Of a DNA stretch of 64,000 nucleotides, positions 1 through 64,000 are shown piece after piece. How positions within the stretch are numbered: the stretch's first letter is position 1; each line of letters starts with the position of its first letter. Location: the NCBI RefSeq assembly GCF_964213995.1, contig NC_135822.1:24118001-24182000 (forward strand). Reading direction: 5' to 3'. The DNA comes from Mustelus asterias (taxonomy: Eukaryota). The translations under genes were made by a program, and so were the position numbers. A model generated the notes under the pieces. It was not told the DNA's origin. It saw nothing but the letters and a program-made list of their open reading frames with translations, and made no database searches.

Positions 1-27
1 AGATTGCTCACAACCAGTCTCCTCTTC

Positions 28-272
28 CATAAGAACAAAGGAACTAGACAGGAATAGGCCATCTGGCCCCTCGAGCCTGCTCCGGCATTTAATAAGATCA
101 TGGCTCATCTTTTCGTGGACTCAGCTCCACTTACCCGCCCACTCACCATAACCCTTAATTCCTTTACTGTTCAAAAATTTATCTATCCTTGCCTTAAAAA
201 CATTCAATGAGGTAGCCTCAACTGGGCAGGGAATTCCAGATTCACAACCCTTTGGGTGAAGAAGTTCCTTTC
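28..272 (-). mobile_element. CR1-type LINE 3' end fragment
   Basis: Similar to the CR1 3' ends at 12590 and 19195 (ggccatctggcccctcgagcctgctcc tail). Confidence 0.75.
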
Positions 273-1023
273 GAACTGTGATTAGCAACAACCTATATTT
301 AGCCCTTTAATGCATCTTTAATGTATTAAAAGCACCAAGCTATTTCACAGGAGAAATTTGATACTGAGATACCTAAAGAAATGTTAAGGTAGAGGACCAA
401 GAACTTGCTCAAAGAACATTTTGAGGAGAGTCTTAAGGGAAGAAAGAGAGGTAGAGAAGTTTAGGGAGGAAATTCCAGAACTTGGGGGCCCTGGCAGCTA
501 AAGGTACATCCATTAACTGTGAAGCAATCAATATCAGGGGTGCTCAAGGAGACAGAATTAGAAGAGCATAGGTATTTCAGAGGGTTATGGGGCCAGAGGG
601 ATGAGGTCTCAGAGGGCTGTGAAACAAGGATGAGAATTTTAAAATCAAGGTGTTACCAGACTGGGAGCCAACGTAAATCAGTGATCACAGGGGTGAAAGA
701 TTTACAGGATATGGTGCAATTTAAGATGCAGGAAACAGAAGTTTTGATAACATCCAAGTTTATAGAGGGAAGAATGTGGGAGACCAGCCAGGACTGTGTC
801 AGAATAGTAAATTCTGGAGGTAATAAAGGCTCTAACAAAGATTTGCCGTGCACTGTCAGCATTTTTTGTTATTTTAGATTTCTAGAATCTGAGGTTTTAT
901 CTCAGGACAGTAACTTTCGCGCAGCTCCCTATCATCTACTTAATTTCTGACAACTTGTGTCTCTCGGCATCGGTGTGTAACAAGCGACGTTATTGATGAC
1001 TGGCATTGACTCCAGGTACATAC

Positions 1024-1100
1024 CAGTTCTGAGTGAACCCTGATTCCCAGATTTGAGATGCATAATCTGTCATGGCATACAGCCAGCGAAGGAGGAACAT
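1024..1100 (-). CDS. DNAJC16: DNAJC16 exon 11 (gene continues beyond left edge)
   Basis: cag|ATGTTCCTCCTTCGCTGG...AACTG|gtatgt; MFLLRWLYAMTDYASQIWESGFTQNW resembles human VFLLRWFYSASDYISDCWDSIFHNNW. Confidence 0.9.
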
Positions 1101-3221
1101 CTGCAGAGAGAACATTGGGTTCAAATTTTTATGACAAGTTCGCAGCATGCATTAAAACTACAATTTCTTGATGCACAGACACGCAAAGGTCATCCTGATG
1201 ATACAACAGTAGCTTATGTTTGGAGCTTTAGCAGAGCTGAACATGTAAACTCCAGCGGATGAATTAGTGTAGATAGTGTGCTAAAGCCATTTACTGATGA
1301 ATCAAATTGAAACAAAAATGTCTTGAGCTGAACCTCGCATGTAAATTTACCCTTATTCAGATTTTCAAACAGAACAATATACTCATATACGTTTAGATGG
1401 TGTTTACTGTTGTACCTTTTACTAGTCTTAAAACCTGTATCATAAGGGTAGTGGTTAAATGAGGAAAAAAAATCTTTAGAAAATATATAGCAGGATAAAC
1501 CTGAACTTACACTGAATTTATAATATATTTGGTGGAACATTATACTCATTTAAGAACAATTTTGAGGATTTTTACTTTCTCTTTTGACTGGTTTCTATTT
1601 ATAGGACAGCAAACACTAAAACTTCAAAGTTATCCGGTAGTTTCTTGCATCTAACATTCTTGTTGCACAATTTTAAACCTTATAGTCCAACATTGGGAAA
1701 CAGTGAAGGACTTGGATAATGTACCCGAAAACGAGGAGAAGCAGAGCTAAGGACAGCTGCTTATCTATTCTTTGTTGAGCTTAATGCAAACATCATCTGT
1801 TAATATAAATGATCTATTACGTAGTGATATGATGAAAGTCGCATCATCACATTTTCCTGAAGGATTCGGAGAATTGAACATCTCTCCAAGGACGGTGCTA
1901 CACTCAGTGCTGCGTTATGGTTGCCAACCCTCCCAGATTGCCTGGAAGTCTCCTGAATGAACAATCAATCAATTTCCTGGACACAGCGGCTGATAACCCG
2001 GGAGAAAAGCATTCCAGTTCTTGATTGAATGCCATTGATAGCCCAAACTTGGGGCGTGTGTAAAACCTCTTGAATGTTTATGTGACTGCACTTTCAAAAG
2101 GTGAGTTGAAGCAATTCCTCTAACCCATTTGGACTTGGTTCTATAAACTCAATGCATATTCTATACATATTGTTATGCTGCATCTATTTATTATTCGAAA
2201 TCTCACCATTTTAAAGTCCATTGGGTCCTTAATGAAGGGTTCACCAAAGAGATAGATTCTATTTGAGATTTGATGGCATCAAGGGGTATGGGGAGAAAGC
2301 GGGAACATGGCATTGAGATTGAGGATCAGCCATGATCGTACTGAATGGTGGAACAGGCTCGAAGGGCCAAATGGCCTACTCCTGCTCCTAGTTTCTATGT
2401 TAAGGATAACTGTAGCTTCTTTCAGTTTTTTACTATCTTTCACTGTCTCCTGCAGACAGTGGTCAGATCAACTTTAAAACTGACAGATTTTGCTAAAGTG
2501 GATCTTCCTGCTCACGTCTATTTTACCTCCATCTTCATTCCCGACACTGATCTAACTATGGCCAGTAAATGCACCGCACCAGCAGTAGTGTGTTCCTCCC
2601 ATATTTGAAATGCACCACCCAACACCCCAGTCCTCAAGCTGCATTTAAATGTTCAGCTGCCTGTTTTGTGATAATGCTGCGATGGAATGGACTGATGTCA
2701 CCACAAATAAGCGGCGACTGGGAAGCAGCCAATTTGTGAAAAGCAATCTGTTCATTCGATTTCTTTGGGCCAGAAATTGCTGTCACTCTCCTTATGACAT
2801 GTAGCGTAAGCTTGAGGGATCAGTAATCAACCATTGAAATGGATTCATTAAAATTGCAAACATCGTATCTGTCAACTGGCAGAAGTTCCAGCAATAGTTT
2901 CAACCACTGCTGGCAATCCTGGCTACAGTTCGGTTATCCAACCGTTAGGGAATCTTAATCCTCACCAATTTTACCTGGCAGTAAAATCTGGCTCAGTACT
3001 TCCGCATTGCATCATCAATTTTTGATTTGGGTCAAAGATATTAGGCAGGATTTTCCGGTTCTGCCCGCACTGGGACCGGAAATTCCCACCAGAGATAAAC
3101 GAACCTTTCAACTGTCTGTCCCGCCCATTGTCTCCTCATTGCGTTCCAACAATTTATCAGGACTACAAATGTAACAGAGACAAACTCAATTATTTGAGTG
3201 GGTAATAATAAAAATACTTAC

Positions 3222-3410
3222 TGGTGCAAATTCATCATTTAGCTCAGGTAATACACCATCCTGCGAAAGGAGCCTGTGCTCTCCCATTCCTGTTAACTGA
3301 TCCAGTTCATTAAATAGTTGCATTTTGTCTTCCTCATTCCCATTCCATCCACTTACGAGTAGTTTATAGAATACTTTCCCTGGAGTGCTGCTTTGCTGTA
3401 GAATCACAAC
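3222..3410 (-). CDS. DNAJC16: DNAJC16 exon 10
   Basis: tag|GTT...CCA|gtaagt; VVILQQSSTPGKVFYKLLVSGWNGNEEDK...VLPELNDEFAP. Confidence 0.92.
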
Positions 3411-4039
3411 CTATTCAATAGATTTTTTTGGAAAAAAGAAATAGTCATTAAAAAATGACTTATGTAAAAAGTGAAAGGACAACACATGGAGGGCAATGAA
3501 ATAAAGGTATAGGATATTGACGAAGGAGATACTCTTTCACCATTTTCAGAGCAAGCAGCTCTGTGACTAATCTAAGACAAAGGGACTAAAGATCTCTTTC
3601 CTGTTCCTGAATGTCTTCTTTCATTTAATTCAGTTGTGATGAGTTCTGCCAAGTAGACATAACTACTAAACTCTATATTGGGCAAGGGTTTTTAAACAGG
3701 AGCAGTAACATGACTCTACGAAATTTGCATTAGTTAAGAGGTCACGCTTAGAAAGTTCAGAAACCGCAGAATTAAATCCTGATACTTGAAGGGAAGAAAC
3801 AGACTTGGAAATTGGAAAGACTTCAATACTGGTCCAGAGGATCATTTAACACAAGAAATAAGTGGCTAAGTAGCTTCTCACGTGGGAATTATTTCAACAG
3901 TTCTGTTGAGTGATTCCATTGATTGGGAGTATTACATTAGAACATTACAACAGTGACTACATTTCAAATGTACTTGCTGGCTAGGATGCACTTTGGGACA
4001 TCGTAAGGATGTGAGAAGTGCTATAAAAATAAAAGTAAA

Positions 4040-4290
4040 GTTAATTTATTAGTCACAAGACTTACATTAACATTGCAATGAAGTTACTGTGAAATTCCCC
4101 TAGTGGCCACACTCAGGTGCCTGTTCAGGTCAATGCACCTAACCAGCACGTCTTTCAGACCGTGGGAGGAAACGGGAGCACCCGGAGGAAACCCACGCAG
4201 ACACGGGGAGAATGTGACCAAGCTGGGAATCGAACCTGGGTCTCTGGTGCTGTGAGGCAGCAGTGCTAACCACTGTGCCGCCATGCCGCC
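4040..4290 (-). mobile_element. V-SINE, tail B
   Basis: Reverse complement of head/V-domain/tail B. Confidence 0.8.
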
Positions 4291-5052
4291 TATGCAAGTT
4301 CTTTTACTTTTGGGCTGGGCTGAAAAGGGTTTCTGGTTTAGTTTTGGAGTTTGCGCAATAAGATCGGAGATGGTCTGCCTGCAGAAAAACCTCAAGAGAT
4401 GGGCTCACTGTAGAATAAGCTGAGAGGTTTGAATGATCTCCGTTCGTTCTTTGGGATACATTCATTTCTACCATTTCAAGCTCATCTGTTCCAACGCGCA
4501 AACAAGCTTCATCTTCACCAGTGAAAAGTTCAAGTCTACTCTCCGGCAAACATTAAAAAATACATTTTGGCAAAATATCAGGTGTCCACACATAAAATAA
4601 AAAGTCATTTCTATTTGAAGTGGATTTGTGTATAAATATTTATTTAACAATGCATTCTCCATCAAAATAATGTGATAGGTGATGTACCGGACAACAAACT
4701 TAAAAACATAAGACTACTGATTGATAGGCATATACAGCTAAAATTTATTACTCCTGATTAACATTCCTGTGACAGTCTGTCATTCATATTTTTCAATGTA
4801 TTTTGAACAAATCACATCTGTGCTGACAGAGGAATCCCAAATAAATTAATTGTGCTCATCGGCCACATTACTATTAACTATTTTTCACTCATAATCAAAT
4901 ATAAAATGTGATTTTGGACAGTTAATTTTATGCTTGTAGTTACGTACGCTGTAAAGACTAGTGGCCCACGTAGATGGAAATGACAAACATGGACGCATTA
5001 TCAAGCAGCAACTCAGCTTAAAAGTGGACTCAATAAAGGTTGTTCTACTCAC

Positions 5053-5236
5053 ATATGGTGTAGGACTGTTTCTCAGTGCTGGTGGGAGCAAGGCATTAAC
5101 AAATGCTGGTTGACGTTCTGGATAGATATAAACAAATCTCAGAGTCGCTTTAGTATTCACCGAGGCAAAGGAGACAAAGGAGCGATACGCAGCCTGTAAC
5201 CCATCTTTCTCTCGAAGGATTAGCAGGACACAATAT
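5053..5236 (-). CDS. DNAJC16: DNAJC16 exon 9
   Basis: cag|A TAT TGT...TAT|gtgagt; YCVLLILREKDGLQAAYRSFVSFASVNTKATLRFVYIYPERQPAFVNALLP; phase matches exon 8. Confidence 0.92.
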
Positions 5237-5986
5237 CTGCAGAAATATGTAAGTGAAATCAACCACCCGTTACATCGGGCCAGAATCACCAAGTGAAAAT
5301 TTAACAGACAAGAGATGCGATAAATAAACTAAGTACACAAAATTAATACATTCCTTAAAATTTTAAACAGATGTGGCAAATCGAACAGTCATTCATTTGT
5401 CATCTGGGCGTTGCCTTCAGCAATATTGCTTACTGGGAAGGTCTCAAAATAGATACAAGAGATGAGATCAAATAAGCAGAGTGGGAGTCCCAAGGACTAG
5501 AAGATACTTGATGCCAGATGCCCTTAGAATCAACATGAACAAATGCCATGTTAGAACATTCTTTTCCACTAAAGTGAGGAGGATGAATCTATTACTTTTT
5601 GAATCAACCCACAAATATCTGTTCTGCATTGGCACAGAAGTTTACGATGCTGATGATACTGATTTACTTGCAGTGTCCCAGTATACCCAACAGCACCTGG
5701 GAGGCCACCTCAAGCTACTGAATTGGTCCCCACCCCTTCCAGGAACCAGGAGATCGACTGGAAAATCCTAGGCAGCCTCCATTAACAGGCATTAATAGGC
5801 CCTTAATTGGTTAGGCTCATCCTGCCGACAAGAAAATGGTTTGGAGGCAAGATGGAACCGGGAAACCAGCACAAAGGTCAGCATTGCAATTCTTAGCACC
5901 CCTTAACAGTCGGATCCAGCTATCATCAGGCAAATTTATGCCAACATCCAAAGAAAACACACATATAATTGCTGCTAGTCAGTTAC

Positions 5987-6117
5987 CTTTTCTGTTGACG
6001 GTATTGTTTCAGAGGGCACAAGTTCTCAAAAAGTTTCTGGCTTGTAAGACGAGGAACCGATAGGAATTTGTTACCAGAAATAAATTCATCTATTGCTTGT
6101 TTCTTTAATCCTTTGGT
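5987..6117 (-). CDS. DNAJC16: DNAJC16 exon 8
   Basis: cag|ACC...AG|gtaact; TKGLKKQAIDEFISGNKFLSVPRLTSQKLFENLCPLKQYRQQK. Confidence 0.93.
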
Positions 6118-6644
6118 CTGTAAGAAATTATTCAAAACCATGAATTACTTTCCCAGCACCAAGAGCACAACTGTATCTAGTTTCTTTTTTAAATAATTCC
6201 TCCCCCGCTATCCTTTCCTCCCAGTCTTTGCTGAAGGCACAGATTCTTGCTGAGCTACTTTCATAGTCTTTCTCTGCTATCGAGCCATTTTTCTTCTGTA
6301 AGCTTAGACAGTGATAGTGAATGTCAATATTCGCTCAACCATAGAAAAAGGAACAGCGATGGTTCATATACAAAGGCTGGCCACATGTGCAAAATACCAG
6401 AGTAAGTCAAGACCAATGGGGCTATATTCCAGTGTCAGCATTTCAGAGGAGGAAAGGGAAAGTGGTGAAAATAAATTAGGAGTTCTCTTTTTTGGCGAAA
6501 GTGTATTTGTTGGATGTGGCAGCGAAAACAAAAGGTAGTTCTTTTTAGACTAATGTTGAGAAAAATTTGGGACTATTCTTGGGTGCCGTCCTCTGTTTAT
6601 ATCATTGAATAGAAATACTCAAAAAAAGATGATACAGTACATAC

Positions 6645-6803
6645 CTGAATGATATCAGCTGCTTTGTCTACATTCTCCTTAAAAATCATTATGGTCGAGG
6701 TGTAACTACTTATACTGTAGTGAGCCAGGATTTCCTCAGTCATCTCTGTCCCAGTCTCCACAAAACCAAACTTAACATAATCTTTGAACTGGAAGGCAAT
6801 CAG
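6645..6803 (-). CDS. DNAJC16: DNAJC16 exon 7
   Basis: aag|CTG...CAG|gtatgt; LIAFQFKDYVKFGFVETGTEMTEEILAHYSISSYTSTIMIFKENVDKAADIIQ. Confidence 0.93.
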
Positions 6804-7960
6804 CTTTGGGAAGAAAAGTGTACGTCAGTCAGAATAGCAACATAATCATTTTCCACAATCTCTGTGTGCATTAATCCAATCAGTGAATTGCACTTAAAAA
6901 TTATGGTAGATATTCACACTATATTCCTTCATCTGCACAAGACATTGAAGGTGACACTGAATGTCCCACATACGAAAAGTGGGGAACTAAAGATCCAGCA
7001 GATCCGTAACTGCTCTATAATTACAATAACTTATATTTAAATATGAAAAATTCTATAACATAACCACTTTCAAGAGAAACATCTCAGACCAATTTATTTA
7101 GAGAAAAGAGTTTTAAAACTAAAATATTGCATATTTTAAATTAATTAAAATGTGCTTTAGGGATTAAATGAAAGATTTCCAGCGCCTGAAGTTGTTATAC
7201 TTTTATATGGTTCATTAACAATGGTCATCATTTAAATGCGAGTGAGATTTTTCCAATTGTGTTTACTAAAGTAGCTCCGATAATATTACTGCAACAAGAT
7301 TCTGCTGCCCTCAACAATACCATCACCTCTGTAAAGAGTGGAAGAATAATTCACAGAGCGGAGATGTTTTGAGCTTAAAAATCAAAAGAAAATCTGTTTT
7401 GAGTGGTGGATGGTAGAAGGACTAGATAACAGATTTAAGATTTTGAGTAAGAGATGAAGGAGGAATATGTGGAGGAGCTTTTTAATGCAATGAGTATTAA
7501 TGATCAGAATTTTGTTGCCTATGAGGGACAGCACGGTGGCACAGTAGTTGGCGTTGCTGCCTCACAGCACCAGGGACCAGAGTTCGATTCCGGTCTTGGG
7601 TGACTGTGTGTGGAATTTGCACATTCTCCCCATGTCTGCATGGGTTTCCTCCGGGTGCTCCGGTTTTCTCCCACTGTCCAGGAGGATGTGTAGATTAGGT
7701 GAATTAGCTATAGTAAATTCACGGGGTTAGGGTTGGGCCTAGGCAAGATGCTCTTTCAGAGAGTCGGTGCACACTCAATGGGCTGAATGGCCTCCTTCTG
7801 TGTCATAATGACTCTATATTTTGAAGATGACAGAAAGACCACAAAAAAAAAGAAAGTCACAGATTCAGATGAACTCTTGGCACAAATGAAAGCAATGCAT
7901 AACTGCACCATTTCATCATTATACATGGCAATTCACAACAAATGGTTTAAGATGCATTAC

Positions 7961-8065
7961 CTTGTACAACAGTGGCACTGCATACTTATGGTGAAATATT
8001 AATGCACGAGGCTTGTTGTCTTGTTCCCATGCAGACAAGAAATGCATATAATTCTTGTTGGTTAC
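7961..8065 (-). CDS. DNAJC16: DNAJC16 exon 6
   Basis: tag|GTA...AAG|gtaatg; VTNKNYMHFLSAWEQDNKPRALIFHHKYAVPLLYK (105 nt). Confidence 0.93.
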
Positions 8066-8289
8066 CTAAAAATATAATACAATTATCTAGTTACATTTTT
8101 AAATCTCAGGAGAATGTAGCCCATTTTTCCATTACCCTGTTGTTGCAATTCAGTTTGAGGATTTGACTGCACCATCTACACTGAAAATCCAAACCTTTAG
8201 CTGAGTAGTATCACTCTTGCCTCAAGAGTCAGACGGTTGTGAGTTCAAGTCCCGCTCCAGGGACCAGAGTACATTATATAATGAAAAAG

Positions 8290-10015
8290 GAGCAATACCC
8301 AGGCATACCTAAAACAAGGTGTTAAGTTGTTGAAGCTACAACACAAGACTACTTGCATGCCAAACAACATAAGCAGCAAGCGATACACAGAGCTAAGCGA
8401 TTCGTGAATCTAACCATACCACATCCATTCGTGAATGGTGATGGATAAACAACTCATTGGAGGAGGAGGCAGCTCCCTCAATGATGGGTGAGCCCAGCAC
8501 ATCATTGCAAAAGATAAGGCTGAACCATTGGCAACAATCTTCAATCTAGTCAAGCTGTCCCTATATAGCTACAACACCGGCATCTAACTGGCATTGTGGA
8601 AAAATATATATTGTGGAAAAATATATCCTGTACACAAAAGTAGGACAAATCCAACCCAGCCCATTACCACTCCATCAGTCTATGCGCAATCATCAGTAAA
8701 GTGATAGAAGGGGGTCACTGACAGTGCTATCAAGCAACACTTGCTTAACAATAACCTGCCGATGGATGCTCAGTTTGGATTCCATTAGTCACTCAGCCCC
8801 TGACATTATTACAACCTTGGTTCAACATGGTCAAAAAGACTGAATGCCAGAGGTGAGGTGAGAGTAGCTGCCCTTGACATCAAAGCAACACTTGACTGAG
8901 TATGGTATCAAGGAGCCCTAGCAAAAATGTAGTCAAAGTGAATCAAGGGGAAAAACTCTCCATTGGTTGGAGCATGCCTAGCATAAAGGGAGATAGTTGT
9001 AGTTGTTGGAGGTCAAATCATCTCAGTTCAGGATATCACTGCAGAAGTTCCTCAGTAAGGTGTCCTCAGCCCAAACATCTTCAGTTGCCCCATCGATGAC
9101 CTTCCTACCACCATAAGGTCAGAAGTGGGGATGTTAGCTGATGATTGCACAATGTTCGGCAACATGTGTGACTCTCCAGGTACTGAAGCAGTCCATGTCC
9201 AAATACAGCAAGACCTGGGCAATATATGGACAGGCTGACAAGTGGCAATAACAATCGCGCCACACAAGCACCAGGCAATGAACATTGCCAACAACAGAGA
9301 ATCTAACCATTGCCCTTTTACATTCAGTGGCATGACCATCACTGAAACCCCTAATATTAACATCCTAGGGTTTACCATTGACCAGAACCTGAACTGGACT
9401 AGCCATATAAATACAGTGGCTACAAGAGCAGGTCAAAGGCTAGGAATCCTGCTTCGAGTAATTCAGCTCCTGACTCCCCAGAGCCTGTCCACTATCTGCA
9501 AGGCTCAAGTCAGAAGGCAAGACACATGGCTAAATGAATACAACTCCAACAACCCTCACAAAACCTGACACCATTCAGGACAAAGCAGCCCATTTGATCG
9601 GTACCCTTGCCACAAACATTCATTCCCTCCACCACCAAACCACAGTGGCAGCAGCGTGTACCATCTATAAGATGGGCTGCAGGAACTCGGCAAGGCTTCT
9701 TGTACAGCACCTTCCAAACTTACGACCACTACTATCTAGAAGGACAAGGGCAGCTGACACATGGGAACACCATCACCGGGAAGTTCCCCTTCCAGCCACT
9801 TACCATCCTGACTTGGAAGGATATCGCTGTTCCTTCACTGTTGCCGGGTCAAATTCCTGGAATGCCCTCCCTAACCGTGCTGTAGGTGTACCTACACCAC
9901 ATGGACTGCAGCAGTAGAAAGCGGCAGCTTACCACCACCTTTTTAAGAGAATTAATGATGGGGCAATAAATGCTGGCCTAGACAGCGACACCCACATCCG
10001 ACAAATGAATTAAAA
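8290..10015 (+). mobile_element. Degraded non-LTR retrotransposon (CR1/L2-group RT) 3' portion
   Basis: ILGFTIDQNLNWTSHINTVATRAGQRLGIL; same family as 46500-47807; frameshifted. Confidence 0.85.
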
Positions 10016-10341
10016 ACACAGGCTGACTTCTGCATAGTACTACAAGAAAAGTGATGGCCCAGTGGTATTATCAGTAGACTATTAAGCTAGAAACTCAGTG
10101 AATGTTGGGGACCCACGTTCAAATCCCACCACGGCAGATGTTGGAATTTGAATTCAAAGAAAAAAATTCTTGAATAAAGAATCTACTGATTGTCGATTGT
10201 CAGAAAAACCCATCTGGTTCACTAATGTCCTGGAGGGTAGGAAATCCTGATGTGGAGATGCCGGCGTTGGACTGGGGTGAACACAGTAAGAAGTCTCACA
10301 ACACCAGGTTAAAGTCCAACAGGTTTATTTGGTAGCAAATA

Positions 10342-10378
10342 CCATAAGCTTTCGGAGCACTGCTCCTTCGTCAGATGG
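10342..10378 (-). ncRNA. Minimal hammerhead ribozyme motif (inverted arm, sense to DNAJC16 pre-mRNA)
   Basis: Reverse complement reads ccat-CTGACGA-aggagcagtgctcc-GAAA-gCTT-atgg. Confidence 0.85.
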
Positions 10379-10382
10379 AGTC

Positions 10383-10419
10383 CCATCTGACGAAGGAGCA
10401 GTACTCCGAAAGCTTATGG
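10383..10419 (+). ncRNA. Minimal type I hammerhead ribozyme motif
   Basis: ccat-CTGACGA-a-ggag-cagta-ctcc-GAAA-g-CTT-atgg. Confidence 0.85.
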
Positions 10420-11561
10420 TATTTGCTACCAAATAAACCTGTTGGGCTTTAACCTGGTGTTGTGAGACTTCTTACTGGGTAGGAAATCTGCCATCCTTAC
10501 CTGGTCTTGCCGACATATGACTCCAGAGCCACAGCAATGTGGTTGACTCTCAACTGCCCTCGGGCAACTAGGGATGGGCAATAAATGCTTGCCAGCCAGC
10601 AACGCCCATATCCCATGAATCTCTTACGGATAAGATGTTAAACCAAGTCAAATCTATCTCTCAAGTAGACAAAGTTCCAATGGTACTATTTGAAGAAAAG
10701 CAGCGGAATTCTCTTGGTGTCCTAGTCAATATTTATTCCTCAAACAATACAGCTCAAACAGATGACCTAGTCAATAATTTGTTCTTGTTTATGGGGCCTT
10801 GTTGTGCTGTGTCTCCTACAAGAGGCTATAATACGTTGGTTGCATGGCACTTTGTGAAACCCTGAGGTTATGAAAGGTGTCATACAAGTACAAATTTGCC
10901 TTTCATTTTTCCTTTCAAACACAGTGCAAAGCTGACCCGAATAATCTTGGCATCAACATCAATTGTACTTTCAATTGGCTTCATATCAGAGTGTAAATGT
11001 TTAGTAAGAGATTTATGTATCTGTTGGAGAATGAATGATCACATTTATGTCACTGAGTTCTAATGACCTTTTAAAAGTTTGTCAGAATTTCTCAATTGTT
11101 TCAATCCATTTTGTAACATGCAGCCAGCTAACCGATATTTTAATTTATTTGGGTAGGGTTTTATGACTCTCAGATCATCCCTCCATTCCTAAAACGTTAT
11201 TTTGGTCTTTTTCCCATGACATCTTTTCCCAAATTATCACAATGGCTCATCACCGTGTATCCTTTTCAGTACTAAGTAGGAAGTGACTATGTGATTCAGC
11301 CTAAGAGTGTACTAGCTATAGGGTGACAAGACTGGAAAATTTTGGCACCGAATAACCTACTTGTGCCACAGATTTAAAATATTCCACATACACTTTGCTA
11401 AAGCATAACACCACACCAGACATTAACTCAAGTCAAGGCAAGGCACATGTATCATAATAATTACTGCCCTGAAATTTTTAACATTTCAATAAAAGTTTAT
11501 ATCAATGAACACAAGAAAATCAGTGAGGCCTCATCCAGGCTGTGATTATTTGACTACACAC

Positions 11562-11746
11562 CTGCTCCAAAAGGTTGCTTGGCAGAAGGTTTTCCACAAA
11601 ATGTCTCAGATTTTCTCGAACTACAGTGGTTTTAAAGAATGTTACTCTTCCATTGATGACTCCAACAATTGCCGGGTGCTGATACACCCCGAGGTGATTT
11701 AACAGACGACGCTCATACCCTGAATCTATGACTCCAATCCCAAGGC
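11562..11746 (-). CDS. DNAJC16: DNAJC16 exon 5
   Basis: cag|GC...CAG|gtgtgt; GLGIGVIDSGYERRLLNHLGVYQHPAIVGVINGRVTFFKTTVVRENLRHFVENLLPSNLLEQ. Confidence 0.95.
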
Positions 11747-12149
11747 CTGAAAGGAAATTCAACAACAGATCACTTATTCCCTGTCACTCCATGAATACTG
11801 ACACGCTTTACTAGTTTGCATTTTATTTCCCCACAACCCGATCCCTCTAATTTTCTCTTTTCCCTCCGGGAAGCAGTGATTATGGGGCTGGGGGACCATT
11901 CCACAGGCTCTGGCTGTCCTATCACAGTTACCCAAGTAGCCATTCTTCACTTGATCCTGCACAGAGAGAACGAAAAAAGATGGTGCTGGAGCGAGGCGAC
12001 TTCTTGCGAGCTGTCACCACCCAGCATACCCTCTAATTTCATCATTTACTTCCATTCTGTGCTTTTAAAGCTGAACTCACTCCATTCTGCACCCTCTCCT
12101 TTCCTTTTCCCCTACGTAGTCCATGAACGGTATGTTTTGCTTGTACAAG

Positions 12150-12467
12150 CGGCAGCACAGTGGCACAGTGGTTAGCACTGCTACCTCACAGCGCCAGGGA
12201 CCGGAGTTCGACTCCCGGCTTGGGTCACCGTCTGTGTGGAGTTTGCGCATTCTCCCCGTGTCTGTGTGGGTTTCCTCCGGGGTGCTCCGGTTTCCTCTCT
12301 CAGTCCAAAGATGTGTGGGTTAGGTGGATTGGCCATGCAAAATTGCCCCTTAGTGTCAGGGGGATTAGCAGGGTAAATGGGTTATGGGGATAGGGCCTGG
12401 GTGGGATTGTAGTCGGTGCAGACTCGATGGGCTGAATGGCCTCCTTCTGCACTGTTGGATTCTACGA
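12150..12467 (+). mobile_element. HE1-type tRNA-derived V-SINE with CR1-like tail (other copies at about 7525, 16338, 24585, 26445, 35425-, 44610-, 54053, 56689, 57243-, 59773-)
   Basis: tggcacagtggttagcactgc...gttcga head (pol III A/B-box like), V-domain ttctccccgtgtctgcgtgggtttcctccgggtgctccgg, tail gatgggccgaatggcctccttctgcactg. Confidence 0.85.
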
Positions 12468-12589
12468 TATAAGAAACAATACTTTTCACTATATCTCAGT
12501 ACGTGACAATAATAAATCAAATCATTTATATGAAGGCATCAGAGTCGAGTTGGTTCTGCCTCTTCCATTGGCCGTACACAACCGATTCA

Positions 12590-13058
12590 TAAGACCGCAA
12601 GATGTAGGAGCAGAATTAGGCCACTCGGCCCATCAAGTCTGCTCCGCCATTCAATCATGGCTGATATTTTTCTCATCCCCATTCTCCTGCCTTTTCCCCA
12701 TAATCCTTGATCCCCTTATTAATCAAGAACCTATCTATCTCTATCTTAAAGACACTCAATGACCTGGCCTCCACAGCCTTCTGCGGCAAGAGTTCCACAG
12801 ATTCACCACTCACTGGCTGAAGAAATTCCTCCTCATCTCTGTTTTAAAGGATCATCCCTTTAGCCTGAGGTTGTGCCCTCTGGTTCTAGTTTTTCCAACT
12901 AGTGGAAACATCCTCTCCACGTCCACTCTATCCAGGCCTCACAGTATCCTGTAAGTTTCAATAAGATCCCCCCCTCATCCTTCTAAACTCCAACGAGTAC
13001 AGACCCAGAGTCCTCAACTGTTCCTCATACGACAAGCTCTTCATTCCAGGGATCATTC
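12590..13058 (-). mobile_element. CR1/HER1-like LINE 3' end
   Basis: Near-identical to 19195-19640. Confidence 0.85.
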
Positions 13059-13272
13059 AACTCCTTTATAGCTCAGAGCCACAGAGGCCAATTGCAGCAT
13101 CCAACTGACATCAGTTAACACAACAGAGACCAAAGGTTGCACCCAAGCCCTTTCTGGTTTATACATCAGAACACGGCACCACCTGTTGAGCCATCAAAAG
13201 TGCTCCTTGACTTTGAAGAGTTTCCCCTATCAAACAGAAACTTTGTCATCGATTATTTTGAGGCTGACATAC

Positions 13273-13606
13273 CCAGAGGTTCCAACTCCTGCACCAGCTC
13301 CTTCCAGATTGGCTCAATGTGAACGCAGCTGAAACACCAATCGGAAGTCACTTTGATGAGATACAGTTTCTTGTAACTGTCTGGCACAACCTCAGTCATG
13401 TACTGCGAGAAATGCAGTAAGTACTTATCGTCGAATGAGTCACGGGCAGAATTAAACTGGAACTGAAAAAAGGAGTCATCGAAGAAGAAGCTGTCGTATT
13501 TGTGGAAACCCCGGAAGTGGTGCTGCGCATGTTGGAGATTCCCTGGCTGTCCATCAGCATCTCCGTACTTATCAAAATTCGACCTCCTCTCCTCATTTGA
13601 AAGAAT
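13273..13606 (-). CDS. DNAJC16: DNAJC16 exon 4 (end of J domain, thioredoxin CxxC)
   Basis: tag|ATT...G|gtatgt; ILSNEERRSNFDKYGD...LIKVTSDWCFSCVHIEPIWKELVQELEPL. Confidence 0.96.
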
Positions 13607-16600
13607 CTAAAGCAAGAAAAGAGTTCATCAGTTGGCACAGTGAGCAAGGCTTTCACTCTAACTTCATGGGATGTGTAATAATGACACCCATAATACAGAC
13701 TGGGAGCTATTTGTGCCCATCATCTTTCCATTGTGAACTAGCGTCAGGGACACGGGTTCGATTCCCAGCTTGGGTCACCATCTGTGCGGCGTCTGCACGT
13801 TCTCCCCGTGTCTGCGTGGGTTTCCTCCGGGTGCTCTGGTTTCCTCTCACAATCCAAAAGGCGTGCTGGTTAGGTGCATTGGCCATGCTAAATTCTACCT
13901 CAGTGTACCCGATCAGGTGCCGGACTAGGGGATTTTCAGAGTAACTTCATTGTGGTGTTAATGTAAGCCTACTTGTGGCATTAATAAATAAACTAAGCTA
14001 AACAAAAAGAGTATTTTTTTTGTACAGCTGAATTCATAAGTTCTAGGAAGTTGCATAAAGATTGCAATGTAAAAGAAAATACAAAAATAGAAAGAGATAT
14101 ATTGATGATTTGGCTAAGGTGCACAGCGTATAATTTCAAACTTTATAGATGACCAGAAACTCAGAAATGTAGTAAACAATGAAGAGGATGGCAACAGACT
14201 TCAGGAGGGCAGAGTTGAAACGGGCAGTCACTTGGCAGATGAAGTTTAATGTACAAAAGTGTGAAGGGATACATTTTGTTAGGGAGAATGAAAAAAGGCA
14301 ATACAATTATATAGGAGGTGCAGGAAGAGAGGAGGGGAGTGTACACAAATCCTTGAAGGTGTAGGACAAATTGAGAAGATGTTAAAAAGGCCATTTGGAA
14401 TTCATGCCTCTATTGATAGCAGCCTGAAGTACAAAACCAAGCTAATTATGTTAAACTGTTATAAAACACTAGCTCGGCTCAGTTGGGTGGCACACTTCAC
14501 GAAGGATATCAAGTTCTTAGAGGATTCAACCATTGCTTGATCAAAATCCTGGAACAACTTCTACCTAGGACAAGGGCAGCAGACACATGGGGAAAAGTTA
14601 ACTTAATTGGGTAAGAGTTGTTTCTTTAATTTGTATGCGTTTTAATAAAACTAAGTTTGAACCACAGTCCTTTGTTTGTCTCAAAGTAAGAGCACCTGGG
14701 TAAACACATTTATGAGTAATAAACTGGTTGAAGTGTCTGGCTAGAATATTTCACAGGCAGCAAAATATATCAGCGTTCCTTCATTGTCGCTGGGTTAAAA
14801 TCCTGAAACTCCCTCACTAGTAACACCAAGAGTGTATCTACATCACATAGACTGCAGTGATAATTAGGGCAATTAAGAATGGGCAATAAACACTGGCCTT
14901 GGCACTCCATGAATTAATAAAAAATAATTCAGGAAATTTGATGGAGATGTTCAATGTGATCAACATTAACAAAGGGAAAGTGTTTCCAGTGATAGAAGCA
15001 TCAATAATCTGGAGATACTGATCTAAAGGTAAAAGTACCAGATGTGAGATGAGGATTTGTTTTGTATATACAAAGTGAATTATGATCTGGAGGCAGATTC
15101 AACAAAAAATTACAAAAAGAAATTTGATAAATACTTGGAGGGAAAAATGAAAGGCCAAAGGAAAACAAAATGGGAAAGTAGGACGAGTTAGATAACTCTA
15201 AACTAAAAGATCTGGCAAAGGTACAATGGTCTCCTGAGGTACAATTGCTTCTAATGGAAGGATCTTCCCAGTTCCACAGGGGTCAGGCTTGAAAGTGAGA
15301 CCAGGAAGAACTTCACAGAAGTTGATGTTGAGTCAGCAGACCAATACGTTCCTGCCTTCAGATGATCTTCACAGATGAAGGGTTATCACCTGGAAAGTTG
15401 GATACCAAACTGTATAATTAACTCCCTATTTGTGGGCTGATTGTGCATACCACTACAGGTGCCCCCAGTGCCAACAAGACTGACAGGGGCCTGAAGACTT
15501 GGCTGGTGACTCGTCTACAGGGCTGCACAAGGCCTCCGACAATCACTCATTGCTGACAATCCTCAGGGAGGGCTTCCCCTCCACAGGGGTGGTTTCACAA
15601 CGTGGCCAGAGTCTTTAAAACAAAAGTTATAACACCTTCAGATGCATCAAGATTGACTCATGTGCCCTCATGTTCCCAGGCCCACAGTGGTAGCACCCAG
15701 CTCCAGCAGCTGGGCTGCCCTCCTTCCAAGGCTGAAGGTCCTCTGATTGTGCCTACAGCCTCAGGGGATGCTGATCTAAAGGTAAAAGCACCAGATATCA
15801 TGGTGGATCCATGGGGCCTCTCAATTGTTGCCTCCAGGAAGATCTTCCAGGCAAGCATCCTGACAGTTAGAGCAGGGCCTGGACCTGGAAATTGTCCTAA
15901 TGCACACGTATGCCCTAAGAGCAGATGATTCCTTCCTATGATAGCACATGAATCTGGTAGATGATCTGAAGATAAAGGGATAACCAGAGAAGACGTTTTC
16001 CTAAATGACTGTTTGTAGCAGACATGCCTCCAAGTTTCATGCCAGAGGCGCAAGCACAAATCAAGGCTTACAATCCAGCGCACTAGTGAGGGAAGATAGC
16101 AATTTAGGAGGTGCCATCTTTCGCACAAGATGTTATACCAAGGCTATTCCTGTTCTCTCCGGTGGACATAAAAGATCCCATGACGCTCTCTCAAAGAGCA
16201 GGGGAGTTGTCCCCAATGTCCTGGCCAATATTTATCCCTCAAATCAACATCACAAAAACAGATTGCTGTTTATGTGAGTGTGTTGTGTTCGCAAATTGCC
16301 TGCCATATTACTTACAATACAACAGTAACCATGCTATGGGGGCACAGTGGTTTGCACTGCTGCCTCATTCTCCTTGTATCTGCGTGGGGTTCCACGGAGT
16401 GCTTCGGTTTCCTCCCACAGTCCAAAGATGTGCAGGTTAGGTGGATTAGCCACGGTAAATTGCCCCTTAGTGTCCCAAGATGTGTAGGTTGGGGGATTAG
16501 TGGGGCAAGTGCATGGGGTAAGGGGTGGGCCTGGGTAAGATACTTTGTCGAAGAGTCGGTGCAGACCCAATGGGCCAAATGGCCTCGTTCTGCACTGTAG

Positions 16601-17232
16601 GGATTCTATTCTATTCTTCCAAAAGGTATTTTATTGGCTGTAAAGCACTTTGGGATGTCGAGTAGTCCTAAAAGGAACTATATAAATATGAGTCTTCATT
16701 TTTACATTCACAGAATGTGAAGTACCACGCCTGAAGTAGGTATTATCCTGATTTATTTGATCTCCACATGGACATGAACTAATATCAAATAGTATAGAAT
16801 GTAGGGAAACTCAAGGGTTGTCAATAGTGCTGAGTCTATTTAGTGGCTTTATGGACTATAAGAAAAAATACCTATTGTAAATGGGTCTACAGTAGGAGCA
16901 GTATGAACTGTAACTTCTCCCCCATAGAATAACAATGAAAATATAATGTATAACCCATCTGACCAGACAATATTTGTGATGAGACACTTGATCTTTTGTT
17001 AATAACTCAAAGAACTGCTTTTTATGGAAAGATATTCTTGATTCTACCTACATAAAAGGAACTATTACTTAATTCATTAAGGAAATATCTATGCAACAAT
17101 AGAGTAAAATAATTCAGGCTTCAGAAAATCCTGACAAAACTCAAACAAATAGCAATGGACTTCAGTCATTACACATTGTAGGAAATCTATGAGTAAATCT
17201 TTATATTATTTCTACACAAAGATTTGAATTAC

Positions 17233-17299
17233 CTCGTATGCTTTGCTAATCTGAATGAACTGATCTTCTGCCTTTGGATCCTTATTCTTGTCAGGGTGC
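17233..17299 (-). CDS. DNAJC16: DNAJC16 exon 3 (J-domain HPD motif)
   Basis: cag|G CAC CCT GAC...GAG|gtaatt; HPDKNKDPKAEDQFIQISKAYE, 67 nt. Confidence 0.96.
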
Positions 17300-17487
17300 C
17301 TGAAAAATAAACAAACATTGCTACAATTTCCCCCCCACAGGGACACAAACAGTCACATCTTATTCTGCCGCAAGATTTTTCCACCAGCCCAACTACACAG
17401 AACTGACTTGTACATTTTTTAAAATAATTTTCATTTTGTTGTGTGCTTTTCTTTGCTGCTTTTCTCCCCTTCCCTTCTAAAGCTAGT

Positions 17488-18242
17488 GGGGGCAATTCTC
17501 CCATCCTGCTGCACTGCTTTTATAGTGGACTGGGAGACTCTAGTGATGGCTGATTCGCTCTGGATGTCCGGGTCTCTGCATGCCAGCTCTGTGCCGCAAA
17601 TCAGCGTGGAGCTGCATAATGTATTCAGCTGCTCATTGTAATATCATTTAAATCCAATTAGTCGACACGAAACGGAAATCTCCAGGCCCACCCCCCGCCC
17701 CTCAAGTGGTTCACTCCACCGGGGTGGGGCAATCTGTGGCCCCAGAGGGTTTGCTGCGGAGGGGGAGGGGTTGTCCCCTGGGCGCTGCCACCATGGCAGT
17801 GCCAGCCTGGGCCCCAGGCACTGCCCAAGGGGCAAAGTGTCAATTCCCAGAGGGCATCTTGGCACTGCCCACCAGGCATCAGGTAGTACCAAGGGGCAGG
17901 GCCTAATGGGGGTGGGAACGGGGTGTCCTGCTGCCACTCTACATTTTGGACTGAGGGACAGAGTGAGGGAGGCCAGCTTGCTGGGGATCGGGTCGGGGCA
18001 GCCGATGGATCCGGGGTGCCGATCTCGACACTGATAAATCGTCAGTGGCCCGCTCAGCACTATGCTGCTGGCCTCACCAGCGGGAATAGGCCCTGCCCAC
18101 TGATTTTTGCACTGATTCATGCTAGTGCACTCTGCAGTGCCCAGAGTGTGGGAGATTCATTTTTAAACTCCCGCTGAGAAAAAAACAGTGGGATATACTC
18201 CAGTTTTTACGCGAATTTGAATTTTTTGGGAGAATCGCCCCC
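17488..18242. mobile_element. GC-rich non-autonomous DNA transposon (PIF/Harbinger-like MITE)
   Basis: TIRs gggggcaattctccca / tgggagaatcgccccc (1 mismatch), 3-bp flanking duplication agt; superfamily assignment is inference. Confidence 0.65.
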
Positions 18243-19194
18243 AGTGAATTTTGTCGGCAACAATTCCACTGGTCCCCAGCTACCCTTAAGATTTCAACTC
18301 AAAGTACCCATTCGTTATCTGTGACTCTAGATTACAAGAAAATAGTCTGCCAACATTTAGAGCGTATCGCAAGTGAGCTCCATTCTGACCATACACATGT
18401 ATTCTTCAGCAGTACTGCGATCAGGAGCAGAAACCTTGACAGATATTTCTCTTCCGTCTTGACTGAAATCAGCGCTGGTTATCTTGGGAGAGCCTCAAAG
18501 TATCTAAGAAATTTATGGCAGGGAACAAGGCCATTTGGTCTATTATGTCTCTGCCAGCCAAAAAAAAGTCATCCAGCCTAATCCCATTTTCCAGCTCTTG
18601 GTCCATAGCCTTGTAGGTTACAGCACTTCAAGAGCATTTCTGGGTACTTTTTAAGTGTGATGATGGGTTCTGTTGCTATCACTCTTTCAGGCAGCGAGTT
18701 CGAGACTCCCGCCACCTTACGGAAAGATAACTTTTCTCCGTTCCACTGTATTCCAATCACCGATTATTTTAAATTTACACCCTCTGGTTATGGAGTTCTC
18801 TGCTAAGAAAATAGATCCTTCCCATCCACTCTATCTAGATCCTTCATAATTTTATACACTTCAGTTAAATCTTCCCTCAGGTTTCTCCATTCCAGAGAAA
18901 ACCACCCAGTCTAACCAGTCTTTCCCGAAAGCTAAAATTCATCATTCCTCGTGATTCCTAGCAACATTCACGAATTCTCCTCTTGTGTCCACTCTAATGC
19001 AATCCTTATGGCTTACTTACATACTGAATGATGCATTTAATCGCTAAACCATTAGAGAGCTCCAGCGACATACAATTTTCACCAACCAAGCTAGGAATAC
19101 TTACAACATCTTTTCATACTAGACAGTGCCTTCATTCAGCGGGAAATATAACACCGCCCATTAAACAGAGAATAACAAATAGCCAAGTTGATTA

Positions 19195-19640
19195 AGACCA
19201 TAAGACATAGGAGCAGAATTGGGCCACTCGGCCCATCGAGCCTGCTCCATCATTCAATCATGGCTGATATTTTTCTCATCCCCATTCTCCTGCCTTTTCC
19301 CCATAACCCCCGATCCCCTTATTAATCAAGAACCTATCTATCTCTGTCTTAAAGACACTCAATGACCCGGCCTCCACAGCCTTCTGCGGCAAAGAGTTCC
19401 ACAGATTCACCACTCTCTGGCTGAGGAAACTCCTCCTCATCTCTGTTTTAAAGGATCGCCCCTTTAGCCTGAGGTTGTTCTCTCTGGTTCTAGTTTTTCC
19501 TACTAGTGGAAACATCCTCTCCACGTCCACTCTATCCAGGCCTCGCAGTATCCTGTTAAGTTTCAATAAGATCCCTCCTCATCCTTCTAAACTCCAACGA
19601 GTACAGACCCAGAGTCATCAACCGTTCCTCATACGACAAG
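19195..19640 (-). mobile_element. CR1/HER1-like LINE 3' end
   Basis: RGLDRVDVERMFPLVGKTRTR...SQRVVNLWNSLPQKAVEAGSLSVFKTEIDRFL. Confidence 0.88.
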
Positions 19641-19981
19641 CAAAGAGATTACAAGGGGTGCTCAGATGAAATCAAATTGTCGTTCAAACTTCACCAATGG
19701 TACAGCGCTTTAACAAACCTACAGATTTTGTTTCTAGTGTTGACAGGCTTTACTGCTTTCAAACCTTCTGTCCAGAGTTTCCTGAAGTTTGAAAGGCCAG
19801 CAAAATAAATCATACTGACCCCACATTCCCTTTCATGTGTTTCTTTAAGACCTGCCTCAGATGTCAGACTAGATTTATAAGGATGAACATTGCACTGGAA
19901 AAACGCAGTCCTTGGACACAAAGTCTACACACAGGTCTTTTCCCCAACCCAAAGATAACTAAAGTACAGGCAGAAACTCAC

Positions 19982-20154
19982 CACTCCCGAGCCAGTTGTT
20001 TGTAGGCTTTCTTTATTTCTGCTTGGGTTGCAGTTCTGCTGACTCCCAGTGATCTGTAAGGATCAAATTCTATTCCATGGTAGAGAGGCGTGATCAGCAG
20101 AAAGACTAAAAGCGCTAGCAACCTTCCAAAGGATGCCAACTGTAAACCAGCCAT
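19982..20154 (-). CDS. DNAJC16: DNAJC16 exon 2 (start codon, signal peptide, J-domain N-terminus)
   Basis: ttcag|A ATG; MAGLQLASFGRLLALLVFLLITPLYHGIEFDPYRSLGVSRTATQAEIKKAYKQLAREW|gtgagt. Confidence 0.95.
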
Positions 20155-21984
20155 TCTGAAAGTGATTTGAAATATGACAAATTAGGGCAATGATTCATAA
20201 CAAGAGGAGTCAGGAGTTCAAAATGACTCGGGGCCTTAAAAAATACTTCATTCAGAAGCTGAATTACAAAACTGATTCGCCCACTGTCTGTCGGAAGCGT
20301 TTAGCATAGTGACATGTGATGATAAATGATGAACAGCAGCAGAATCTTCAGGGTAGCCATTTCTGGCTGAAAGAACTTGGGAAGAGGGTTTAAGAAACAA
20401 AAATGCAACAGCAGCAACCTGTTCAAAGCGGACCATTTATTTGAAAACTGCGTACAGTTTTTAGTTACGGTTCTCATTTTAAGGAATAACCACCCTTGTA
20501 ACTTAATGCAAAAATATTGTTAAAGTTAATAAATATTCTCCACCTTTAAAAACATGATGCAGTTGGCATTCAGGACGGATTTGCGGTGATGTTAAACGGT
20601 AGGAGGATTAACAGAGTAAGGTATTTTCCTCTCCATCTCTCCTGATTATGGCTTCACAAGACAATGCAGGAGGTTTCCAAGAGTTAGTTTCGGCACAAGG
20701 ACAGCCACTGAGTGCCGGCAGGCTACTCAACCAGAAGGCCATCACTGCCATAACCAAACCTGTCTTCAATCATACACTTGACGCTTTCCAGCATTTGGGG
20801 AACTTAGTTGATTTTTTCATTCCTAGTCCAGGGACACCGAGCTTGACTGCAGCACCTTTGCTGAGATCGGCCAAAGAGTATCAAACCCGAGGTCTTCCTG
20901 GTACAATGGCTCAATGGATAAACAAAAGAATCACCAGGAGAGCTGGATGCAGATTTGATCTGCTCAGTTCTTCATCTGAATGATACCAAGTATAGAAACA
21001 TTGCATACAAGTTGGGTTACTGTACAGGCAAAATAGGCTGTATGGGGGGTGTGGTGAGATTCAATGCCTGATTGGCACAAACCTGGTGTCAATATTACCT
21101 AAAATCATCTAATACATCAAAAATATTTAAATTACAACTGTTCAAATGTCATAGCCATCAAAGGTAGTGAGTAGGTGAGCTTCACAGACTGCAAGATCTC
21201 AATTTCATTCCTGACTCCATTAAAACAGCAGCTGAACATGGGTACGTCAAAAAGAGATAGCTCAGGCACTGTCAAGGTATATTTCCTCAAAAGGGAAAGG
21301 TAGGGCAAACAAATCCAGAGCTCTCCAGATGACAAATGAAACAGAAATTATGATAAAGGCCTGTTTTGTGCTGTAGTTTTTCTATGTTTCTATCATGGGA
21401 CTTAATAGGATGGAGGGTTATAGGTAGGCCTAAAAGGTAGGGATATGTTCGGCACAACCTGTGGGGCCGAAGGGCCTGTTTTGTGCTGTAGTTTTTCTAT
21501 GTTTCTAAAGAAGAAAAGTGTGCTTATGACAGATATCATTTAGAAAATACAATTGCAAATCAGGCTGAATAAAGAACGTTCAGAGGAGAGGTGAAAAAGC
21601 AAATACTAGAAGCAAAGAGGGAGTATGACAAGAGACCGGCAGCTAACAAAAGAGATTCCCAAAGTCTTTTATTGGCATGTAAATAATAAAAGGGTAGTAA
21701 AAGGAGGAGGGCCGATTAGGAACAAAAGGGAATTTACATAACAATGTAATTAAAAAGAATTGATATGCTTTAATGGCAATTGCATTGTTTTAATACAATT
21801 ACACTGTTAAAAAAGGTAATGGGCATTTCTATACCTATAAATTGGGATAGCAGGGACATTGGAAATGGGGAGTAGAGTAGACTGTGAACTAAGTTAATAA
21901 CTCTCTCCAGCAAAGAAATGTCTTTGTTTTGACTTCACCATCCAGTATGGATCCAGTTAACATCACACATGGGAGCAGCAGCAT

Positions 21985-23110
21985 AGTCCCTCATGGCAGG
22001 CTGGTGCAAAAGGTTAAATCTCACGAGATAAAAGGTGAGCTAGCTCGATGGGTGGAGAACTGGCTTAGCCATAGAAGACAGAGGGTAGCAGTGGAGGGGT
22101 CTTTTTCCGGTTGGAGGTCTGTGACTAGTGGTGTTCCACAGGGCTCTGTACTGGGACCTCTGCTGTTTGCGATATATATAAATGATTTGGAGGAAGATGT
22201 AGCTGGTGTGATCAGTAAGTTTGCGGACGACACAAAGATTGCTGGAGTTGCGGATAATGATGAACATTGTCAGAGAATACAGCAGGATATAGATAGGCTG
22301 GAACATTGGGCGGAGAAATGGCAGATGGAATTTAATCCAGATAAATGCGAAGTGATGCATTTCGGTAGATCTAATGTAAGGGGGAGCTATACAATAAATG
22401 GCAGAACCATCAGGAGTATAGACACACAGAGGGACCTGGGTGTACAAGTCCACAGATCCTTAAAGGTGGCAGCACAGGTGGAGAGGGTGGTGAAGAAGGC
22501 ATATGGCATGCTTGCCTTTATTGGATGGGGCATAGAATATAAAAGTTGGCATATGATGTTGCAGCTGTATAGAATGATGGTTAGGCTACATTTGGAATAC
22601 TGCGTCCAGTTCTGGTCGCCACACTACCAGAAGGACGAGGAGGCTTTGGAGAGAGTACAGAGAAGGTTTACCAGGATGTTACCTGGTATGGAGGGTCTTA
22701 GCTATGAGGAGATTAGGTAAACTGGGGTTGTTCTCCCTGGAAAGACGGAGGATGAGGGGCGACCTAATAGAGGTGTATAAAATTATGAAGGGCATAGATA
22801 GAGTGAACAGTGGGAAGCTTTTTCCCAGGTCGGAGGTGACGAACACAAGGGGTCACGGGTTCAAGGTGAGGGGGGCAAGGTTCAACACAGATGTCAGGGG
22901 GACGTATTTTACACAGAGGGTGGTGGGGGCCTGGAATGCACTACCAAGCAAGGTGATTGAGGCGGACACGCTGGGATCGTTTAAGGCTTATCTAGATAAC
23001 CACATGAACAGACTGGGAATAGAGGGATACAAAAGAATGGTCTAGTGGGCGCATGAGCGGCACAGGCTTGGAGGGCCGAAGGGCCTGTTCCTGTGCTGTA
23101 TTGTTCTTTG
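21985..23110 (+). mobile_element. CR1/HER1-like LINE, 5'-truncated, RT domain to 3' tail
   Basis: VTSGVPQGSVLGPLLFAIYINDL...KFADDTK; one frameshift near 22710; CR1 tail gggccgaagggcctgtt. Confidence 0.95.
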
Positions 23111-23115
23111 AAGGT

Positions 23116-24560
23116 ATTAAATTAGTAGTCTGCATTTGTCTTTACCAAGGAAGATGATGCCACCCAGGCCATAGTAAAAGATGAGGTAATTCAGACACAA
23201 GAATGTTAAAGAGGATCTGTATTTAAGTTGATCAGGTACCAGTACTGGATGAGATGCATCCAAGGATACTGAGGGAAGTAAGAGTGGAAACTGCAAAGGC
23301 ACTAGAGATAATTTTTCAGTCTTCCTTGCACTCTGGGGTGGTGCAGAAAACTAGCAAATTAATGTTACCTCTTGTTCAAAAAAATGTAAAGATAGGCATA
23401 AGTACAGGCTAGTCAGTTTAACTTCTATGGTGGGGAAACTTCTAGAAACAACAATTCGGGACAAAGTTAATAGTCACCTGAACCAAAGCAGGTTAGTTAA
23501 GGAAAGCCAGCATGGATTTTTCAGGGAAAATCATGTTGAATTAACTTGCTGGAGTTTTTGAAGCAGTAACAGAGTGGCTTGATGAGGGCAATGCTGTACA
23601 TGGACTTCCAGAAGTCATTTGATACAGTGCCAGACTACAGATTTGTGAGCAAAGATATGGCTCATGGAATGAAAGGCACAGTAGCAACATGGATTTGAAG
23701 TTGGCTGAGTAAAAGGAAACAAATATTTTGGGGTTGGAGGAAGGCTTGTAGTGGAGTTCCCCAGGGGTCAGTGGGACCTTTGCTTTTCCAGATGTATATT
23801 TATAACCAAGACCTTGCTGTACAGGGCAGTTTCAAAATCTGCAGACAATAAGTGACCATAGCAAACTGAGAGGAAAATAAAAAACCCAAAAGGACATGGA
23901 CAAGTTGGTGGAATAAACAGGCAGGTGGCAGATAATGTTTAATGCAGTGAAATGTGAGGTGATTTATTTTCGTAGGAAGGACATGGAAAGGCAATACAAG
24001 GGTACAACTCTAAAGGGGGTGCAAGGGCAGAGGAACCTGGGTGAATATGTGCATAAGTCATTGAATTTGAAAGGACAGGTTGAAAGAACGGTTCATAAAG
24101 CATACAGGCTTTATTAATAGGGCCATAGAGTAAGGAGGTTATGTTGAACTTCTATACTAGTTTGGCCTCAGCTGGAGTACTGCATCCAGTTCTGGGTATA
24201 TTTTAGGATGCATATAAAGGCACTGAAGAGAATGCAGAATAGATTCACAAGAATGCTTCTGGGGATGATAAACTTCAGTTATGAAGACAGATTGGAGAAG
24301 TTAGGACTGTTTTCAATAAAGAGAAGGCTGACAGGGAGATTTGATAGCAGTATTCAAAATCATGAGGGATCTGGACAGAGTAGATAAGGAGAAACTTTTC
24401 CCACTTGTGAAAGGATCGTGAACAAGAGGGCACAAATTTAAAGCTATAAGAGAAAAAGCTTTTTCACACAGCACTGCCCGAGATTGTGGTGGAGGCAGGC
24501 TCAATCGAGGCATTCAAAAGGGAAACAGACTGTTATTTGAAAAGGAAGAATGTGCAGGAG
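23116..24560 (+). mobile_element. Older degraded CR1 LINE fragment
   Basis: FNAVKCEVIYF, agtggagttccccaggggtcagtg; many disablements. Confidence 0.8.
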
Positions 24561-24584
24561 AAGACTAAGAATGGCAGAAAATGG

Positions 24585-24920
24585 TGGCGGCACGGTAGCA
24601 CAGTGGTTAGCACTGCTGCCTCACAGCTCCAGGGACCTGGGTTTGATTCCCGGCTTGGGTCACTGTCTGTGTGGAGTTTGCACATTCTCCTCGTGTCTGC
24701 GTGGGTTTCCTCTGGGTGCTCCGGTTTCCTCCCACAGTCCAAAGATGTGCGGGTTAGGTTGAGGCTATGCTAAAATTGCCCCTTAGTGTCCTGAGATGTG
24801 TAGGTTAGAGGGATTAGTGGGTAAATATATAGGGATGTGGGGGTGGGGCCTGGGTGGGATTGTGGTCGGTGCAGAGTCGATGGGCCCAATGGCCTCTTTC
24901 TGTGCTGTAGGATTTCTATG
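24585..24920 (+). mobile_element. HE1-type V-SINE
   Basis: Full head, V-domain and CR1-like tail. Confidence 0.85.
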
Positions 24921-24921
24921 A

Positions 24922-25125
24922 AAATGTTTTAAAATCTCAGCAGGTCTGACAGCATCTGTGGAGAGAGAATGGAACTAACGTTTTGAGTCTGGATGACCCT
25001 TTGTCAGAGCATCTAGACTCGAAATGTTGGTTCTATTCTCTCTCCACAGATGCTGTCAGTCATGTTGAGATTTTCCGGCATTTTCTGTTTTTGTTTCAGA
25101 TTCCAGCATCTGCAGTATTTTGCTT
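24922..25125. mobile_element. Second family of fold-back repeat with degenerate hammerhead core (likely PLE-derived)
   Basis: cagcatctgtggagagagaa...ttctctctccacagatgctg inverted arms; core reads ctgacaaagggtcatccagactcaaaacgtt on - strand; related single arm at 28612-28720. Confidence 0.65.
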
Positions 25126-25456
25126 TTGATTAAGAACGACACTGGACGAAATGCTCATTCGGAGAGCAGGTGCAGACACGATGGACCAAATGGTCTCCTG
25201 CACTGTAACAATTCTGTGACTCTTAAATGGTCAGATTGGTTGCAGATTCCTTTCTTGAAGTTGCAAAGCCAATGCGCACGCAGAGTGGACAGGGCAAGTC
25301 CTCAATCTATCTCCTTGATTGCGCTAAAGGAACAATTCAAATGGAATAAATCTGCTCCTGACCACCACTATCCAGCAGCTCCTGCTGGGAAAGTGGGTGA
25401 ATGGGCCAGAACAGGGCTACTGCCATACAACAAGATGCACTGGCCAGTGCAATACT

Positions 25457-25648
25457 GTAAGAAGTCTCACAACACCAGGTTAAAGTCCAACAGATTTATT
25501 TGGTACCAAATAACATAAGCTTTCGGAGCTCAGCACTGAGCTCCGAAAGCTTATGGTATTTGGTACCAAATAAATCTGTTGGACTTTAACCTGGTGTTGT
25601 GAGACTTCTTACTATGTTTACCCCAGTCCAACGCCGGCATCTCCACAT
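25457..25648. mobile_element. Fold-back Penelope-like terminus, hammerhead core truncated at the centre
   Basis: Palindrome centred on gagctcag-ca-ctgagctc (~25535); TSD cagtgcaatact at 25445-25456 and 25649-25660. Confidence 0.88.
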
Positions 25649-26064
25649 CAGTGCAATACTCACAGACTGGACTCACACACGAAGAAAGGCCACATGGACA
25701 AAGTGCCAGAGAACAACCAGCTGCCATTGATCTGTGCACCAGCCTACAACCGAGAAGGGAGGAAATTCTGCAGGACAATAGAGAGGAGAAAAATCCTGGA
25801 TCACTCAACTGACTAAGAGAGAGAGAGAGGAAAAAGAGAGGTTAAACTACATCACTTGGAAATATTTATTTTGATGATTACAGAATCCTTATCCAGCTAA
25901 TGCTTCCCCCTTTTTACCCTGTCCTATTTAATGTTCTGTCTGCTGCTATTTTCTGGCCTGTCATTTGCCCCATTGTGCTCACATTGAGCAGCTCTGACTG
26001 ACTGAGAGAGAAGCCGCCTTCCCCCCTCCTCCGGGCTCTCCTTGTCCCCCCGCTCAATACTCAC

Positions 26065-26260
26065 CGACCCCAGTCCACACACCCGGAGTGATCCTGGAAC
26101 CGCTCACATTTTACTCGACCAAAGAGAGGGGGAGGGGAGGAGAGAGAAAAAAAAGAGAATTAAAGCTAAACGAAAATAAACGGCTCGCTCCTCCTTGACG
26201 CCGACTTCCGCTTTTGCGCTGTCGCCTCTCGGCCCACTCCCAAGGGGGTTGCTATGGCTG
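26065..26260 (-). promoter_or_regulatory. DNAJC16: Probable DNAJC16 CpG-rich promoter and non-coding exon 1
   Basis: Local CpG/GC enrichment, ETS-like GCGGAAGT, strong donor CG|gtgagt at 26065/26064; 5' boundary unknown. Confidence 0.7.
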
Positions 26261-26574
26261 CGAGGCCTGTGCCAAAAACCCACACAGCCGAAGCCTGCGG
26301 GCAGCATCTGTCACCCTGATCCAAGGAAACATCTCAAATAGCACTCAACTGCCAATCTAATCATCAAATTCATTTTTTAAAAAGTTTATTTCATTACTGT
26401 CACAAGTAGGCTCACATTAAGTATTAACATTTACATTTCATAAAGGGGCGGCACATTGGCAGAGCCGTTAGCACTGCTGCCTCACAGCGCCAGGGACCTG
26501 CTTTCAATTCCAGCCTTGGGTCACTGTCTGTGTGGAGTTTGCACATTCTCCCTGTGTCTGCGTGGGTTTCCTCC

Positions 26575-27079
26575 TGTGGGGGAGCACTTCAGCGGTCAAG
26601 GCCTCTGATCTTCGGGTAAGCGTTCTCCAAGGCCGCCTTCACGACACACGACGGCGCAGAGTCGCTGAGCAGAGACTGATAGCCAAGTTCCGCACACATG
26701 AGGAAGGCCTCAACCGGGATCTTGGGTTCATGTCACACTATCGGTAACCCACAGCTTGCCTGGACCTGCAGAATCTCACTGGCTGTCCTGTCTGGAGACA
26801 ATACACATCTCTTTAACCTGTGCCTAATGGTCTCTCCACTCACATTGTCTGTATTAAGACTTGATTAACTGTAAAGATTCGCATTCTAATCAGTATTCTG
26901 TAACTTGAGTTTGTGTCTCTGTACGCCTTGTTTATGAGCAGATATCCACTCCATCTGACGAAGGAGCAGCGCTCCGAAAGCTAATGACATTTGCTACCAA
27001 ATAAACCTGTTGGACTTTAACCTGGTGTTGTTAAAACTTTTACTGTGTTTACCCCAGTCCAACGCCGGCATCTCCACGT
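26575..27079 (+). mobile_element. 5'-truncated Penelope-like element (GIY-YIG endonuclease C-terminus + pLTR) inserted into a SINE
   Basis: ASDLRVSVLQGRLHDTRRRRVAEQRLIAKFRTHEEGLNRDLGFMSHY resembles the PLE endonuclease end (E...GLN); TSD cgtgggtttcctcc at 26561-26574 and 27080-27093. Confidence 0.9.
26952..26986 (+). ncRNA. Minimal hammerhead ribozyme motif
   Basis: cat-CTGACGA-a-ggag-cagcg-ctcc-GAAA-g-CTA-atg. Confidence 0.85.
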
Positions 27080-27778
27080 CGTGGGTTTCCTCCCACAATC
27101 CAAAGATGTGCAGGTTAGGTTGATTGGCCCTTAATGTTGAGGGGATTAGGGGGGTAAATATGTGGGGTTATGGGGATGGGACCTGGGTGGGATTGTTGTC
27201 AGTGCCCAGGCTCAATGGGCCGAATGGCCTCATTCTGCACTGTAGATTCTATAATTTTATGATTCTAATACTGCAATGAAGTTACTGTGAAAATCCCCTT
27301 GTCGCCACACTCCAACGCCTGTTCGGGTACCCTGAGAGAGAATTTTACCATGGCCAATGCACCCAACCAACACTTTCGGACTGTGGGAGGAAACTGGAGC
27401 ACCCGGAGGAAACCCACGCAGACACAGGGAGAACGTGCTGACTCTGCACAGACAGTGACCCAAGTTGGGAATTGAACCCGGGTCCCTGGCACTGTGAGGC
27501 AGCAGTGCTAACCACTGTGCCGCCCCTTTATGTCACTTAGCTCTGAAAAAATGGATTTACAAGCAATTTTTTATGTTACTTAATTGCTGTCAGTGTTGAA
27601 ATAGCTTGCCAGATTATTTTTGGGAGGGTTTGATTCATCTATTCGGATCTAGAGATCTCACATCAACAGACTGCCATTCTAGTTCCTTTTTTCTTAAATG
27701 ATTCTTGGGCCTTTGACTACATCACTTTTTTTTATTCATTCATGGGACATGGCATCACTGGCTGGCTAGCATTTATTG

Positions 27779-28121
27779 TAAGAGGTTTAACAACACCAGG
27801 TTAAAGTCCAACAGGTTTATTTGGTAGCAAAAGCCACACAAGCTTTCGGAGCCTTAAGCCGCTTCTTCAGGTGAGTGGGAATTCTGTTCACAAACAGGGC
27901 ATATAAAGACACAAACTCAATTTACATGAATAATGGTTGGAATGCGAATACTTACAGCTAATCAAGTCTTTAAGATACAAACAATGTGAGTGGAGAGAGC
28001 ATCAAGACAGGCTAAAGAGCTGTGTATTGTCTCCAGACAGGACAGCCAGTGAGACTCTGCAGGTCCAGGCAAGCTGTGGGGATTACAAATAGTGTAACAT
28101 TAACCCAATATCCCGGTTGAG
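27779..28121 (-). mobile_element. Penelope-like fragment (single arm, no terminal extension) with hammerhead at 27837-27873
   Basis: Reverse complement begins cctcaaccgggatattggg (LNRDIG); TSD gcatttattg at 27769-27778 and 28122-28131. Confidence 0.85.
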
Positions 28122-31100
28122 GCATTTATTGCCCATCCCTAGTTGCTGTGGCTCTGGAGTGACATGTAGGCCAGACCAGGTAAGATGTGCAGGTTAGGTT
28201 GATTGGCCAGGTTAAAAATTGCCCCTTAGAATCCTAAAATGCGTAGGTTAGAGGGATTAGCAGGTAAATATGTGGGGGTAGGGCCTGGGTGGGATTGTGA
28301 TCGGTGCAGACTCGATGGGCCGAATGGCCTCCTTCTGCACTGTAGGGTTCCTATGATTTCTATGACGGCAGATTTCCTTCCCTAAAGGACATTAATAAAC
28401 CAGATTTTTTTTCCCAAACAATCAATAATGGTTTCATGGTCATCAGCAGATTCTTAATTCCAGATTTTTTTATTGAATTCAAATTCCACTGTCTGCTGTG
28501 GCAGGATTTGAAGCCGGGACCCCAGAACATTAGCTGAGTTTCTGGATTAATAGTCTAGCAATCATACCATTAGGCCATCACCTAGTGGTATTGGAAACTA
28601 ATTCCACATACTGAGCTCTGACAAAGGGTCATCCAGACTTGAAACGTTTGGCTCTATTCTCCCTCCACAGATGCTGCTGATATTTTCCAGCATTTTCTGT
28701 TTCTGTTTCAGATTCCAGCATGGAATGCGCTGCCAAGTGGTGGGGGCCTGGAATGCGCTGCCAAGTAGGGTGGTGGAGGCAGGCACGCTGACATCGTTTA
28801 AGACTTACCTGGATAGTCACATGAGCAGCCTGGGAATGGAGGGATACAAACGATTGGTCTAGTTGGACCAAGGAGCGGCACAGGCTTGGAGGGCCGAAGG
28901 GCCTGTTTCCTGTGCTGTACTGTTCTTTGTTCTTTATCTGCAGTATTTTGCCTTTATCCACATACTGATCACTTTCTTGTCATGGTGTAAACTGGGCAAT
29001 AGAGTGTTTTGCAGACAAATTTACATTTCTTCCTATTTTCATTTTCTGATGAAGAATTTCCCGAAATCTGCCCTAAAAATGGCTTCTCACGTTTGAACCT
29101 TATCTTCTTGTTCGACTCCTGCAATTTAATTTCTTTCAGGTTATGATACTAAATACATAGAATATCCAGCACAGAAACAGGATAAAGATATTTTCTGGTG
29201 TTTCTGCTGCCCAAGCGCCCCGCCACATTCCACTTAATCTAACCTTATCAGCATAACCCTTATATCCTTCTTTGTATGTTTATCCAACTTCTACTAATGC
29301 ATCCAGTGTTTGTCTCAATTACTTGGTGAGCTTTGCTCACCATTTCTGATCACTCTAGGTATATAAAATATTCCTTTTGAACTCCTTTATTGGTGATTGA
29401 TCTTATTTTTATGGCCTCTTTATTGTCTCCCCCAAAAGTGGAAACATCTTATCTATACATTAGCAATCCCTTTTATAACCTTAAAGATTATGTTACCCTT
29501 CAGCCTTCTCTTTTCAGAGCTCCAAGTCTAATCAATTTCTCTCTTGTCCTTGTAACCTCTCACTTCTGTTATCAGCCTTATAATCTTTGTTGCAGCTTCA
29601 ATACCTCTATGTCCTTTCTATATAAGATCAGAACTCTGCACAGTATTTTAGGTGTGGTCTAACCAAGATTCTATAAAGGTTTAACACGATGGGTGGAATT
29701 TAATGCCTTCGCTTTGGCAAGTTTGGTGTTTAATCAGGTGGGAGGGTGGCAGGTTGGGACCCTGCCTCCCTGCTTCCAACCTGATTCAGTCGGTGGCAGC
29801 AAGCCTGTGGATGGCTTTCCTACTCCATGCCAAGGTATTAACCCAGCAGAGGCAGGAAGCAACATGCAATGAACATGATAAACAAACCTGCACAGGGTTG
29901 CTTGCAAGTTTCCAGGGTGGTGTCCCTGGCTCAAAGACACTAATGCCTGATCGAGGGACCAGATGTTGGGAAGGGGAGGGTTGTATGTGAGGCCCTCTGA
30001 AAGTCATTACCTGGCCAGCTCTTACTGTGGGGCCCACTCTCCCCCACTATGACCCATCCCACAACGCCCCCATCACCAGCTAGGATCCAGTGACAATCCT
30101 AGACTTTGGGTTGATGTCCTACCAGCAGCAGCACCTCACCACTGGTATTGCCATTCAATCGGCCTCTGATTTAGCTGGCAATTCTTGGCAGGTGGGATAC
30201 CTGCTCCGCAAGTTCTTGAACGCAAGGAAGTCCACCGCTGTCCAACCAAGTGCCTGGCTGAGTGGCAGTAATTTAGTGGTGTTCCCTAAAAAAGAAGACA
30301 CTGAGCTCTTGCTGGCTCTCCAGCTGGTGACTAATATGCCTTCATTAAATACTGTCCAATGTTGCTGTTTCTTAATTCTATTTCTCTAGAAATAAACTGC
30401 TGTACTTTGTTTGCTTTTCTTACGTTGCCTTTTTCTGTGATCTGTGCATCCGTACCCTTTGCTCCACTACTGCGTAGATTCTTATTTTCTGAGAATTACT
30501 ATTTTGTCACCCAACAGCCTGCCCCACTACACTTCGCACTTCTCCCTTCTCTGGTTAACACTGGTAATCTTCTTCTACTCCCAATCCTAATCTCATCTTC
30601 TCCCCTCGGGCCCTACCCAAAAGCACCATTCCCAACTGTTGTCTCCTTCAATTTTGCTTCATTATGATCCATTTCCTCTCTACCCTCAAAAGGAATTCTA
30701 CCCAAGTCTTGTTTGTTAATGATTCCAGTCTCTGCGTGCACAAGGCAGGAATTTCTGTTCTTGCAAGTACAAGTCCCACAAAATGCTGGCTGTTGGCACA
30801 CAAGCCTCTGCAATTTGAAACTAGCATATTCTGTGCTCTAAGAATACATTGGCTTCATTGAAGCAGAGGCTAAGATAGCTCTGAGTTTTAGTTAGTGTTC
30901 TCTGACACACAGGTCATCTCTCTCAGTTGAAGAGTTAAGTGGCCTTCCAGAACTGGCAGATGAGATAATTACATCAGGAAAGGAGAGAGTCTTTTAAAGT
31001 TTTTTCCATAACTGTTCTCCACATGACTGCATCCAGAAATGCAGAGCCAGTTCCTACACTGTGCTCACACCCAACTCTGCTTCTCAACCCAATAGCCTCT

Positions 31101-33819
31101 GCGCTGTGATTTGTTTGTCCAATGTCCAGTTATGGATGAGTGACAATATCCTGAAACTCAACATCCATCATTTTGGCCCCATCCACAAACACATTGTGGG
31201 GACTTTTAAACCCCAAAATGGATGAGCTGTGGAAAGTATTGAAATGTCAAACCCAAACCCAATCAACCTCAAATATGCCTATTCCCATTCTTAATAGAGG
31301 CAGGATGTAGGAATGGGACTGGTCAACCCATTCTTGGGATAAATATTATACAAAGGTTGTTTGCCTGACATTTTATGTCTTCCAGGTTTCCTGAACATTG
31401 GGAGCTGGAGGGAAGCGAGGACATCTGCATGGAAGAGATAAATGCCTTTCCAGCACCGTTCAAGGGCCAGAAGCAGCAAAAATACTTCCCTCCAGGCCAC
31501 AAAGCAAAAAAACTAACCCCTTCAGATCATGAACTCACCTGCCCTCCCATCCCATTGATCTCTTCCTTCAACTCTGACCCATCATCACCCAAGCTGCTCT
31601 CTAGATACTCCACCACCCCCTGACTCTATCTGTATTCCAGGTTCCCTACCTGTTCCTGGGCAGCAGTCTCCTCCAGTGTGTTCCTCACCTGATAGGGAGC
31701 CAAGCCTGTCAATCAATCTGGTCTCTGGCAGGGCAGTGTCTTAGTTGTAATGATGCTGGACCAGTAATCCAGAGACCCAGGCTAGTACTCGAAGGGTCAA
31801 ATCCTCACTAAACTATTGGATTATCATAAAAACTCATCTGGTTCACTTTTAGGGAAGGAAAATTGCTGTCCTTACCTGATCTGTCCTACCTGTGACTCCC
31901 GACTCACAGCAATGTTGTTGACTCTTTAACTGTCCAAGTAAATCAATCAGTTGTACCAATCTACTAAAAAGTCAAATTGTAAGACGAGTTGGACCATCCA
32001 GCATCAGACTAGGCATTGGAATTGACCTACACCAGAAGGACTTGCAGGGGATCTACAATGTGTCTTACCACCACTTTCTCAAGGGCAATTAGATATGCTG
32101 GTCTTGCTAGTGATGCCCATATCCCATGAAAGATTGCAAAAAACCTGCTGGAAGAAAATACAATATTGGCTCAGAAAGCCAAGGTCAGGGTCAGTTACCT
32201 TCTTGATCCTCTTATCCACCCATTCAATCACAAAGATTGTTTATTTCCACCTCCACAATATTACTTGCCTGCATCTCGATGCCATTAATGCCTATATATC
32301 TTCAACTGATAGAAACATAGAAACCCTACAGTACAGAAAGAGGCCATTCGGCCCATCGCGTCTGCACCAACTACAATCCCACCCAGGCCCTACCCCCATA
32401 TCCCTACATATTTTACCCGCTAATCCCTCTAATCTACGTATCCCAGTACACTAAGGGGCAATTTTTTAGCCTAGCCAATCAACCTAACCCGCACATCTTT
32501 GGACTGCATTCATGATGAAGTGGGACTTCACAGTGAACCCACAAACTTCTGGCTCAGAATAGGAGAGTGATTCTATGAAGAACAAAACCTGAGGTCCCCT
32601 TGTGGGTGAAATGTCTCCCATCATTGATTCCTGTTTTGAACTCCCACCATTGGTTTCACAAAAATTAACACAAATAACTTCACTGGCTGGAACTCTATCA
32701 CCTCGCCCGCCTAGAATCAGAGTGGGCGAGGGTCTGACAATGGAAATCTCCATTGATCTCGGGTGGGAATTTCCAGTCTCGCCCGAGCAAGGCCATAAAA
32801 TCCTGCCCATCGTCTCTGTGTCCAAAGAGCTCATGCTGCAACATTCTGGTAATCAGGATAACCTTTCAGCAAATGAGTCAGTCTTGTTGTGTGCGAGTGC
32901 GATGATGGAATCCAGTGTACAAGTGAAATTCATCATTTAAAAATTACATTAAGCAATAATGATTCCAGTTCTATGCTGCAAACAGAAATCGTGCTGTTGT
33001 ACAACAGATATACCATGAAACAAAATGATTTTGCAATGAGGGCTGGACTACAGGGACGTTATTTTCTGAGTCTTGCATGGGGAGGGAACCGTACAGATTA
33101 TAAACAATACCACAAACTGTGGTTTAAAGAATGCAGCATTCTTGTATAAATCTTTAAGAAGGCTTTTTATTTTATAATAAAAATACACAATTCATGACTG
33201 CATTTTTGGTTGTGCAAAGTACAAAATTACAAATTAGTGAAATATTAAATATTCTACAAGCTTTCATAGTTAATTCAATTCACACCAGGTGAACTAAAAT
33301 ATTAGACAGCTGTTGCAAACACTGATTTATTTTGGTCTCTTGCCCATGCCCCCTCCTGAAGGTGCTAATTCCACATTGGATTACAGTTCCAAAAGTGTCA
33401 GTCTTGCTTTGGTAACTTGTCCAGCATGACCCATTTTATCCCCAAGTGTAGACCATGAACACTGACAAGTTATTCAAACGTGGAGGGCATCACGACTCAA
33501 TCCAAGCATGTCTTTATTCAACTTTCGGCATGGGTCATGGATAGTGATCAAGGGCACACTGGCCAGTTTTTATCTTCCTATCCCTGTCGGCGGATACCAG
33601 TTATAGCTGGAATGGCAGTAAGTGCGCTAAGATTAACTAACTCAGAACAAAGATCGAAGTTATGCCTTTACCATACTCACTTCCTAATTTAGGCACAGAA
33701 GCTAATTAAATATAACTCTCATATTTCACAATCCAGCTCAGGGTTGGGGTAGGGCAAGATTAATTGAACTTAACTGCTTGTTGTCATAACCAAGCTGCCC
33801 AGCAATTAGACTGAAAACC

Positions 33820-34041
33820 ATGTCGGAGACCGACCCCAAGATGGTGCAGGATTTGACCACCGTGGTTACCACACTGCTCCAACAGATGCAGGACAAGTTC
33901 CAGACCATGTCCGACCAGATCATCGGTAGAATTGATGAGATGAGTGCTTGCATTGATGACCCAGGGAAAAACATTGCTGGTCTCATGACGCAAGCAGGAG
34001 TTGCAGAAATAGGAGGAGGAGAAAGCAAGGCTCCCAAGTAA
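33820..34041 (+). pseudogene. HSBP1: Processed (intronless) HSBP1 retrocopy, ORF open but diverged
   Basis: [42 protein letters not shown] closely matches HSBP1; no introns; conserved RIDDLEKNIAD changed to [11 protein letters not shown]; followed by an AT-rich UTR-like stretch ending in a short A-run near 34242-34249. Confidence 0.88.
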
Positions 34042-34899
34042 CCGGAAGAGGATGGTGAGAGACATTTTCTTGACACCTATTCAGCTTATTTACTTAATTC
34101 AAGACTTGGTGCTGTGCTAAAATGATTTTTTTTTTTAATATTGAAAATAATGGGTGTGTTAACAGCTGTTTTTGAAATGTCTTTTGCAAGAAAATGTATT
34201 GCTTAAAATTCAATACACATTAAGGGAATTGTAAACTTGTTAAAAAAAACTGCCTCATTTCACCATCCACTCATCCTAGTGGTTCCATGTGTTTGAAGAA
34301 CTAAAATAGTGTGAATCCAATTGTTCTTTCGTCAATACAAGTATCGAATAGAGAAAGGTCAATTTTAGATGCTGAAACCAAATCTTGCTTTCTGTTACTC
34401 CCCAGCTGAACAAATAAAGTGTCTTAAAGGTCATTTGAATAGTTCTCCTCCCCAAAAAGACAAGGTTATTTTATCTGAATGTTAGCGCAATGAATGGATT
34501 GTGTCAATGCTGGTTAGTTCATCAATTGCGCAATGTCACCCGTACATTAAAATACATTCAATGATTAATTGGCACCCAACGCTCTCCTTGCGTACCGTAA
34601 TATGATACAAATTTCTGAACTGCAATAGAAATATACAACCTGAAGGATAGGAATGGAGCAGCACAGCGATAATCATTTCCTTGAAAAACCAGATTGCTGA
34701 GATGTTTGAGATTTTTCGAAGTGATTTATAGCAAGATGATAGCCGAATACTTCATAGAATCATCATAGAATTCCTACAGTGCAGAAGGAGGCCATTCGGC
34801 CCATCAAGTCTGCACCAACCACAATCCCACCCAAGCCCTATTCCCGTAACCCCACATATTTACCCTGCTGCTAATCTTGTAAAACATAATCTGAAAACA

Positions 34900-35013
34900 T
34901 CACCACTTCGCTTTGTTAAAGAAGTAAAAATGTTTGCGGAGGAAGTTGAAGGAACCGGGGATCTGCTTGTACACTCCTTTAGCTTCCTCGTTTTCTGAAA
35001 TGCTTCTTGTTAC
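34900..35013 (-). CDS. CASP9: Caspase-9 exon 9 (last coding exon)
   Basis: cag|VTRSISENEEAKGVYKQIPGSFNFLRKHFYFFNKAKW*; resembles human KGIYKQMPGCFNFLRKKLFF. Confidence 0.95.
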   Translation of the reverse strand, partial: VTRSISENEEAKGVYKQIPGSFNFLRKHFYFFNKAKW

Positions 35014-37024
35014 CTGAAAAATAGATAACATCCTGAACCACCTGCTCAAAATTCTCAACAGCAAACCACACGATGATGCACAGGCCTGAATACTTATACT
35101 GTTCCATATTTTAAAAATACATTGTAAAACAAACTCGTAAGAAGCCAAAATGTATGCAGCCAACCCTGAACCTGAGCCATAGGAAGCTCTGGGATTTAAT
35201 CCCTGGGTTCCCAGATTGCAATGCAATTCGGCTAGTTTAACATAGGACCATAGAAAAGCTATGGTGCAGAAAGAGGCCATTCAGTCCATCGTGTCTGCCC
35301 TGTCCAAAAAAGAGAAAAAAGAAACTAGCGGCTCATTTTAATTCCACTTTCCAGCCCCTGATCATGGCATGTTACAACACTTCAGATGCAGATACAGGTA
35401 CCTATTTAATGAGTTGAGCATTTAATCGTAGAATCCCTACAGTGCAGAAGGAGGCCATTCGGCCCATTGAGTCTGCACCGACCCTCTGACAGTGTATCTT
35501 ACCCAGGCTTCATCCCACGTATTTACCCCACTAATCCCCTTAACCAACACATCTTTAGACACTAAGGGACAACTTAGCATGGCCAATCTGCCCATTTGCA
35601 CATCTTTGGACTGTGGAAGGAAACTGGAGCACCTAGAGGAAACCTACACGGGGAGAATGTGCAAACCCCCACCAGACAAGTCACTCAAGGCTGGAATTGA
35701 ACCTGGATCCCTGGCGCTATGAGGCAGCAGTGCTAACCACTGTGCCACCATTGAGGCTATGAACAGGCTTGACTGTGAAGGGAAGAGCTTGATTACACTC
35801 ACCAACACAGCACCATACCCTAAGAATGGCCACCAATGGAGGGTGGCCATTGCTTCCAAACATATCCAACAAGAGTAGTATCTTCAGAAAACGAACTAAT
35901 AAGAAACTAACAACAAATAAAATCACCTCACTCAACCTGTTCTTCTCAATGTTCCAGGTACTATGTACATTTCAAGTAATTGGTGTTGTCAGTTAAGTTT
36001 CAGTAAAACGTATCAAATTTAGCATACAGTCTCCACTTCAACTGTGAAAATATCCAGCAGTACAATTATAGATTTGTCCTTCTAAACTTGGCTGTGTATG
36101 GAGAGGTTAATTTGAACTGAATAACACTGAGCTACATAACTGGTTGACATCTGTCTAACGTGTAGTAGTGACCGGAGTATATTGAGGAAATTATGTATCT
36201 GATTTGAGGAGTATCATGTATTAAGAACAACTGCTTCCTATAATAATATCGTGATGAAAGAACACTTAATACATCTGCTGAGAACAATATACACTCATTA
36301 ATTCAGGTACAGCTGTCCATATTTGAATGACCCCATCTCCTAATGGTAAATTATTTTAAAAAGCTAATTGCAATTAATAAAGATCTGACATGGGGTTGAA
36401 TTGTGGCCACTTATGGCACATAAATGTGAGATTTTTAAGCAGAGCAAACTAGAACAACCTGTGTTTATACAGCATCCTTAATGTAGAAAACATCCCAAGG
36501 CACTTAAATGAGAGCATTTAGCAAGAAAAATATTTTTGATGCCATAGATACTGGGAGGGATTTGATTGAAGAAATAGGTTTTATGGAGCATCTAAACAGG
36601 GGATAGAAGGGTGGCAAAGCAGAGAGGTTTAGGGAGGGTTTATGGCCAAAGCAACCTGAAGCACGGCTGTCAGTGGTGGAGCGATTAAAATAGGAAAGGA
36701 GCAAGAGGTAGAATTGGAGGAGTGCAGAGATCTTGAAGGCTTGTAGGGTTGAAGGAGTTCGCAGAGATAGGAAGGGGCAAGGGTGAGGATTTTAAAACTG
36801 AGGCATTGTTGGATTGGGAGCCAGTGCAGGTCAGCAAGCACAGAAGTGACGGGTGAACGAGACTTGATGCAAGTTAAGAAAGTGCAGAATTTTGACTTGA
36901 GCATGTAGGGTGGAAAACGTGAGGTCAGTCAGGACCTGTACCAAATACAACGCACTTTTCGGGTGCTGACCCCAAATATTCTGTCTCAACTTATTGTGGC
37001 TCATAGTAAAATAAAACAACTCAC

Positions 37025-37134
37025 CTGCATTAGGAGTGTCTGTAGATCATATAAATGGGCATATTTACTGAAAATATTCACTAGTGTTTTCATATACCAA
37101 GATCCCTCCTTTTTATCTCGCCAGGACACATAGC
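37025..37134 (-). CDS. CASP9: Caspase-9 exon 8
   Basis: tag|GC TAT...CAG|gtgagt; YVSWRDKKEGSWYMKTLVNIFSKYAHLYDLQTLLMQ, 110 nt. Confidence 0.95.
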
Positions 37135-37457
37135 CTAAAGGGTTCACAAACATCAGAATAAGCCATTGTAATGTGGCATAAGTGAGAAAAAAAACTGTAC
37201 AAGTGCTTCTACACTTCTGTAATTACAATTCTGTAATATTGAAACTACAGTTTCTGTAATATTGAAATGACTAATATTATTTTTTATAATATTGAAACTA
37301 CAGTTTCAATATTATAATATTATAAAAAAATATATATATAGGCACTGGTGAAGGCACAAAGATTTATAAGGATACCAGAACTGAGAAGGTTCTACCTATC
37401 AGGAGAGTTTGAACAGGCCGCGGCTCTCTTCTCTAGAAAATAAAAGGCTAAGTAGAG

Positions 37458-37566
37458 ATGGACGAAGGAGCAGCACTCCGAATGCTAGTGATTTCAAGCA
37501 AATCTGTTGGACTATAACCTGGTGTCGTCTTGTCCACCCCAGTCCAACTCTGGCATCTCCACATCA
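37458..37566 (+). mobile_element. Degenerate Penelope-like terminus inside an old CR1 fragment
   Basis: ggacgaaggagcagcactccgaatgc...catctccacatca; TSD taagtagag at 37449-37457 and 37567-37575. Confidence 0.75.
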
Positions 37567-38704
37567 TAAGTAGAGGAAGAGGTCTTTAAGATTATGAAAG
37601 GGTTTGTTAGGGTACATTGGGAAAATAGATCCTCTGATGGGGAGGACCAAAAATAGGTTCATAAATAGAAGACAGCCACCAAGAAACCCAATGGGAAATT
37701 CAGGAGAAATGCTTTTGCTGTAGTGGTGTGAATGCATAACATGCCATCTCACGGAACATTGAGGCGAATAGCATAAATGCATTTAAGAGAAAGCTGGATA
37801 AACACACAAGGGAGGGAGAAACAGAAGGTTATGCTATTCGGTAAAGTAAAGTTTATTTACTTGTCACAAGTAAGGCTTACATTAACATTGCAACGAAGTT
37901 ACTGTGAAATTCCCCTAGTCGCCACAATCCAGCGCCTGTTTGGGTCAATGCACCTAACCAGCACGTCTTTCAGAATGTGGGAGAAAACCGGAGCACGTGG
38001 AGGAAACCCACGCAGACACGGGGAGAATGTGCAAACTCTACACAGACAGTGACCCAAGCCGGGAATTGACCCGGGTCCCTGGCACTGTGCCATCGTGCCG
38101 CTCAGTTGGAAAGGAATGGGATGAAATTTGTGTGGAGCACAAACACTAGCATAGACCAGGTGGCCCAAAGGGCCTGTTTCTGTGTTCTACATTCAATGTA
38201 AAAATGTAAATGACCACTCAACATTTAGGCTTCTCACCATAAGGGACACCCACGAGTAATATTGTATCCTCTTCAATGTTCCTAACTTCATTTCAAAGCC
38301 ATAGTTTCTTTACAAACTGCTTTGGAAACATAGTTTCTTTCCCCCCAATAATACAGTACTATCTTTTCTTACAAAGGTGGGTGTAGAGCATGAACCTCTG
38401 TTACTAATTGGCAAAGAGCTATGACCATCATTCCACAAAACACAGGGCTGAATGATGACTGGGAAATGTCACCAGCTGGATTGCCAGAATTGGAGGTGCT
38501 TCATTTTCCAAGCATTAAAATTCATCATTTTGATAAGTATAAAAATCACAAGATTGGAATTAACATCAGTCAATAAAAATGTTATAAACTGACTGATGCT
38601 AGCTGCTTGAGCCTGAGAAATGCAACAACACTGACATTCAATTGGATCCGTTGCTAACATCGTTCACATTGATCCAGAGGCATTAACAGGGCAAGTAACG
38701 GTAC

Positions 38705-38881
38705 CTGGGAAGGTAGAATATGAGACCAAAATGTCACTAGGCGTTGGCAAGCTCGATGATGCATCTGGCTCATCTGCTGGTAGACAAGGAGTTGCGTCGG
38801 TCTGCACACTAATGGGGTCATAGGGTATACTAAAAGCACTATCCACCTCCTCAGCGGTCTTGAATCCTGTATCCGTCAGAA
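38705..38881 (-). CDS. CASP9: Caspase-9 exon 7 (inter-subunit linker)
   Basis: cag|TT...G|gtaccg; LTDTGFKTAEEVDSAFSIPYDPISVQTDATPCLPADEPDASSSLPTPSDILVSYSTFP. Confidence 0.95.
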
Positions 38882-40285
38882 CTGTAAGAAAGAAAATGTT
38901 TCATCAAGTACAAACCCATTGGATTGAGTCCTTCAGATACTCTGAGATGGTGTGTAAAGTTGACCCCCTCACTATAGTCCCGCTCTGGTTGCATTGTTGG
39001 TTTATTCCACTTGTACGTTCCTCTGCCCTTTCTCTCTCCCTCTGGTCTCTCTTTCAAAACTGCATTGACCACGCTCTTCCAAGCAATTAGCTAAACAGAT
39101 GGTCTCATAGAGACAATTGGAACTGATAAAAAGCGGTTAAGGAGAAAGCACTTAAGAAAAAGAGATGGCTGGACAGTAGATGATCAAAGAGGCTGCAAGA
39201 GCAGCAAAGAATTTCAAAGGCAATTTTATAAGTATTTGGATTAGGAAGGATAAGTATTTAAAAAGGAATATAAAAACATGTAGGGAAAGGGCAGAACAAT
39301 GGAGCTAGAGTAGATAGATAGCAAATTTAAATAGTTAATCTCAGCACTACTGAAATGGCCGCTTCTGGTCTTAAAATTGCTATACTTCAATGGAAAAGGG
39401 AAGTTGATAATACTAATGCAAAAAATTCAAATTAATATTTTTCCCCGAGTGCACACAACGCAGAATAAATCAAAAACAGAAATTGGGTTGCTTTCCTTTA
39501 ATTGTTCAGTCTCTGTGCCCATATTTATTTCCCTCTCTGTGTGCAGGCAATGTGGAAGGTGCATCAATAAGAGTAATAAGGAAGAGATTGGATATGATAG
39601 GAGAGGGGAGAACAAATCCAATTACTTCACAAAGTAACTGTTACCGGAAATGCACCAAAGATTTTCTAAAGTCATACTATGTCATGGACCTTTGAAGAAA
39701 GAAGCAGTTAATGATATGATTCCAGTCAGTTGAGTTTCCCCAATACCCACTGACTTCCGTTTTACTCGGGCTCCTTGGTACCACATTCAAGTCAAATACA
39801 ACCTCGATATTAATGGCAGTCACTCTCGCCTCTAAAATTCAGCTTGGGTCCATGTCTGGGTCAAGGCTGTAATGAGGTCTGGAGATGTTTTGTCTAAGTG
39901 GAACAGAAACTAAAGCTGGGAAGGATCAACCACTGCAGTTCTATTGTTTTTGCACCCACGTGTTGGACTACGCCATCGCTGAACTTGGAATACTGATGAC
40001 CTCCCATCCTCCTGTTTGGCGGTGGACAACTTAGTACCTTTCATGACTGGTCATGCGAGGTTTGGCACCATCTCTTTGTTGTGAGATTGTACAGCTCTGT
40101 ATGTACAGTGCTGTTTTCACTGATTCGCAAGGATGAAGCTCTTTGCTGTTGCTTCACCAGGGGGTACATCAAGCTCACCTGCACAACATTTTGAATGGAG
40201 CTCGTCATTTGGCTTGCTTGTGATAGAGGAGTGAGGGATTTCCTAGGCATGAGATAACATATTGTGGCTGCATATAATTCTGCTG

Positions 40286-41102
40286 ATGTGGAGATGCCGG
40301 CGTTGGACTGGGGTAAACACAGTAAGAAGTTTAACAACACCAGGTTAAAGTCCAACAGGTTTATTTGGTAGCAAAAGCCACACAAGCTTTCGAGGCTCTG
40401 AGCCCCTTCTTCAGGTGAGTGGGAATTCTGTTCACAAACAGAACTTATAAGACACAGACTCAATTTACATGAATAATGGTTGGAATGCGAATACTTACAA
40501 CTAATCCAGTCTTTAAGAAACAAAACAATGGGAGTGGGGAGAGCATCAAGACAGGCTAAAAAGATGTGTATTGTCTCCAGACAAGACAGCCGGTGAAACT
40601 CTGCAGGTCCACGCAACTGTGGGAGTTACAAATAGTGTGACATAAATTCTGATTCTAGGATCGCATGATAAAGACTCAGGAGGAAAAAAGCAGAAATATT
40701 TATGTGAAATAGTGTGACATAAATATTTCTGCTTTTTTCCTCCTGAGTCTTTATCATGCGATCCTAGAATCAGAATTTATGTCACACTATTTGTAACTCC
40801 CACAGTTGCGTGGACCTGCAGAGTTTCACCGGCTGTCTTGTCTGGAGACAATACACATCTTTTTAGCCTGTCTTGATGCTCTCCCCACTCCCATTGTTTT
40901 GTTTCTTAAAGACTGGATTAGTTGTAAGTATTCGCATTCCAACCATTATTCATGTAAATTGAGTCTGTGTCTTATAAGTTCTGTTTGTGAACAGAATTCC
41001 CACTCACCTGAAGAAGGGGCTCAGAGCCTCGAAAGCTTGTGTGGCTTTTGCTACCAAATAAACCTGTTGGACTTTAACCTGGTGTTGTTAAACTTCTTAC
41101 TG
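40286..41102. mobile_element. Large fold-back Penelope-like insertion (387-bp inverted arms) in CASP9 intron 6
   Basis: Arms 40319-40705 and 40717-41103, 11-nt spacer; TSD tataattctgctg at 40273-40285 and 41103-41115; ORF track gives identical peptides on both strands. Confidence 0.92.
41005..41041 (+). ncRNA. Minimal hammerhead ribozyme motif (mirror copy at 40381-40417, - strand)
   Basis: cac-CTGAAGA-a-ggggc-tcaga-gcctc-GAAA-g-CTT-gtg. Confidence 0.85.
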
Positions 41103-42204
41103 TATAATTCTGCTGGCCAAGGTGTCTCACGATTGCTTAGTTTGAGCGACTGAATTTGTGTTTGATCAGACCAAGGTCAATCCCACTTAACACAGTATTA
41201 GCATCAAATGGAGGGTATCCTCAGTGTGAAGTCAGGACTGTGCCGGCATGAGGACGGTGTGGTCGTAACATTTATAAATGCTTTTGTGAACCAATGTATC
41301 ATGACAATTAAGAGTGGTGATGATGTGATCAAGCAGTCTCCTGTGATGGCTGTCTTACCATTAGTAACAATCCCATACTGGTGGCTACATCCTTTAGGAC
41401 TCGGGTAGCCTGGTCAGTGGTGGTTCTCCCGAGATATAATTGCTGATTGATTGCTCCCCAATGCAGTAAAATCTCTGGAGGACTGATTCATCAGCTGAGT
41501 GGGGGGGTAGGAGATAGTAATCAGCAGGAGGTTTTCTTGCCTATGTTTGACCTGTCGCATGAGGCATCATGGAGTTTGGACTCACTGCTGAGGACCCTCA
41601 GGGCCACTCCTGACTGTGTACCACACTTGGCCCATTTCTGATCGACCTGTCCAGCTAATAGGACAGGACGCACTCAGGGATGCTAATAAAAGAATCTGAG
41701 ACTACACTTTAAAACAAAAAGTACTCCATTGGCTGTATGGTGCTTTGAGATGTCTGATGGTCATGAAAAGTGCTAAATAAAAGTCCTTCTTTCTTTTCTT
41801 TATGTCAGGTTAACTAGTTTGTAGGATAGCCCCTCAATTTAGGCACCAGATCCGTGGTGTTGTAAGGAGGACTTTGAGGGGTCGCCTGGGATGAGCGTGC
41901 TTTTTTTAAGTCCTGATTTGATTCTTCTGTTGCAGACGAGTTTTGATATTCCTTGCAGCAGTTTGATATAACTGAATGTCTTGCTGGGTAACTTAAGAGG
42001 GCAGTTAACAATGAAGCGACTGTCCTGGGCCCAGAGTCACATATAGGCCAGATGGGATAAAAGCGGCGGGTCTGCTTCAGTAAAATGAATGGTTGGGTTT
42101 TTATGACAATCTGAAAGCTTCATACTCACATTTACTGATACCTTTATCCACAGGTTTTATTTCAAAACTAACTTTAAATTCTCTAATTGCCATCCAAAGT
42201 TTAA

Positions 42205-42499
42205 AATTTATTTATTAGTGTCACAAGTAGGCTTACATTAACACTGCAATGAAGTTACTGTGAAAATCCCCTAGTCGCCACACTCCGGCACCTGTCCGGG
42301 TACACTGAGGGAGAATTTAGCATGGTCAATGCAGCTAACCAGCCCATCTTTCGGACTGTGGGAGGAAACCGGAGCACCCAGAAGAAACCCACACAGACAC
42401 AGGGAGAACGTGCAAACTCCACACAGACAAGGGGCCGAAATTGAACCCGAGTCCCTGGCGCTGTGAGACGCAATGCTAACCACTGTGCCACCATGCCCC
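42205..42499 (-). mobile_element. V-SINE, tail B
   Basis: Reverse complement of head/V-domain/tail B. Confidence 0.82.
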
Positions 42500-42874
42500 C
42501 AGGTGGGCTTTGAACACAGATGCTGTTGTTTATTTGTGTAGGCCACTGGATTACAAGTCCAGCTATATAACCACTCCACTACCGTCTCTTGACAGCAAAT
42601 ATTTCAGTGTGGATTTGACCATTGTTTCTAAGGCTGTGTTAAAGCAATAATCCATCTAAACAAGGCAATAATAGGAGAATAATAGTGCCCACAAAAGACT
42701 CAGGAACAAGATTAGAAGGACTCTGGTTATGGTTGTATAGCTGAATATTTGAACTAACTTTTGAATATGGTCACTGGCTGCTTAACAATACGCCAATAGT
42801 TACTACACTGATTATTCTCAATGCTTCTAATAGGCAATCCACTTCCACAACTCAGCAAGAATTATGGCACCTAC

Positions 42875-43025
42875 CTCCACCACAAGCCTGAATGAAGAAT
42901 AATTTGGGCTTTTCACGCAGTGTCGGGCAGTGTGAACCATCAAAGTAGCTGACAATATGCTGAACTGGAACTGGTTTACCCCCATCCACTCCGAAAATTG
43001 CTCCAGGAAACTGCCTGTGCTGAGC
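42875..43025 (-). CDS. CASP9: Caspase-9 exon 6 (catalytic Cys, QACGG)
   Basis: cag|[50 protein letters not shown]|gtaggt; QACGG is characteristic of caspase-9. Confidence 0.97.
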
Positions 43026-44609
43026 CTGAGTAGAGAAACATGTGCGTGATGTTCAACATTATGACAGCAGGGTATGCATCTACACCAAGGCAAAGTGGCT
43101 ACTGTATTTACACTGCAATGTACACCAATACCCAGCTAATGTTTGTTACTGTAAAAAGGATAATATACATACAAACACTTGTTCTATATATTGACATGTG
43201 TCTTGTAAACATAATGATGGGGTGAAAGTCTTCTGTCTGATAGACATACTGCAAACTGCAATTCTTGCTCAGAGAGCAGACAACAGAGGCTAATACAAGA
43301 CATGTAAAATGCCACTGTTGCTGTAAGTGGTAAGTTCTGAGGATGCAATTGAGGTACATTATTGGGAGTGAAGTATTAGATAGCTTTACTCTGTGTCTAA
43401 CACATGCTGCACCTGACCTGGTAGGGCTTAATGTTTCTAATAAGTGCCTGAAATCAGGAAAAATTCCATTCCACAGTATAAATATTCTTCAGCTAAAGGA
43501 ACATAAAGTTTCACACAAATACGAAAGTTTTTGTTCTCAGAATTAATCATTCTTACTCATCGTGTGTCACATATCCTTTCATTTAATTGTTCCTCCAGCC
43601 TATTTCTGCAAGTAGATTTGACTTCTCTTTTTGTAAGCACTCCCACACCATGCATCATCTGGCAGCTAAAAATGATTATGAGGCTTAAGCCAGCTTCATG
43701 ACAAATGTACACTTGGAACTGACCTTTGATTATTTTTCTTTGTTATCACCTTAGGCTGGAATATTTGACCTGGACAAAAGGTTCCTTCATTTTCTCATCA
43801 AATGAAGCAGAAATTCAGTAACAAATAGGTACAAGTTCTTCCAAAACAGTTACCTTATATCCTTAGAGGCTTCAAGTTCAAAACTCAAGGGTTTGTAAAG
43901 TGCAAGTTTTGGTCCGTGGGGTTTGTAAAAAGGTCATGACCACACCATGGAATGAAGACAAATGGGCAATTTGTTCATTCAAGTTCATCGGTTGTCACTT
44001 AACAACTTACATTTGTCAAAAACATTTTGCAATTTTCTTATTCTAATTCAACAACAAAAGTGGAAAAAAACCCAGTGTCAGGATATTAAGGTGTTTTTAC
44101 TTTATATCCTTTTAGAATGTATTAACATTTGAAATTAAAATGAAACTGTCCGTACATCTTTTCAGCCGTTCCAGAAGTTGAAGTTTAACAAATGACATCC
44201 ACCAAGCACTTCACAATGATAAAGACAAACAACAAAAAGCTACAAATAGTGAGAATCGGAAATATAATCATGCTGGAAACACAGATCAATTCAGCATTTA
44301 AGAGAGAAAGGAATACTTTTCTCAAATATTAACTTGTCTTTTCTCTCTGACTGACACTGGTGAACCTGCTGTATTTCTGGCAATTTTTGTCTTTGCTTCA
44401 GTTCTCCTGAATGGCTTGTGTCAGGGATCGCTCCAATGGACTTTGTTGGGACTCTGTCCTTTGCAGCAAAAGGAACTGGGACCTGAAGGGACACGCAGGT
44501 CTTTGGGAAAAACTTCCCACCTCAGTGTAGCGGCTCAAAGATTGTGCACAAGCTTGTTTGTAAATCCCACCCAAGGGCAGTGCATCACGGACAGTGGTGA
44601 CTGTTGTAC

Positions 44610-44921
44610 ATAGATCATAGAATCCCTACAGTTCAGAAGGAGGTCATTCGGCCCATCGAACCTGCACCGAGAACAACCCCACTCAGGCCCCATCCCCTCA
44701 AGTCCACGTATTTACTGTTAGTCCCCCTGAAGGGCAATTTGCCAGGGTCTATCAGCCTAACCCACACATCTTTGGAGTGTGCGAGGAAACCGGAGCACCC
44801 GGAGGAAACCCACGCAAACACGGGGAGAACGTGCAGACTCCACACAGACAGTGACCTCAGGCCGGAATTCAACCCGAGTCCCTGGCGCTGTGAGGGCAGC
44901 AGTGCTAGCCACCGTGCCGCC
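44610..44921 (-). mobile_element. HE1-type V-SINE
   Basis: Full head, V-domain and CR1-like tail on - strand. Confidence 0.85.
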
Positions 44922-45208
44922 TAGAGCCATTTAGAACTATCACTGGATTAAGGAAGAGAAATATTTCCAAGTCAGGTTCAGTGAGAAAAGAACAGGAAAA
45001 CTAGGGCAGAAAGAGAAGTAGAAAGTAGAAAGAAATAAAAGTAGCAATCAAGTGACAGAACCAAAGTGAAAAAACACTAAAACACATAAACAGAAGTAAA
45101 ACAAAACAAGAAATTTTCACCCCTATTGTTTAAATATTACTAATCTACTGGACTAAATTATGCCATGCAATTATTGTGCCTACTGCTTAAATCAGTATTT
45201 GGACCCAC

Positions 45209-45298
45209 CTGACTGCCATGTGAAAGAATAACCACAATACAGCAGTTAAAATCCGTATGGTCCTTGCGAGCTAGATTAGTCAACTCCTCTATCATCAA
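45209..45298 (-). CDS. CASP9: Caspase-9 exon 5 (catalytic His, SHG)
   Basis: cag|LMIEELTNLARKDHTDFNCCIVVILSHGSQ|gtgggt, 90 nt. Confidence 0.96.
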
Positions 45299-46218
45299 CT
45301 GTCAGAGAGAAACAATAACAGAATGAGGAAACACCAACTAATCCAGGATGCAACATGTTAAAAATAAGATTTCCACAAATCAACAGGGAACATGGAATCC
45401 ATTGATCTGTTTTACCAGAGCAAGTGAAAAGTGGTAGGGAGTCTGGGGAAAAAGAAAACCATAAGGTAGGAAGTCCTTCCAAATGTTTGTAACGCAGACG
45501 GTTTCTGGTATGGATAAAGTCATTACATAAATATTAACCCTTCTGCTATGTCCAACTCCAGCCGCTGGTTGGATAGATAGGATGCACTGTCTAGCAATTG
45601 AAACCAGACCTTTCAGGAGGGAAATTAGGAAACACTTAAAGGCTGGCACAAGTACGGAACTCTCTTCTGCAAATGGCAATTGACGCGAAGTCAATCCTTA
45701 CTTTCATATCGGAGATTGATCAATGTTTGTTGACCAAAGGTATTAAGGTTCCAAATCAGTCTTGATCTCATTGAATGGGTGGGACAGGCTTGAGGGGCCA
45801 AATGCCTACTCCTGTTCCTATTGTGTAAAAGGCTCAAAGAGGTGTGCCTGCCTGTTTTTGATTCAAGCCTGACTAAATTCTCAAGTTAACTGCTATATTC
45901 TAGGAACAGAGTTACATAACTTGGTCTGGCTGATGATAAATCCGGCGAAAATATGAGAGATTATACAAGGCTCCTGGTGAATTTGGATGGCCCTCTGTAA
46001 CTCTTGGTGTGCTATTCATTACAGAGGGGGCAATCTTGCTTTGAGCAAGTTCAATAACTCCTTTTTTATGGCTCTTTGGAACACATTTAGTTGGTTAGAC
46101 CGAGATTCCTTTGCAAAGTGTCTGAGGCGAGGCTGTGCTGCCTTCTACAGGCGCATCATGTGCTCTATGACCGATAATGACAAATCAAAGATTATTAGTG
46201 GTGTGAGAAAATACTCAC

Positions 46219-46395
46219 CTGTTTGGTCAAATTTCTTTTCACAATAACCTCAAAATGCAATTTCTGAAAGAGATTTTGCACATTTTCACAGTCGATGTCA
46301 GAGCCTGTGCGACAAGTCAGACCACTGCTTTGATCAAAATCCACATTGTTGATGATCAGACAAAAGCCACAAGGGTCAGCGTCCATTTTGTAAAT
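46219..46395 (-). CDS. CASP9: Caspase-9 exon 4
   Basis: tag|IYKMDADPCGFCLIINNVDFDQSSGLTCRTGSDIDCENVQNLFQKLHFEVIVKRNLTKQ|gtgagt, 177 nt. Confidence 0.96.
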
Positions 46396-46499
46396 CTAGA
46401 GATGGGGAAAAGGGAAAAGTGAAATTCACAGGAACACTTCCTGAAAATGCAAATGTAATTTTCACTCAGTACAGTCTCTGCTTGACTTCCTTCCTTAAA

Positions 46500-47807
46500 T
46501 ATGGAGATCAAAACTGTGCACCTGCTCAGCAATAACCTGCTCAGCAATAACCTCCTCAGTGACGCCCAGTTTGAGTTTCGCCAGGGTCACCCAGCTCCTG
46601 ACCTCATTGCAGCCTTGGTTCAAACATGGACAAAAGAGCTGAATTCCAGAGGTGAGGTGAGAGTGACGGCTCTTGACATCAGGGCCGCATTCGACCGAGT
46701 GTGGCATCAAGGAGCCCTAGTGAAACTGGAGTCAATGGGCATCAGGGGGCAAACTCTCCGCTGGTTGGAGTCATACCTGGTACATAAGGTGGTGGTTGTG
46801 GCTGTGGAGGTTCAGTCATCTCAGCTCCAGGACATCTCTGCAGGAGTCCCTCAGGGTAGTGTCCTAGGCCCAACAATATTCAGCTGCTTCATCAATGACC
46901 TTCCTTCCATCATAAGGTCAAAAGTGGGGATGTTCGCCAATGATTGCATAATGTTCAGCACCATTCGCGACTCCTCAGATACTGAAGCAGTCCATGTTCA
47001 AATGCAACAAGATCTGGACAATATCCAGGCTTGGAATGACAAGTGGCAAATAACATTCGTGCCACACAAGCGCCAGGCAATGACCATCACTAATAAGAGA
47101 CACTCTGACCATCGCCCCTTAACATTTAATGGTGTAACCATCACTGAGTTCCCCCACTGTCAACATCCTTGGGGTTACCATTGACCAGAAACTCAACTGG
47201 ACTCACCACATAAACACAGTGGCTACAAGAGCAGGTCAGAGGCTAGGAACACTGTGGCGAGCCTATCCACAATCTACAAGGCACAAGTCAGGAGTGTGAT
47301 GGAATACTCCCCACTTGCCTGGATGGGTGCAGCTCCAACAACACTCAAGAAGCTCGACACCATTCAGGATAAAGCAGCCCACTTGATTGGCACCACATCA
47401 ACAAACATTCAATCCCTCCACCACCGACGCTCAGTAGCAGCAGTGTGTACTATCTACAAGATGCACTGCAGCAATTCACCAAAGATCCTTAGACAGCATC
47501 TTCCAAACCTACAACCATTTTTATCTCGAAGGACAAGGGCAGCAGATACATGGGAACACCACCACCTGCAAGTTCTTCTCCAAGCCACTCACCATCCTGA
47601 CTTGGAAATATATCGCCGTTCCTTCACAGTCTCTGGGTCAAAATCCTGGAATTCTCTCCCTAACGGCACTGTGGGTCAACGCAGAGAACATGGACTGCAG
47701 CGATTCAAGGCGGCAGCTCACCGCCACCTTCTCAAGGGCAACTAGGGATGGGCAATAAATGCTGGCCAGCCAGCGACGCCCATGTCCCACAAATGAATAA
47801 AAAAAAA
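46500..47807 (+). mobile_element. Non-LTR retrotransposon (CR1/L2 group), RT and 3' end
   Basis: ALDIRAAFDRVWHQG...GVPQGSVLGPTIFSCFINDL...FAND; ends aatgaataaaaaaaa. Confidence 0.93.
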
Positions 47808-47989
47808 CAATACTCCAGGAGTGGTCTCTCCTTCTGCTTCATTCACCAGTTTGTGTCCTGTACAATTAAAACTTCCTTATTCTTGTACTCTTAATCCCTT
47901 TACAATAAAGGCCATTTGATTCCTAATTGCACCTACATGCTAACCTTCTGTGTTCCTTGTATGAGTAGACTCAAGTCTAACTTTACTTT

Positions 47990-48525
47990 CTCAGAAAGGA
48001 AATTCGGCATGTCAGCTACGACTCTCACCAACTTTTACAGATGCACCATAGAAAGCATTCTTTCTGGTTGTATCACAGCTTGGTATGGCTCCTGCTCTGC
48101 CCAAGACCGCAAGAAACTACAAAAGATCGTAAAGGCAGCCCAATCCATCACGCAAACCAGCCTCCCATCTATTGACTCTGTCTACATTTCCCACTTCCTC
48201 GACAAAGGAGCCAGTATAATTAAGGACTCCACGCACCCCGGACATTCTCTCTTCCATCTTCTTCCGTTGGGAAAAAGATACAAAAGTCTGAGGTCACATA
48301 CCAACCGACTCAAGAACAGCTTCTTCCCTGCTGCCATCAGACTTTTGAATGGACCTACCTCGCACTAAATTGATCTTTCGCTACACCCTAGCTATGACTG
48401 TAACACTACATTCTGCTCTCTCTCATTTCCTTCTCTATGAACGGTATGCTTTGTCTGTATAACGCGCAAGGAACAATACTTTTCACTGTATGCTAATACA
48501 TGTGACAATAATAAATCAAATCAAA
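47990..48525 (+). mobile_element. Rex1/Babar-type LINE 3' fragment
   Basis: LTNFYRCTIESILSGCITAWYGSCSAQDRKKLQ...TNRLKNSFFPAAIRLLN; tail aataaatcaaatcaaa. Confidence 0.85.
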
Positions 48526-48706
48526 GTCCTTCTGAACATCAACATTTATAAATTTCACGTCTATTGGTTTGTACATACAGGAAATCTCCAAAAACTGTAT
48601 CCGCAGAAATTGAATTTGGGACTGAATTATCCTCAACGCCAGCTAACATCCTTCACAAAACTCAACAAGTAAATAGTTTGTATAGAATACTGATATAACC
48701 ACTCAC

Positions 48707-48762
48707 CATGTCATCCTGTAGTCTTTCCATAATTGATTTACTTGGAGGTCTGAGATCTGTAC
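48707..48762 (-). CDS. CASP9: Caspase-9 exon 3 (short linker exon)
   Basis: tttcag|GT ACA GAT...ATG|gtgagt; 56 nt, phase 1->0, bridges exons 2 and 4 in frame (TDLRPPSKSIMERLQDDM). Confidence 0.75.
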
Positions 48763-48799
48763 CTGAAACACAAGGACACAAAATTGTGATGCACCTTTC

Positions 48800-51440
48800 T
48801 CCATAGAACAATTCTCCAAGTCATTTACATTTCAAAACTCCAAACTGCCCAGCTTTGTGGCCTTCCATTCGCCACAATGTTTCTACCACTGTCATCCCAC
48901 TTGACACCCTCTCCTCTCCACATTTTGATTTCTTTATCTTTGGTAAAATCTTTACTCTCTCTCGTTCTGACCACTGCTCCTGGTTTAGGCCCTGTCTTTT
49001 ATCTCTCATGTCCAAGGGATGTAGACTGAAGCAAAACTGATGCACAACTGGTTTGGGCATCACCAAATCTGACTAGACCATGCAAGTGCAATTAGATTAC
49101 ATTCACCTCGACTATGCTGCCTACTTCTGGAGAGCAGAAGAACACCTCTGGTTGCTTTTCTTAACTATCAATCACCCCTTGAATCTTTTCCACTCCCCCT
49201 CCCGCCTCCCCAATCTCCTCCAGCCTCACCTCCTGCAAGATTGTGAAGCTCATAGACTTTGTCACCAAGGCAAACCTCCCTTATCTTCACCCATCAAATC
49301 AAACCTCTCTTTCAGGCTTCTCCTCCCCTGACCTTGATGCTGCTTCATTCTCCAGTTTGTGCCCTACATCCCCATCCAAGCTCACCTTGCTCATGAAACC
49401 TACCTTCTGCTGTCTTGACCACAATTCTACCAAACTACCGACCATTTAACTACCCTTCCTCTCCATGGGCATCATTCTCATCTCTTTCAAAACTGGCGCA
49501 AAGAAAAACAACCCTCAATCCTTAAGACCTCACATACTACCATCCAGGCTCCAAACTCCATTTTGGCTCCAAATACCTTGAATTTCTTGCTTCCAAAATT
49601 TGTGCCCGCCTTTACTACAAATATGGAACTGGTCATTCAGGTTACCACCTTGAAACAGTCTTAATCTGAGTCACAAAACATATCCTCGGTGATCGTGGTA
49701 CATTTTACTTCTCAAACACCTGCAGGACTTGACATGGTTCTCACACTAGCCTCCCCTAACCCTTCTCCTCTTTTGTGCAGCTCAGTTGGACTTCCCACTT
49801 CTGGGCTCCATTCTCAATTGTGCAAATGGAGCCAGTGCATCTCTGGTCATAGTTTTTCTTTCCAACTGCCCCAACACCATCATCTCTGAATCTATCCTTG
49901 ACCCACTCCTCTTCCTGATCTATTTGTTGTTCCTCAGGGCAACTTCTAATTTCCAGTACTTATAGGCTCAATTTACTCAGCCTCTCACTGTAGGATAACC
50001 CCCTCATTCCAGGGATCGATCAAGTGAGCCTTCACTACGCTGTCTCAAGAAGGCAGGTATATCCTTCCTTAAGATACGGAGATCAAAACTCTGCACAGTA
50101 CTCCAGGTGTAGTCTCACCAAAACACCCTTTAGACCCCTTAAGACTTCCCTTAAGACCCCCTTAAGACTTCCTTCTTCAGCTTCTATATGTATGCTAATG
50201 ATGCCCAGTACTACCTCACAAACACATCTCTCAACCTTTCCACTGCCTCGGTGGCGTCAGATGCTTTATTGACATCAAGCATTGGCTGCACTGTGTTTTC
50301 CTCATTAAATATTGGGGAAATATTTGCTCCCTGTGCTTGCCGACCTACATAGGTTCCTGATTTTAAAATTCTCATTTTGTTTTCATGGCCTTGTCCCTCC
50401 CTATCTTTGTAATTGTGTTCCAGCCCTGTGTATGCCTACATTTGTCTTAATTCTGGCCTCTTGACCATCCCAATTTTTATTCACACCACCATTCGTGGCG
50501 GTACCTTCAGTTGCCTAGGCCCTAAGCTCTGAAACTGGCTCCCTACTTTCATTTCTACCTGTAAGACCTTCCTTAAATCAACCTATTTGGCCAAGCCTTT
50601 CATCACTTGACCCACTACACGGCTATATCACATTTTGTTTTATAATGCTCCTGCAAAGCATCTTGGGATGTTTCAGTACATTAAAAGGTGCTATACGAAT
50701 GTAAGTTGATGTCATTGAAAAACAAAGCCATTGCTTTTGATCACAGCCAGAAACTCTGGACCTTTGCCTATGATTCCATTCCCTTATTCAGCTGATATCC
50801 CAGGCTAATCCATACCGTTCTCAACCTCAGCATCTTATTTGATCCCGAGTTGAGTTTCTGATACATCCTCCCTGTCCACCTCTGTAACATTGCACATCTC
50901 TGCCCCTATTCTGCCCATCTGCTGCAGAAACTTACATCCATAGTCTAGCCTTGACTGTTCCAATGCTGTCCTGGACAGCCTTCCATACTCTAAACTTCAG
51001 CCCATCAAATTCTCTGCTCATCAAATTGAATCCCACACCAGGTCCTGCTGACTTGCCCTCATTGTTTTTGCTATCATACTTTGGCTCCCGGTCCCTCATA
51101 TTCTAAAATCTAACCATCCTCTTGTTTAAATTCCTTCTTTGCCTCGACTTTCCTACCTCGCAGAACTCCTTTATAAGTTTCATCCCTCGAATTCCCTCTT
51201 TTTCCATTTCCAACCGCTTGAGCATTCTTCTCACTACCTTACTATTGGCAATCCTCTGGTCCTGAGATTTCCATCCTTAACCCTTCTGCCTTGCCATCTC
51301 CCCAAGGCTTCCTTCAAACTCACTTCTTAACCAAATATCTCCTCATCCGGCTCCACCTCCATCTTTGCCTAATTACACCTGTATAAATACCCAGATGTTT
51401 TTCTAGGTTAAAGATTTTATATAAATGCAAGTTGCTGTTA
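48800..51440 (+). mobile_element. Highly degraded L2-like LINE relic with nested fragments
   Basis: Pyrimidine-rich, L2-like ORF2 remnants; no open frame. Confidence 0.5.
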
Positions 51441-51625
51441 CATTCTCTACACACTGTTTTTTTCAGATCCTGCTTGTACTGATGCTGGATTCCGAAATCA
51501 AAATGTGTTTACATTTTACCCCAATGTTAGTTTTTATTAAGTGTAAGCTTAAAGTGTTTTCAAAGATGAGAAGTAGAAAACTCGTTTATGCAGGCTGTAA
51601 TAAGTGGCATCCTTAGAATGTGAAA

Positions 51626-51908
51626 GGGCAGTACAGTGGTTAGCACTGCTGCCTCACAGCGCCAGGGACCCGGGTTCGATTCCCGGCTTGGGTCACTGTC
51701 TGTGTGGAGTTTGCACGTTCTCCCCGTGTCTGCGTGGGTTTCCTCCACATGCTCCGGTTTTCTCCCACATTCTGAAAGACGTGCTGGTTAGGTGCATTGA
51801 CCCAAACAGGCGCCGGAGTGTGGCGACTAGGGGAATTTCACAGTAACTTCATTGCAATGTTAATGTAAGCCTTACTTGAGACCAAAAAATAAACTTAAAA
51901 AAAAAATA
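51626..51908 (+). mobile_element. V-SINE with alternative tail B (other copies at about 4040-, 13742, 27267-, 37843-, 42205-, 57153, 61283-)
   Basis: Same head/V-domain, but ends gtggcgactaggggaatttcacagtaacttcattgcaatgttaatgtaagccttacttg + A-rich. Confidence 0.85.
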
Positions 51909-52444
51909 AATGCAAGTCTTTCTTTATGGCAGATCTCACCCATGCTCTTTTATAGTATATCAAACCAGTTTGAAAGTGCGCACACTTCACAGCCGCAATG
52001 AATTATTTTATAGCAAAAAAACAATGTTCATGTTTAATCAACATTCCATTGAACGGAGTTGAGAACAAAAAAAATGCAGTCCCTATCTTTCATTCCCAAT
52101 GTTTCTTTGATATATCAGTTTCATCGTCCTTGTCTGTCTTCCTAAGTTTCTGAACCACTTGCTAAATCAGATTCCCTTCACGTTTGCTGTACCATTTTGT
52201 GCACCATTCAAACCTTTTGCCCCATTAGCCTCCGATTTAATTCTTTAGACGTCTTCCCAATGGGAGGAAAGGGAGGGCGAAGCAACTGTTCAACACCTGC
52301 CGAAACACAATGCTGGGACTTTTATAGTCTCAAGCTCAGTAGCTACAAACTGGTCCCAGATTAGCCACTAAATAGTAACCAGAACAGGGTTAAGGTAAAT
52401 CCATATTGTCAAGCAATCAGTTTCTTCAAACACAACCTGCGTAC

Positions 52445-52685
52445 ATTGGACAGGGTGAGAAGTCCTGGTGTCCTTCTGTACAGGTTTATATCCTTTCCGG
52501 GGTTCAACTGGTTTAACAGGGGTGAAGGGCCTGTCATGGACAGCGAGCCCATCTCGCAGCAAATCAACAAGCTCAACTTGTCCAGTTTCCTCCAGACTTT
52601 CCAAAAAAGCAGGAAATGCTCCTGTCCCACGGGTCTGCAGGTCAGTTACCAACTGACGGGCCTGGTCCCGGCGTGTTCCCGAATT
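52445..52685 (-). CDS. CASP9: Caspase-9 exon 2 (CARD C-terminal half)
   Basis: tag|NSGTRRDQARQLVTDLQTRGTGAFPAFLESLEETGQVELVDLL...; donor T|gtacgc chosen for phase (alternative phase-0 donor at 52437). Confidence 0.88.
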
Positions 52686-53092
52686 CTACAGTCAAAGAAA
52701 ATTCTGTAAACTACATTTTGACGATCATTTAAATACTGTAATTTCAAACTTAAGCAGTATTCATACATTGTCACAATGTTAGCTGGCATTTGGTTTATTT
52801 CAATGGCTAATCTTCCAGAATTCCATCAAGACAAACAGTAACCAAAGGAGGATTTCAAACAGAAGTAGGAAACAGTAGAAACAGCACATTCACAAACCAG
52901 TTTACAACAACTTATATAAACTTGAAGATACACTTCTATTCCTAAACTGTGTCTGGCTATGTCTCAAACATGATGTTTTTAAATTCCCTTGATCTTCCTG
53001 TATTTTAATAATTTTACTCCATTTGCAGAATTAAAAAGCCAATGCACCAAGCGGACAGAGCAAGCCCCCAATCCAGCATCCTGCCTACTCAG

Positions 53093-53892
53093 GAGTTTAA
53101 CCCTGATAAATGTGAGGTGATTCATTTTGGTAGGACAAATTTAAATGTGGATTACAGGGTCAAAGGTAGGGTTCTGAAGACTGTGGAGGAACAGAGAGAT
53201 CTTGGGGTCCATATCCACAGATCTCTAAAGGTTGCCAGTCAAGTGGATAGAGCTGTGAAGAAGGCCTATAGTGTGTTAGCTTTTATTAACAGGGGGTTGG
53301 AGTTTAAGAGCCGTGGGGTTATGCTGCAACTGTACAGGACCTTGGTGAGACCACATTTGGAATATTGTGTGCAGTTCTGGTCACCTCACTATAAGAAGGA
53401 TGTGGAAGCGCTGGAAAGAGTGCAGAGGAGATTTACCAGGATGCTGCCTGGTTTGGAGGGTAGGTCATATGAGGAAAGGTTGAGGGAGCTAGGGCTGTTC
53501 TCTCTGGAGCGGAGGAGGCGGAGGGGAGACTTAATAGAGGTGTATAAAATGATGAAGGGGATAGATAGAGTGAACGTTCAAAGACTATTTCCTCGGGTGG
53601 ATGGAGCTATTACAAGGGGGCAAAACTATAGGGTTCGTGGTGGGAGATACAGGACGGATATCAGAGGTAGGTTCTTTACGCAGAGAGTGGTTGGGGTGTG
53701 GAATGGACTGCCTGCAGTGATAGTGGAGTCAGACACTTTAGAAACATTTAAGCGGTTATTGGATAGGCACATGGAGCACACCAGGATGATAGGGAGTGGG
53801 ATAGCTTGATCTTGGTTTCAGATAAAGCTCGGCACAACATCGTGGGCCGAAGGGCCTGTTCTGTGCTGTACTGTTCTATGTTCTATGTTCTA
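53093..53892 (+). mobile_element. Young CR1/HER1-like LINE 3' fragment
   Basis: Open frame EFNPDKCEVIHFG...LVRPHLEYCVQFWSP...; (ttctatg)n tail. Confidence 0.93.
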
Positions 53893-54052
53893 CTCCAAAA
53901 ACCAACTTGAATTCAAATCGAATTCAATTCATGGGACACACTACATCCAAGCTGACCACAACAAGCACCACACCTGATCCCATGCTCGATTTCACACTTG
54001 ATCTCAGCCAAAAGGCCTTTTCTGTTGTTTTCTTGGATGTGTCCTGTCTCAA

Positions 54053-54358
54053 GGGTGGCATGATGGCACAGTGGCTAGCACTGCTGCCTCACAGCGCCAG
54101 GGATCCATGTTCAATTCTGGCCTCATGTCACAATCTGTGTGGAGTTTGCACATTCTCCCCGTGTCTGCGTGGGTTTCCTCCAGTTTCCTCCCACACTCCA
54201 AAGATGTGCGGGTTAGGTGGATTGGTAAATTGCCCCTTAGTGTCAGGGGGATTAGCAGGGTAAATATGTGGGGTTATGGGACAGGGCCTGGGTGGGATTG
54301 TTGTCGGCGCAGACGCGATATGCCAAAAGGCCTCCTTCTGCACTGTAGGGATTCTATG
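54053..54358 (+). mobile_element. HE1-type V-SINE
   Basis: Head, V-domain and CR1-like tail. Confidence 0.85.
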
Positions 54359-55030
54359 GGTTCAATAGTGTCCTTAATCACAAACATTCATTTTTAACTG
54401 TGTAGAGCTGATTTGCTCTATTCTTGAGAGTTACTCATTACTGTCGCAGCTGAACTTAACTGATGGCACAGAGCAGGGTTAAAAACCTGTAACTTGACGG
54501 TTTCTTTGGCTCAGTCTCACAACATGCAATGTATTTTCCCATTAAATCAGGTGAACACTCAAGTTCTCCAGGTGTATAAATAAGATTTGAAATCTATTTA
54601 AATATGTAGAGCTAGCTTAATTATCAACCCTTGGATTTTTGCATCATCAAAGATGGCCCATACAAAAAAAAACACAAGAGGATTATACAATTACGGCAAT
54701 ATTCCAGTCAGGGATTCAATTCTAAGAGATGTGGAAAGTAGCTTGAGAATGAAGGGCAGGACTATGGGCACAAGGAAACAGATTTGTTTAGGGTTTGCAT
54801 ACAAAATAATAAATATAGACGACAGAATAGAAAAGGAACAAGACAAGCAGACAAAGTTATTAAAACATTTTATTCGACCTGACTTGATTTCCTTAAGTTA
54901 TTTTGTTGTACAGTACTGGTTGCAGTGCTTAATATTTGAAACACCACAGAAGCAATATATATAATCAGTTAATACACTAGTAGATTTAATTATTGCAAGA
55001 TCCAAATAAGTATGTTTCAACAATTATTTG

Positions 55031-55227
55031 TGATGTGGAGTTGCCGGCGTTGGATTGGTGTAGGCACAGTAAGTAGTCTCACAACACCAGGTTAAAGTCC
55101 AACAGGTTCATTTGGTAGCACGAGCTTTCGGAGCGCTGCTCCTTCATCTCTCACTCGCCTGATGAAGGAGCAGTGCTCCGAAAGCTCGCGCTACCAAATA
55201 AACCTGGTGTCGTGCGACTACTTACTG
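55031..55227. mobile_element. Fold-back Penelope-like terminus in CASP9 intron 1
   Basis: Same tgatgtggag...cttactg architecture; TSD caacaattatttg at 55018-55030 and 55228-55240. Confidence 0.85.
55156..55190 (+). ncRNA. Minimal hammerhead ribozyme motif
   Basis: cgc-CTGATGA-a-ggag-cagtg-ctcc-GAAA-g-CTC-gcg. Confidence 0.85.
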
Positions 55228-55667
55228 CAACAATTATTTGAAGTGTGCAACTGTATATCAAAACAAGCAAACAGAACTTAAAGTACAGTAAAGGTAATAA
55301 CTCATGCTATTTTATGCAAGTTTACACATTTAACTGTTATTTGTTGTACTTAAACAATATTAATTGTTCAACTCAGTTGGCTGACGTGTAGTTCAGAATA
55401 AATCACAGATTTACAGAATAGTCACAGTGCAGAATAAAGCCATTTGGCCCATCATGTCAGCACTGGCAACAGCACAGATTCAATTCTTGTTCCAGCTGAG
55501 GTAGGCTTGGGAGCTATCTCCTCACCTGCCCCATGGTTGATGCAGATGGTACCCCTCACGGTATATAACCAATTGTCCTCTCTAATGAGAGGAAATATAT
55601 ATATAATTATCATCTTGCTGACATGATAGGCTTCCACAGGTGTCTGCAGGTACCTCACATTGCCAAT

Positions 55668-56005
55668 GGTCCCATGAACTGGATATTCAACTGTGTGCAG
55701 CATCACAGTCTAGTCCAATTCTTCAACCCCCCCTCTCCAAGGGCCCCATGAACTGGGATATTCAACTGTGTGCAGCATCACAGTCGAGTCCAATTCTTCA
55801 ACCCCCTCTCCAAGGGCCCCTGAACTGGGATATTCAACTGTGTGCAGCATCACAGTCGAGTCCAATTCTTCAACCCCCTCTCCAAGGGTCCCATGAACTG
55901 GGATATTCAACTGTGTGCAGCATCACAGTCAAGTCCAATTCTTCAACCCCCGTCTCCAAGGGTCCCATGAACTGGATTATTCAACTGTGTGCAGCATCAC
56001 AGTCC
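55668..56005. repeat. Minisatellite, ~73-bp unit x ~4.6, in CASP9 intron 1
   Basis: Unit ggtcccatgaactgggatattcaactgtgtgcagcatcacagtcgagtccaattcttcaacccccctctccaag; tattcaactg recurs at 55684, 55759, 55831, 55904, 55978. Confidence 0.95.
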
Positions 56006-56147
56006 AATCAATCCCCCCCCCCCCCACCCACCCACCCCCCCCCATCCCACTTTGCCCCAGCAACACCGAGAGCCGCGGCGAGATTGAAGAAGAGAACCTG
56101 GTTGACGGGCTCAGTCTGCGCCCTCCCCGGCCCGCTCCCTCTCACAC

Positions 56148-56279
56148 CTTGATCTCCTCGATCATGTCCTGACTGAAGATGCCTTTCGCCACCAGGGGAT
56201 CATAAAGCAGCCCGGGCTGCAGTCCCGTCACCAGAGGCAGGCGATGCCGCTGCAGAAGCTTCCTCTGAGAATCATTCAT
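56148..56279 (-). CDS. CASP9: Caspase-9 exon 1 (CARD N-terminal half)
   Basis: MNDSQRKLLQRHRLPLVTGLQPGLLYDPLVAKGIFSQDMIEEIK|gtgtga, 132 nt; nine exons sum to 1248 nt = 415 aa + stop. Confidence 0.95.
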
Positions 56280-56410
56280 CTTTGACTCCCGGTTCCCCCG
56301 GGCGGTGAGGAACCCGCCGCCGCTGCCTGACCCTCTGCAAATGGCGGCCGATCAGTTCCGGGTGCGGCTCAGGCTGTGCTGCTGGAGCCTCCCAGAGTAG
56401 GCCGCAGACA
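56280..56410 (-). promoter_or_regulatory. CASP9 CpG-rich 5'UTR/promoter
   Basis: GC/CpG-rich; YY1-like AAATGGCGGC and ETS-like TTCCGG motifs. Confidence 0.55.
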
Positions 56411-57152
56411 TTCACTTAACCCAACCATCCATCTTCCTCTGTAGCCGCCTTCTGTCCTCCTCACCACTTACTTTCCTACCTAATTTTGTGTTTCCAGCAA
56501 ATTTATCAACCATACCTTCAGTGCCTGGGCAACAGGAGGCTGCAACACACTGAGGACATGGACCTGACTGACAAATAACATTGCCACACTATTCCCATAT
56601 TATAATGTCTTGCAAAGGGTTTAATCACTCAGAAATCAAACAAGCCGGAGTGTTTAAGGCTAAGGTCATTGCTTCAGGACAAAACCAGCAGCATGGCAGC
56701 ACAGTGGTTAGCACTGCTGCCTCACAGCACCAGGGACCCGGGTTCAATTCCGGCCTCGGGTGATTGCGCGGAGTCTGCACGTTCTCCCCGTGTCTGTGTG
56801 GGTTTTCTCCCACACGCCAAAGATATGCAGATTGGGTTGATTGGCCATGATAAATTGCCCCTTAGTGTCAGGGGGATTTGCAGAATAAATATGTGGGGTT
56901 AAGGGAATAGAGCCTGGGTGGGATAGTTGTCAGTGCAGGTTCAATGGGCCAAATGGCCTCCTTCTGCACTGTAGGGATTGTATTATTCGGAAATGCAGGT
57001 ACCAGTAAAACTTGACCTGACTGCTCCTGTAAAATTGATCTCCATTATTACTGGGATTTGACAATTTTGATCTTTTTTTTCTTTCTGGGAGGGAAGATTA
57101 CTCTGCCCATTTATGATTATATGTTTGCTTTTATACCTTTTTTTAGCTTGTC

Positions 57153-57750
57153 AGCGCAGTGGTTAAGCACTGCTGCCTCACAGCGTCAGGGGCCCAGGTT
57201 CGATTCCCGGCTTGGGTCGCTGTCTGTGCAGAGTCTGCACGTTCAGAAAGAGGCCATTCAGCCCATCAAGCCTGCACTAACAACAATCCCACCCAGGCCC
57301 TAACTCTGTAACCCCACATATTTATCCGACTAACCTCCCTGACACTAAGGGAATATGACCAATCAACCTAACTCGCACATCTTTGGAATGTGGGAGGAAA
57401 CTGGAGCATGTGGAGGAAACCCATCCAGACATGGGGAGAACATGCAAACTCCACACAGTCACCCAAAGCTATAATCAAACTCGGGTCTCTGCTACTTTGA
57501 GGCAGCAGTACTAACCACAGTGCCACCATGCCGCCCCATGGGTTCTCCCTGTGTCCTCTGGGGTTTCCTCCAGGTGCCCCAGTTTCCTCCCACAGTCTGA
57601 AAGATATGCTGGTTCAGTGCATTGGCTATGCTAAATTCTCCCTCAGTGTACCCAAACAGGTGCCAAAGTGTGTCGACTAAGGGATTTTCACAGTAATGTC
57701 ATTGCAGTGTTAAAATAAACCTACTTGTGACACTAATAAATAAATAATAA
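57153..57750 (+). mobile_element. Tail-B V-SINE interrupted by an inverted HE1-type SINE (about 57243-57536)
   Basis: Outer SINE breaks at gcacgttc and resumes at gttctccctgtg. Confidence 0.8.
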
Positions 57751-58619
57751 AATAATAGTCTGGCCAATGTCTGGTCCCGGATGGCTTAATTATGTCTGGT
57801 GTTTGGTGCTGTAGTACATTTACTCCAGTGAGGTGGGGCCCATGAGCCTGGTTCTTTTTCCCATCTGCAGTAGCCTCACACGCACATGTTAAAACATAAG
57901 TTGGTGTTTGGAGCTTTCCCCCACAATTCTGACCCCACCCTGTCGTACATACAAATGTATGAATTAGGAGCAAGAGGCCATTTGGCCCTATGAGCCTGTT
58001 CTGCTATTTGTCATGGCTGACCTGGTTGTGGCCTCCATTCTACATTCCCGCCCACCCCTCATCATCTTGACTTCCTTGTTGGGCAAGAATCTGTCTACCT
58101 CTGGCTTAAGCATATTTAATGACCCTAGTTAAGAAAAGTTGGAGGAGTGGCTCTATTAATTAATGATGGTGTTAGCACATTAGAGAGGAAAGACCTAAGT
58201 TCAGAAACCAGGTTGTAGAAGCAGTTTGGGTTGAGATGAGAAATGATACAAGATATAGTGTACAGGCCCCTTAATTGTAACTAAATGGTAGGACAGAGTA
58301 TGAAAGAAAAGATAATGTGAATTTGTCAGAAAGATACTGTGTGGAGATTGCATTTTCTCGCTGTGTCTGCATGGGTTTCCTCCAGGTGCTGCAGTGCAGG
58401 TTGGGTGGATTGGCTATGCTAAATTGCCCCTTAGTATCTAAAGATGTATAGGTTTGGTTAATTAGTTATGGCAAATGTGCAGGGGTTATAGGGCCTGGGT
58501 GGAATGTTCTTTCAGAGAATTGGTGCAGACTTTGTGGGCTGGATGGCCTCTTTCTGCACTGTATGGATTCTATGATTCTTTAAACTCACCCTAAGGTCTT
58601 GAGGGGAATGACGAATGAG

Positions 58620-60125
58620 AAAGTTGATGCGTTGGTTTTAACTTTCCAAAATTCACCTGATTTTGGAAAAGTCCAGTTAGATTGGAAGATAGCAAAAAGG
58701 AAGAGAAACAAAACATAGGAAACTGCAGGCCAGTCAGCCTAACATCTGTCAGGGAAAATGTTACAAGCCATCATTAAAGATGTCATAGCAGGATATTTGT
58801 AAAAATTCATGGTAATCAGGCAGAGTCAACATGGTTTGTGAAAGGGAAATCATGTTTAACCAATTCAAGTTCTTTGCATCTGCTGTGGATAAAGGAGGAC
58901 CAGTGGATGTACTATACTTAGATTTCCAGAAGGCCTTTGCTAAGGCCACCTAAGAGGTTATTGCAGAAAATTAAATCTCATGGTGTAGGGGGTAACTGAC
59001 ATTGGCATAGATTGAAGATTGTCTAGGAAACAGAGTTGGCATAAATGGGTCTTTTTCTGCTTGGCAGGATGTGATGAGTGGTGTGCCACAGGGATCAGTG
59101 CTGGGGCTTCAACTTTTTACAATTTATATAAATGACTTGGATGAACGGATTGAAGGTATGATTGCCAAATTTGTTGACAACACAAAGTTAGGTAGGAAAG
59201 TAAATGGTGAAGAGAACATAAGGAGGCTACAAAGGAACATAGGTTAAGTGAGTGGGCAGAAACCTGGCAAGTGGAGTATAATATGCGCAGATGTGAAATT
59301 GTCCATTTGGCAGTAAGATTACAAAAGAAGCTTATTATCTAAATGGTAGTAATTTCAGAATACTGAGATACAGAGGGATCTGGGTGAGCCTGTGCATGAA
59401 TCACAAAAGGCTAATATACAGGTACAGCAAGTAATTAGGAAAGCTAATAGAATGTTATCTTTTATTGTGAGGGGAATTGATTACAAAAGTAGGAGTTTTT
59501 GCTTCAGTTGTAAAAGGCATTCGTGAAGTCACATCTGGAGTACTGTGTCCAGTACTGGTGTCCCTATCTAAGAAAATATATCAATGCATAGAAACTGTTC
59601 AGAGAAGGTGACTAGACTAGTACCAAGAATGAATGAAGTTGTCTTATGAGGAAAGATTGTCACGGTTGGGTTTGTGTCCATTCGAGTTTAGAAAAGTAAC
59701 AGATGACTTAATTAAAACCTTTTTAGACCCTGAAGGGTATTGACAGGGCAGATGAGGAGAGGATGTTTGCGATTCATAGAATTCCTACAGTGCAGAAGGA
59801 GGCCATTCGGCCTATCAAACCTGCACCCAGGCCCTATTCCTGTAACCCCACACATTTATCCTGCTAATCCCCCTGACACTACGGTCCATTTAGCATAGCC
59901 AATCAAACTCACCTGCACATCTTTGGACTGTGGGAGGAAACTGGAGCATCTGGAGGAAACCCACGCAGACACGGGGAGAAAGTATAAGCTCCACACAGTC
60001 AGTGATCCGAAGCCGGAATTGAACCTGGGAGCCTGCTAACCACTGTGCCACCATACGGCCAAGGCACATTGTCGGAGAATTTAGAACCATGGGTCACTGT
60101 TTTAAGAATAAGGGGTCGCTCATTT
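58620..60125 (+). mobile_element. Degraded CR1 LINE interrupted by a SINE (59773-60055)
   Basis: agtggtgtgccacagggatcagtgctgggg, cacatctggagtactgtgtccag. Confidence 0.8.
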
Positions 60126-60989
60126 AATCTCAATAATAATCTCAAATTTACTCTTAATTTTATTGGAATTGTAGACTGTTGAGTTTGTTGCTGCTTCTCC
60201 TGCGAGTTTAACCTTTGTACGTGCTCTCCTTTATTTTGTCCTATTGACAACCATGCTCATTTTCTACCATTTTCTACATAAACCCATCTGTCTCTTGAAT
60301 TTCCTTTAAGATTTTCTTAAGGCTTTTTGAAGAAGCCCTTGGTTACCCCAGATGATTCTTTCTATGGCTGTGCATCCATCCCCCCCCCCCCCCATTCAGC
60401 TACACCTTTTTTTTGTGTTTGAATTTACTTATCAGGTATTTTTGCTATTGTCCTTGCTAGGTTTACACAGTGCTTTGGGTAAACAGTGAATGTGGTTTTT
60501 GTACCACCTCAAAGACAAATCAATCCATATGCCACTTTGTACAAATGTGCTAGTGAAGCTTAAGGAGTTGCGTGGTTTTGGTATAGCTGGCAAATGTAAA
60601 CATGACGCCTGATTTTTAATATAATGTTTTTACTACAGCACATCCTATGATGTATAAACTATTGGGATTATGATTTTAGATCAGGATAGAAAAGGTGACA
60701 AATTAAACCATAAGCCATCCCCCTATTCTGCTTGCTGTTTGGTATTAAGAGGAAGGTTGGGAACCCAAGTCCGCACTCTGGTTTTCCGGGGACCACTTCC
60801 AGTGTTGCAGCAGGTGGTAGTGACAAGTTGGCTGGTGCTGATTGGTTGGTTTTTAAGAAGTGGGTGTGGTTGACTTTACAAGTTGTCGGATTTTCGCGTT
60901 TAAAAAATTTGGGACTCGAAATCTAAAAATAAATAGTAAATTCAATGATGATAATGGTAAAAAGCGAGGAGAGAGAGAGAGATGGGGGA

Positions 60990-61050
60990 CTGCTGTTGCT
61001 AAGGGGCCGGCGGCCTGTTTCCGGTTCCGGTCTCTGTGCGGGAGCTGGAA
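60990..61050 (+). promoter_or_regulatory. DDOST CpG-rich promoter/5'UTR
   Basis: Tandem ETS-like TTCCGGTTCCGG; YY1-like AAATGGCGG overlapping the ATG. Confidence 0.55.
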
Positions 61051-61222
61051 ATGGCGGTGGGTGGGAGCCAGGGTGGAATGGGGGCGCACCGGGTTTCGGG
61101 GGCCTGGGTTTTGCTGTTCGTCTCCTTCCTCTCTGTGGCTGAGGGGTCGGGGCGGATGTTGGTACTTCTGGAGAACACCAACATGAAGGAGACACACTCC
61201 ATGTTCTTCAAGAGCCTGACAG
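61051..61222 (+). CDS. DDOST: DDOST (OST48) exon 1; further exons not seen in window
   Basis: MAVGGSQGGMGAHRVSGAWVLLFVSFLSVAEGSGRMLVLLENTNMKETHSMFFKSLT G|gtggga; resembles human [23 protein letters not shown] after a signal peptide. Confidence 0.92.
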
Positions 61223-61282
61223 GTGGGAGCCGGCTGCGGGTGGGAGGATGACTTAGTCTCAGTGATGGGTGCAATGGTTAAA

Positions 61283-61560
61283 GTTTTTTTCTTAGTTTCA
61301 CAAGTAGGCTTACATTAACACTGCAATGAAGTTGCTGTGAAAATCCCCTAGTCGCCACACTCGGGCGCCTGTTCGGGTAGAATTTAGCACGGCCAATGCA
61401 TCTAACCAGCACGTCTTTCAGACTGTGGGAGGAAACTGGAGCACCCGGAGGAAACCCACGCAGACAGGGAGTACGTGCAAACTGCATATAGACAGTGAAG
61501 CAATCCCGGAATCAAACCCGGGATCCCTGATGCTGTGAGGCAGCAGAATTAACCACTGTG
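61283..61560 (-). mobile_element. V-SINE, tail B, in DDOST intron 1
   Basis: Reverse complement of head/V-domain/tail B. Confidence 0.8.
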
Positions 61561-63129
61561 TTTCCCTGGGTGGAGTATACGATTTTGAAGAGATAGAAAA
61601 AGAGCCAAGACCGGCAGGAGATGCTTTCTGAACATTAATGGGCAGACAAAGACCAGTTGGTCCAACAAGCCTGCCACACACTGTGATAGCTGAGACCAGT
61701 CCAGTAGATCAAATGGGCCAGTTGTTGCCATTAAGACATTTTTCGGTTTGATCAATATCTGTCCCAATCAGAAATTAGTCTGAATGCATGCAATAGAGTC
61801 TGTGCCACTGCATCAGCTAGCAATGGGGCTGATCACTGGATACCATCAGTACCAGAGGTCTTTGGAGTCCAGAGCGAGTAGGGTTGGATGGAGCTGGAGG
61901 GGAGACAAACCAAATTCAGTCACAAGGATTAACTGGAATGCAGAGGAGTTGTGATTGTGAAAATTAAGGCAACAAACGACTTTAAAACTTCAGTTAGCCA
62001 TTGTACTCTCAGGACAGGGACAATTCATACCAGTACTAATTAACGTTACATCTTGCTGTAAATATCACTTGTGTATTTCTGAATGTACTTCATCAGTTAC
62101 TGAAACACACTAACCCATGCCTCTGTTTGAAATCTCCAATTAGATCTTGGATTTAACTTGACATTCAAGATTTCGGATGATCCGAGTTTGTCTTTGATTA
62201 AATATGGAGAATTTTTATTTGATCATCTCATCATTTTTTCTCCATCAGTGGAAGGTAAAGATGTCTATGATTTCTATGTTTCCTGTAATAGATTTCTCAC
62301 TTGGAAATTGCATTTTGGTTTTTCTTTTTGAGGCTTCTAGAGCTTTGCTGTTTAAAGAAAATCACTGGTGGACTGCATGGCCTACTTGGAATGCAATAGT
62401 TTGTGTAGAGATTGAAAAGAAATACCGCATCAGCCACAGAGTTGGAGGGCTTTTAATGTAAAGTCAACGAGGTTCAGTGTCAGGAAATATATTTATTTCC
62501 TGCCAATTTTCTTATCTCTTCAAATGACATTAACTGCCTTTTGAATTTGTAAGTTGTTCTCCAATTGTTTGGCCACTTTTTCTCTTCCTAACCAAGGTCA
62601 TTGAGGTAGCTTGCAAATTGCATATTGGCTCAGTTGAGATCAGCTATAGAATTACATAGAATGTACAGCACATTTCCAGGCCATTCAGTGTGGCCAGTCT
62701 GTGCTAATGTTTATATTCCACGCAGCCTCTTCCCTCGATTTCCATCTCCCTCTGATGCATATCTAGCCACCCATTAAATGTATCTACGCTAATGGTCTCA
62801 ACCCTTGTTGATGAGCACCACTTTTTTAGTAAAGAAGTTTCTTCTTGATTTTTTTGGTGATTATCTTATTGACTTTATGTTTTACGCTTCCCCATACCTG
62901 GTAAGTCTTTTTGTTTAGTTTATCAAAACCTTTCCTAATTTTAGATCTCTCTCTTTGGTTATCCCTCAGCCTTCTCTTTTCAAAAGAAGGGTGCCTGTTA
63001 AACCTGTGTCAGCCCGTTCATCCTTTGCTTGCAGTTTTAATATGAACCTTGTGCATTTTTTTTGCAACCTCTTACCTTTTTAATAATTTGGCAACCAAAA
63101 CTATACATGGTACTCTATTTGTGGTCTAA

Positions 63130-63915
63130 TTTTTTAAAAAATCATTTTTATGGGATGTGGGCCACACTTGACTAGACCTAGAATAGCATTTATTGCCCAT
63201 CCCTAGTTGCCCTTGAGAAGGTGGTAGTGACCTTTTTGAACCGCTGCAGTCCCTGGGGTGTTAGTACATCCACGTTGCTGTTAGGGAGGGAGTTCCAGGA
63301 TTTTGACCCAGTGACAGTGAAGGAACGACAACATATTTCCAAGTCACGATGGTGAGTGACTTGGAGAGGAACCTCTAGTGGTGGTGTTCCCAGGTATCTG
63401 GTGCTTTTGTCCTTCTAGATGGTAGTGTCATGTATTTGGAAGGTGCTGCCTAAGGAACCTTGATGAGTTTCTGCAGTGCATCTTGTAGATGGTACACACG
63501 GCTGCCACTGTTCATTGGTGGTGGAGGGATTCAATATTTGTGGATGGGGTAGTAATCAAACGGCTGCTTTGTCCTGAATGGTGTCAAGCTCCTTGAGTGT
63601 TGTGGGCGCTACACTCATCCACTCCCAACTTGTGCTTGTAGGTGGTGGACAGGCTTTGGGAAGTCAGGAGGTGAGTTATTCGCCACAGGATTCCTAGACT
63701 TTGACCTGCTCTAGTAGCCACAATATATAGCTAGTCCAGTTCAGTTTCTGGTCAATGGTCACCCCCAGGATGTTGCTAGTGTGGGATTCAGTGATGGTCG
63801 TGCCACTGAATGTCAAGGGGCGCTGGTTAGATCCTCTCTTGTTGGAAATGGTCATTGACTGACATTTGTGTGGTGCAAAGTTATTTGCCACTTGTCAGCC
63901 CAAGCCTGGATATTG
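63130..63915 (-). mobile_element. Non-LTR retrotransposon 3' fragment (family of 46500-47807)
   Basis: ILGVTIDQKLNWTSYI; matching 3' tail. Confidence 0.85.
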
Positions 63916-64000
63916 CTTGACACAAATTTAGCGTAACGTCTTGATTCTATCCCTTTGGAAATAAGACTTGATTTGCTTTTTGTTATGACCTATTGATCTT

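Follow-up and report, generated by a model that had tools for sequence, protein, structure and literature searches.

The window, which is the whole 64-kb stretch of DNA that was analysed, contains one Penelope-like element (PLE) family, of which seven 3' ends are present. They represent four head-to-head palindromes (A-D), two tailed single copies (E and G) and one tail-less single copy (F). The two arms of each palindrome must be coupled, and they may well have been made by one complex that copied one RNA twice. The palindrome architecture is already published for PLEs, and the finding alone is ordinary. In the PLE papers, the origin of the inverted copies and of the tail is still debated, as is the role of the hammerhead ribozyme.

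Inserted copies and family assignment

The window is shark-like and includes exons of caspase-9 and DnaJ/thioredoxin genes. Four palindromes had been placed in an earlier note on this DNA, and all were recovered at the same coordinates, each with perfect direct flanking repeats. Palindrome A (10247-10476, minus strand) has its tail on the left, head-to-head arms of about 94-98 nt and a 4-nt loop. Its 12-bp target site duplications (TSDs) are located at 10235-10246 on the left and 10477-10488 on the right, with no strand assigned. Palindrome B (25457-25648, plus strand) has its tail on the right, 77-nt arms, a 2-nt loop and 12-bp TSDs at 25445-25456 and 25649-25660. Palindrome C (40286-41102, 817 bp, minus strand) sits between two caspase-domain exons and has identical arms of 386 nt, an 11-nt loop and 13-bp TSDs at 40273-40285 and 41103-41115. 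Palindrome D (55031-55227, minus strand) represents a more diverged subfamily with a 12-nt loop, a 16-nt deletion in the tail-less arm (55161-55227) and 13-bp TSDs at 55018-55030 and 55228-55240. The previously given density of about one palindrome per 15 kb is true within the window (four in 64 kb) and is a rate for this window only.

Copy E (26575-27079, plus strand) is a 5'-truncated single copy that comprises the ORF end, the 3' UTR, the hammerhead, AATAAA and a 35-nt tail between the inner and outer 3' ends (27045-27079, plus strand). The junction of the PLE terminus with the end of a GIY-YIG ORF, which had been proposed for this copy, is seen here, with the last codons running to about 26747 and a frameshift near the start. 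Copy F (27779-28121, minus strand) is a tail-less single copy that extends into the ORF end. As had been described, this lone arm begins at the common inner junction; added here is its own 10-bp TSD (27769-27778 and 28122-28131), which lies inside the end of a host repeat. Copy G (37458-37566, plus strand), a short single copy that has a tail and begins in the hammerhead core, had been overlooked and has a 9-bp TSD (37449-37457 and 37567-37575). A further hairpin at 24920-25085 is unrelated to the PLE.

The insertions are almost certainly 5'-truncated copies of a Neptune-type, endonuclease-bearing Penelope-like retrotransposon. Truncation at the 5' end is found in 7/7 copies, and an inverted 5'-truncated copy is attached head-to-head at the 5' end in 4/7 insertions. 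Of the ORF, only the last codons are present in the window, and this coding remnant matches shark proteins with RT and GIY-YIG domains, with 75% identity to the P0008 C-terminus across 53 aa. P0008 contains RVT_1 and its close homologues P0002 and P0005 match GIY-YIG; Pfam gave no match in the 57-aa ORF end itself, and no solved relative of P0008 was found. The order in the homologues is RT, CX4CxxC linker and GIY-YIG with two internal cysteines. This Neptune-type linker, seen in the homologues only, reads CHSNLCKTC in P0008, P0003 and P0005 and CHGNLCKTC in P0006. In PMC8557442, the Neptune clade is defined by a CX2-5CxxC linker between RT and EN and is reported to be paraphyletic. The Penelope/Poseidon clade was rejected since this linker should be absent there, yet it is present in the homologues. 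MITEs and other TIR DNA transposons have symmetric terminal inverted repeats and a fixed short TSD, whereas the ends of the copies are asymmetric owing to the tail, the TSDs measure 9-14 bp and the arms are retroelement 3' ends. Non-LTR retrozymes, which are tandem repeats of hammerhead-bearing units (10.64898/2026.07.22.740005), were likewise rejected: no tandem array extends over the copies, the units are inverted or single, and no tandem (direct pLTR) unit was found in the 64-kb window. Conserved-core pattern scans of metagenome, viral and prokaryote contigs yielded 0 matches, and a protein-alignment scan of metagenome contigs yielded 407 pattern matches with 0 confirmed relatives.

Published hallmarks of PLEs (PMC3846280, PMC2377424, PMC8557442) are copies inverted head-to-head, a one-sided tail of 30-40 nt and a TSD. 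This agrees with the earlier note, which had read the insertions as PLE copies that combine an inverted copy with a 3' extension and true TSDs. The complex insertions of EN+ PLEs (Pen2a_Av of Adineta vaga, PMC3846280; Penelope of D. virilis, PMC2377424) resemble the window copies in the 5' inverted head-to-head copy and in the tail at one end, which measures 31 bp in Pen2a, 34-37 bp in Penelope and 34-38 nt in the window. The enclosing TSD, the 5' truncation and the junction palindromes are shared as well (PMC3846280, PMC2377424, PMC8557442). However, the TSDs of the window palindromes are 12-13 bp long compared with 8-10 bp in the published insertions, the palindromes comprise little beyond two inverted ends with (almost) no ORF, and the palindromic share of 4/7 copies also differs.

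Target duplications, ends and apices

TSD-like repeats of 9-14 bp flank 7/7 copies. For the palindromes, TSDs of 12-13 bp had been claimed, and the lengths are 12, 12, 13 and 13 bp for A, B, C and D; in a chance control, a shared word of at least 12 letters occurred in 3 of 5000 random pairs of 30-nt flanks. The flanking 10-14 bp repeat of copy E (26561-26574 and 27080-27093) lies inside a SINE and is partly ambiguous because the host SINE has an internal GGTTTCCTCC repeat. Most of the 18 listed SINE pairings are this natural internal repeat, and one is the collapsed form. No TSD sequence consensus was evident by eye, and no microsatellite targeting was seen at the seven insertion sites. A check for the orthologous empty site, covering C, found one TSD copy in 2/2 other-organism runs examined (X1 and X5). 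Paralogous empty sites were found for A, with the motif once in one host-repeat copy at about 31852-31870 (rough alignment), and for F, with the TSD word once in two host copies near 10579-10588 and 47753-47762; none was found in the window for B, C, D and G.

The tail measures 34-38 nt, in line with the unpaired extension of about 35 nt noticed before. It is present in 6/7 insertions, is absent from all 4 inverted arms and from F, and occurs exactly once in 4/4 palindromes. The near-fixed outer junctions hold up, with the five tail-less ends (A-D and F) falling within about 5 nt at ...CTTA(C)(TG). Because the tail-less single copy F has its own TSD, the inner site works as an ordinary 3' end. 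Arm-to-arm identity is 92/94 in A, 76/77 in B, 386/386 in C and 45/49 in D, and within the shared core 0-1 letters separate sister arms, compared with 2-8 between different insertions (D left out). The arms of each palindrome stop 2-12 nt apart (4/4), even at a length of about 390 nt. If the stops were independent, the joint probability of such proximity would be about 0.004 by a crude estimate, and if each start site were an independent choice, the probability of one tail in all 4 palindromes would be at most 0.06. The near-equal stops and single tails therefore indicate that the arms are coupled, either by one RNA read twice or by the fold-back of one cDNA.

The apices vary, as had been observed; in addition, 3/4 are inside the ribozyme or immediately 5' of it, and the longest palindrome has a doubled non-family centre. 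The apex of A is just 5' of the hammerhead and that of B is in hammerhead helix II. In the centre of C (40648-40774, no strand assigned), a 50-nt non-family segment at 40725-40774 is mirrored at 40648-40697, and short re-inverted ORF-end pieces (40698-40724) lie between the mirrored segments. The family main line departs at 40643-40646. A search of the window, and of about 1 kb of flank to the left and right, revealed no source of the 50-nt centre.

The region of C was compared with the contigs of four of 22 runs (X19, X21, X1 and X5), and short-read contigs reproduce its two outer junctions with 0 differences. The best-supported 15 of 1038 contig joints are all head-to-head apices at varied positions, seen in up to four runs. 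Some contig apices have a 1-nt loop or an added CC, and 9/15 listed joints of X19 have 1-3 shared letters. Loose contig ends pile up at the tail end, 40284 (756, 196, 491 and 1818 contigs in the four runs), and a second pile is seen in 3/4 runs at 40318, which is 34 nt further in (261, 237 and 358 contigs). Since the 40318 pile is 1-5 nt off the window inner junctions and its consensus ends in variant-tail letters, part of it is an alignment effect. The summed contig depth in X19 reaches millions over the arms compared with about 25 over the unique flank, and was not taken as a copy number.

Possible origins of the palindromes

We give about an even chance to an origin in which one complex copies one RNA twice, from both nicked target strands. 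The GIY-YIG nickase would cut both strands 9-14 nt apart, which would produce the TSD. While the TSD is observed here, nicking of both strands would extend to the Neptune-type window family by analogy with an in vitro result for Poseidon. Reverse transcription would then be primed by each freed 3'-OH at either of two internal positions on the RNA, which are about 35 nt apart and of which one gives the tailed and the other the tail-less arm; the fixed ends and the single copies of both kinds suggest these two sites. Both cDNAs would come from the same RNA and halt near the same place, which may be the RNA 5' end or a stall at the hammerhead fold. The 2-12 nt loops, the one tail per palindrome and the arm identity point to such a common RNA and common stop. 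The two cDNA 3' ends would probably be joined head-to-head by host repair, which would leave an overlap of 0-3 nt or add a few letters, and would also fill in the second strands. A single successful priming would result in a plain tailed or tail-less copy. The palindromes would be dead-on-arrival by-products, and there is no sign of a host function. In L1 twin priming, both target nicks also prime on one RNA and the joined cDNAs give an inversion, but the second primer acts at a variable position far upstream, without overlap between the two parts. The starts of the window palindromes are fixed and adjacent, so that the product is a palindrome.

PAc, a Poseidon element of Anolis carolinensis (PMC11167929, 2024), is similar to the window family in its element 3' ends about 35 nt apart, its pLTR hammerhead and its use of both target strands, although it belongs to another clade. 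In vitro, its two internal RT start sites bracket the tail, and both target strands are nicked and extended (PMC11167929). Part of the inference in the earlier note, namely two priming events at fixed RNA positions on two nicked strands, was thus already published for Poseidon. Inverted copies are not a topic of the main text of PMC11167929, and the study looked at RNA reads and found none that ended at the hammerhead cut.

Copying one RNA twice is supported by the element 3' ends, which adjoin each TSD in 4/4 palindromes, by TSD-bounded single copies of both end types, by the empty orthologous sites of C, by the loose-end piles at 40284 and 40318, by the head-to-head orientation of all 15 listed of the 1038 joints and by the greater similarity of sister arms. 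The apices with a 1-nt loop or an added CC would fit end-joining better than a snap-back primer, and PMC11167929 predicts a dimer. This support has several limitations. The PAc start sites are the same on both strands in vitro, which alone would not yield the strict one-tail pattern, and PAc is a Poseidon element while the window family is Neptune-type. The 40318 pile is in part an alignment effect, the 1023 joints beyond the best 15 could include tail-to-tail or very asymmetric ones, no listed contig bridges the apex of C, and the sample of four palindromes is small and the probabilities are crude. Moreover, near-symmetric apices, identical arms and one tail are equally expected from the fold-back of a single cDNA. 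In that case, which is possible but rather unlikely, a tail-primed cDNA would stop, snap back and copy itself towards its own start, and the endonuclease or repair would cut or stop it at the boundary of the tail, about 35 nt from completion, and join it to the other target end. No extra assumption would be needed for the short loops, arm identity and single tail, a series of template switches can be drawn that gives the doubled centre of C, and the shared letters at the X19 joints would fit as well. In PMC8557442, the tail is attributed to an endonuclease-mediated resolution of an intermediate. However, a second mechanism would be required for the inverted arm to share its end with the tail-less copy F, and snap-back priming is difficult to picture for apices with 1-2 nt loops (B and contig fillers). 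Compared with copy E, which need not be the parent of A, the apex of A offers no evident templated microhomology. In D and C the loop is part of the tail-less arm, so folding would have had to occur in the tail-less strand.

The two priming events proposed in the earlier note agree with the geometry; what does not stand is the independent truncation of the two cDNAs. Two RNAs, or two independent and randomly truncated cDNAs joined at their ends, would account for the geometry and the two fixed ends and match the dimer predicted in PMC11167929, but the arms stop within 12 nt in 4/4 palindromes and no other copy is as close to an arm as its sister arm, which makes this origin very improbable. 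Self-priming on an antisense transcript, by which the palindrome would be made before integration, was proposed for rotifer Penelope elements and is the published reading of head-to-head junction palindromes in PMC3846280. It was the only proposal found in a literature search for a printed PLE twin-priming or fold-back model, most subscription papers being outside the coverage. An intronic palindromic insert would be transcribed in both senses, but sense RNA is copied in vitro by target priming at internal sites and self-priming does not by itself explain the fixed outer ends and clean TSDs, so it appears improbable. It is also highly unlikely that the palindromes spread as a palindromic family without autonomous function, or that template switching in replication or gene conversion produced or homogenised them once they were inserted: the four apices are all different, at least three subfamilies are present and a few letters distinguish the arms of A, B and D from each other. 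With its duplicated 50-nt centre and 386/386 arms, C resembles a copy of something already palindromic, and this explanation may hold for C alone. Some identical apices have a high summed contig depth, but identical short apices would recur anyway among very many copies. Finally, an assembly fold-back artefact is barely credible, even though no listed contig spans the apex of C. Its outer junctions are exact in the short-read assembly and its flanks join directly in two other organisms, so that C is not such an artefact, and head-to-head apices of other copies occur in the contigs of all four runs.

The hammerhead motif and its implications

The arms carry a minimal type I hammerhead motif with predicted activity, which the earlier note did not mention. 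It is located at 26952-26986 (plus strand) in copy E, with a predicted cut after 26983, and at 41005-41041 (plus strand) in the right arm of C, with a predicted cut at 41038/41039 (mirror 40384/40383). In 6 arms, 52/54 cells are paired and 3 pairs are changed on both sides, a count based on a hand-drawn structure and few related sequences, with cleavage being a prediction. The core motif, the bulge before helix II, the short helix I and the palindromic helix III are alike in the metazoan PLE type I hammerheads described in PMC4209133. The same paper reports opposite-strand hammerhead pairs 100-700 bp apart in Schistosoma; the window copies are not tandem retrozymes, and their opposite-strand pair is one TSD-bounded insertion. 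An Rfam scan of the window gave no hammerhead family match. Its 16 matches below the gathering score (15 miRNA families and 1 cis-regulatory element) all lie on hairpins and were rejected as hairpin look-alikes. In single-strand folding, five hammerhead and two tail stretches were no stabler than shuffles, and because z is only -1.2 to +0.5, folding energy gives the hammerhead no support.

Among the 19 distinct apex coordinate pairs listed, 5 have an arm that ends at most 1 nt from the predicted cut, and for a sixth, 2/4 listed fillers put both arms at most 2 nt from it. Only 2 of the 19 listed pairs run more than 2 nt past the predicted cut. The many recurrent apices at the hammerhead cut site are an unproven lead on ribozyme-made ends. 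A combined reading, in which one RNA is copied twice from two fixed sites onto both nicked strands and the apex is the RNA 5' end, hammerhead-cut in the abundant short class, is tentative and on the whole doubtful.

Palindromic inserts mimic microRNA hairpins and MITEs, break short-read assemblies and place long perfect hairpins in introns, here apparently in a caspase-9-like gene. Thousands of short TSD-bounded palindromes with readable ends could separate double priming from fold-back by counting, and could reveal whether ribozyme cleavage shapes the template in vivo. If the combined reading is true, some palindromes such as C may be re-copied, second-generation palindromes, and PLE priming and in vivo ribozyme cleavage would have left a very large fossil record in shark genomes.

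Structure and identity of the insertions

A local search placed seven insertions of a single Penelope-like element (PLE) family in the window. Four of them are palindromes, as the earlier note had claimed from the sequence alone, and both a reading of the four stretches and an inverted-repeat scan bore this out: A (10247-10476; arm identity 92/94, loop of 4 nt), B (25457-25648; 76/77, 2 nt), C (40286-41102; 386/386, 11 nt) and D (55031-55227; 45/49, 12 nt). The direct repeats bracketing them measure 12, 12, 13 and 13 bp, respectively, in agreement with the individual target-site duplications (TSDs) of 12-13 bp described before. The remaining insertions are single copies, of which E (26575-27079) and G (37458-37566) carry the unpaired terminal extension, or tail, and are flanked by direct repeats of 14 and 9 bp, while F (27779-28121) is tail-less with a repeat of 10 bp. 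When 5000 random flank pairs were scored for the length of their common word, at least 12 letters were shared in 3 and at least 9 letters in 27. Outer junctions are near-fixed, as proposed: the five tail-less ends spread over about 5 nt, and the tailed ends, with tails of 34-38 nt, terminate at or near CACATCA. The palindromic insertions are a real feature and had been correctly described. A and F lie within a LINE-like 3' end and E within a SINE; about 20 copies of one SINE occur in the window.

Copy E opens with an ORF end of 57 residues, followed by the 3' UTR, a minimal type I hammerhead, AATAAA and the tail. This ORF end matches 17 proteins among 70 candidates, and all ten species-named matches are from sharks. 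Over 53 aa it shares 75% identity with the C-terminal end of the homologue P0008, which has a reverse transcriptase (RT) domain, and its close homologues match GIY-YIG, so that the suggested link between the 3' terminus and a GIY-YIG ORF holds. The shark proteins P0003, P0012 and P0014 join Pyrin, XRCC5 or PPP1R12A-like models to the PLE endonuclease end, which is probably a result of annotation read-through or exonised inserts.

Empty sites and copies in other organisms

Contigs from 4 of 22 public sequencing runs were aligned to positions 39300-42100, which cover C. Since one contig of run X1 (organism A) and a contig of X5 (organism B) join 40272 directly to 41103, the orthologous site of C is empty in both, with a single copy of the 13-mer. 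The contigs of X19 (organism J) reproduce the two outer junctions of C without any difference; this run is possibly the source sample and hence not independent, and no contig bridging the apex, the turn-around of the arms, was among its rows listed. Within the window, the 10-mer of F is present once in two copies of its host repeat, and A has one rough paralogue of its host site. For E, an internal repeat of the host SINE makes the comparison ambiguous.

Loose contig ends from other genomic copies accumulate at the tail end, 40284 (756, 196, 491 and 1818 contigs in the four runs), and at 40318, 34 nt inward (261, 237 and 358 contigs in three of the four), as read from the best 24 rows, with 2193 more existing. 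The inner cluster supports a second fixed end only partly, because it lies 1-5 nt off the window junctions and its consensus finishes in variant-tail letters. At 40284, the plurality letters past the tail end continue on the element sense strand so as to complete an ATG in all four runs; the tail end may coincide with the initiation codon of the following tandem unit. The best 15 of 1038 joints all lead from left arm to right arm and were found in up to four runs. These are head-to-head apices of other, shorter palindromes, and the pattern is therefore family-wide in at least three organisms.

Origin of the palindromes and the predicted hammerhead

The earlier note had proposed priming on two nicked target strands, with the products joined at their truncated ends. 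The priming part is plausible, since the element 3' end adjoins each TSD, which is the geometry of two target-primed events, and both end types are also used alone, the inner in F and the outer in E and G. For the Poseidon element of Anolis carolinensis, the main text of PMC11167929 reports that reverse transcription begins internally at two positions, one on either side of the tail, and that both target strands are nicked and extended; inverted copies are not discussed there. Independent truncation, by contrast, does not fit, because the arms end 2-12 nt apart in all four palindromes (crude joint probability 0.004), each carries a single tail (at most 0.06 if the starts were chosen independently) and the cores of sister arms are 0-1 letters apart, as against 2-8 between insertions (D left out).

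We favour, at about an even chance, one RNA read twice: a single RNA would be copied from both priming events, both cDNAs would run to the 5' end of that RNA or to a shared stalling point, and the two cDNA ends would then be joined. A strong rival, to which we attach a distinctly lower probability, is the fold-back of one cDNA that is later resolved at the tail boundary. It is more economical, and the start site is without strand preference in vitro. Double priming is favoured by F and by apices whose loop is 1-2 nt long or that contain added letters (B and apices seen in contigs). Self-priming on an antisense template has also been proposed, in PMC3846280. At its centre (40648-40774), C contains in each arm a non-family segment of 50 nt, after which come re-inverted pieces of the ORF end, 8 and 18 nt long; the family main line departs at 40643-40646 in the contig alignment, and no source of the segment was found in the window or flanks. 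C may have been copied from a parent that was itself palindromic, which would make it a second-generation palindrome, or it may have been rearranged in place.

A predicted hammerhead, drawn by hand on six arms, has 52 of 54 cells paired and three pairs changed on both sides, a count from few and related sequences. Rfam reported no hammerhead in the window, and the folding energy of these stretches is unremarkable. The structure shares with the hammerheads of PMC4209133 a bulged base ahead of helix II, a short helix I and a helix III that is palindromic; that paper also records hammerhead pairs on opposite strands, 100-700 bp apart. The predicted cut in C falls at 41038/41039 (mirror 40384/40383). 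The best-supported contig rows, several with unknown letters between, show 19 distinct pairs of apex coordinates; in 5 of these pairs an arm ends within 1 nt of this cut, and only 2 extend more than 2 nt beyond it. At apex 40375/41047, two of the four fillers shown recreate the helix I strand of the other subfamily, both arms ending within 2 nt of the cut. As a lead from these alignments, many short-palindrome apices may mark the predicted cut. Against this stand the use of best-supported rows only, the unknown letters, the window palindromes, none of which (0/4) turns at the cut, and PMC11167929, which describes cleavage as dispensable in vitro and found no RNA reads ending at the cut. The ends of A, B, D and G lie some 13-40 nt past the predicted cut, within the ribozyme or immediately 5' of it.

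Genomic setting and known PLE insertions

Exons of a caspase-9-like gene with CARD and caspase domain occupy 38690-52685 on the minus strand: a CARD exon closest to caspase-9 (52368-52685) and caspase-domain exons at 46210-46383, 45200-45301, 42870-42965 and, weakly, 38690-38795. A gene with DnaJ and thioredoxin exons (19981-20124, 17225-17313 and 13253-13606, minus strand), which we take to be DNAJC16-like, appears to lie in tandem downstream. A GC-rich stretch at about 26060-26260 (minus), which ends in a splice-donor-like site near 26065, is a candidate for its first exon; B, E and F surround it. Other repeats comprise LINE-type RT ORF fragments (21893-23045, 46486-47745 and 53012-53809; two match RVT_1), a tandem array at 55663-56004 (4.7 copies of a 73-bp unit, 94% matches) and an imperfect hairpin at 24920-25085 (76-nt arms, 84% complementary), unrelated to the PLE and possibly MITE-like, with one partial relative at 28615-28697.

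Inverted copies, a tail at one end and TSDs are common to the window insertions and the PLEs of PMC3846280 and PMC8557442. The former reports an inverted pLTR, a 31-bp tail, TSDs of 8-10 bp and head-to-head junction palindromes, the latter describes as typical inverted 5'-truncated copies and a one-sided tail of 30-40 bp, and PMC2377424 reports a 34-37 bp repeat with variable inverted termini; related work includes PMC8969392, PMC6155905 and 10.64898/2026.07.22.740005. A stated twin-priming model for PLEs was not found in a literature search judged from listings, with older subscription papers and supplements outside its scope. The inverted-plus-tail pattern is known, and the shark instance is new. 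C sits between two exons of the caspase-9-like gene, whose pre-mRNA would form a long, perfect hairpin there. The value of the finding lies in a mechanism that is open to testing and in the lead on the hammerhead cut.

Follow-up and report, generated by a model that had tools for sequence, protein, structure and literature searches.

The window, a 64,000-nt stretch of the genome of the shark Mustelus asterias (contig NC_135822.1, positions 24,118,001 to 24,182,000), holds in and between two genes, DNAJC16 and CASP9, seven insertions that are short, dead relics of Penelope-like elements (PLEs), every one of them flanked by a target duplication of 9–14 bp. Insertion A (10247–10478, minus strand), in a DNAJC16 intron, is a head-to-head fold-back with its tail on the minus arm, a 12-bp duplication (10235–10246 and 10477–10488) and arms starting at −7 and −4 from nucleotide C3 of a hammerhead core. 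Insertion E (25457–25650, plus), just within the intron that follows the first coding exon of the DNAJC16 protein P0058, is a fold-back centred on stem II, with CUGANGA on neither arm and a 12-bp duplication. Insertion B1 (26575–27082, plus; 14-bp duplication), hosted by a SINE-like repeat, comprises the 3′ end of the endonuclease, the pseudo-LTR (pLTR) and the tail, and B2 (27778–28126, minus; 10-bp duplication) a single arm without the tail. CASP9 introns contain the remaining three: the decayed F (37458–37566, plus; 9-bp duplication), which starts within the core and has an altered GAAA; C (40284–41103, minus; 13-bp duplication), a fold-back with the tail on its minus arm and two 387-nt arms of 100% complementarity; and, in intron 1, D (55031–55228, minus; 13-bp duplication), a fold-back whose minus, tail-bearing arm begins within the core and whose plus arm carries a 15-nt deletion.

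In each of the four fold-backs among the seven insertions the tail terminates one arm and an internal point the other. These two 3′ end points, exemplified in C by 40319/40320 (internal) and 40284 (outer), delimit a tail of ~36 nt (40284–40319, minus), and the same two ends are seen in contigs of public sequencing data. In one run, 63,155 contigs match one arm (a figure that is not a copy number), and the single raw-read RNA run considered gave 0 reads, which has no bearing on expression. A simple fold-back of the first cDNA was considered and rejected as the origin of this architecture, as it fails for D, where the inverted arm extends further 5′ than the tail arm.

Element identity and clade

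The PLE origin proposed in the earlier note is borne out by a GIY-YIG C-terminus together with the target duplications, the inverted 5′ copy and the one-sided tail. The C-terminal end of the endonuclease (26583–26747, plus), frameshifted upstream, is 71–89% identical to 14 proteins, among them a shark protein combining reverse transcriptase (RT) and GIY-YIG domains, to whose C-terminal end positions 26583–26744 align with 40 of 53 residues identical. Within the 643-residue homologue P0008 the alignment covers residues 590–642, and the pLTR follows this C-terminal GIY-YIG end. The 45-residue window fragment itself matches no Pfam family, and homologues P0003 and P0008 match PF01541 and RVT_1, respectively. 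A tblastn search with P0008 for a full RT–endonuclease reading frame matched the window only at 26583–26741, hence the description of the copies as truncated relics. Only the last ~55 codons of the PLE protein lie within the window.

The region of the RT–endonuclease linker lies outside what the window covers, and in P0008 this linker reads C-x4-C-x2-C, in keeping with the CX2-5CxxC pattern given in the literature for Neptune-type endonucleases. Judged by this linker in its homologues, the source family would belong to the Neptune clade. Endonuclease-bearing PLEs of that clade are likewise described as having a C-terminal GIY-YIG domain, target duplications, an inverted 5′-truncated copy, a 30–40 bp tail at one end, and palindromic sequence where the inverted copy is joined (Craig et al. 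2021, PMC8557442; Arkhipova et al. 2013, PMC3846280). Two 3′ end points defining a tail, a ribozyme upstream of them, and inserted copies that span the cleavage site also characterize the PLE of Anolis as reported by Frangieh et al. (2024, PMC11167929). The latter element belongs to the Poseidon clade and its ORF starts at stem II, unlike the present family with its Neptune-type cysteine linker in homologues and no ATG conserved in the core.

Minimal hammerheads and the probable conservation of their fold

All seven hammerhead motifs claimed previously were found, with the core in type I order and C3 at 10374(−), 10387(+), 26955(+), 27870(−), 40414(−), 41008(+) and 55159(+). Motif A− (10342–10378, minus), in the sense of DNAJC16, has a 4-bp stem I, C at N7, a 5-bp stem II and the triplet CUU (H17 at 10346), and its counterpart A+ (10383–10419, plus), on the inverted arm, has lost pair 10.5 and retains a 4-bp stem II. 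In B1 (26952–26986, plus; N7 C, CUA, H17 at 26983) stem I is of 3 bp, and not the 4-bp ccat/atgg helix that had been described, while B2 (27837–27873, minus) combines an intact core with a C·C mismatch at 10.2 that breaks stem II. Motif C− (40381–40417, minus), CASP9-sense, pairs a 3-bp stem I with a 6-bp stem II (N7 A, CUU, H17 at 40384) and is identical to C+ (41005–41041, plus) on the inverted arm; D (55156–55190, plus), CASP9-antisense, has CGC/GCG in stem I, U at N7 and the triplet CUC (H17 at 55187). Thus the variation at N7, the cleavage triplets and the AGCU palindrome (7/7) stand as originally read, and stem II is formed in six motifs, but 27837(−) has no hammerhead fold. An extra base between A9 and 10.1 and the pair G10.1–C11.1 are present in all seven (the pair being G–C in 6/6 distinct rows), and in arms A−, B1 and C− an AATAAA (40360–40365, minus, in the last of these) lies 17–19 nt past the predicted cleavage site. 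Nor are the copies independent, as had been assumed: 10342/10383 and 40381/41005 are paired arms of one insertion each, so that the seven motifs represent five independent insertions. Three further family arms or insertions (25457–25650, 37458–37566, and the minus arm 55031–55148) are without an intact core.

A descriptor requiring the core, UH, a stem I of at least 3 bp, a stem II of at least 4 bp and the palindromic A..U is passed by six of the seven motifs, as against a mean of 0.01 (maximum 1) in 300 dinucleotide shuffles and a chance expectation of 0.01–0.02; with stem II unconstrained the numbers are seven and 0.11 (maximum 2). The bare core is uninformative, with 11 matches compared to 6.5 in shuffles, and its occurrences at 29046+, 45930+, 62096− and 28446− fail the full descriptor and fall within chance; a fifth, loose match at 1294+ does not recur in the descriptor scan. 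The Infernal-type check suggested earlier did not recover the motifs: Rfam 15 gave no hammerhead-model match, whether for the window in full (E ≤ 5) or for two of the motifs (E ≤ 10), and with stem III also absent these are not canonical type I hammerheads. Rfam matches to miRNA precursors (10316–10444 and 40621–40801) score below gathering thresholds and correspond to the fold-back palindromes. Searching contigs from metagenomes and viruses with the pattern returned 0 loci.

The identification as minimal type I hammerheads is upheld by a point-by-point match to those already described at PLE ends by Cervera and de la Peña (2014, PMC4209133), which have the type I core, the extra base between A9 and 10.1, G10.1–C11.1, palindromic 15.2–16.2, no stem III and a short stem I. 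As described there, they too occur as many variant families per genome, in dispersed truncated copies and in opposite-strand pairs ~100–700 bp apart. Stems here are shorter, 5–6 bp (II) and 3–4 bp (I) compared to 7–8 and 4–5 bp in the schistosome, and no shark is named in the passages of that paper used here. Non-LTR retrozymes, related to PLE pLTRs and reported in one chondrichthyan, are likewise animal repeats with type I hammerheads (Cervera and de la Peña 2020, PMC7229834; bioRxiv 10.64898/2026.07.22.740005), but retrozymes form head-to-tail tandem repeats, with canonical hammerheads in PMC7229834, whereas the present copies are dispersed, inverted and minimal. A retrozyme reading was rejected, no tandem array overlying any motif and same-strand motifs being spaced 12.5–17.5 kb apart within the window.

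Compensatory changes in the stems had been taken as evidence of selection on the fold in at least three subfamilies. Double changes are indeed present at three of eight stem pairs (six distinct rows, ~4 lineages), a level reached in 12 of 500 shuffles of a control that ignores relatedness, so that covariation across this handful of lineages is suggestive rather than proven and selection on the fold plausible but thinly supported. Neutral drift among repeat subfamilies, in which CpG decay in few lineages yields changes compensatory in appearance only, would accommodate this small number and the two unpaired cells out of 48, and the N7 C→U change and some stem changes, occurring at CpG sites, could be mutational. 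Such drift is nevertheless a very improbable account of the 95.8% of cells that are paired, compared to 29–58% in slid controls, of the further versions with stem II pairing kept that are seen in loose-end consensus sequences and variant letters of public contigs (the letters preserving the pairs if they are linked), and of the covariation reported for the same architecture across metazoan PLEs (PMC4209133). Of the 31 ribozyme positions, 6 have listed family variants, which fall in N7, loop II and stem II, whereas the 13 core positions have none, a zero that is unremarkable given a background of 25 variant places over 463 nt. The selection is most likely to have operated in the source elements and not on the copies in the window.

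Proposed cleavage, dimerization and insertion

Stems I and II would form within a single copy, but stem III could not close in the monomer, where AGCU leaves a 2-nt loop, so that cleavage after CUH would require a second copy pairing via AGCU. Dimer cleavage has been proposed for such PLE hammerhead variants, whose stem III is likewise a very short palindrome (Lünse, Weinberg, Breaker, RNA Biol 14:1499, as cited in PMC6765202); compared with these, the window offers no same-strand tandem partner. By analogy with other PLEs, from whose literature dimer and protein-assisted cleavage are adopted here, the element protein would probably assist. Folding lends no support to the dimer step, since minimum-energy dimers in cofolding pair via swapped stem II and not AGCU, worth only −2.5 kcal/mol. 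Such swapped duplexes were discarded as dimer evidence, as any hairpin can form them and the core lies outside what cofolding models. Folded as monomers, the motifs have weak z-scores (−1.8 to +1.3), and once 40 nt of native sequence are included on the 3′ side the predicted probability of stem I is 0–0.22 in five of five motifs.

It is conceivable that at least one copy was adopted by its host to cut DNAJC16 or CASP9 pre-mRNA, A− and C− being intact and in sense orientation within introns of these respective genes. Both reside in near-perfect palindromes of which the antisense arm is transcribed first and within which stems I and II have a predicted probability of 0.0, there is no same-strand partner within 12.5 kb, and the insertions, their target duplications still intact, are young repeats. 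Host domestication was rejected on the basis of this palindromic context, partner spacing and youth, and we regard it as extremely improbable. The copies in the window are probably inert, because the host-sense motifs lie inside fold-back palindromes.

Whether, and to what purpose, PLE ribozymes cut in vivo is treated as an open question in the literature. None of the seven insertions starts at the cleavage site and all 11 arms span it; four of the seven insertions begin within about −12 to +16 nt of the core. The fold may then be kept as a structural element, as a binding site for protein or as a point where reverse transcriptase pauses, and rarely or never cleave in the element cycle. This would agree with the anole PLE, for which ribozyme mutants are reported to leave insertion in vitro unaffected, the main template to be uncleaved RNA, and RNA-seq to contain no reads starting or ending at the site (PMC11167929), with published in vitro activities that are mostly low or absent, and with descriptions of hammerhead function in endonuclease-bearing PLEs as unclear. 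It is rather unlikely in view of the catalytic nucleotides and NUH triplet kept in 7/7 motifs, the variation of N7 and H17 as catalysis permits, and the anole ribozyme that reportedly cleaves with protein (PMC11167929). It is also at odds with two contigs of a public run in which an A-run is joined to the base that immediately follows the predicted site of cleavage, possibly a fossil of in vivo cleavage.

A more speculative proposal, to which we assign a low likelihood, is that the junctions of the dead copies reflect the in vivo behaviour of the ribozyme: the fold would act as a stop and fold-back hot spot of PLE reverse transcription, and a small share of templates would be cut at CUH. Such a hot spot would explain the many ~110–135 bp palindromic shark relics that begin in the core, and poly(A)-tailed ends of element RNA joined exactly to N1.1 in genomic contigs would be fossils of in vivo cleavage with subsequent template jumping or circularisation. 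A steep fall in depth at 40378 was dismissed as evidence of truncation at the ribozyme, the loose ends there being hammerhead sequence of other subfamilies. Insertion E, centred exactly on stem II, is of the form expected at a hot spot of this kind.

Taken together, the motifs are very probably minimal hammerheads in the pLTR of a high-copy Neptune-type PLE, their fold selected in the source elements and the copies left as inert by-products. These copies would be 5′-truncated products of target-primed reverse transcription, which started from both 3′ end points, separated by ~36 nt, on template RNA not cut at CUH.

PLE minimal hammerheads having been known since 2014, the gain at the level of the class is small, and a literature search, largely outside subscription journals, brought up no article on hammerheads of shark PLEs or on cleavage-site junctions. 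The value of the family lies in the material it provides, which is abundant, divided among many subfamilies and marked at both copy ends by target duplications, and would allow covariation to be tested properly. Cleavage-site junctions can be counted in it as well, which bears on in vivo cutting and its purpose, and if the A-run joins are what they may be, a shark genome alone could answer whether the minimal hammerheads of PLEs cut in cells.

Motifs, covariation and selection

All seven minimal type I hammerhead motifs proposed in the earlier note, in which an AGCU palindrome replaces stem III, occur at their assigned places (10342-, 10383+, 26952+, 27837-, 40381-, 41005+, 55156+), but 27837(-) is mismatched (C·C) at pair 10.2 and yields no hammerhead fold. 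Stem details required adjustment as well, with three pairs in stem I at 26952 and pair 10.5 lost at 10383; with these small corrections, the motif observation is confirmed. A full descriptor, which required the core, UH, a palindromic A15.1-U16.1 segment and minimum lengths of 3 bp for stem I and 4 bp for stem II, matched six sites in the window, and 300 dinucleotide-shuffled sequences gave 0.01 on average; with stem II unconstrained all seven motifs matched (0.11 in shuffles), whereas the bare core was near chance level (11 matches versus 6.5). The proposed check against hammerhead models gave no match to those of Rfam (whole window at E<=5, two motifs at E<=10), as we would expect since the motif lacks stem III. 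Hammerheads of this kind are already known, and the window motifs are exactly those that Cervera and De la Peña define by an additional base following A9, a G10.1-C11.1 pair, a palindrome at 15.2-16.2 and variant families (PMC4209133).

Pairing held in 46 of 48 cells (95.8%) on six distinct rows, against 29–58% in slid controls. Double changes affect three of eight pairs (two in stem I, one in stem II), a count reached by 12 of 500 shuffles in a control that ignores relatedness. For contigs from public sequencing runs, variants (>=5%) were listed at 6 of 31 ribozyme positions: N7, two bases of the loop, and three of stem II. Of the latter, two exchange G-U and G-C, and the third would keep its pair only in linkage with one of these. 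Among the variants listed, none falls at the 13 core positions (one-sided p 0.025 within the motif), although at the background rate, 25 variant places in 463 nt, zero would be expected as well. The earlier claim of selection in at least three subfamilies agrees with the literature but is not provable from the window alone; judged from these comparisons, selection on the fold in several subfamilies is plausible.

Host genes and Penelope-like insertions

Two window exons match Mustelus asterias proteins labelled caspase-9 and DNAJC16 at 100%. The coding exons of CASP9 (56279-34906) and DNAJC16 (25695 down to 1023) are on the minus strand, in same-strand tandem; the human genes are arranged head to head. 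CASP9 intron 1 also holds a tandem array (55663-56004, 4.7 copies of a 73-nt unit) with no hammerhead core, and an imperfect inverted repeat at 24951-25054 (arms of ~37 bp, weak miRNA-model match) is unrelated to the repeat family bearing the motifs. The latter comprises seven short insertions, A (10247-10478), E (25457-25650), B1 (26575-27082), B2 (27778-28126), F (37458-37566), C (40284-41103) and D (55031-55228), all with target duplications of 9–14 bp; the seven motifs derive from five of them, A and C contributing two each. Beyond these seven, searching the window with the 3' part of the family revealed no copy, shorter ones included. Insertion E lies ~12 nt into the DNAJC16 intron (25663-25650) that follows the short initial coding exon of protein P0058, with the target duplication of E overlapping the region of the donor site.

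Assignment of the motifs to Penelope-like elements (PLEs) proved right. B1 carries a PLE reading-frame end that shares 40 of 53 residues with the C-terminus of the shark protein P0008 (643 aa). P0008 matches Pfam RVT_1 and its homologue P0003 matches GIY-YIG, while a 45-aa fragment from the window had no Pfam match; the 14 homologues found are all 71–89% identical. The P0008 linker, C-x4-C-x2-C, is of the type given for Neptune endonucleases in the accessible part of PMC8557442, from which we infer the Neptune clade. The endonuclease end also occurs in the annotated shark proteins P0005, P0010 and P0012 (a pyrin-domain protein, XRCC5 and a PPP1R12A-like protein), likely by gene-model read-through into repeats, although exonisation may be involved.

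Four of the seven insertions are head-to-head fold-backs, and in all four one arm extends to the outer end and the other stops ~36 nt before it. The same two 3' ends recur in public-run contigs, with 755 loose ends at 40284 in run X18, and 70, 15 and 17 at 40284, 40319 and 40320 in run X2. The fold-backs are the inverted copies with one-sided tails already described for EN+ PLEs in the portions available of PMC8557442 and PMC3846280; for an anole element, the available text of PMC11167929 identifies the tail as the stretch between two reverse-transcription start sites. Opposite-strand motif pairs 100–700 bp apart likewise appear in Cervera and De la Peña (PMC4209133, available text). One arm is matched at >=85% by 63,155 X18 contigs, a figure that is not a copy number and yet marks the family as very abundant. 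Fourteen X18 contigs fuse the outer 3' end (40284) to the internal one (40318) on opposite strands, a tail-to-tail arrangement absent from the window.

Over 387 nt the two arms of insertion C show 100% complementarity. Upstream of the final endonuclease codons this insertion carries ~60 nt unlike the endonuclease gene (40647-40716), present in X18 only and at lower depth there; its 11-nt inter-arm spacer repeats a piece of the element (18-bp inverted repeat, 40707-40724 / 40776-40793). It possibly represents a non-autonomous subfamily. At 40538 and its plus-arm mirror both C arms share a base that disagrees with 99% of the X18 family depth, and the E arms and D arms likewise share variants of their own, which suggests either a single template or conversion between arms.

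Cleavage competence of the window copies

AGCU is unable to close stem III in a monomer, and its pairing alone is worth -2.5 kcal/mol in folding calculations. Such hammerheads reportedly cleave not at all as monomers and at low levels as dimers (PMC4209133, in the text available), and among nine Xenopus retrozyme dimers one showed cleavage (bioRxiv 10.64898/2026.07.22.740005, same proviso). Folding gave the dimer step no independent support, the cofolds pairing via swapped stem II; same-strand motifs lie 12.5–17.5 kb apart, and with the native 3' flank stem I probability was 0–0.22 in five of five motifs. The two intact host-sense motifs, A- (DNAJC16 intron) and C- (CASP9 intron), both lie inside palindromes, where folding assigns their stems I and II a probability of 0.0. 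Activity of the window copies is unlikely. For the anole element, the accessible part of PMC11167929 states that cleavage requires protein, that insertion in vitro does not require cleavage, and that RNA-seq lacked the ends cleavage leaves. A small hairpin lies directly 3' of H17, the base before the predicted cleavage site, in A- (10345-10330) and C- (40383-40366). In both subfamilies it competes in folding with the stem I 3' strand, and could keep the ribozyme off until protein binding. A CAG after a T-rich stretch, resembling a 3' splice site, lies 13 nt before core base C3 in B1, B2 and C (26942, 27883, 40427); an intron end at helix I is described for D. virilis (PMC4209133, available text).

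Junctions near the core and the predicted cleavage site

Each of the 11 arms extends across the cleavage site, and none starts at it. In four of seven insertions, 5' junctions fall close to the core, about -12 to +16 nt from C3 (10380, 25535, 37460, 55150). Relative to C3 the start points are -7 and -4 for A, +2 and about -10 to -12 for D, and about +2 for F; the E fold-back is centred on stem II, and the remaining starts lie at about -251, -291/-302 and -378. Exponential length models put the chance of four of seven starts in such a range at <=0.003, for a range chosen post hoc and an assumed null. A literature search returned nothing on core-proximal 5' junctions or on joints of A-runs with cleavage sites, which does not in itself establish novelty.

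Candidate joints of the latter type occur in X18, where at least two contigs (depth ~22 each), among the 12 of 28 joints listed, connect 40383, the first base after H17 (40384), to 40345 or 40347, 13–15 nt past AATAAA, with eight T (plus strand) between the joined points. One of the two has an extra base, the boundary is uncertain by one base, and both may stem from a single event. A third X18 joint likewise ends at 40347. Should the joined points lie on the same strand, the 40383 joints would fuse a polyadenylated end of the element to the 3' product predicted for cleavage. In R2 elements the types of 5' junction track the ribozyme cleavage site (PMC3774820, available text), so the approach has precedent; we regard the reading of junctions as fossils as rather improbable, with the 40383 joints a possible relic of cleaved and polyadenylated element RNA.
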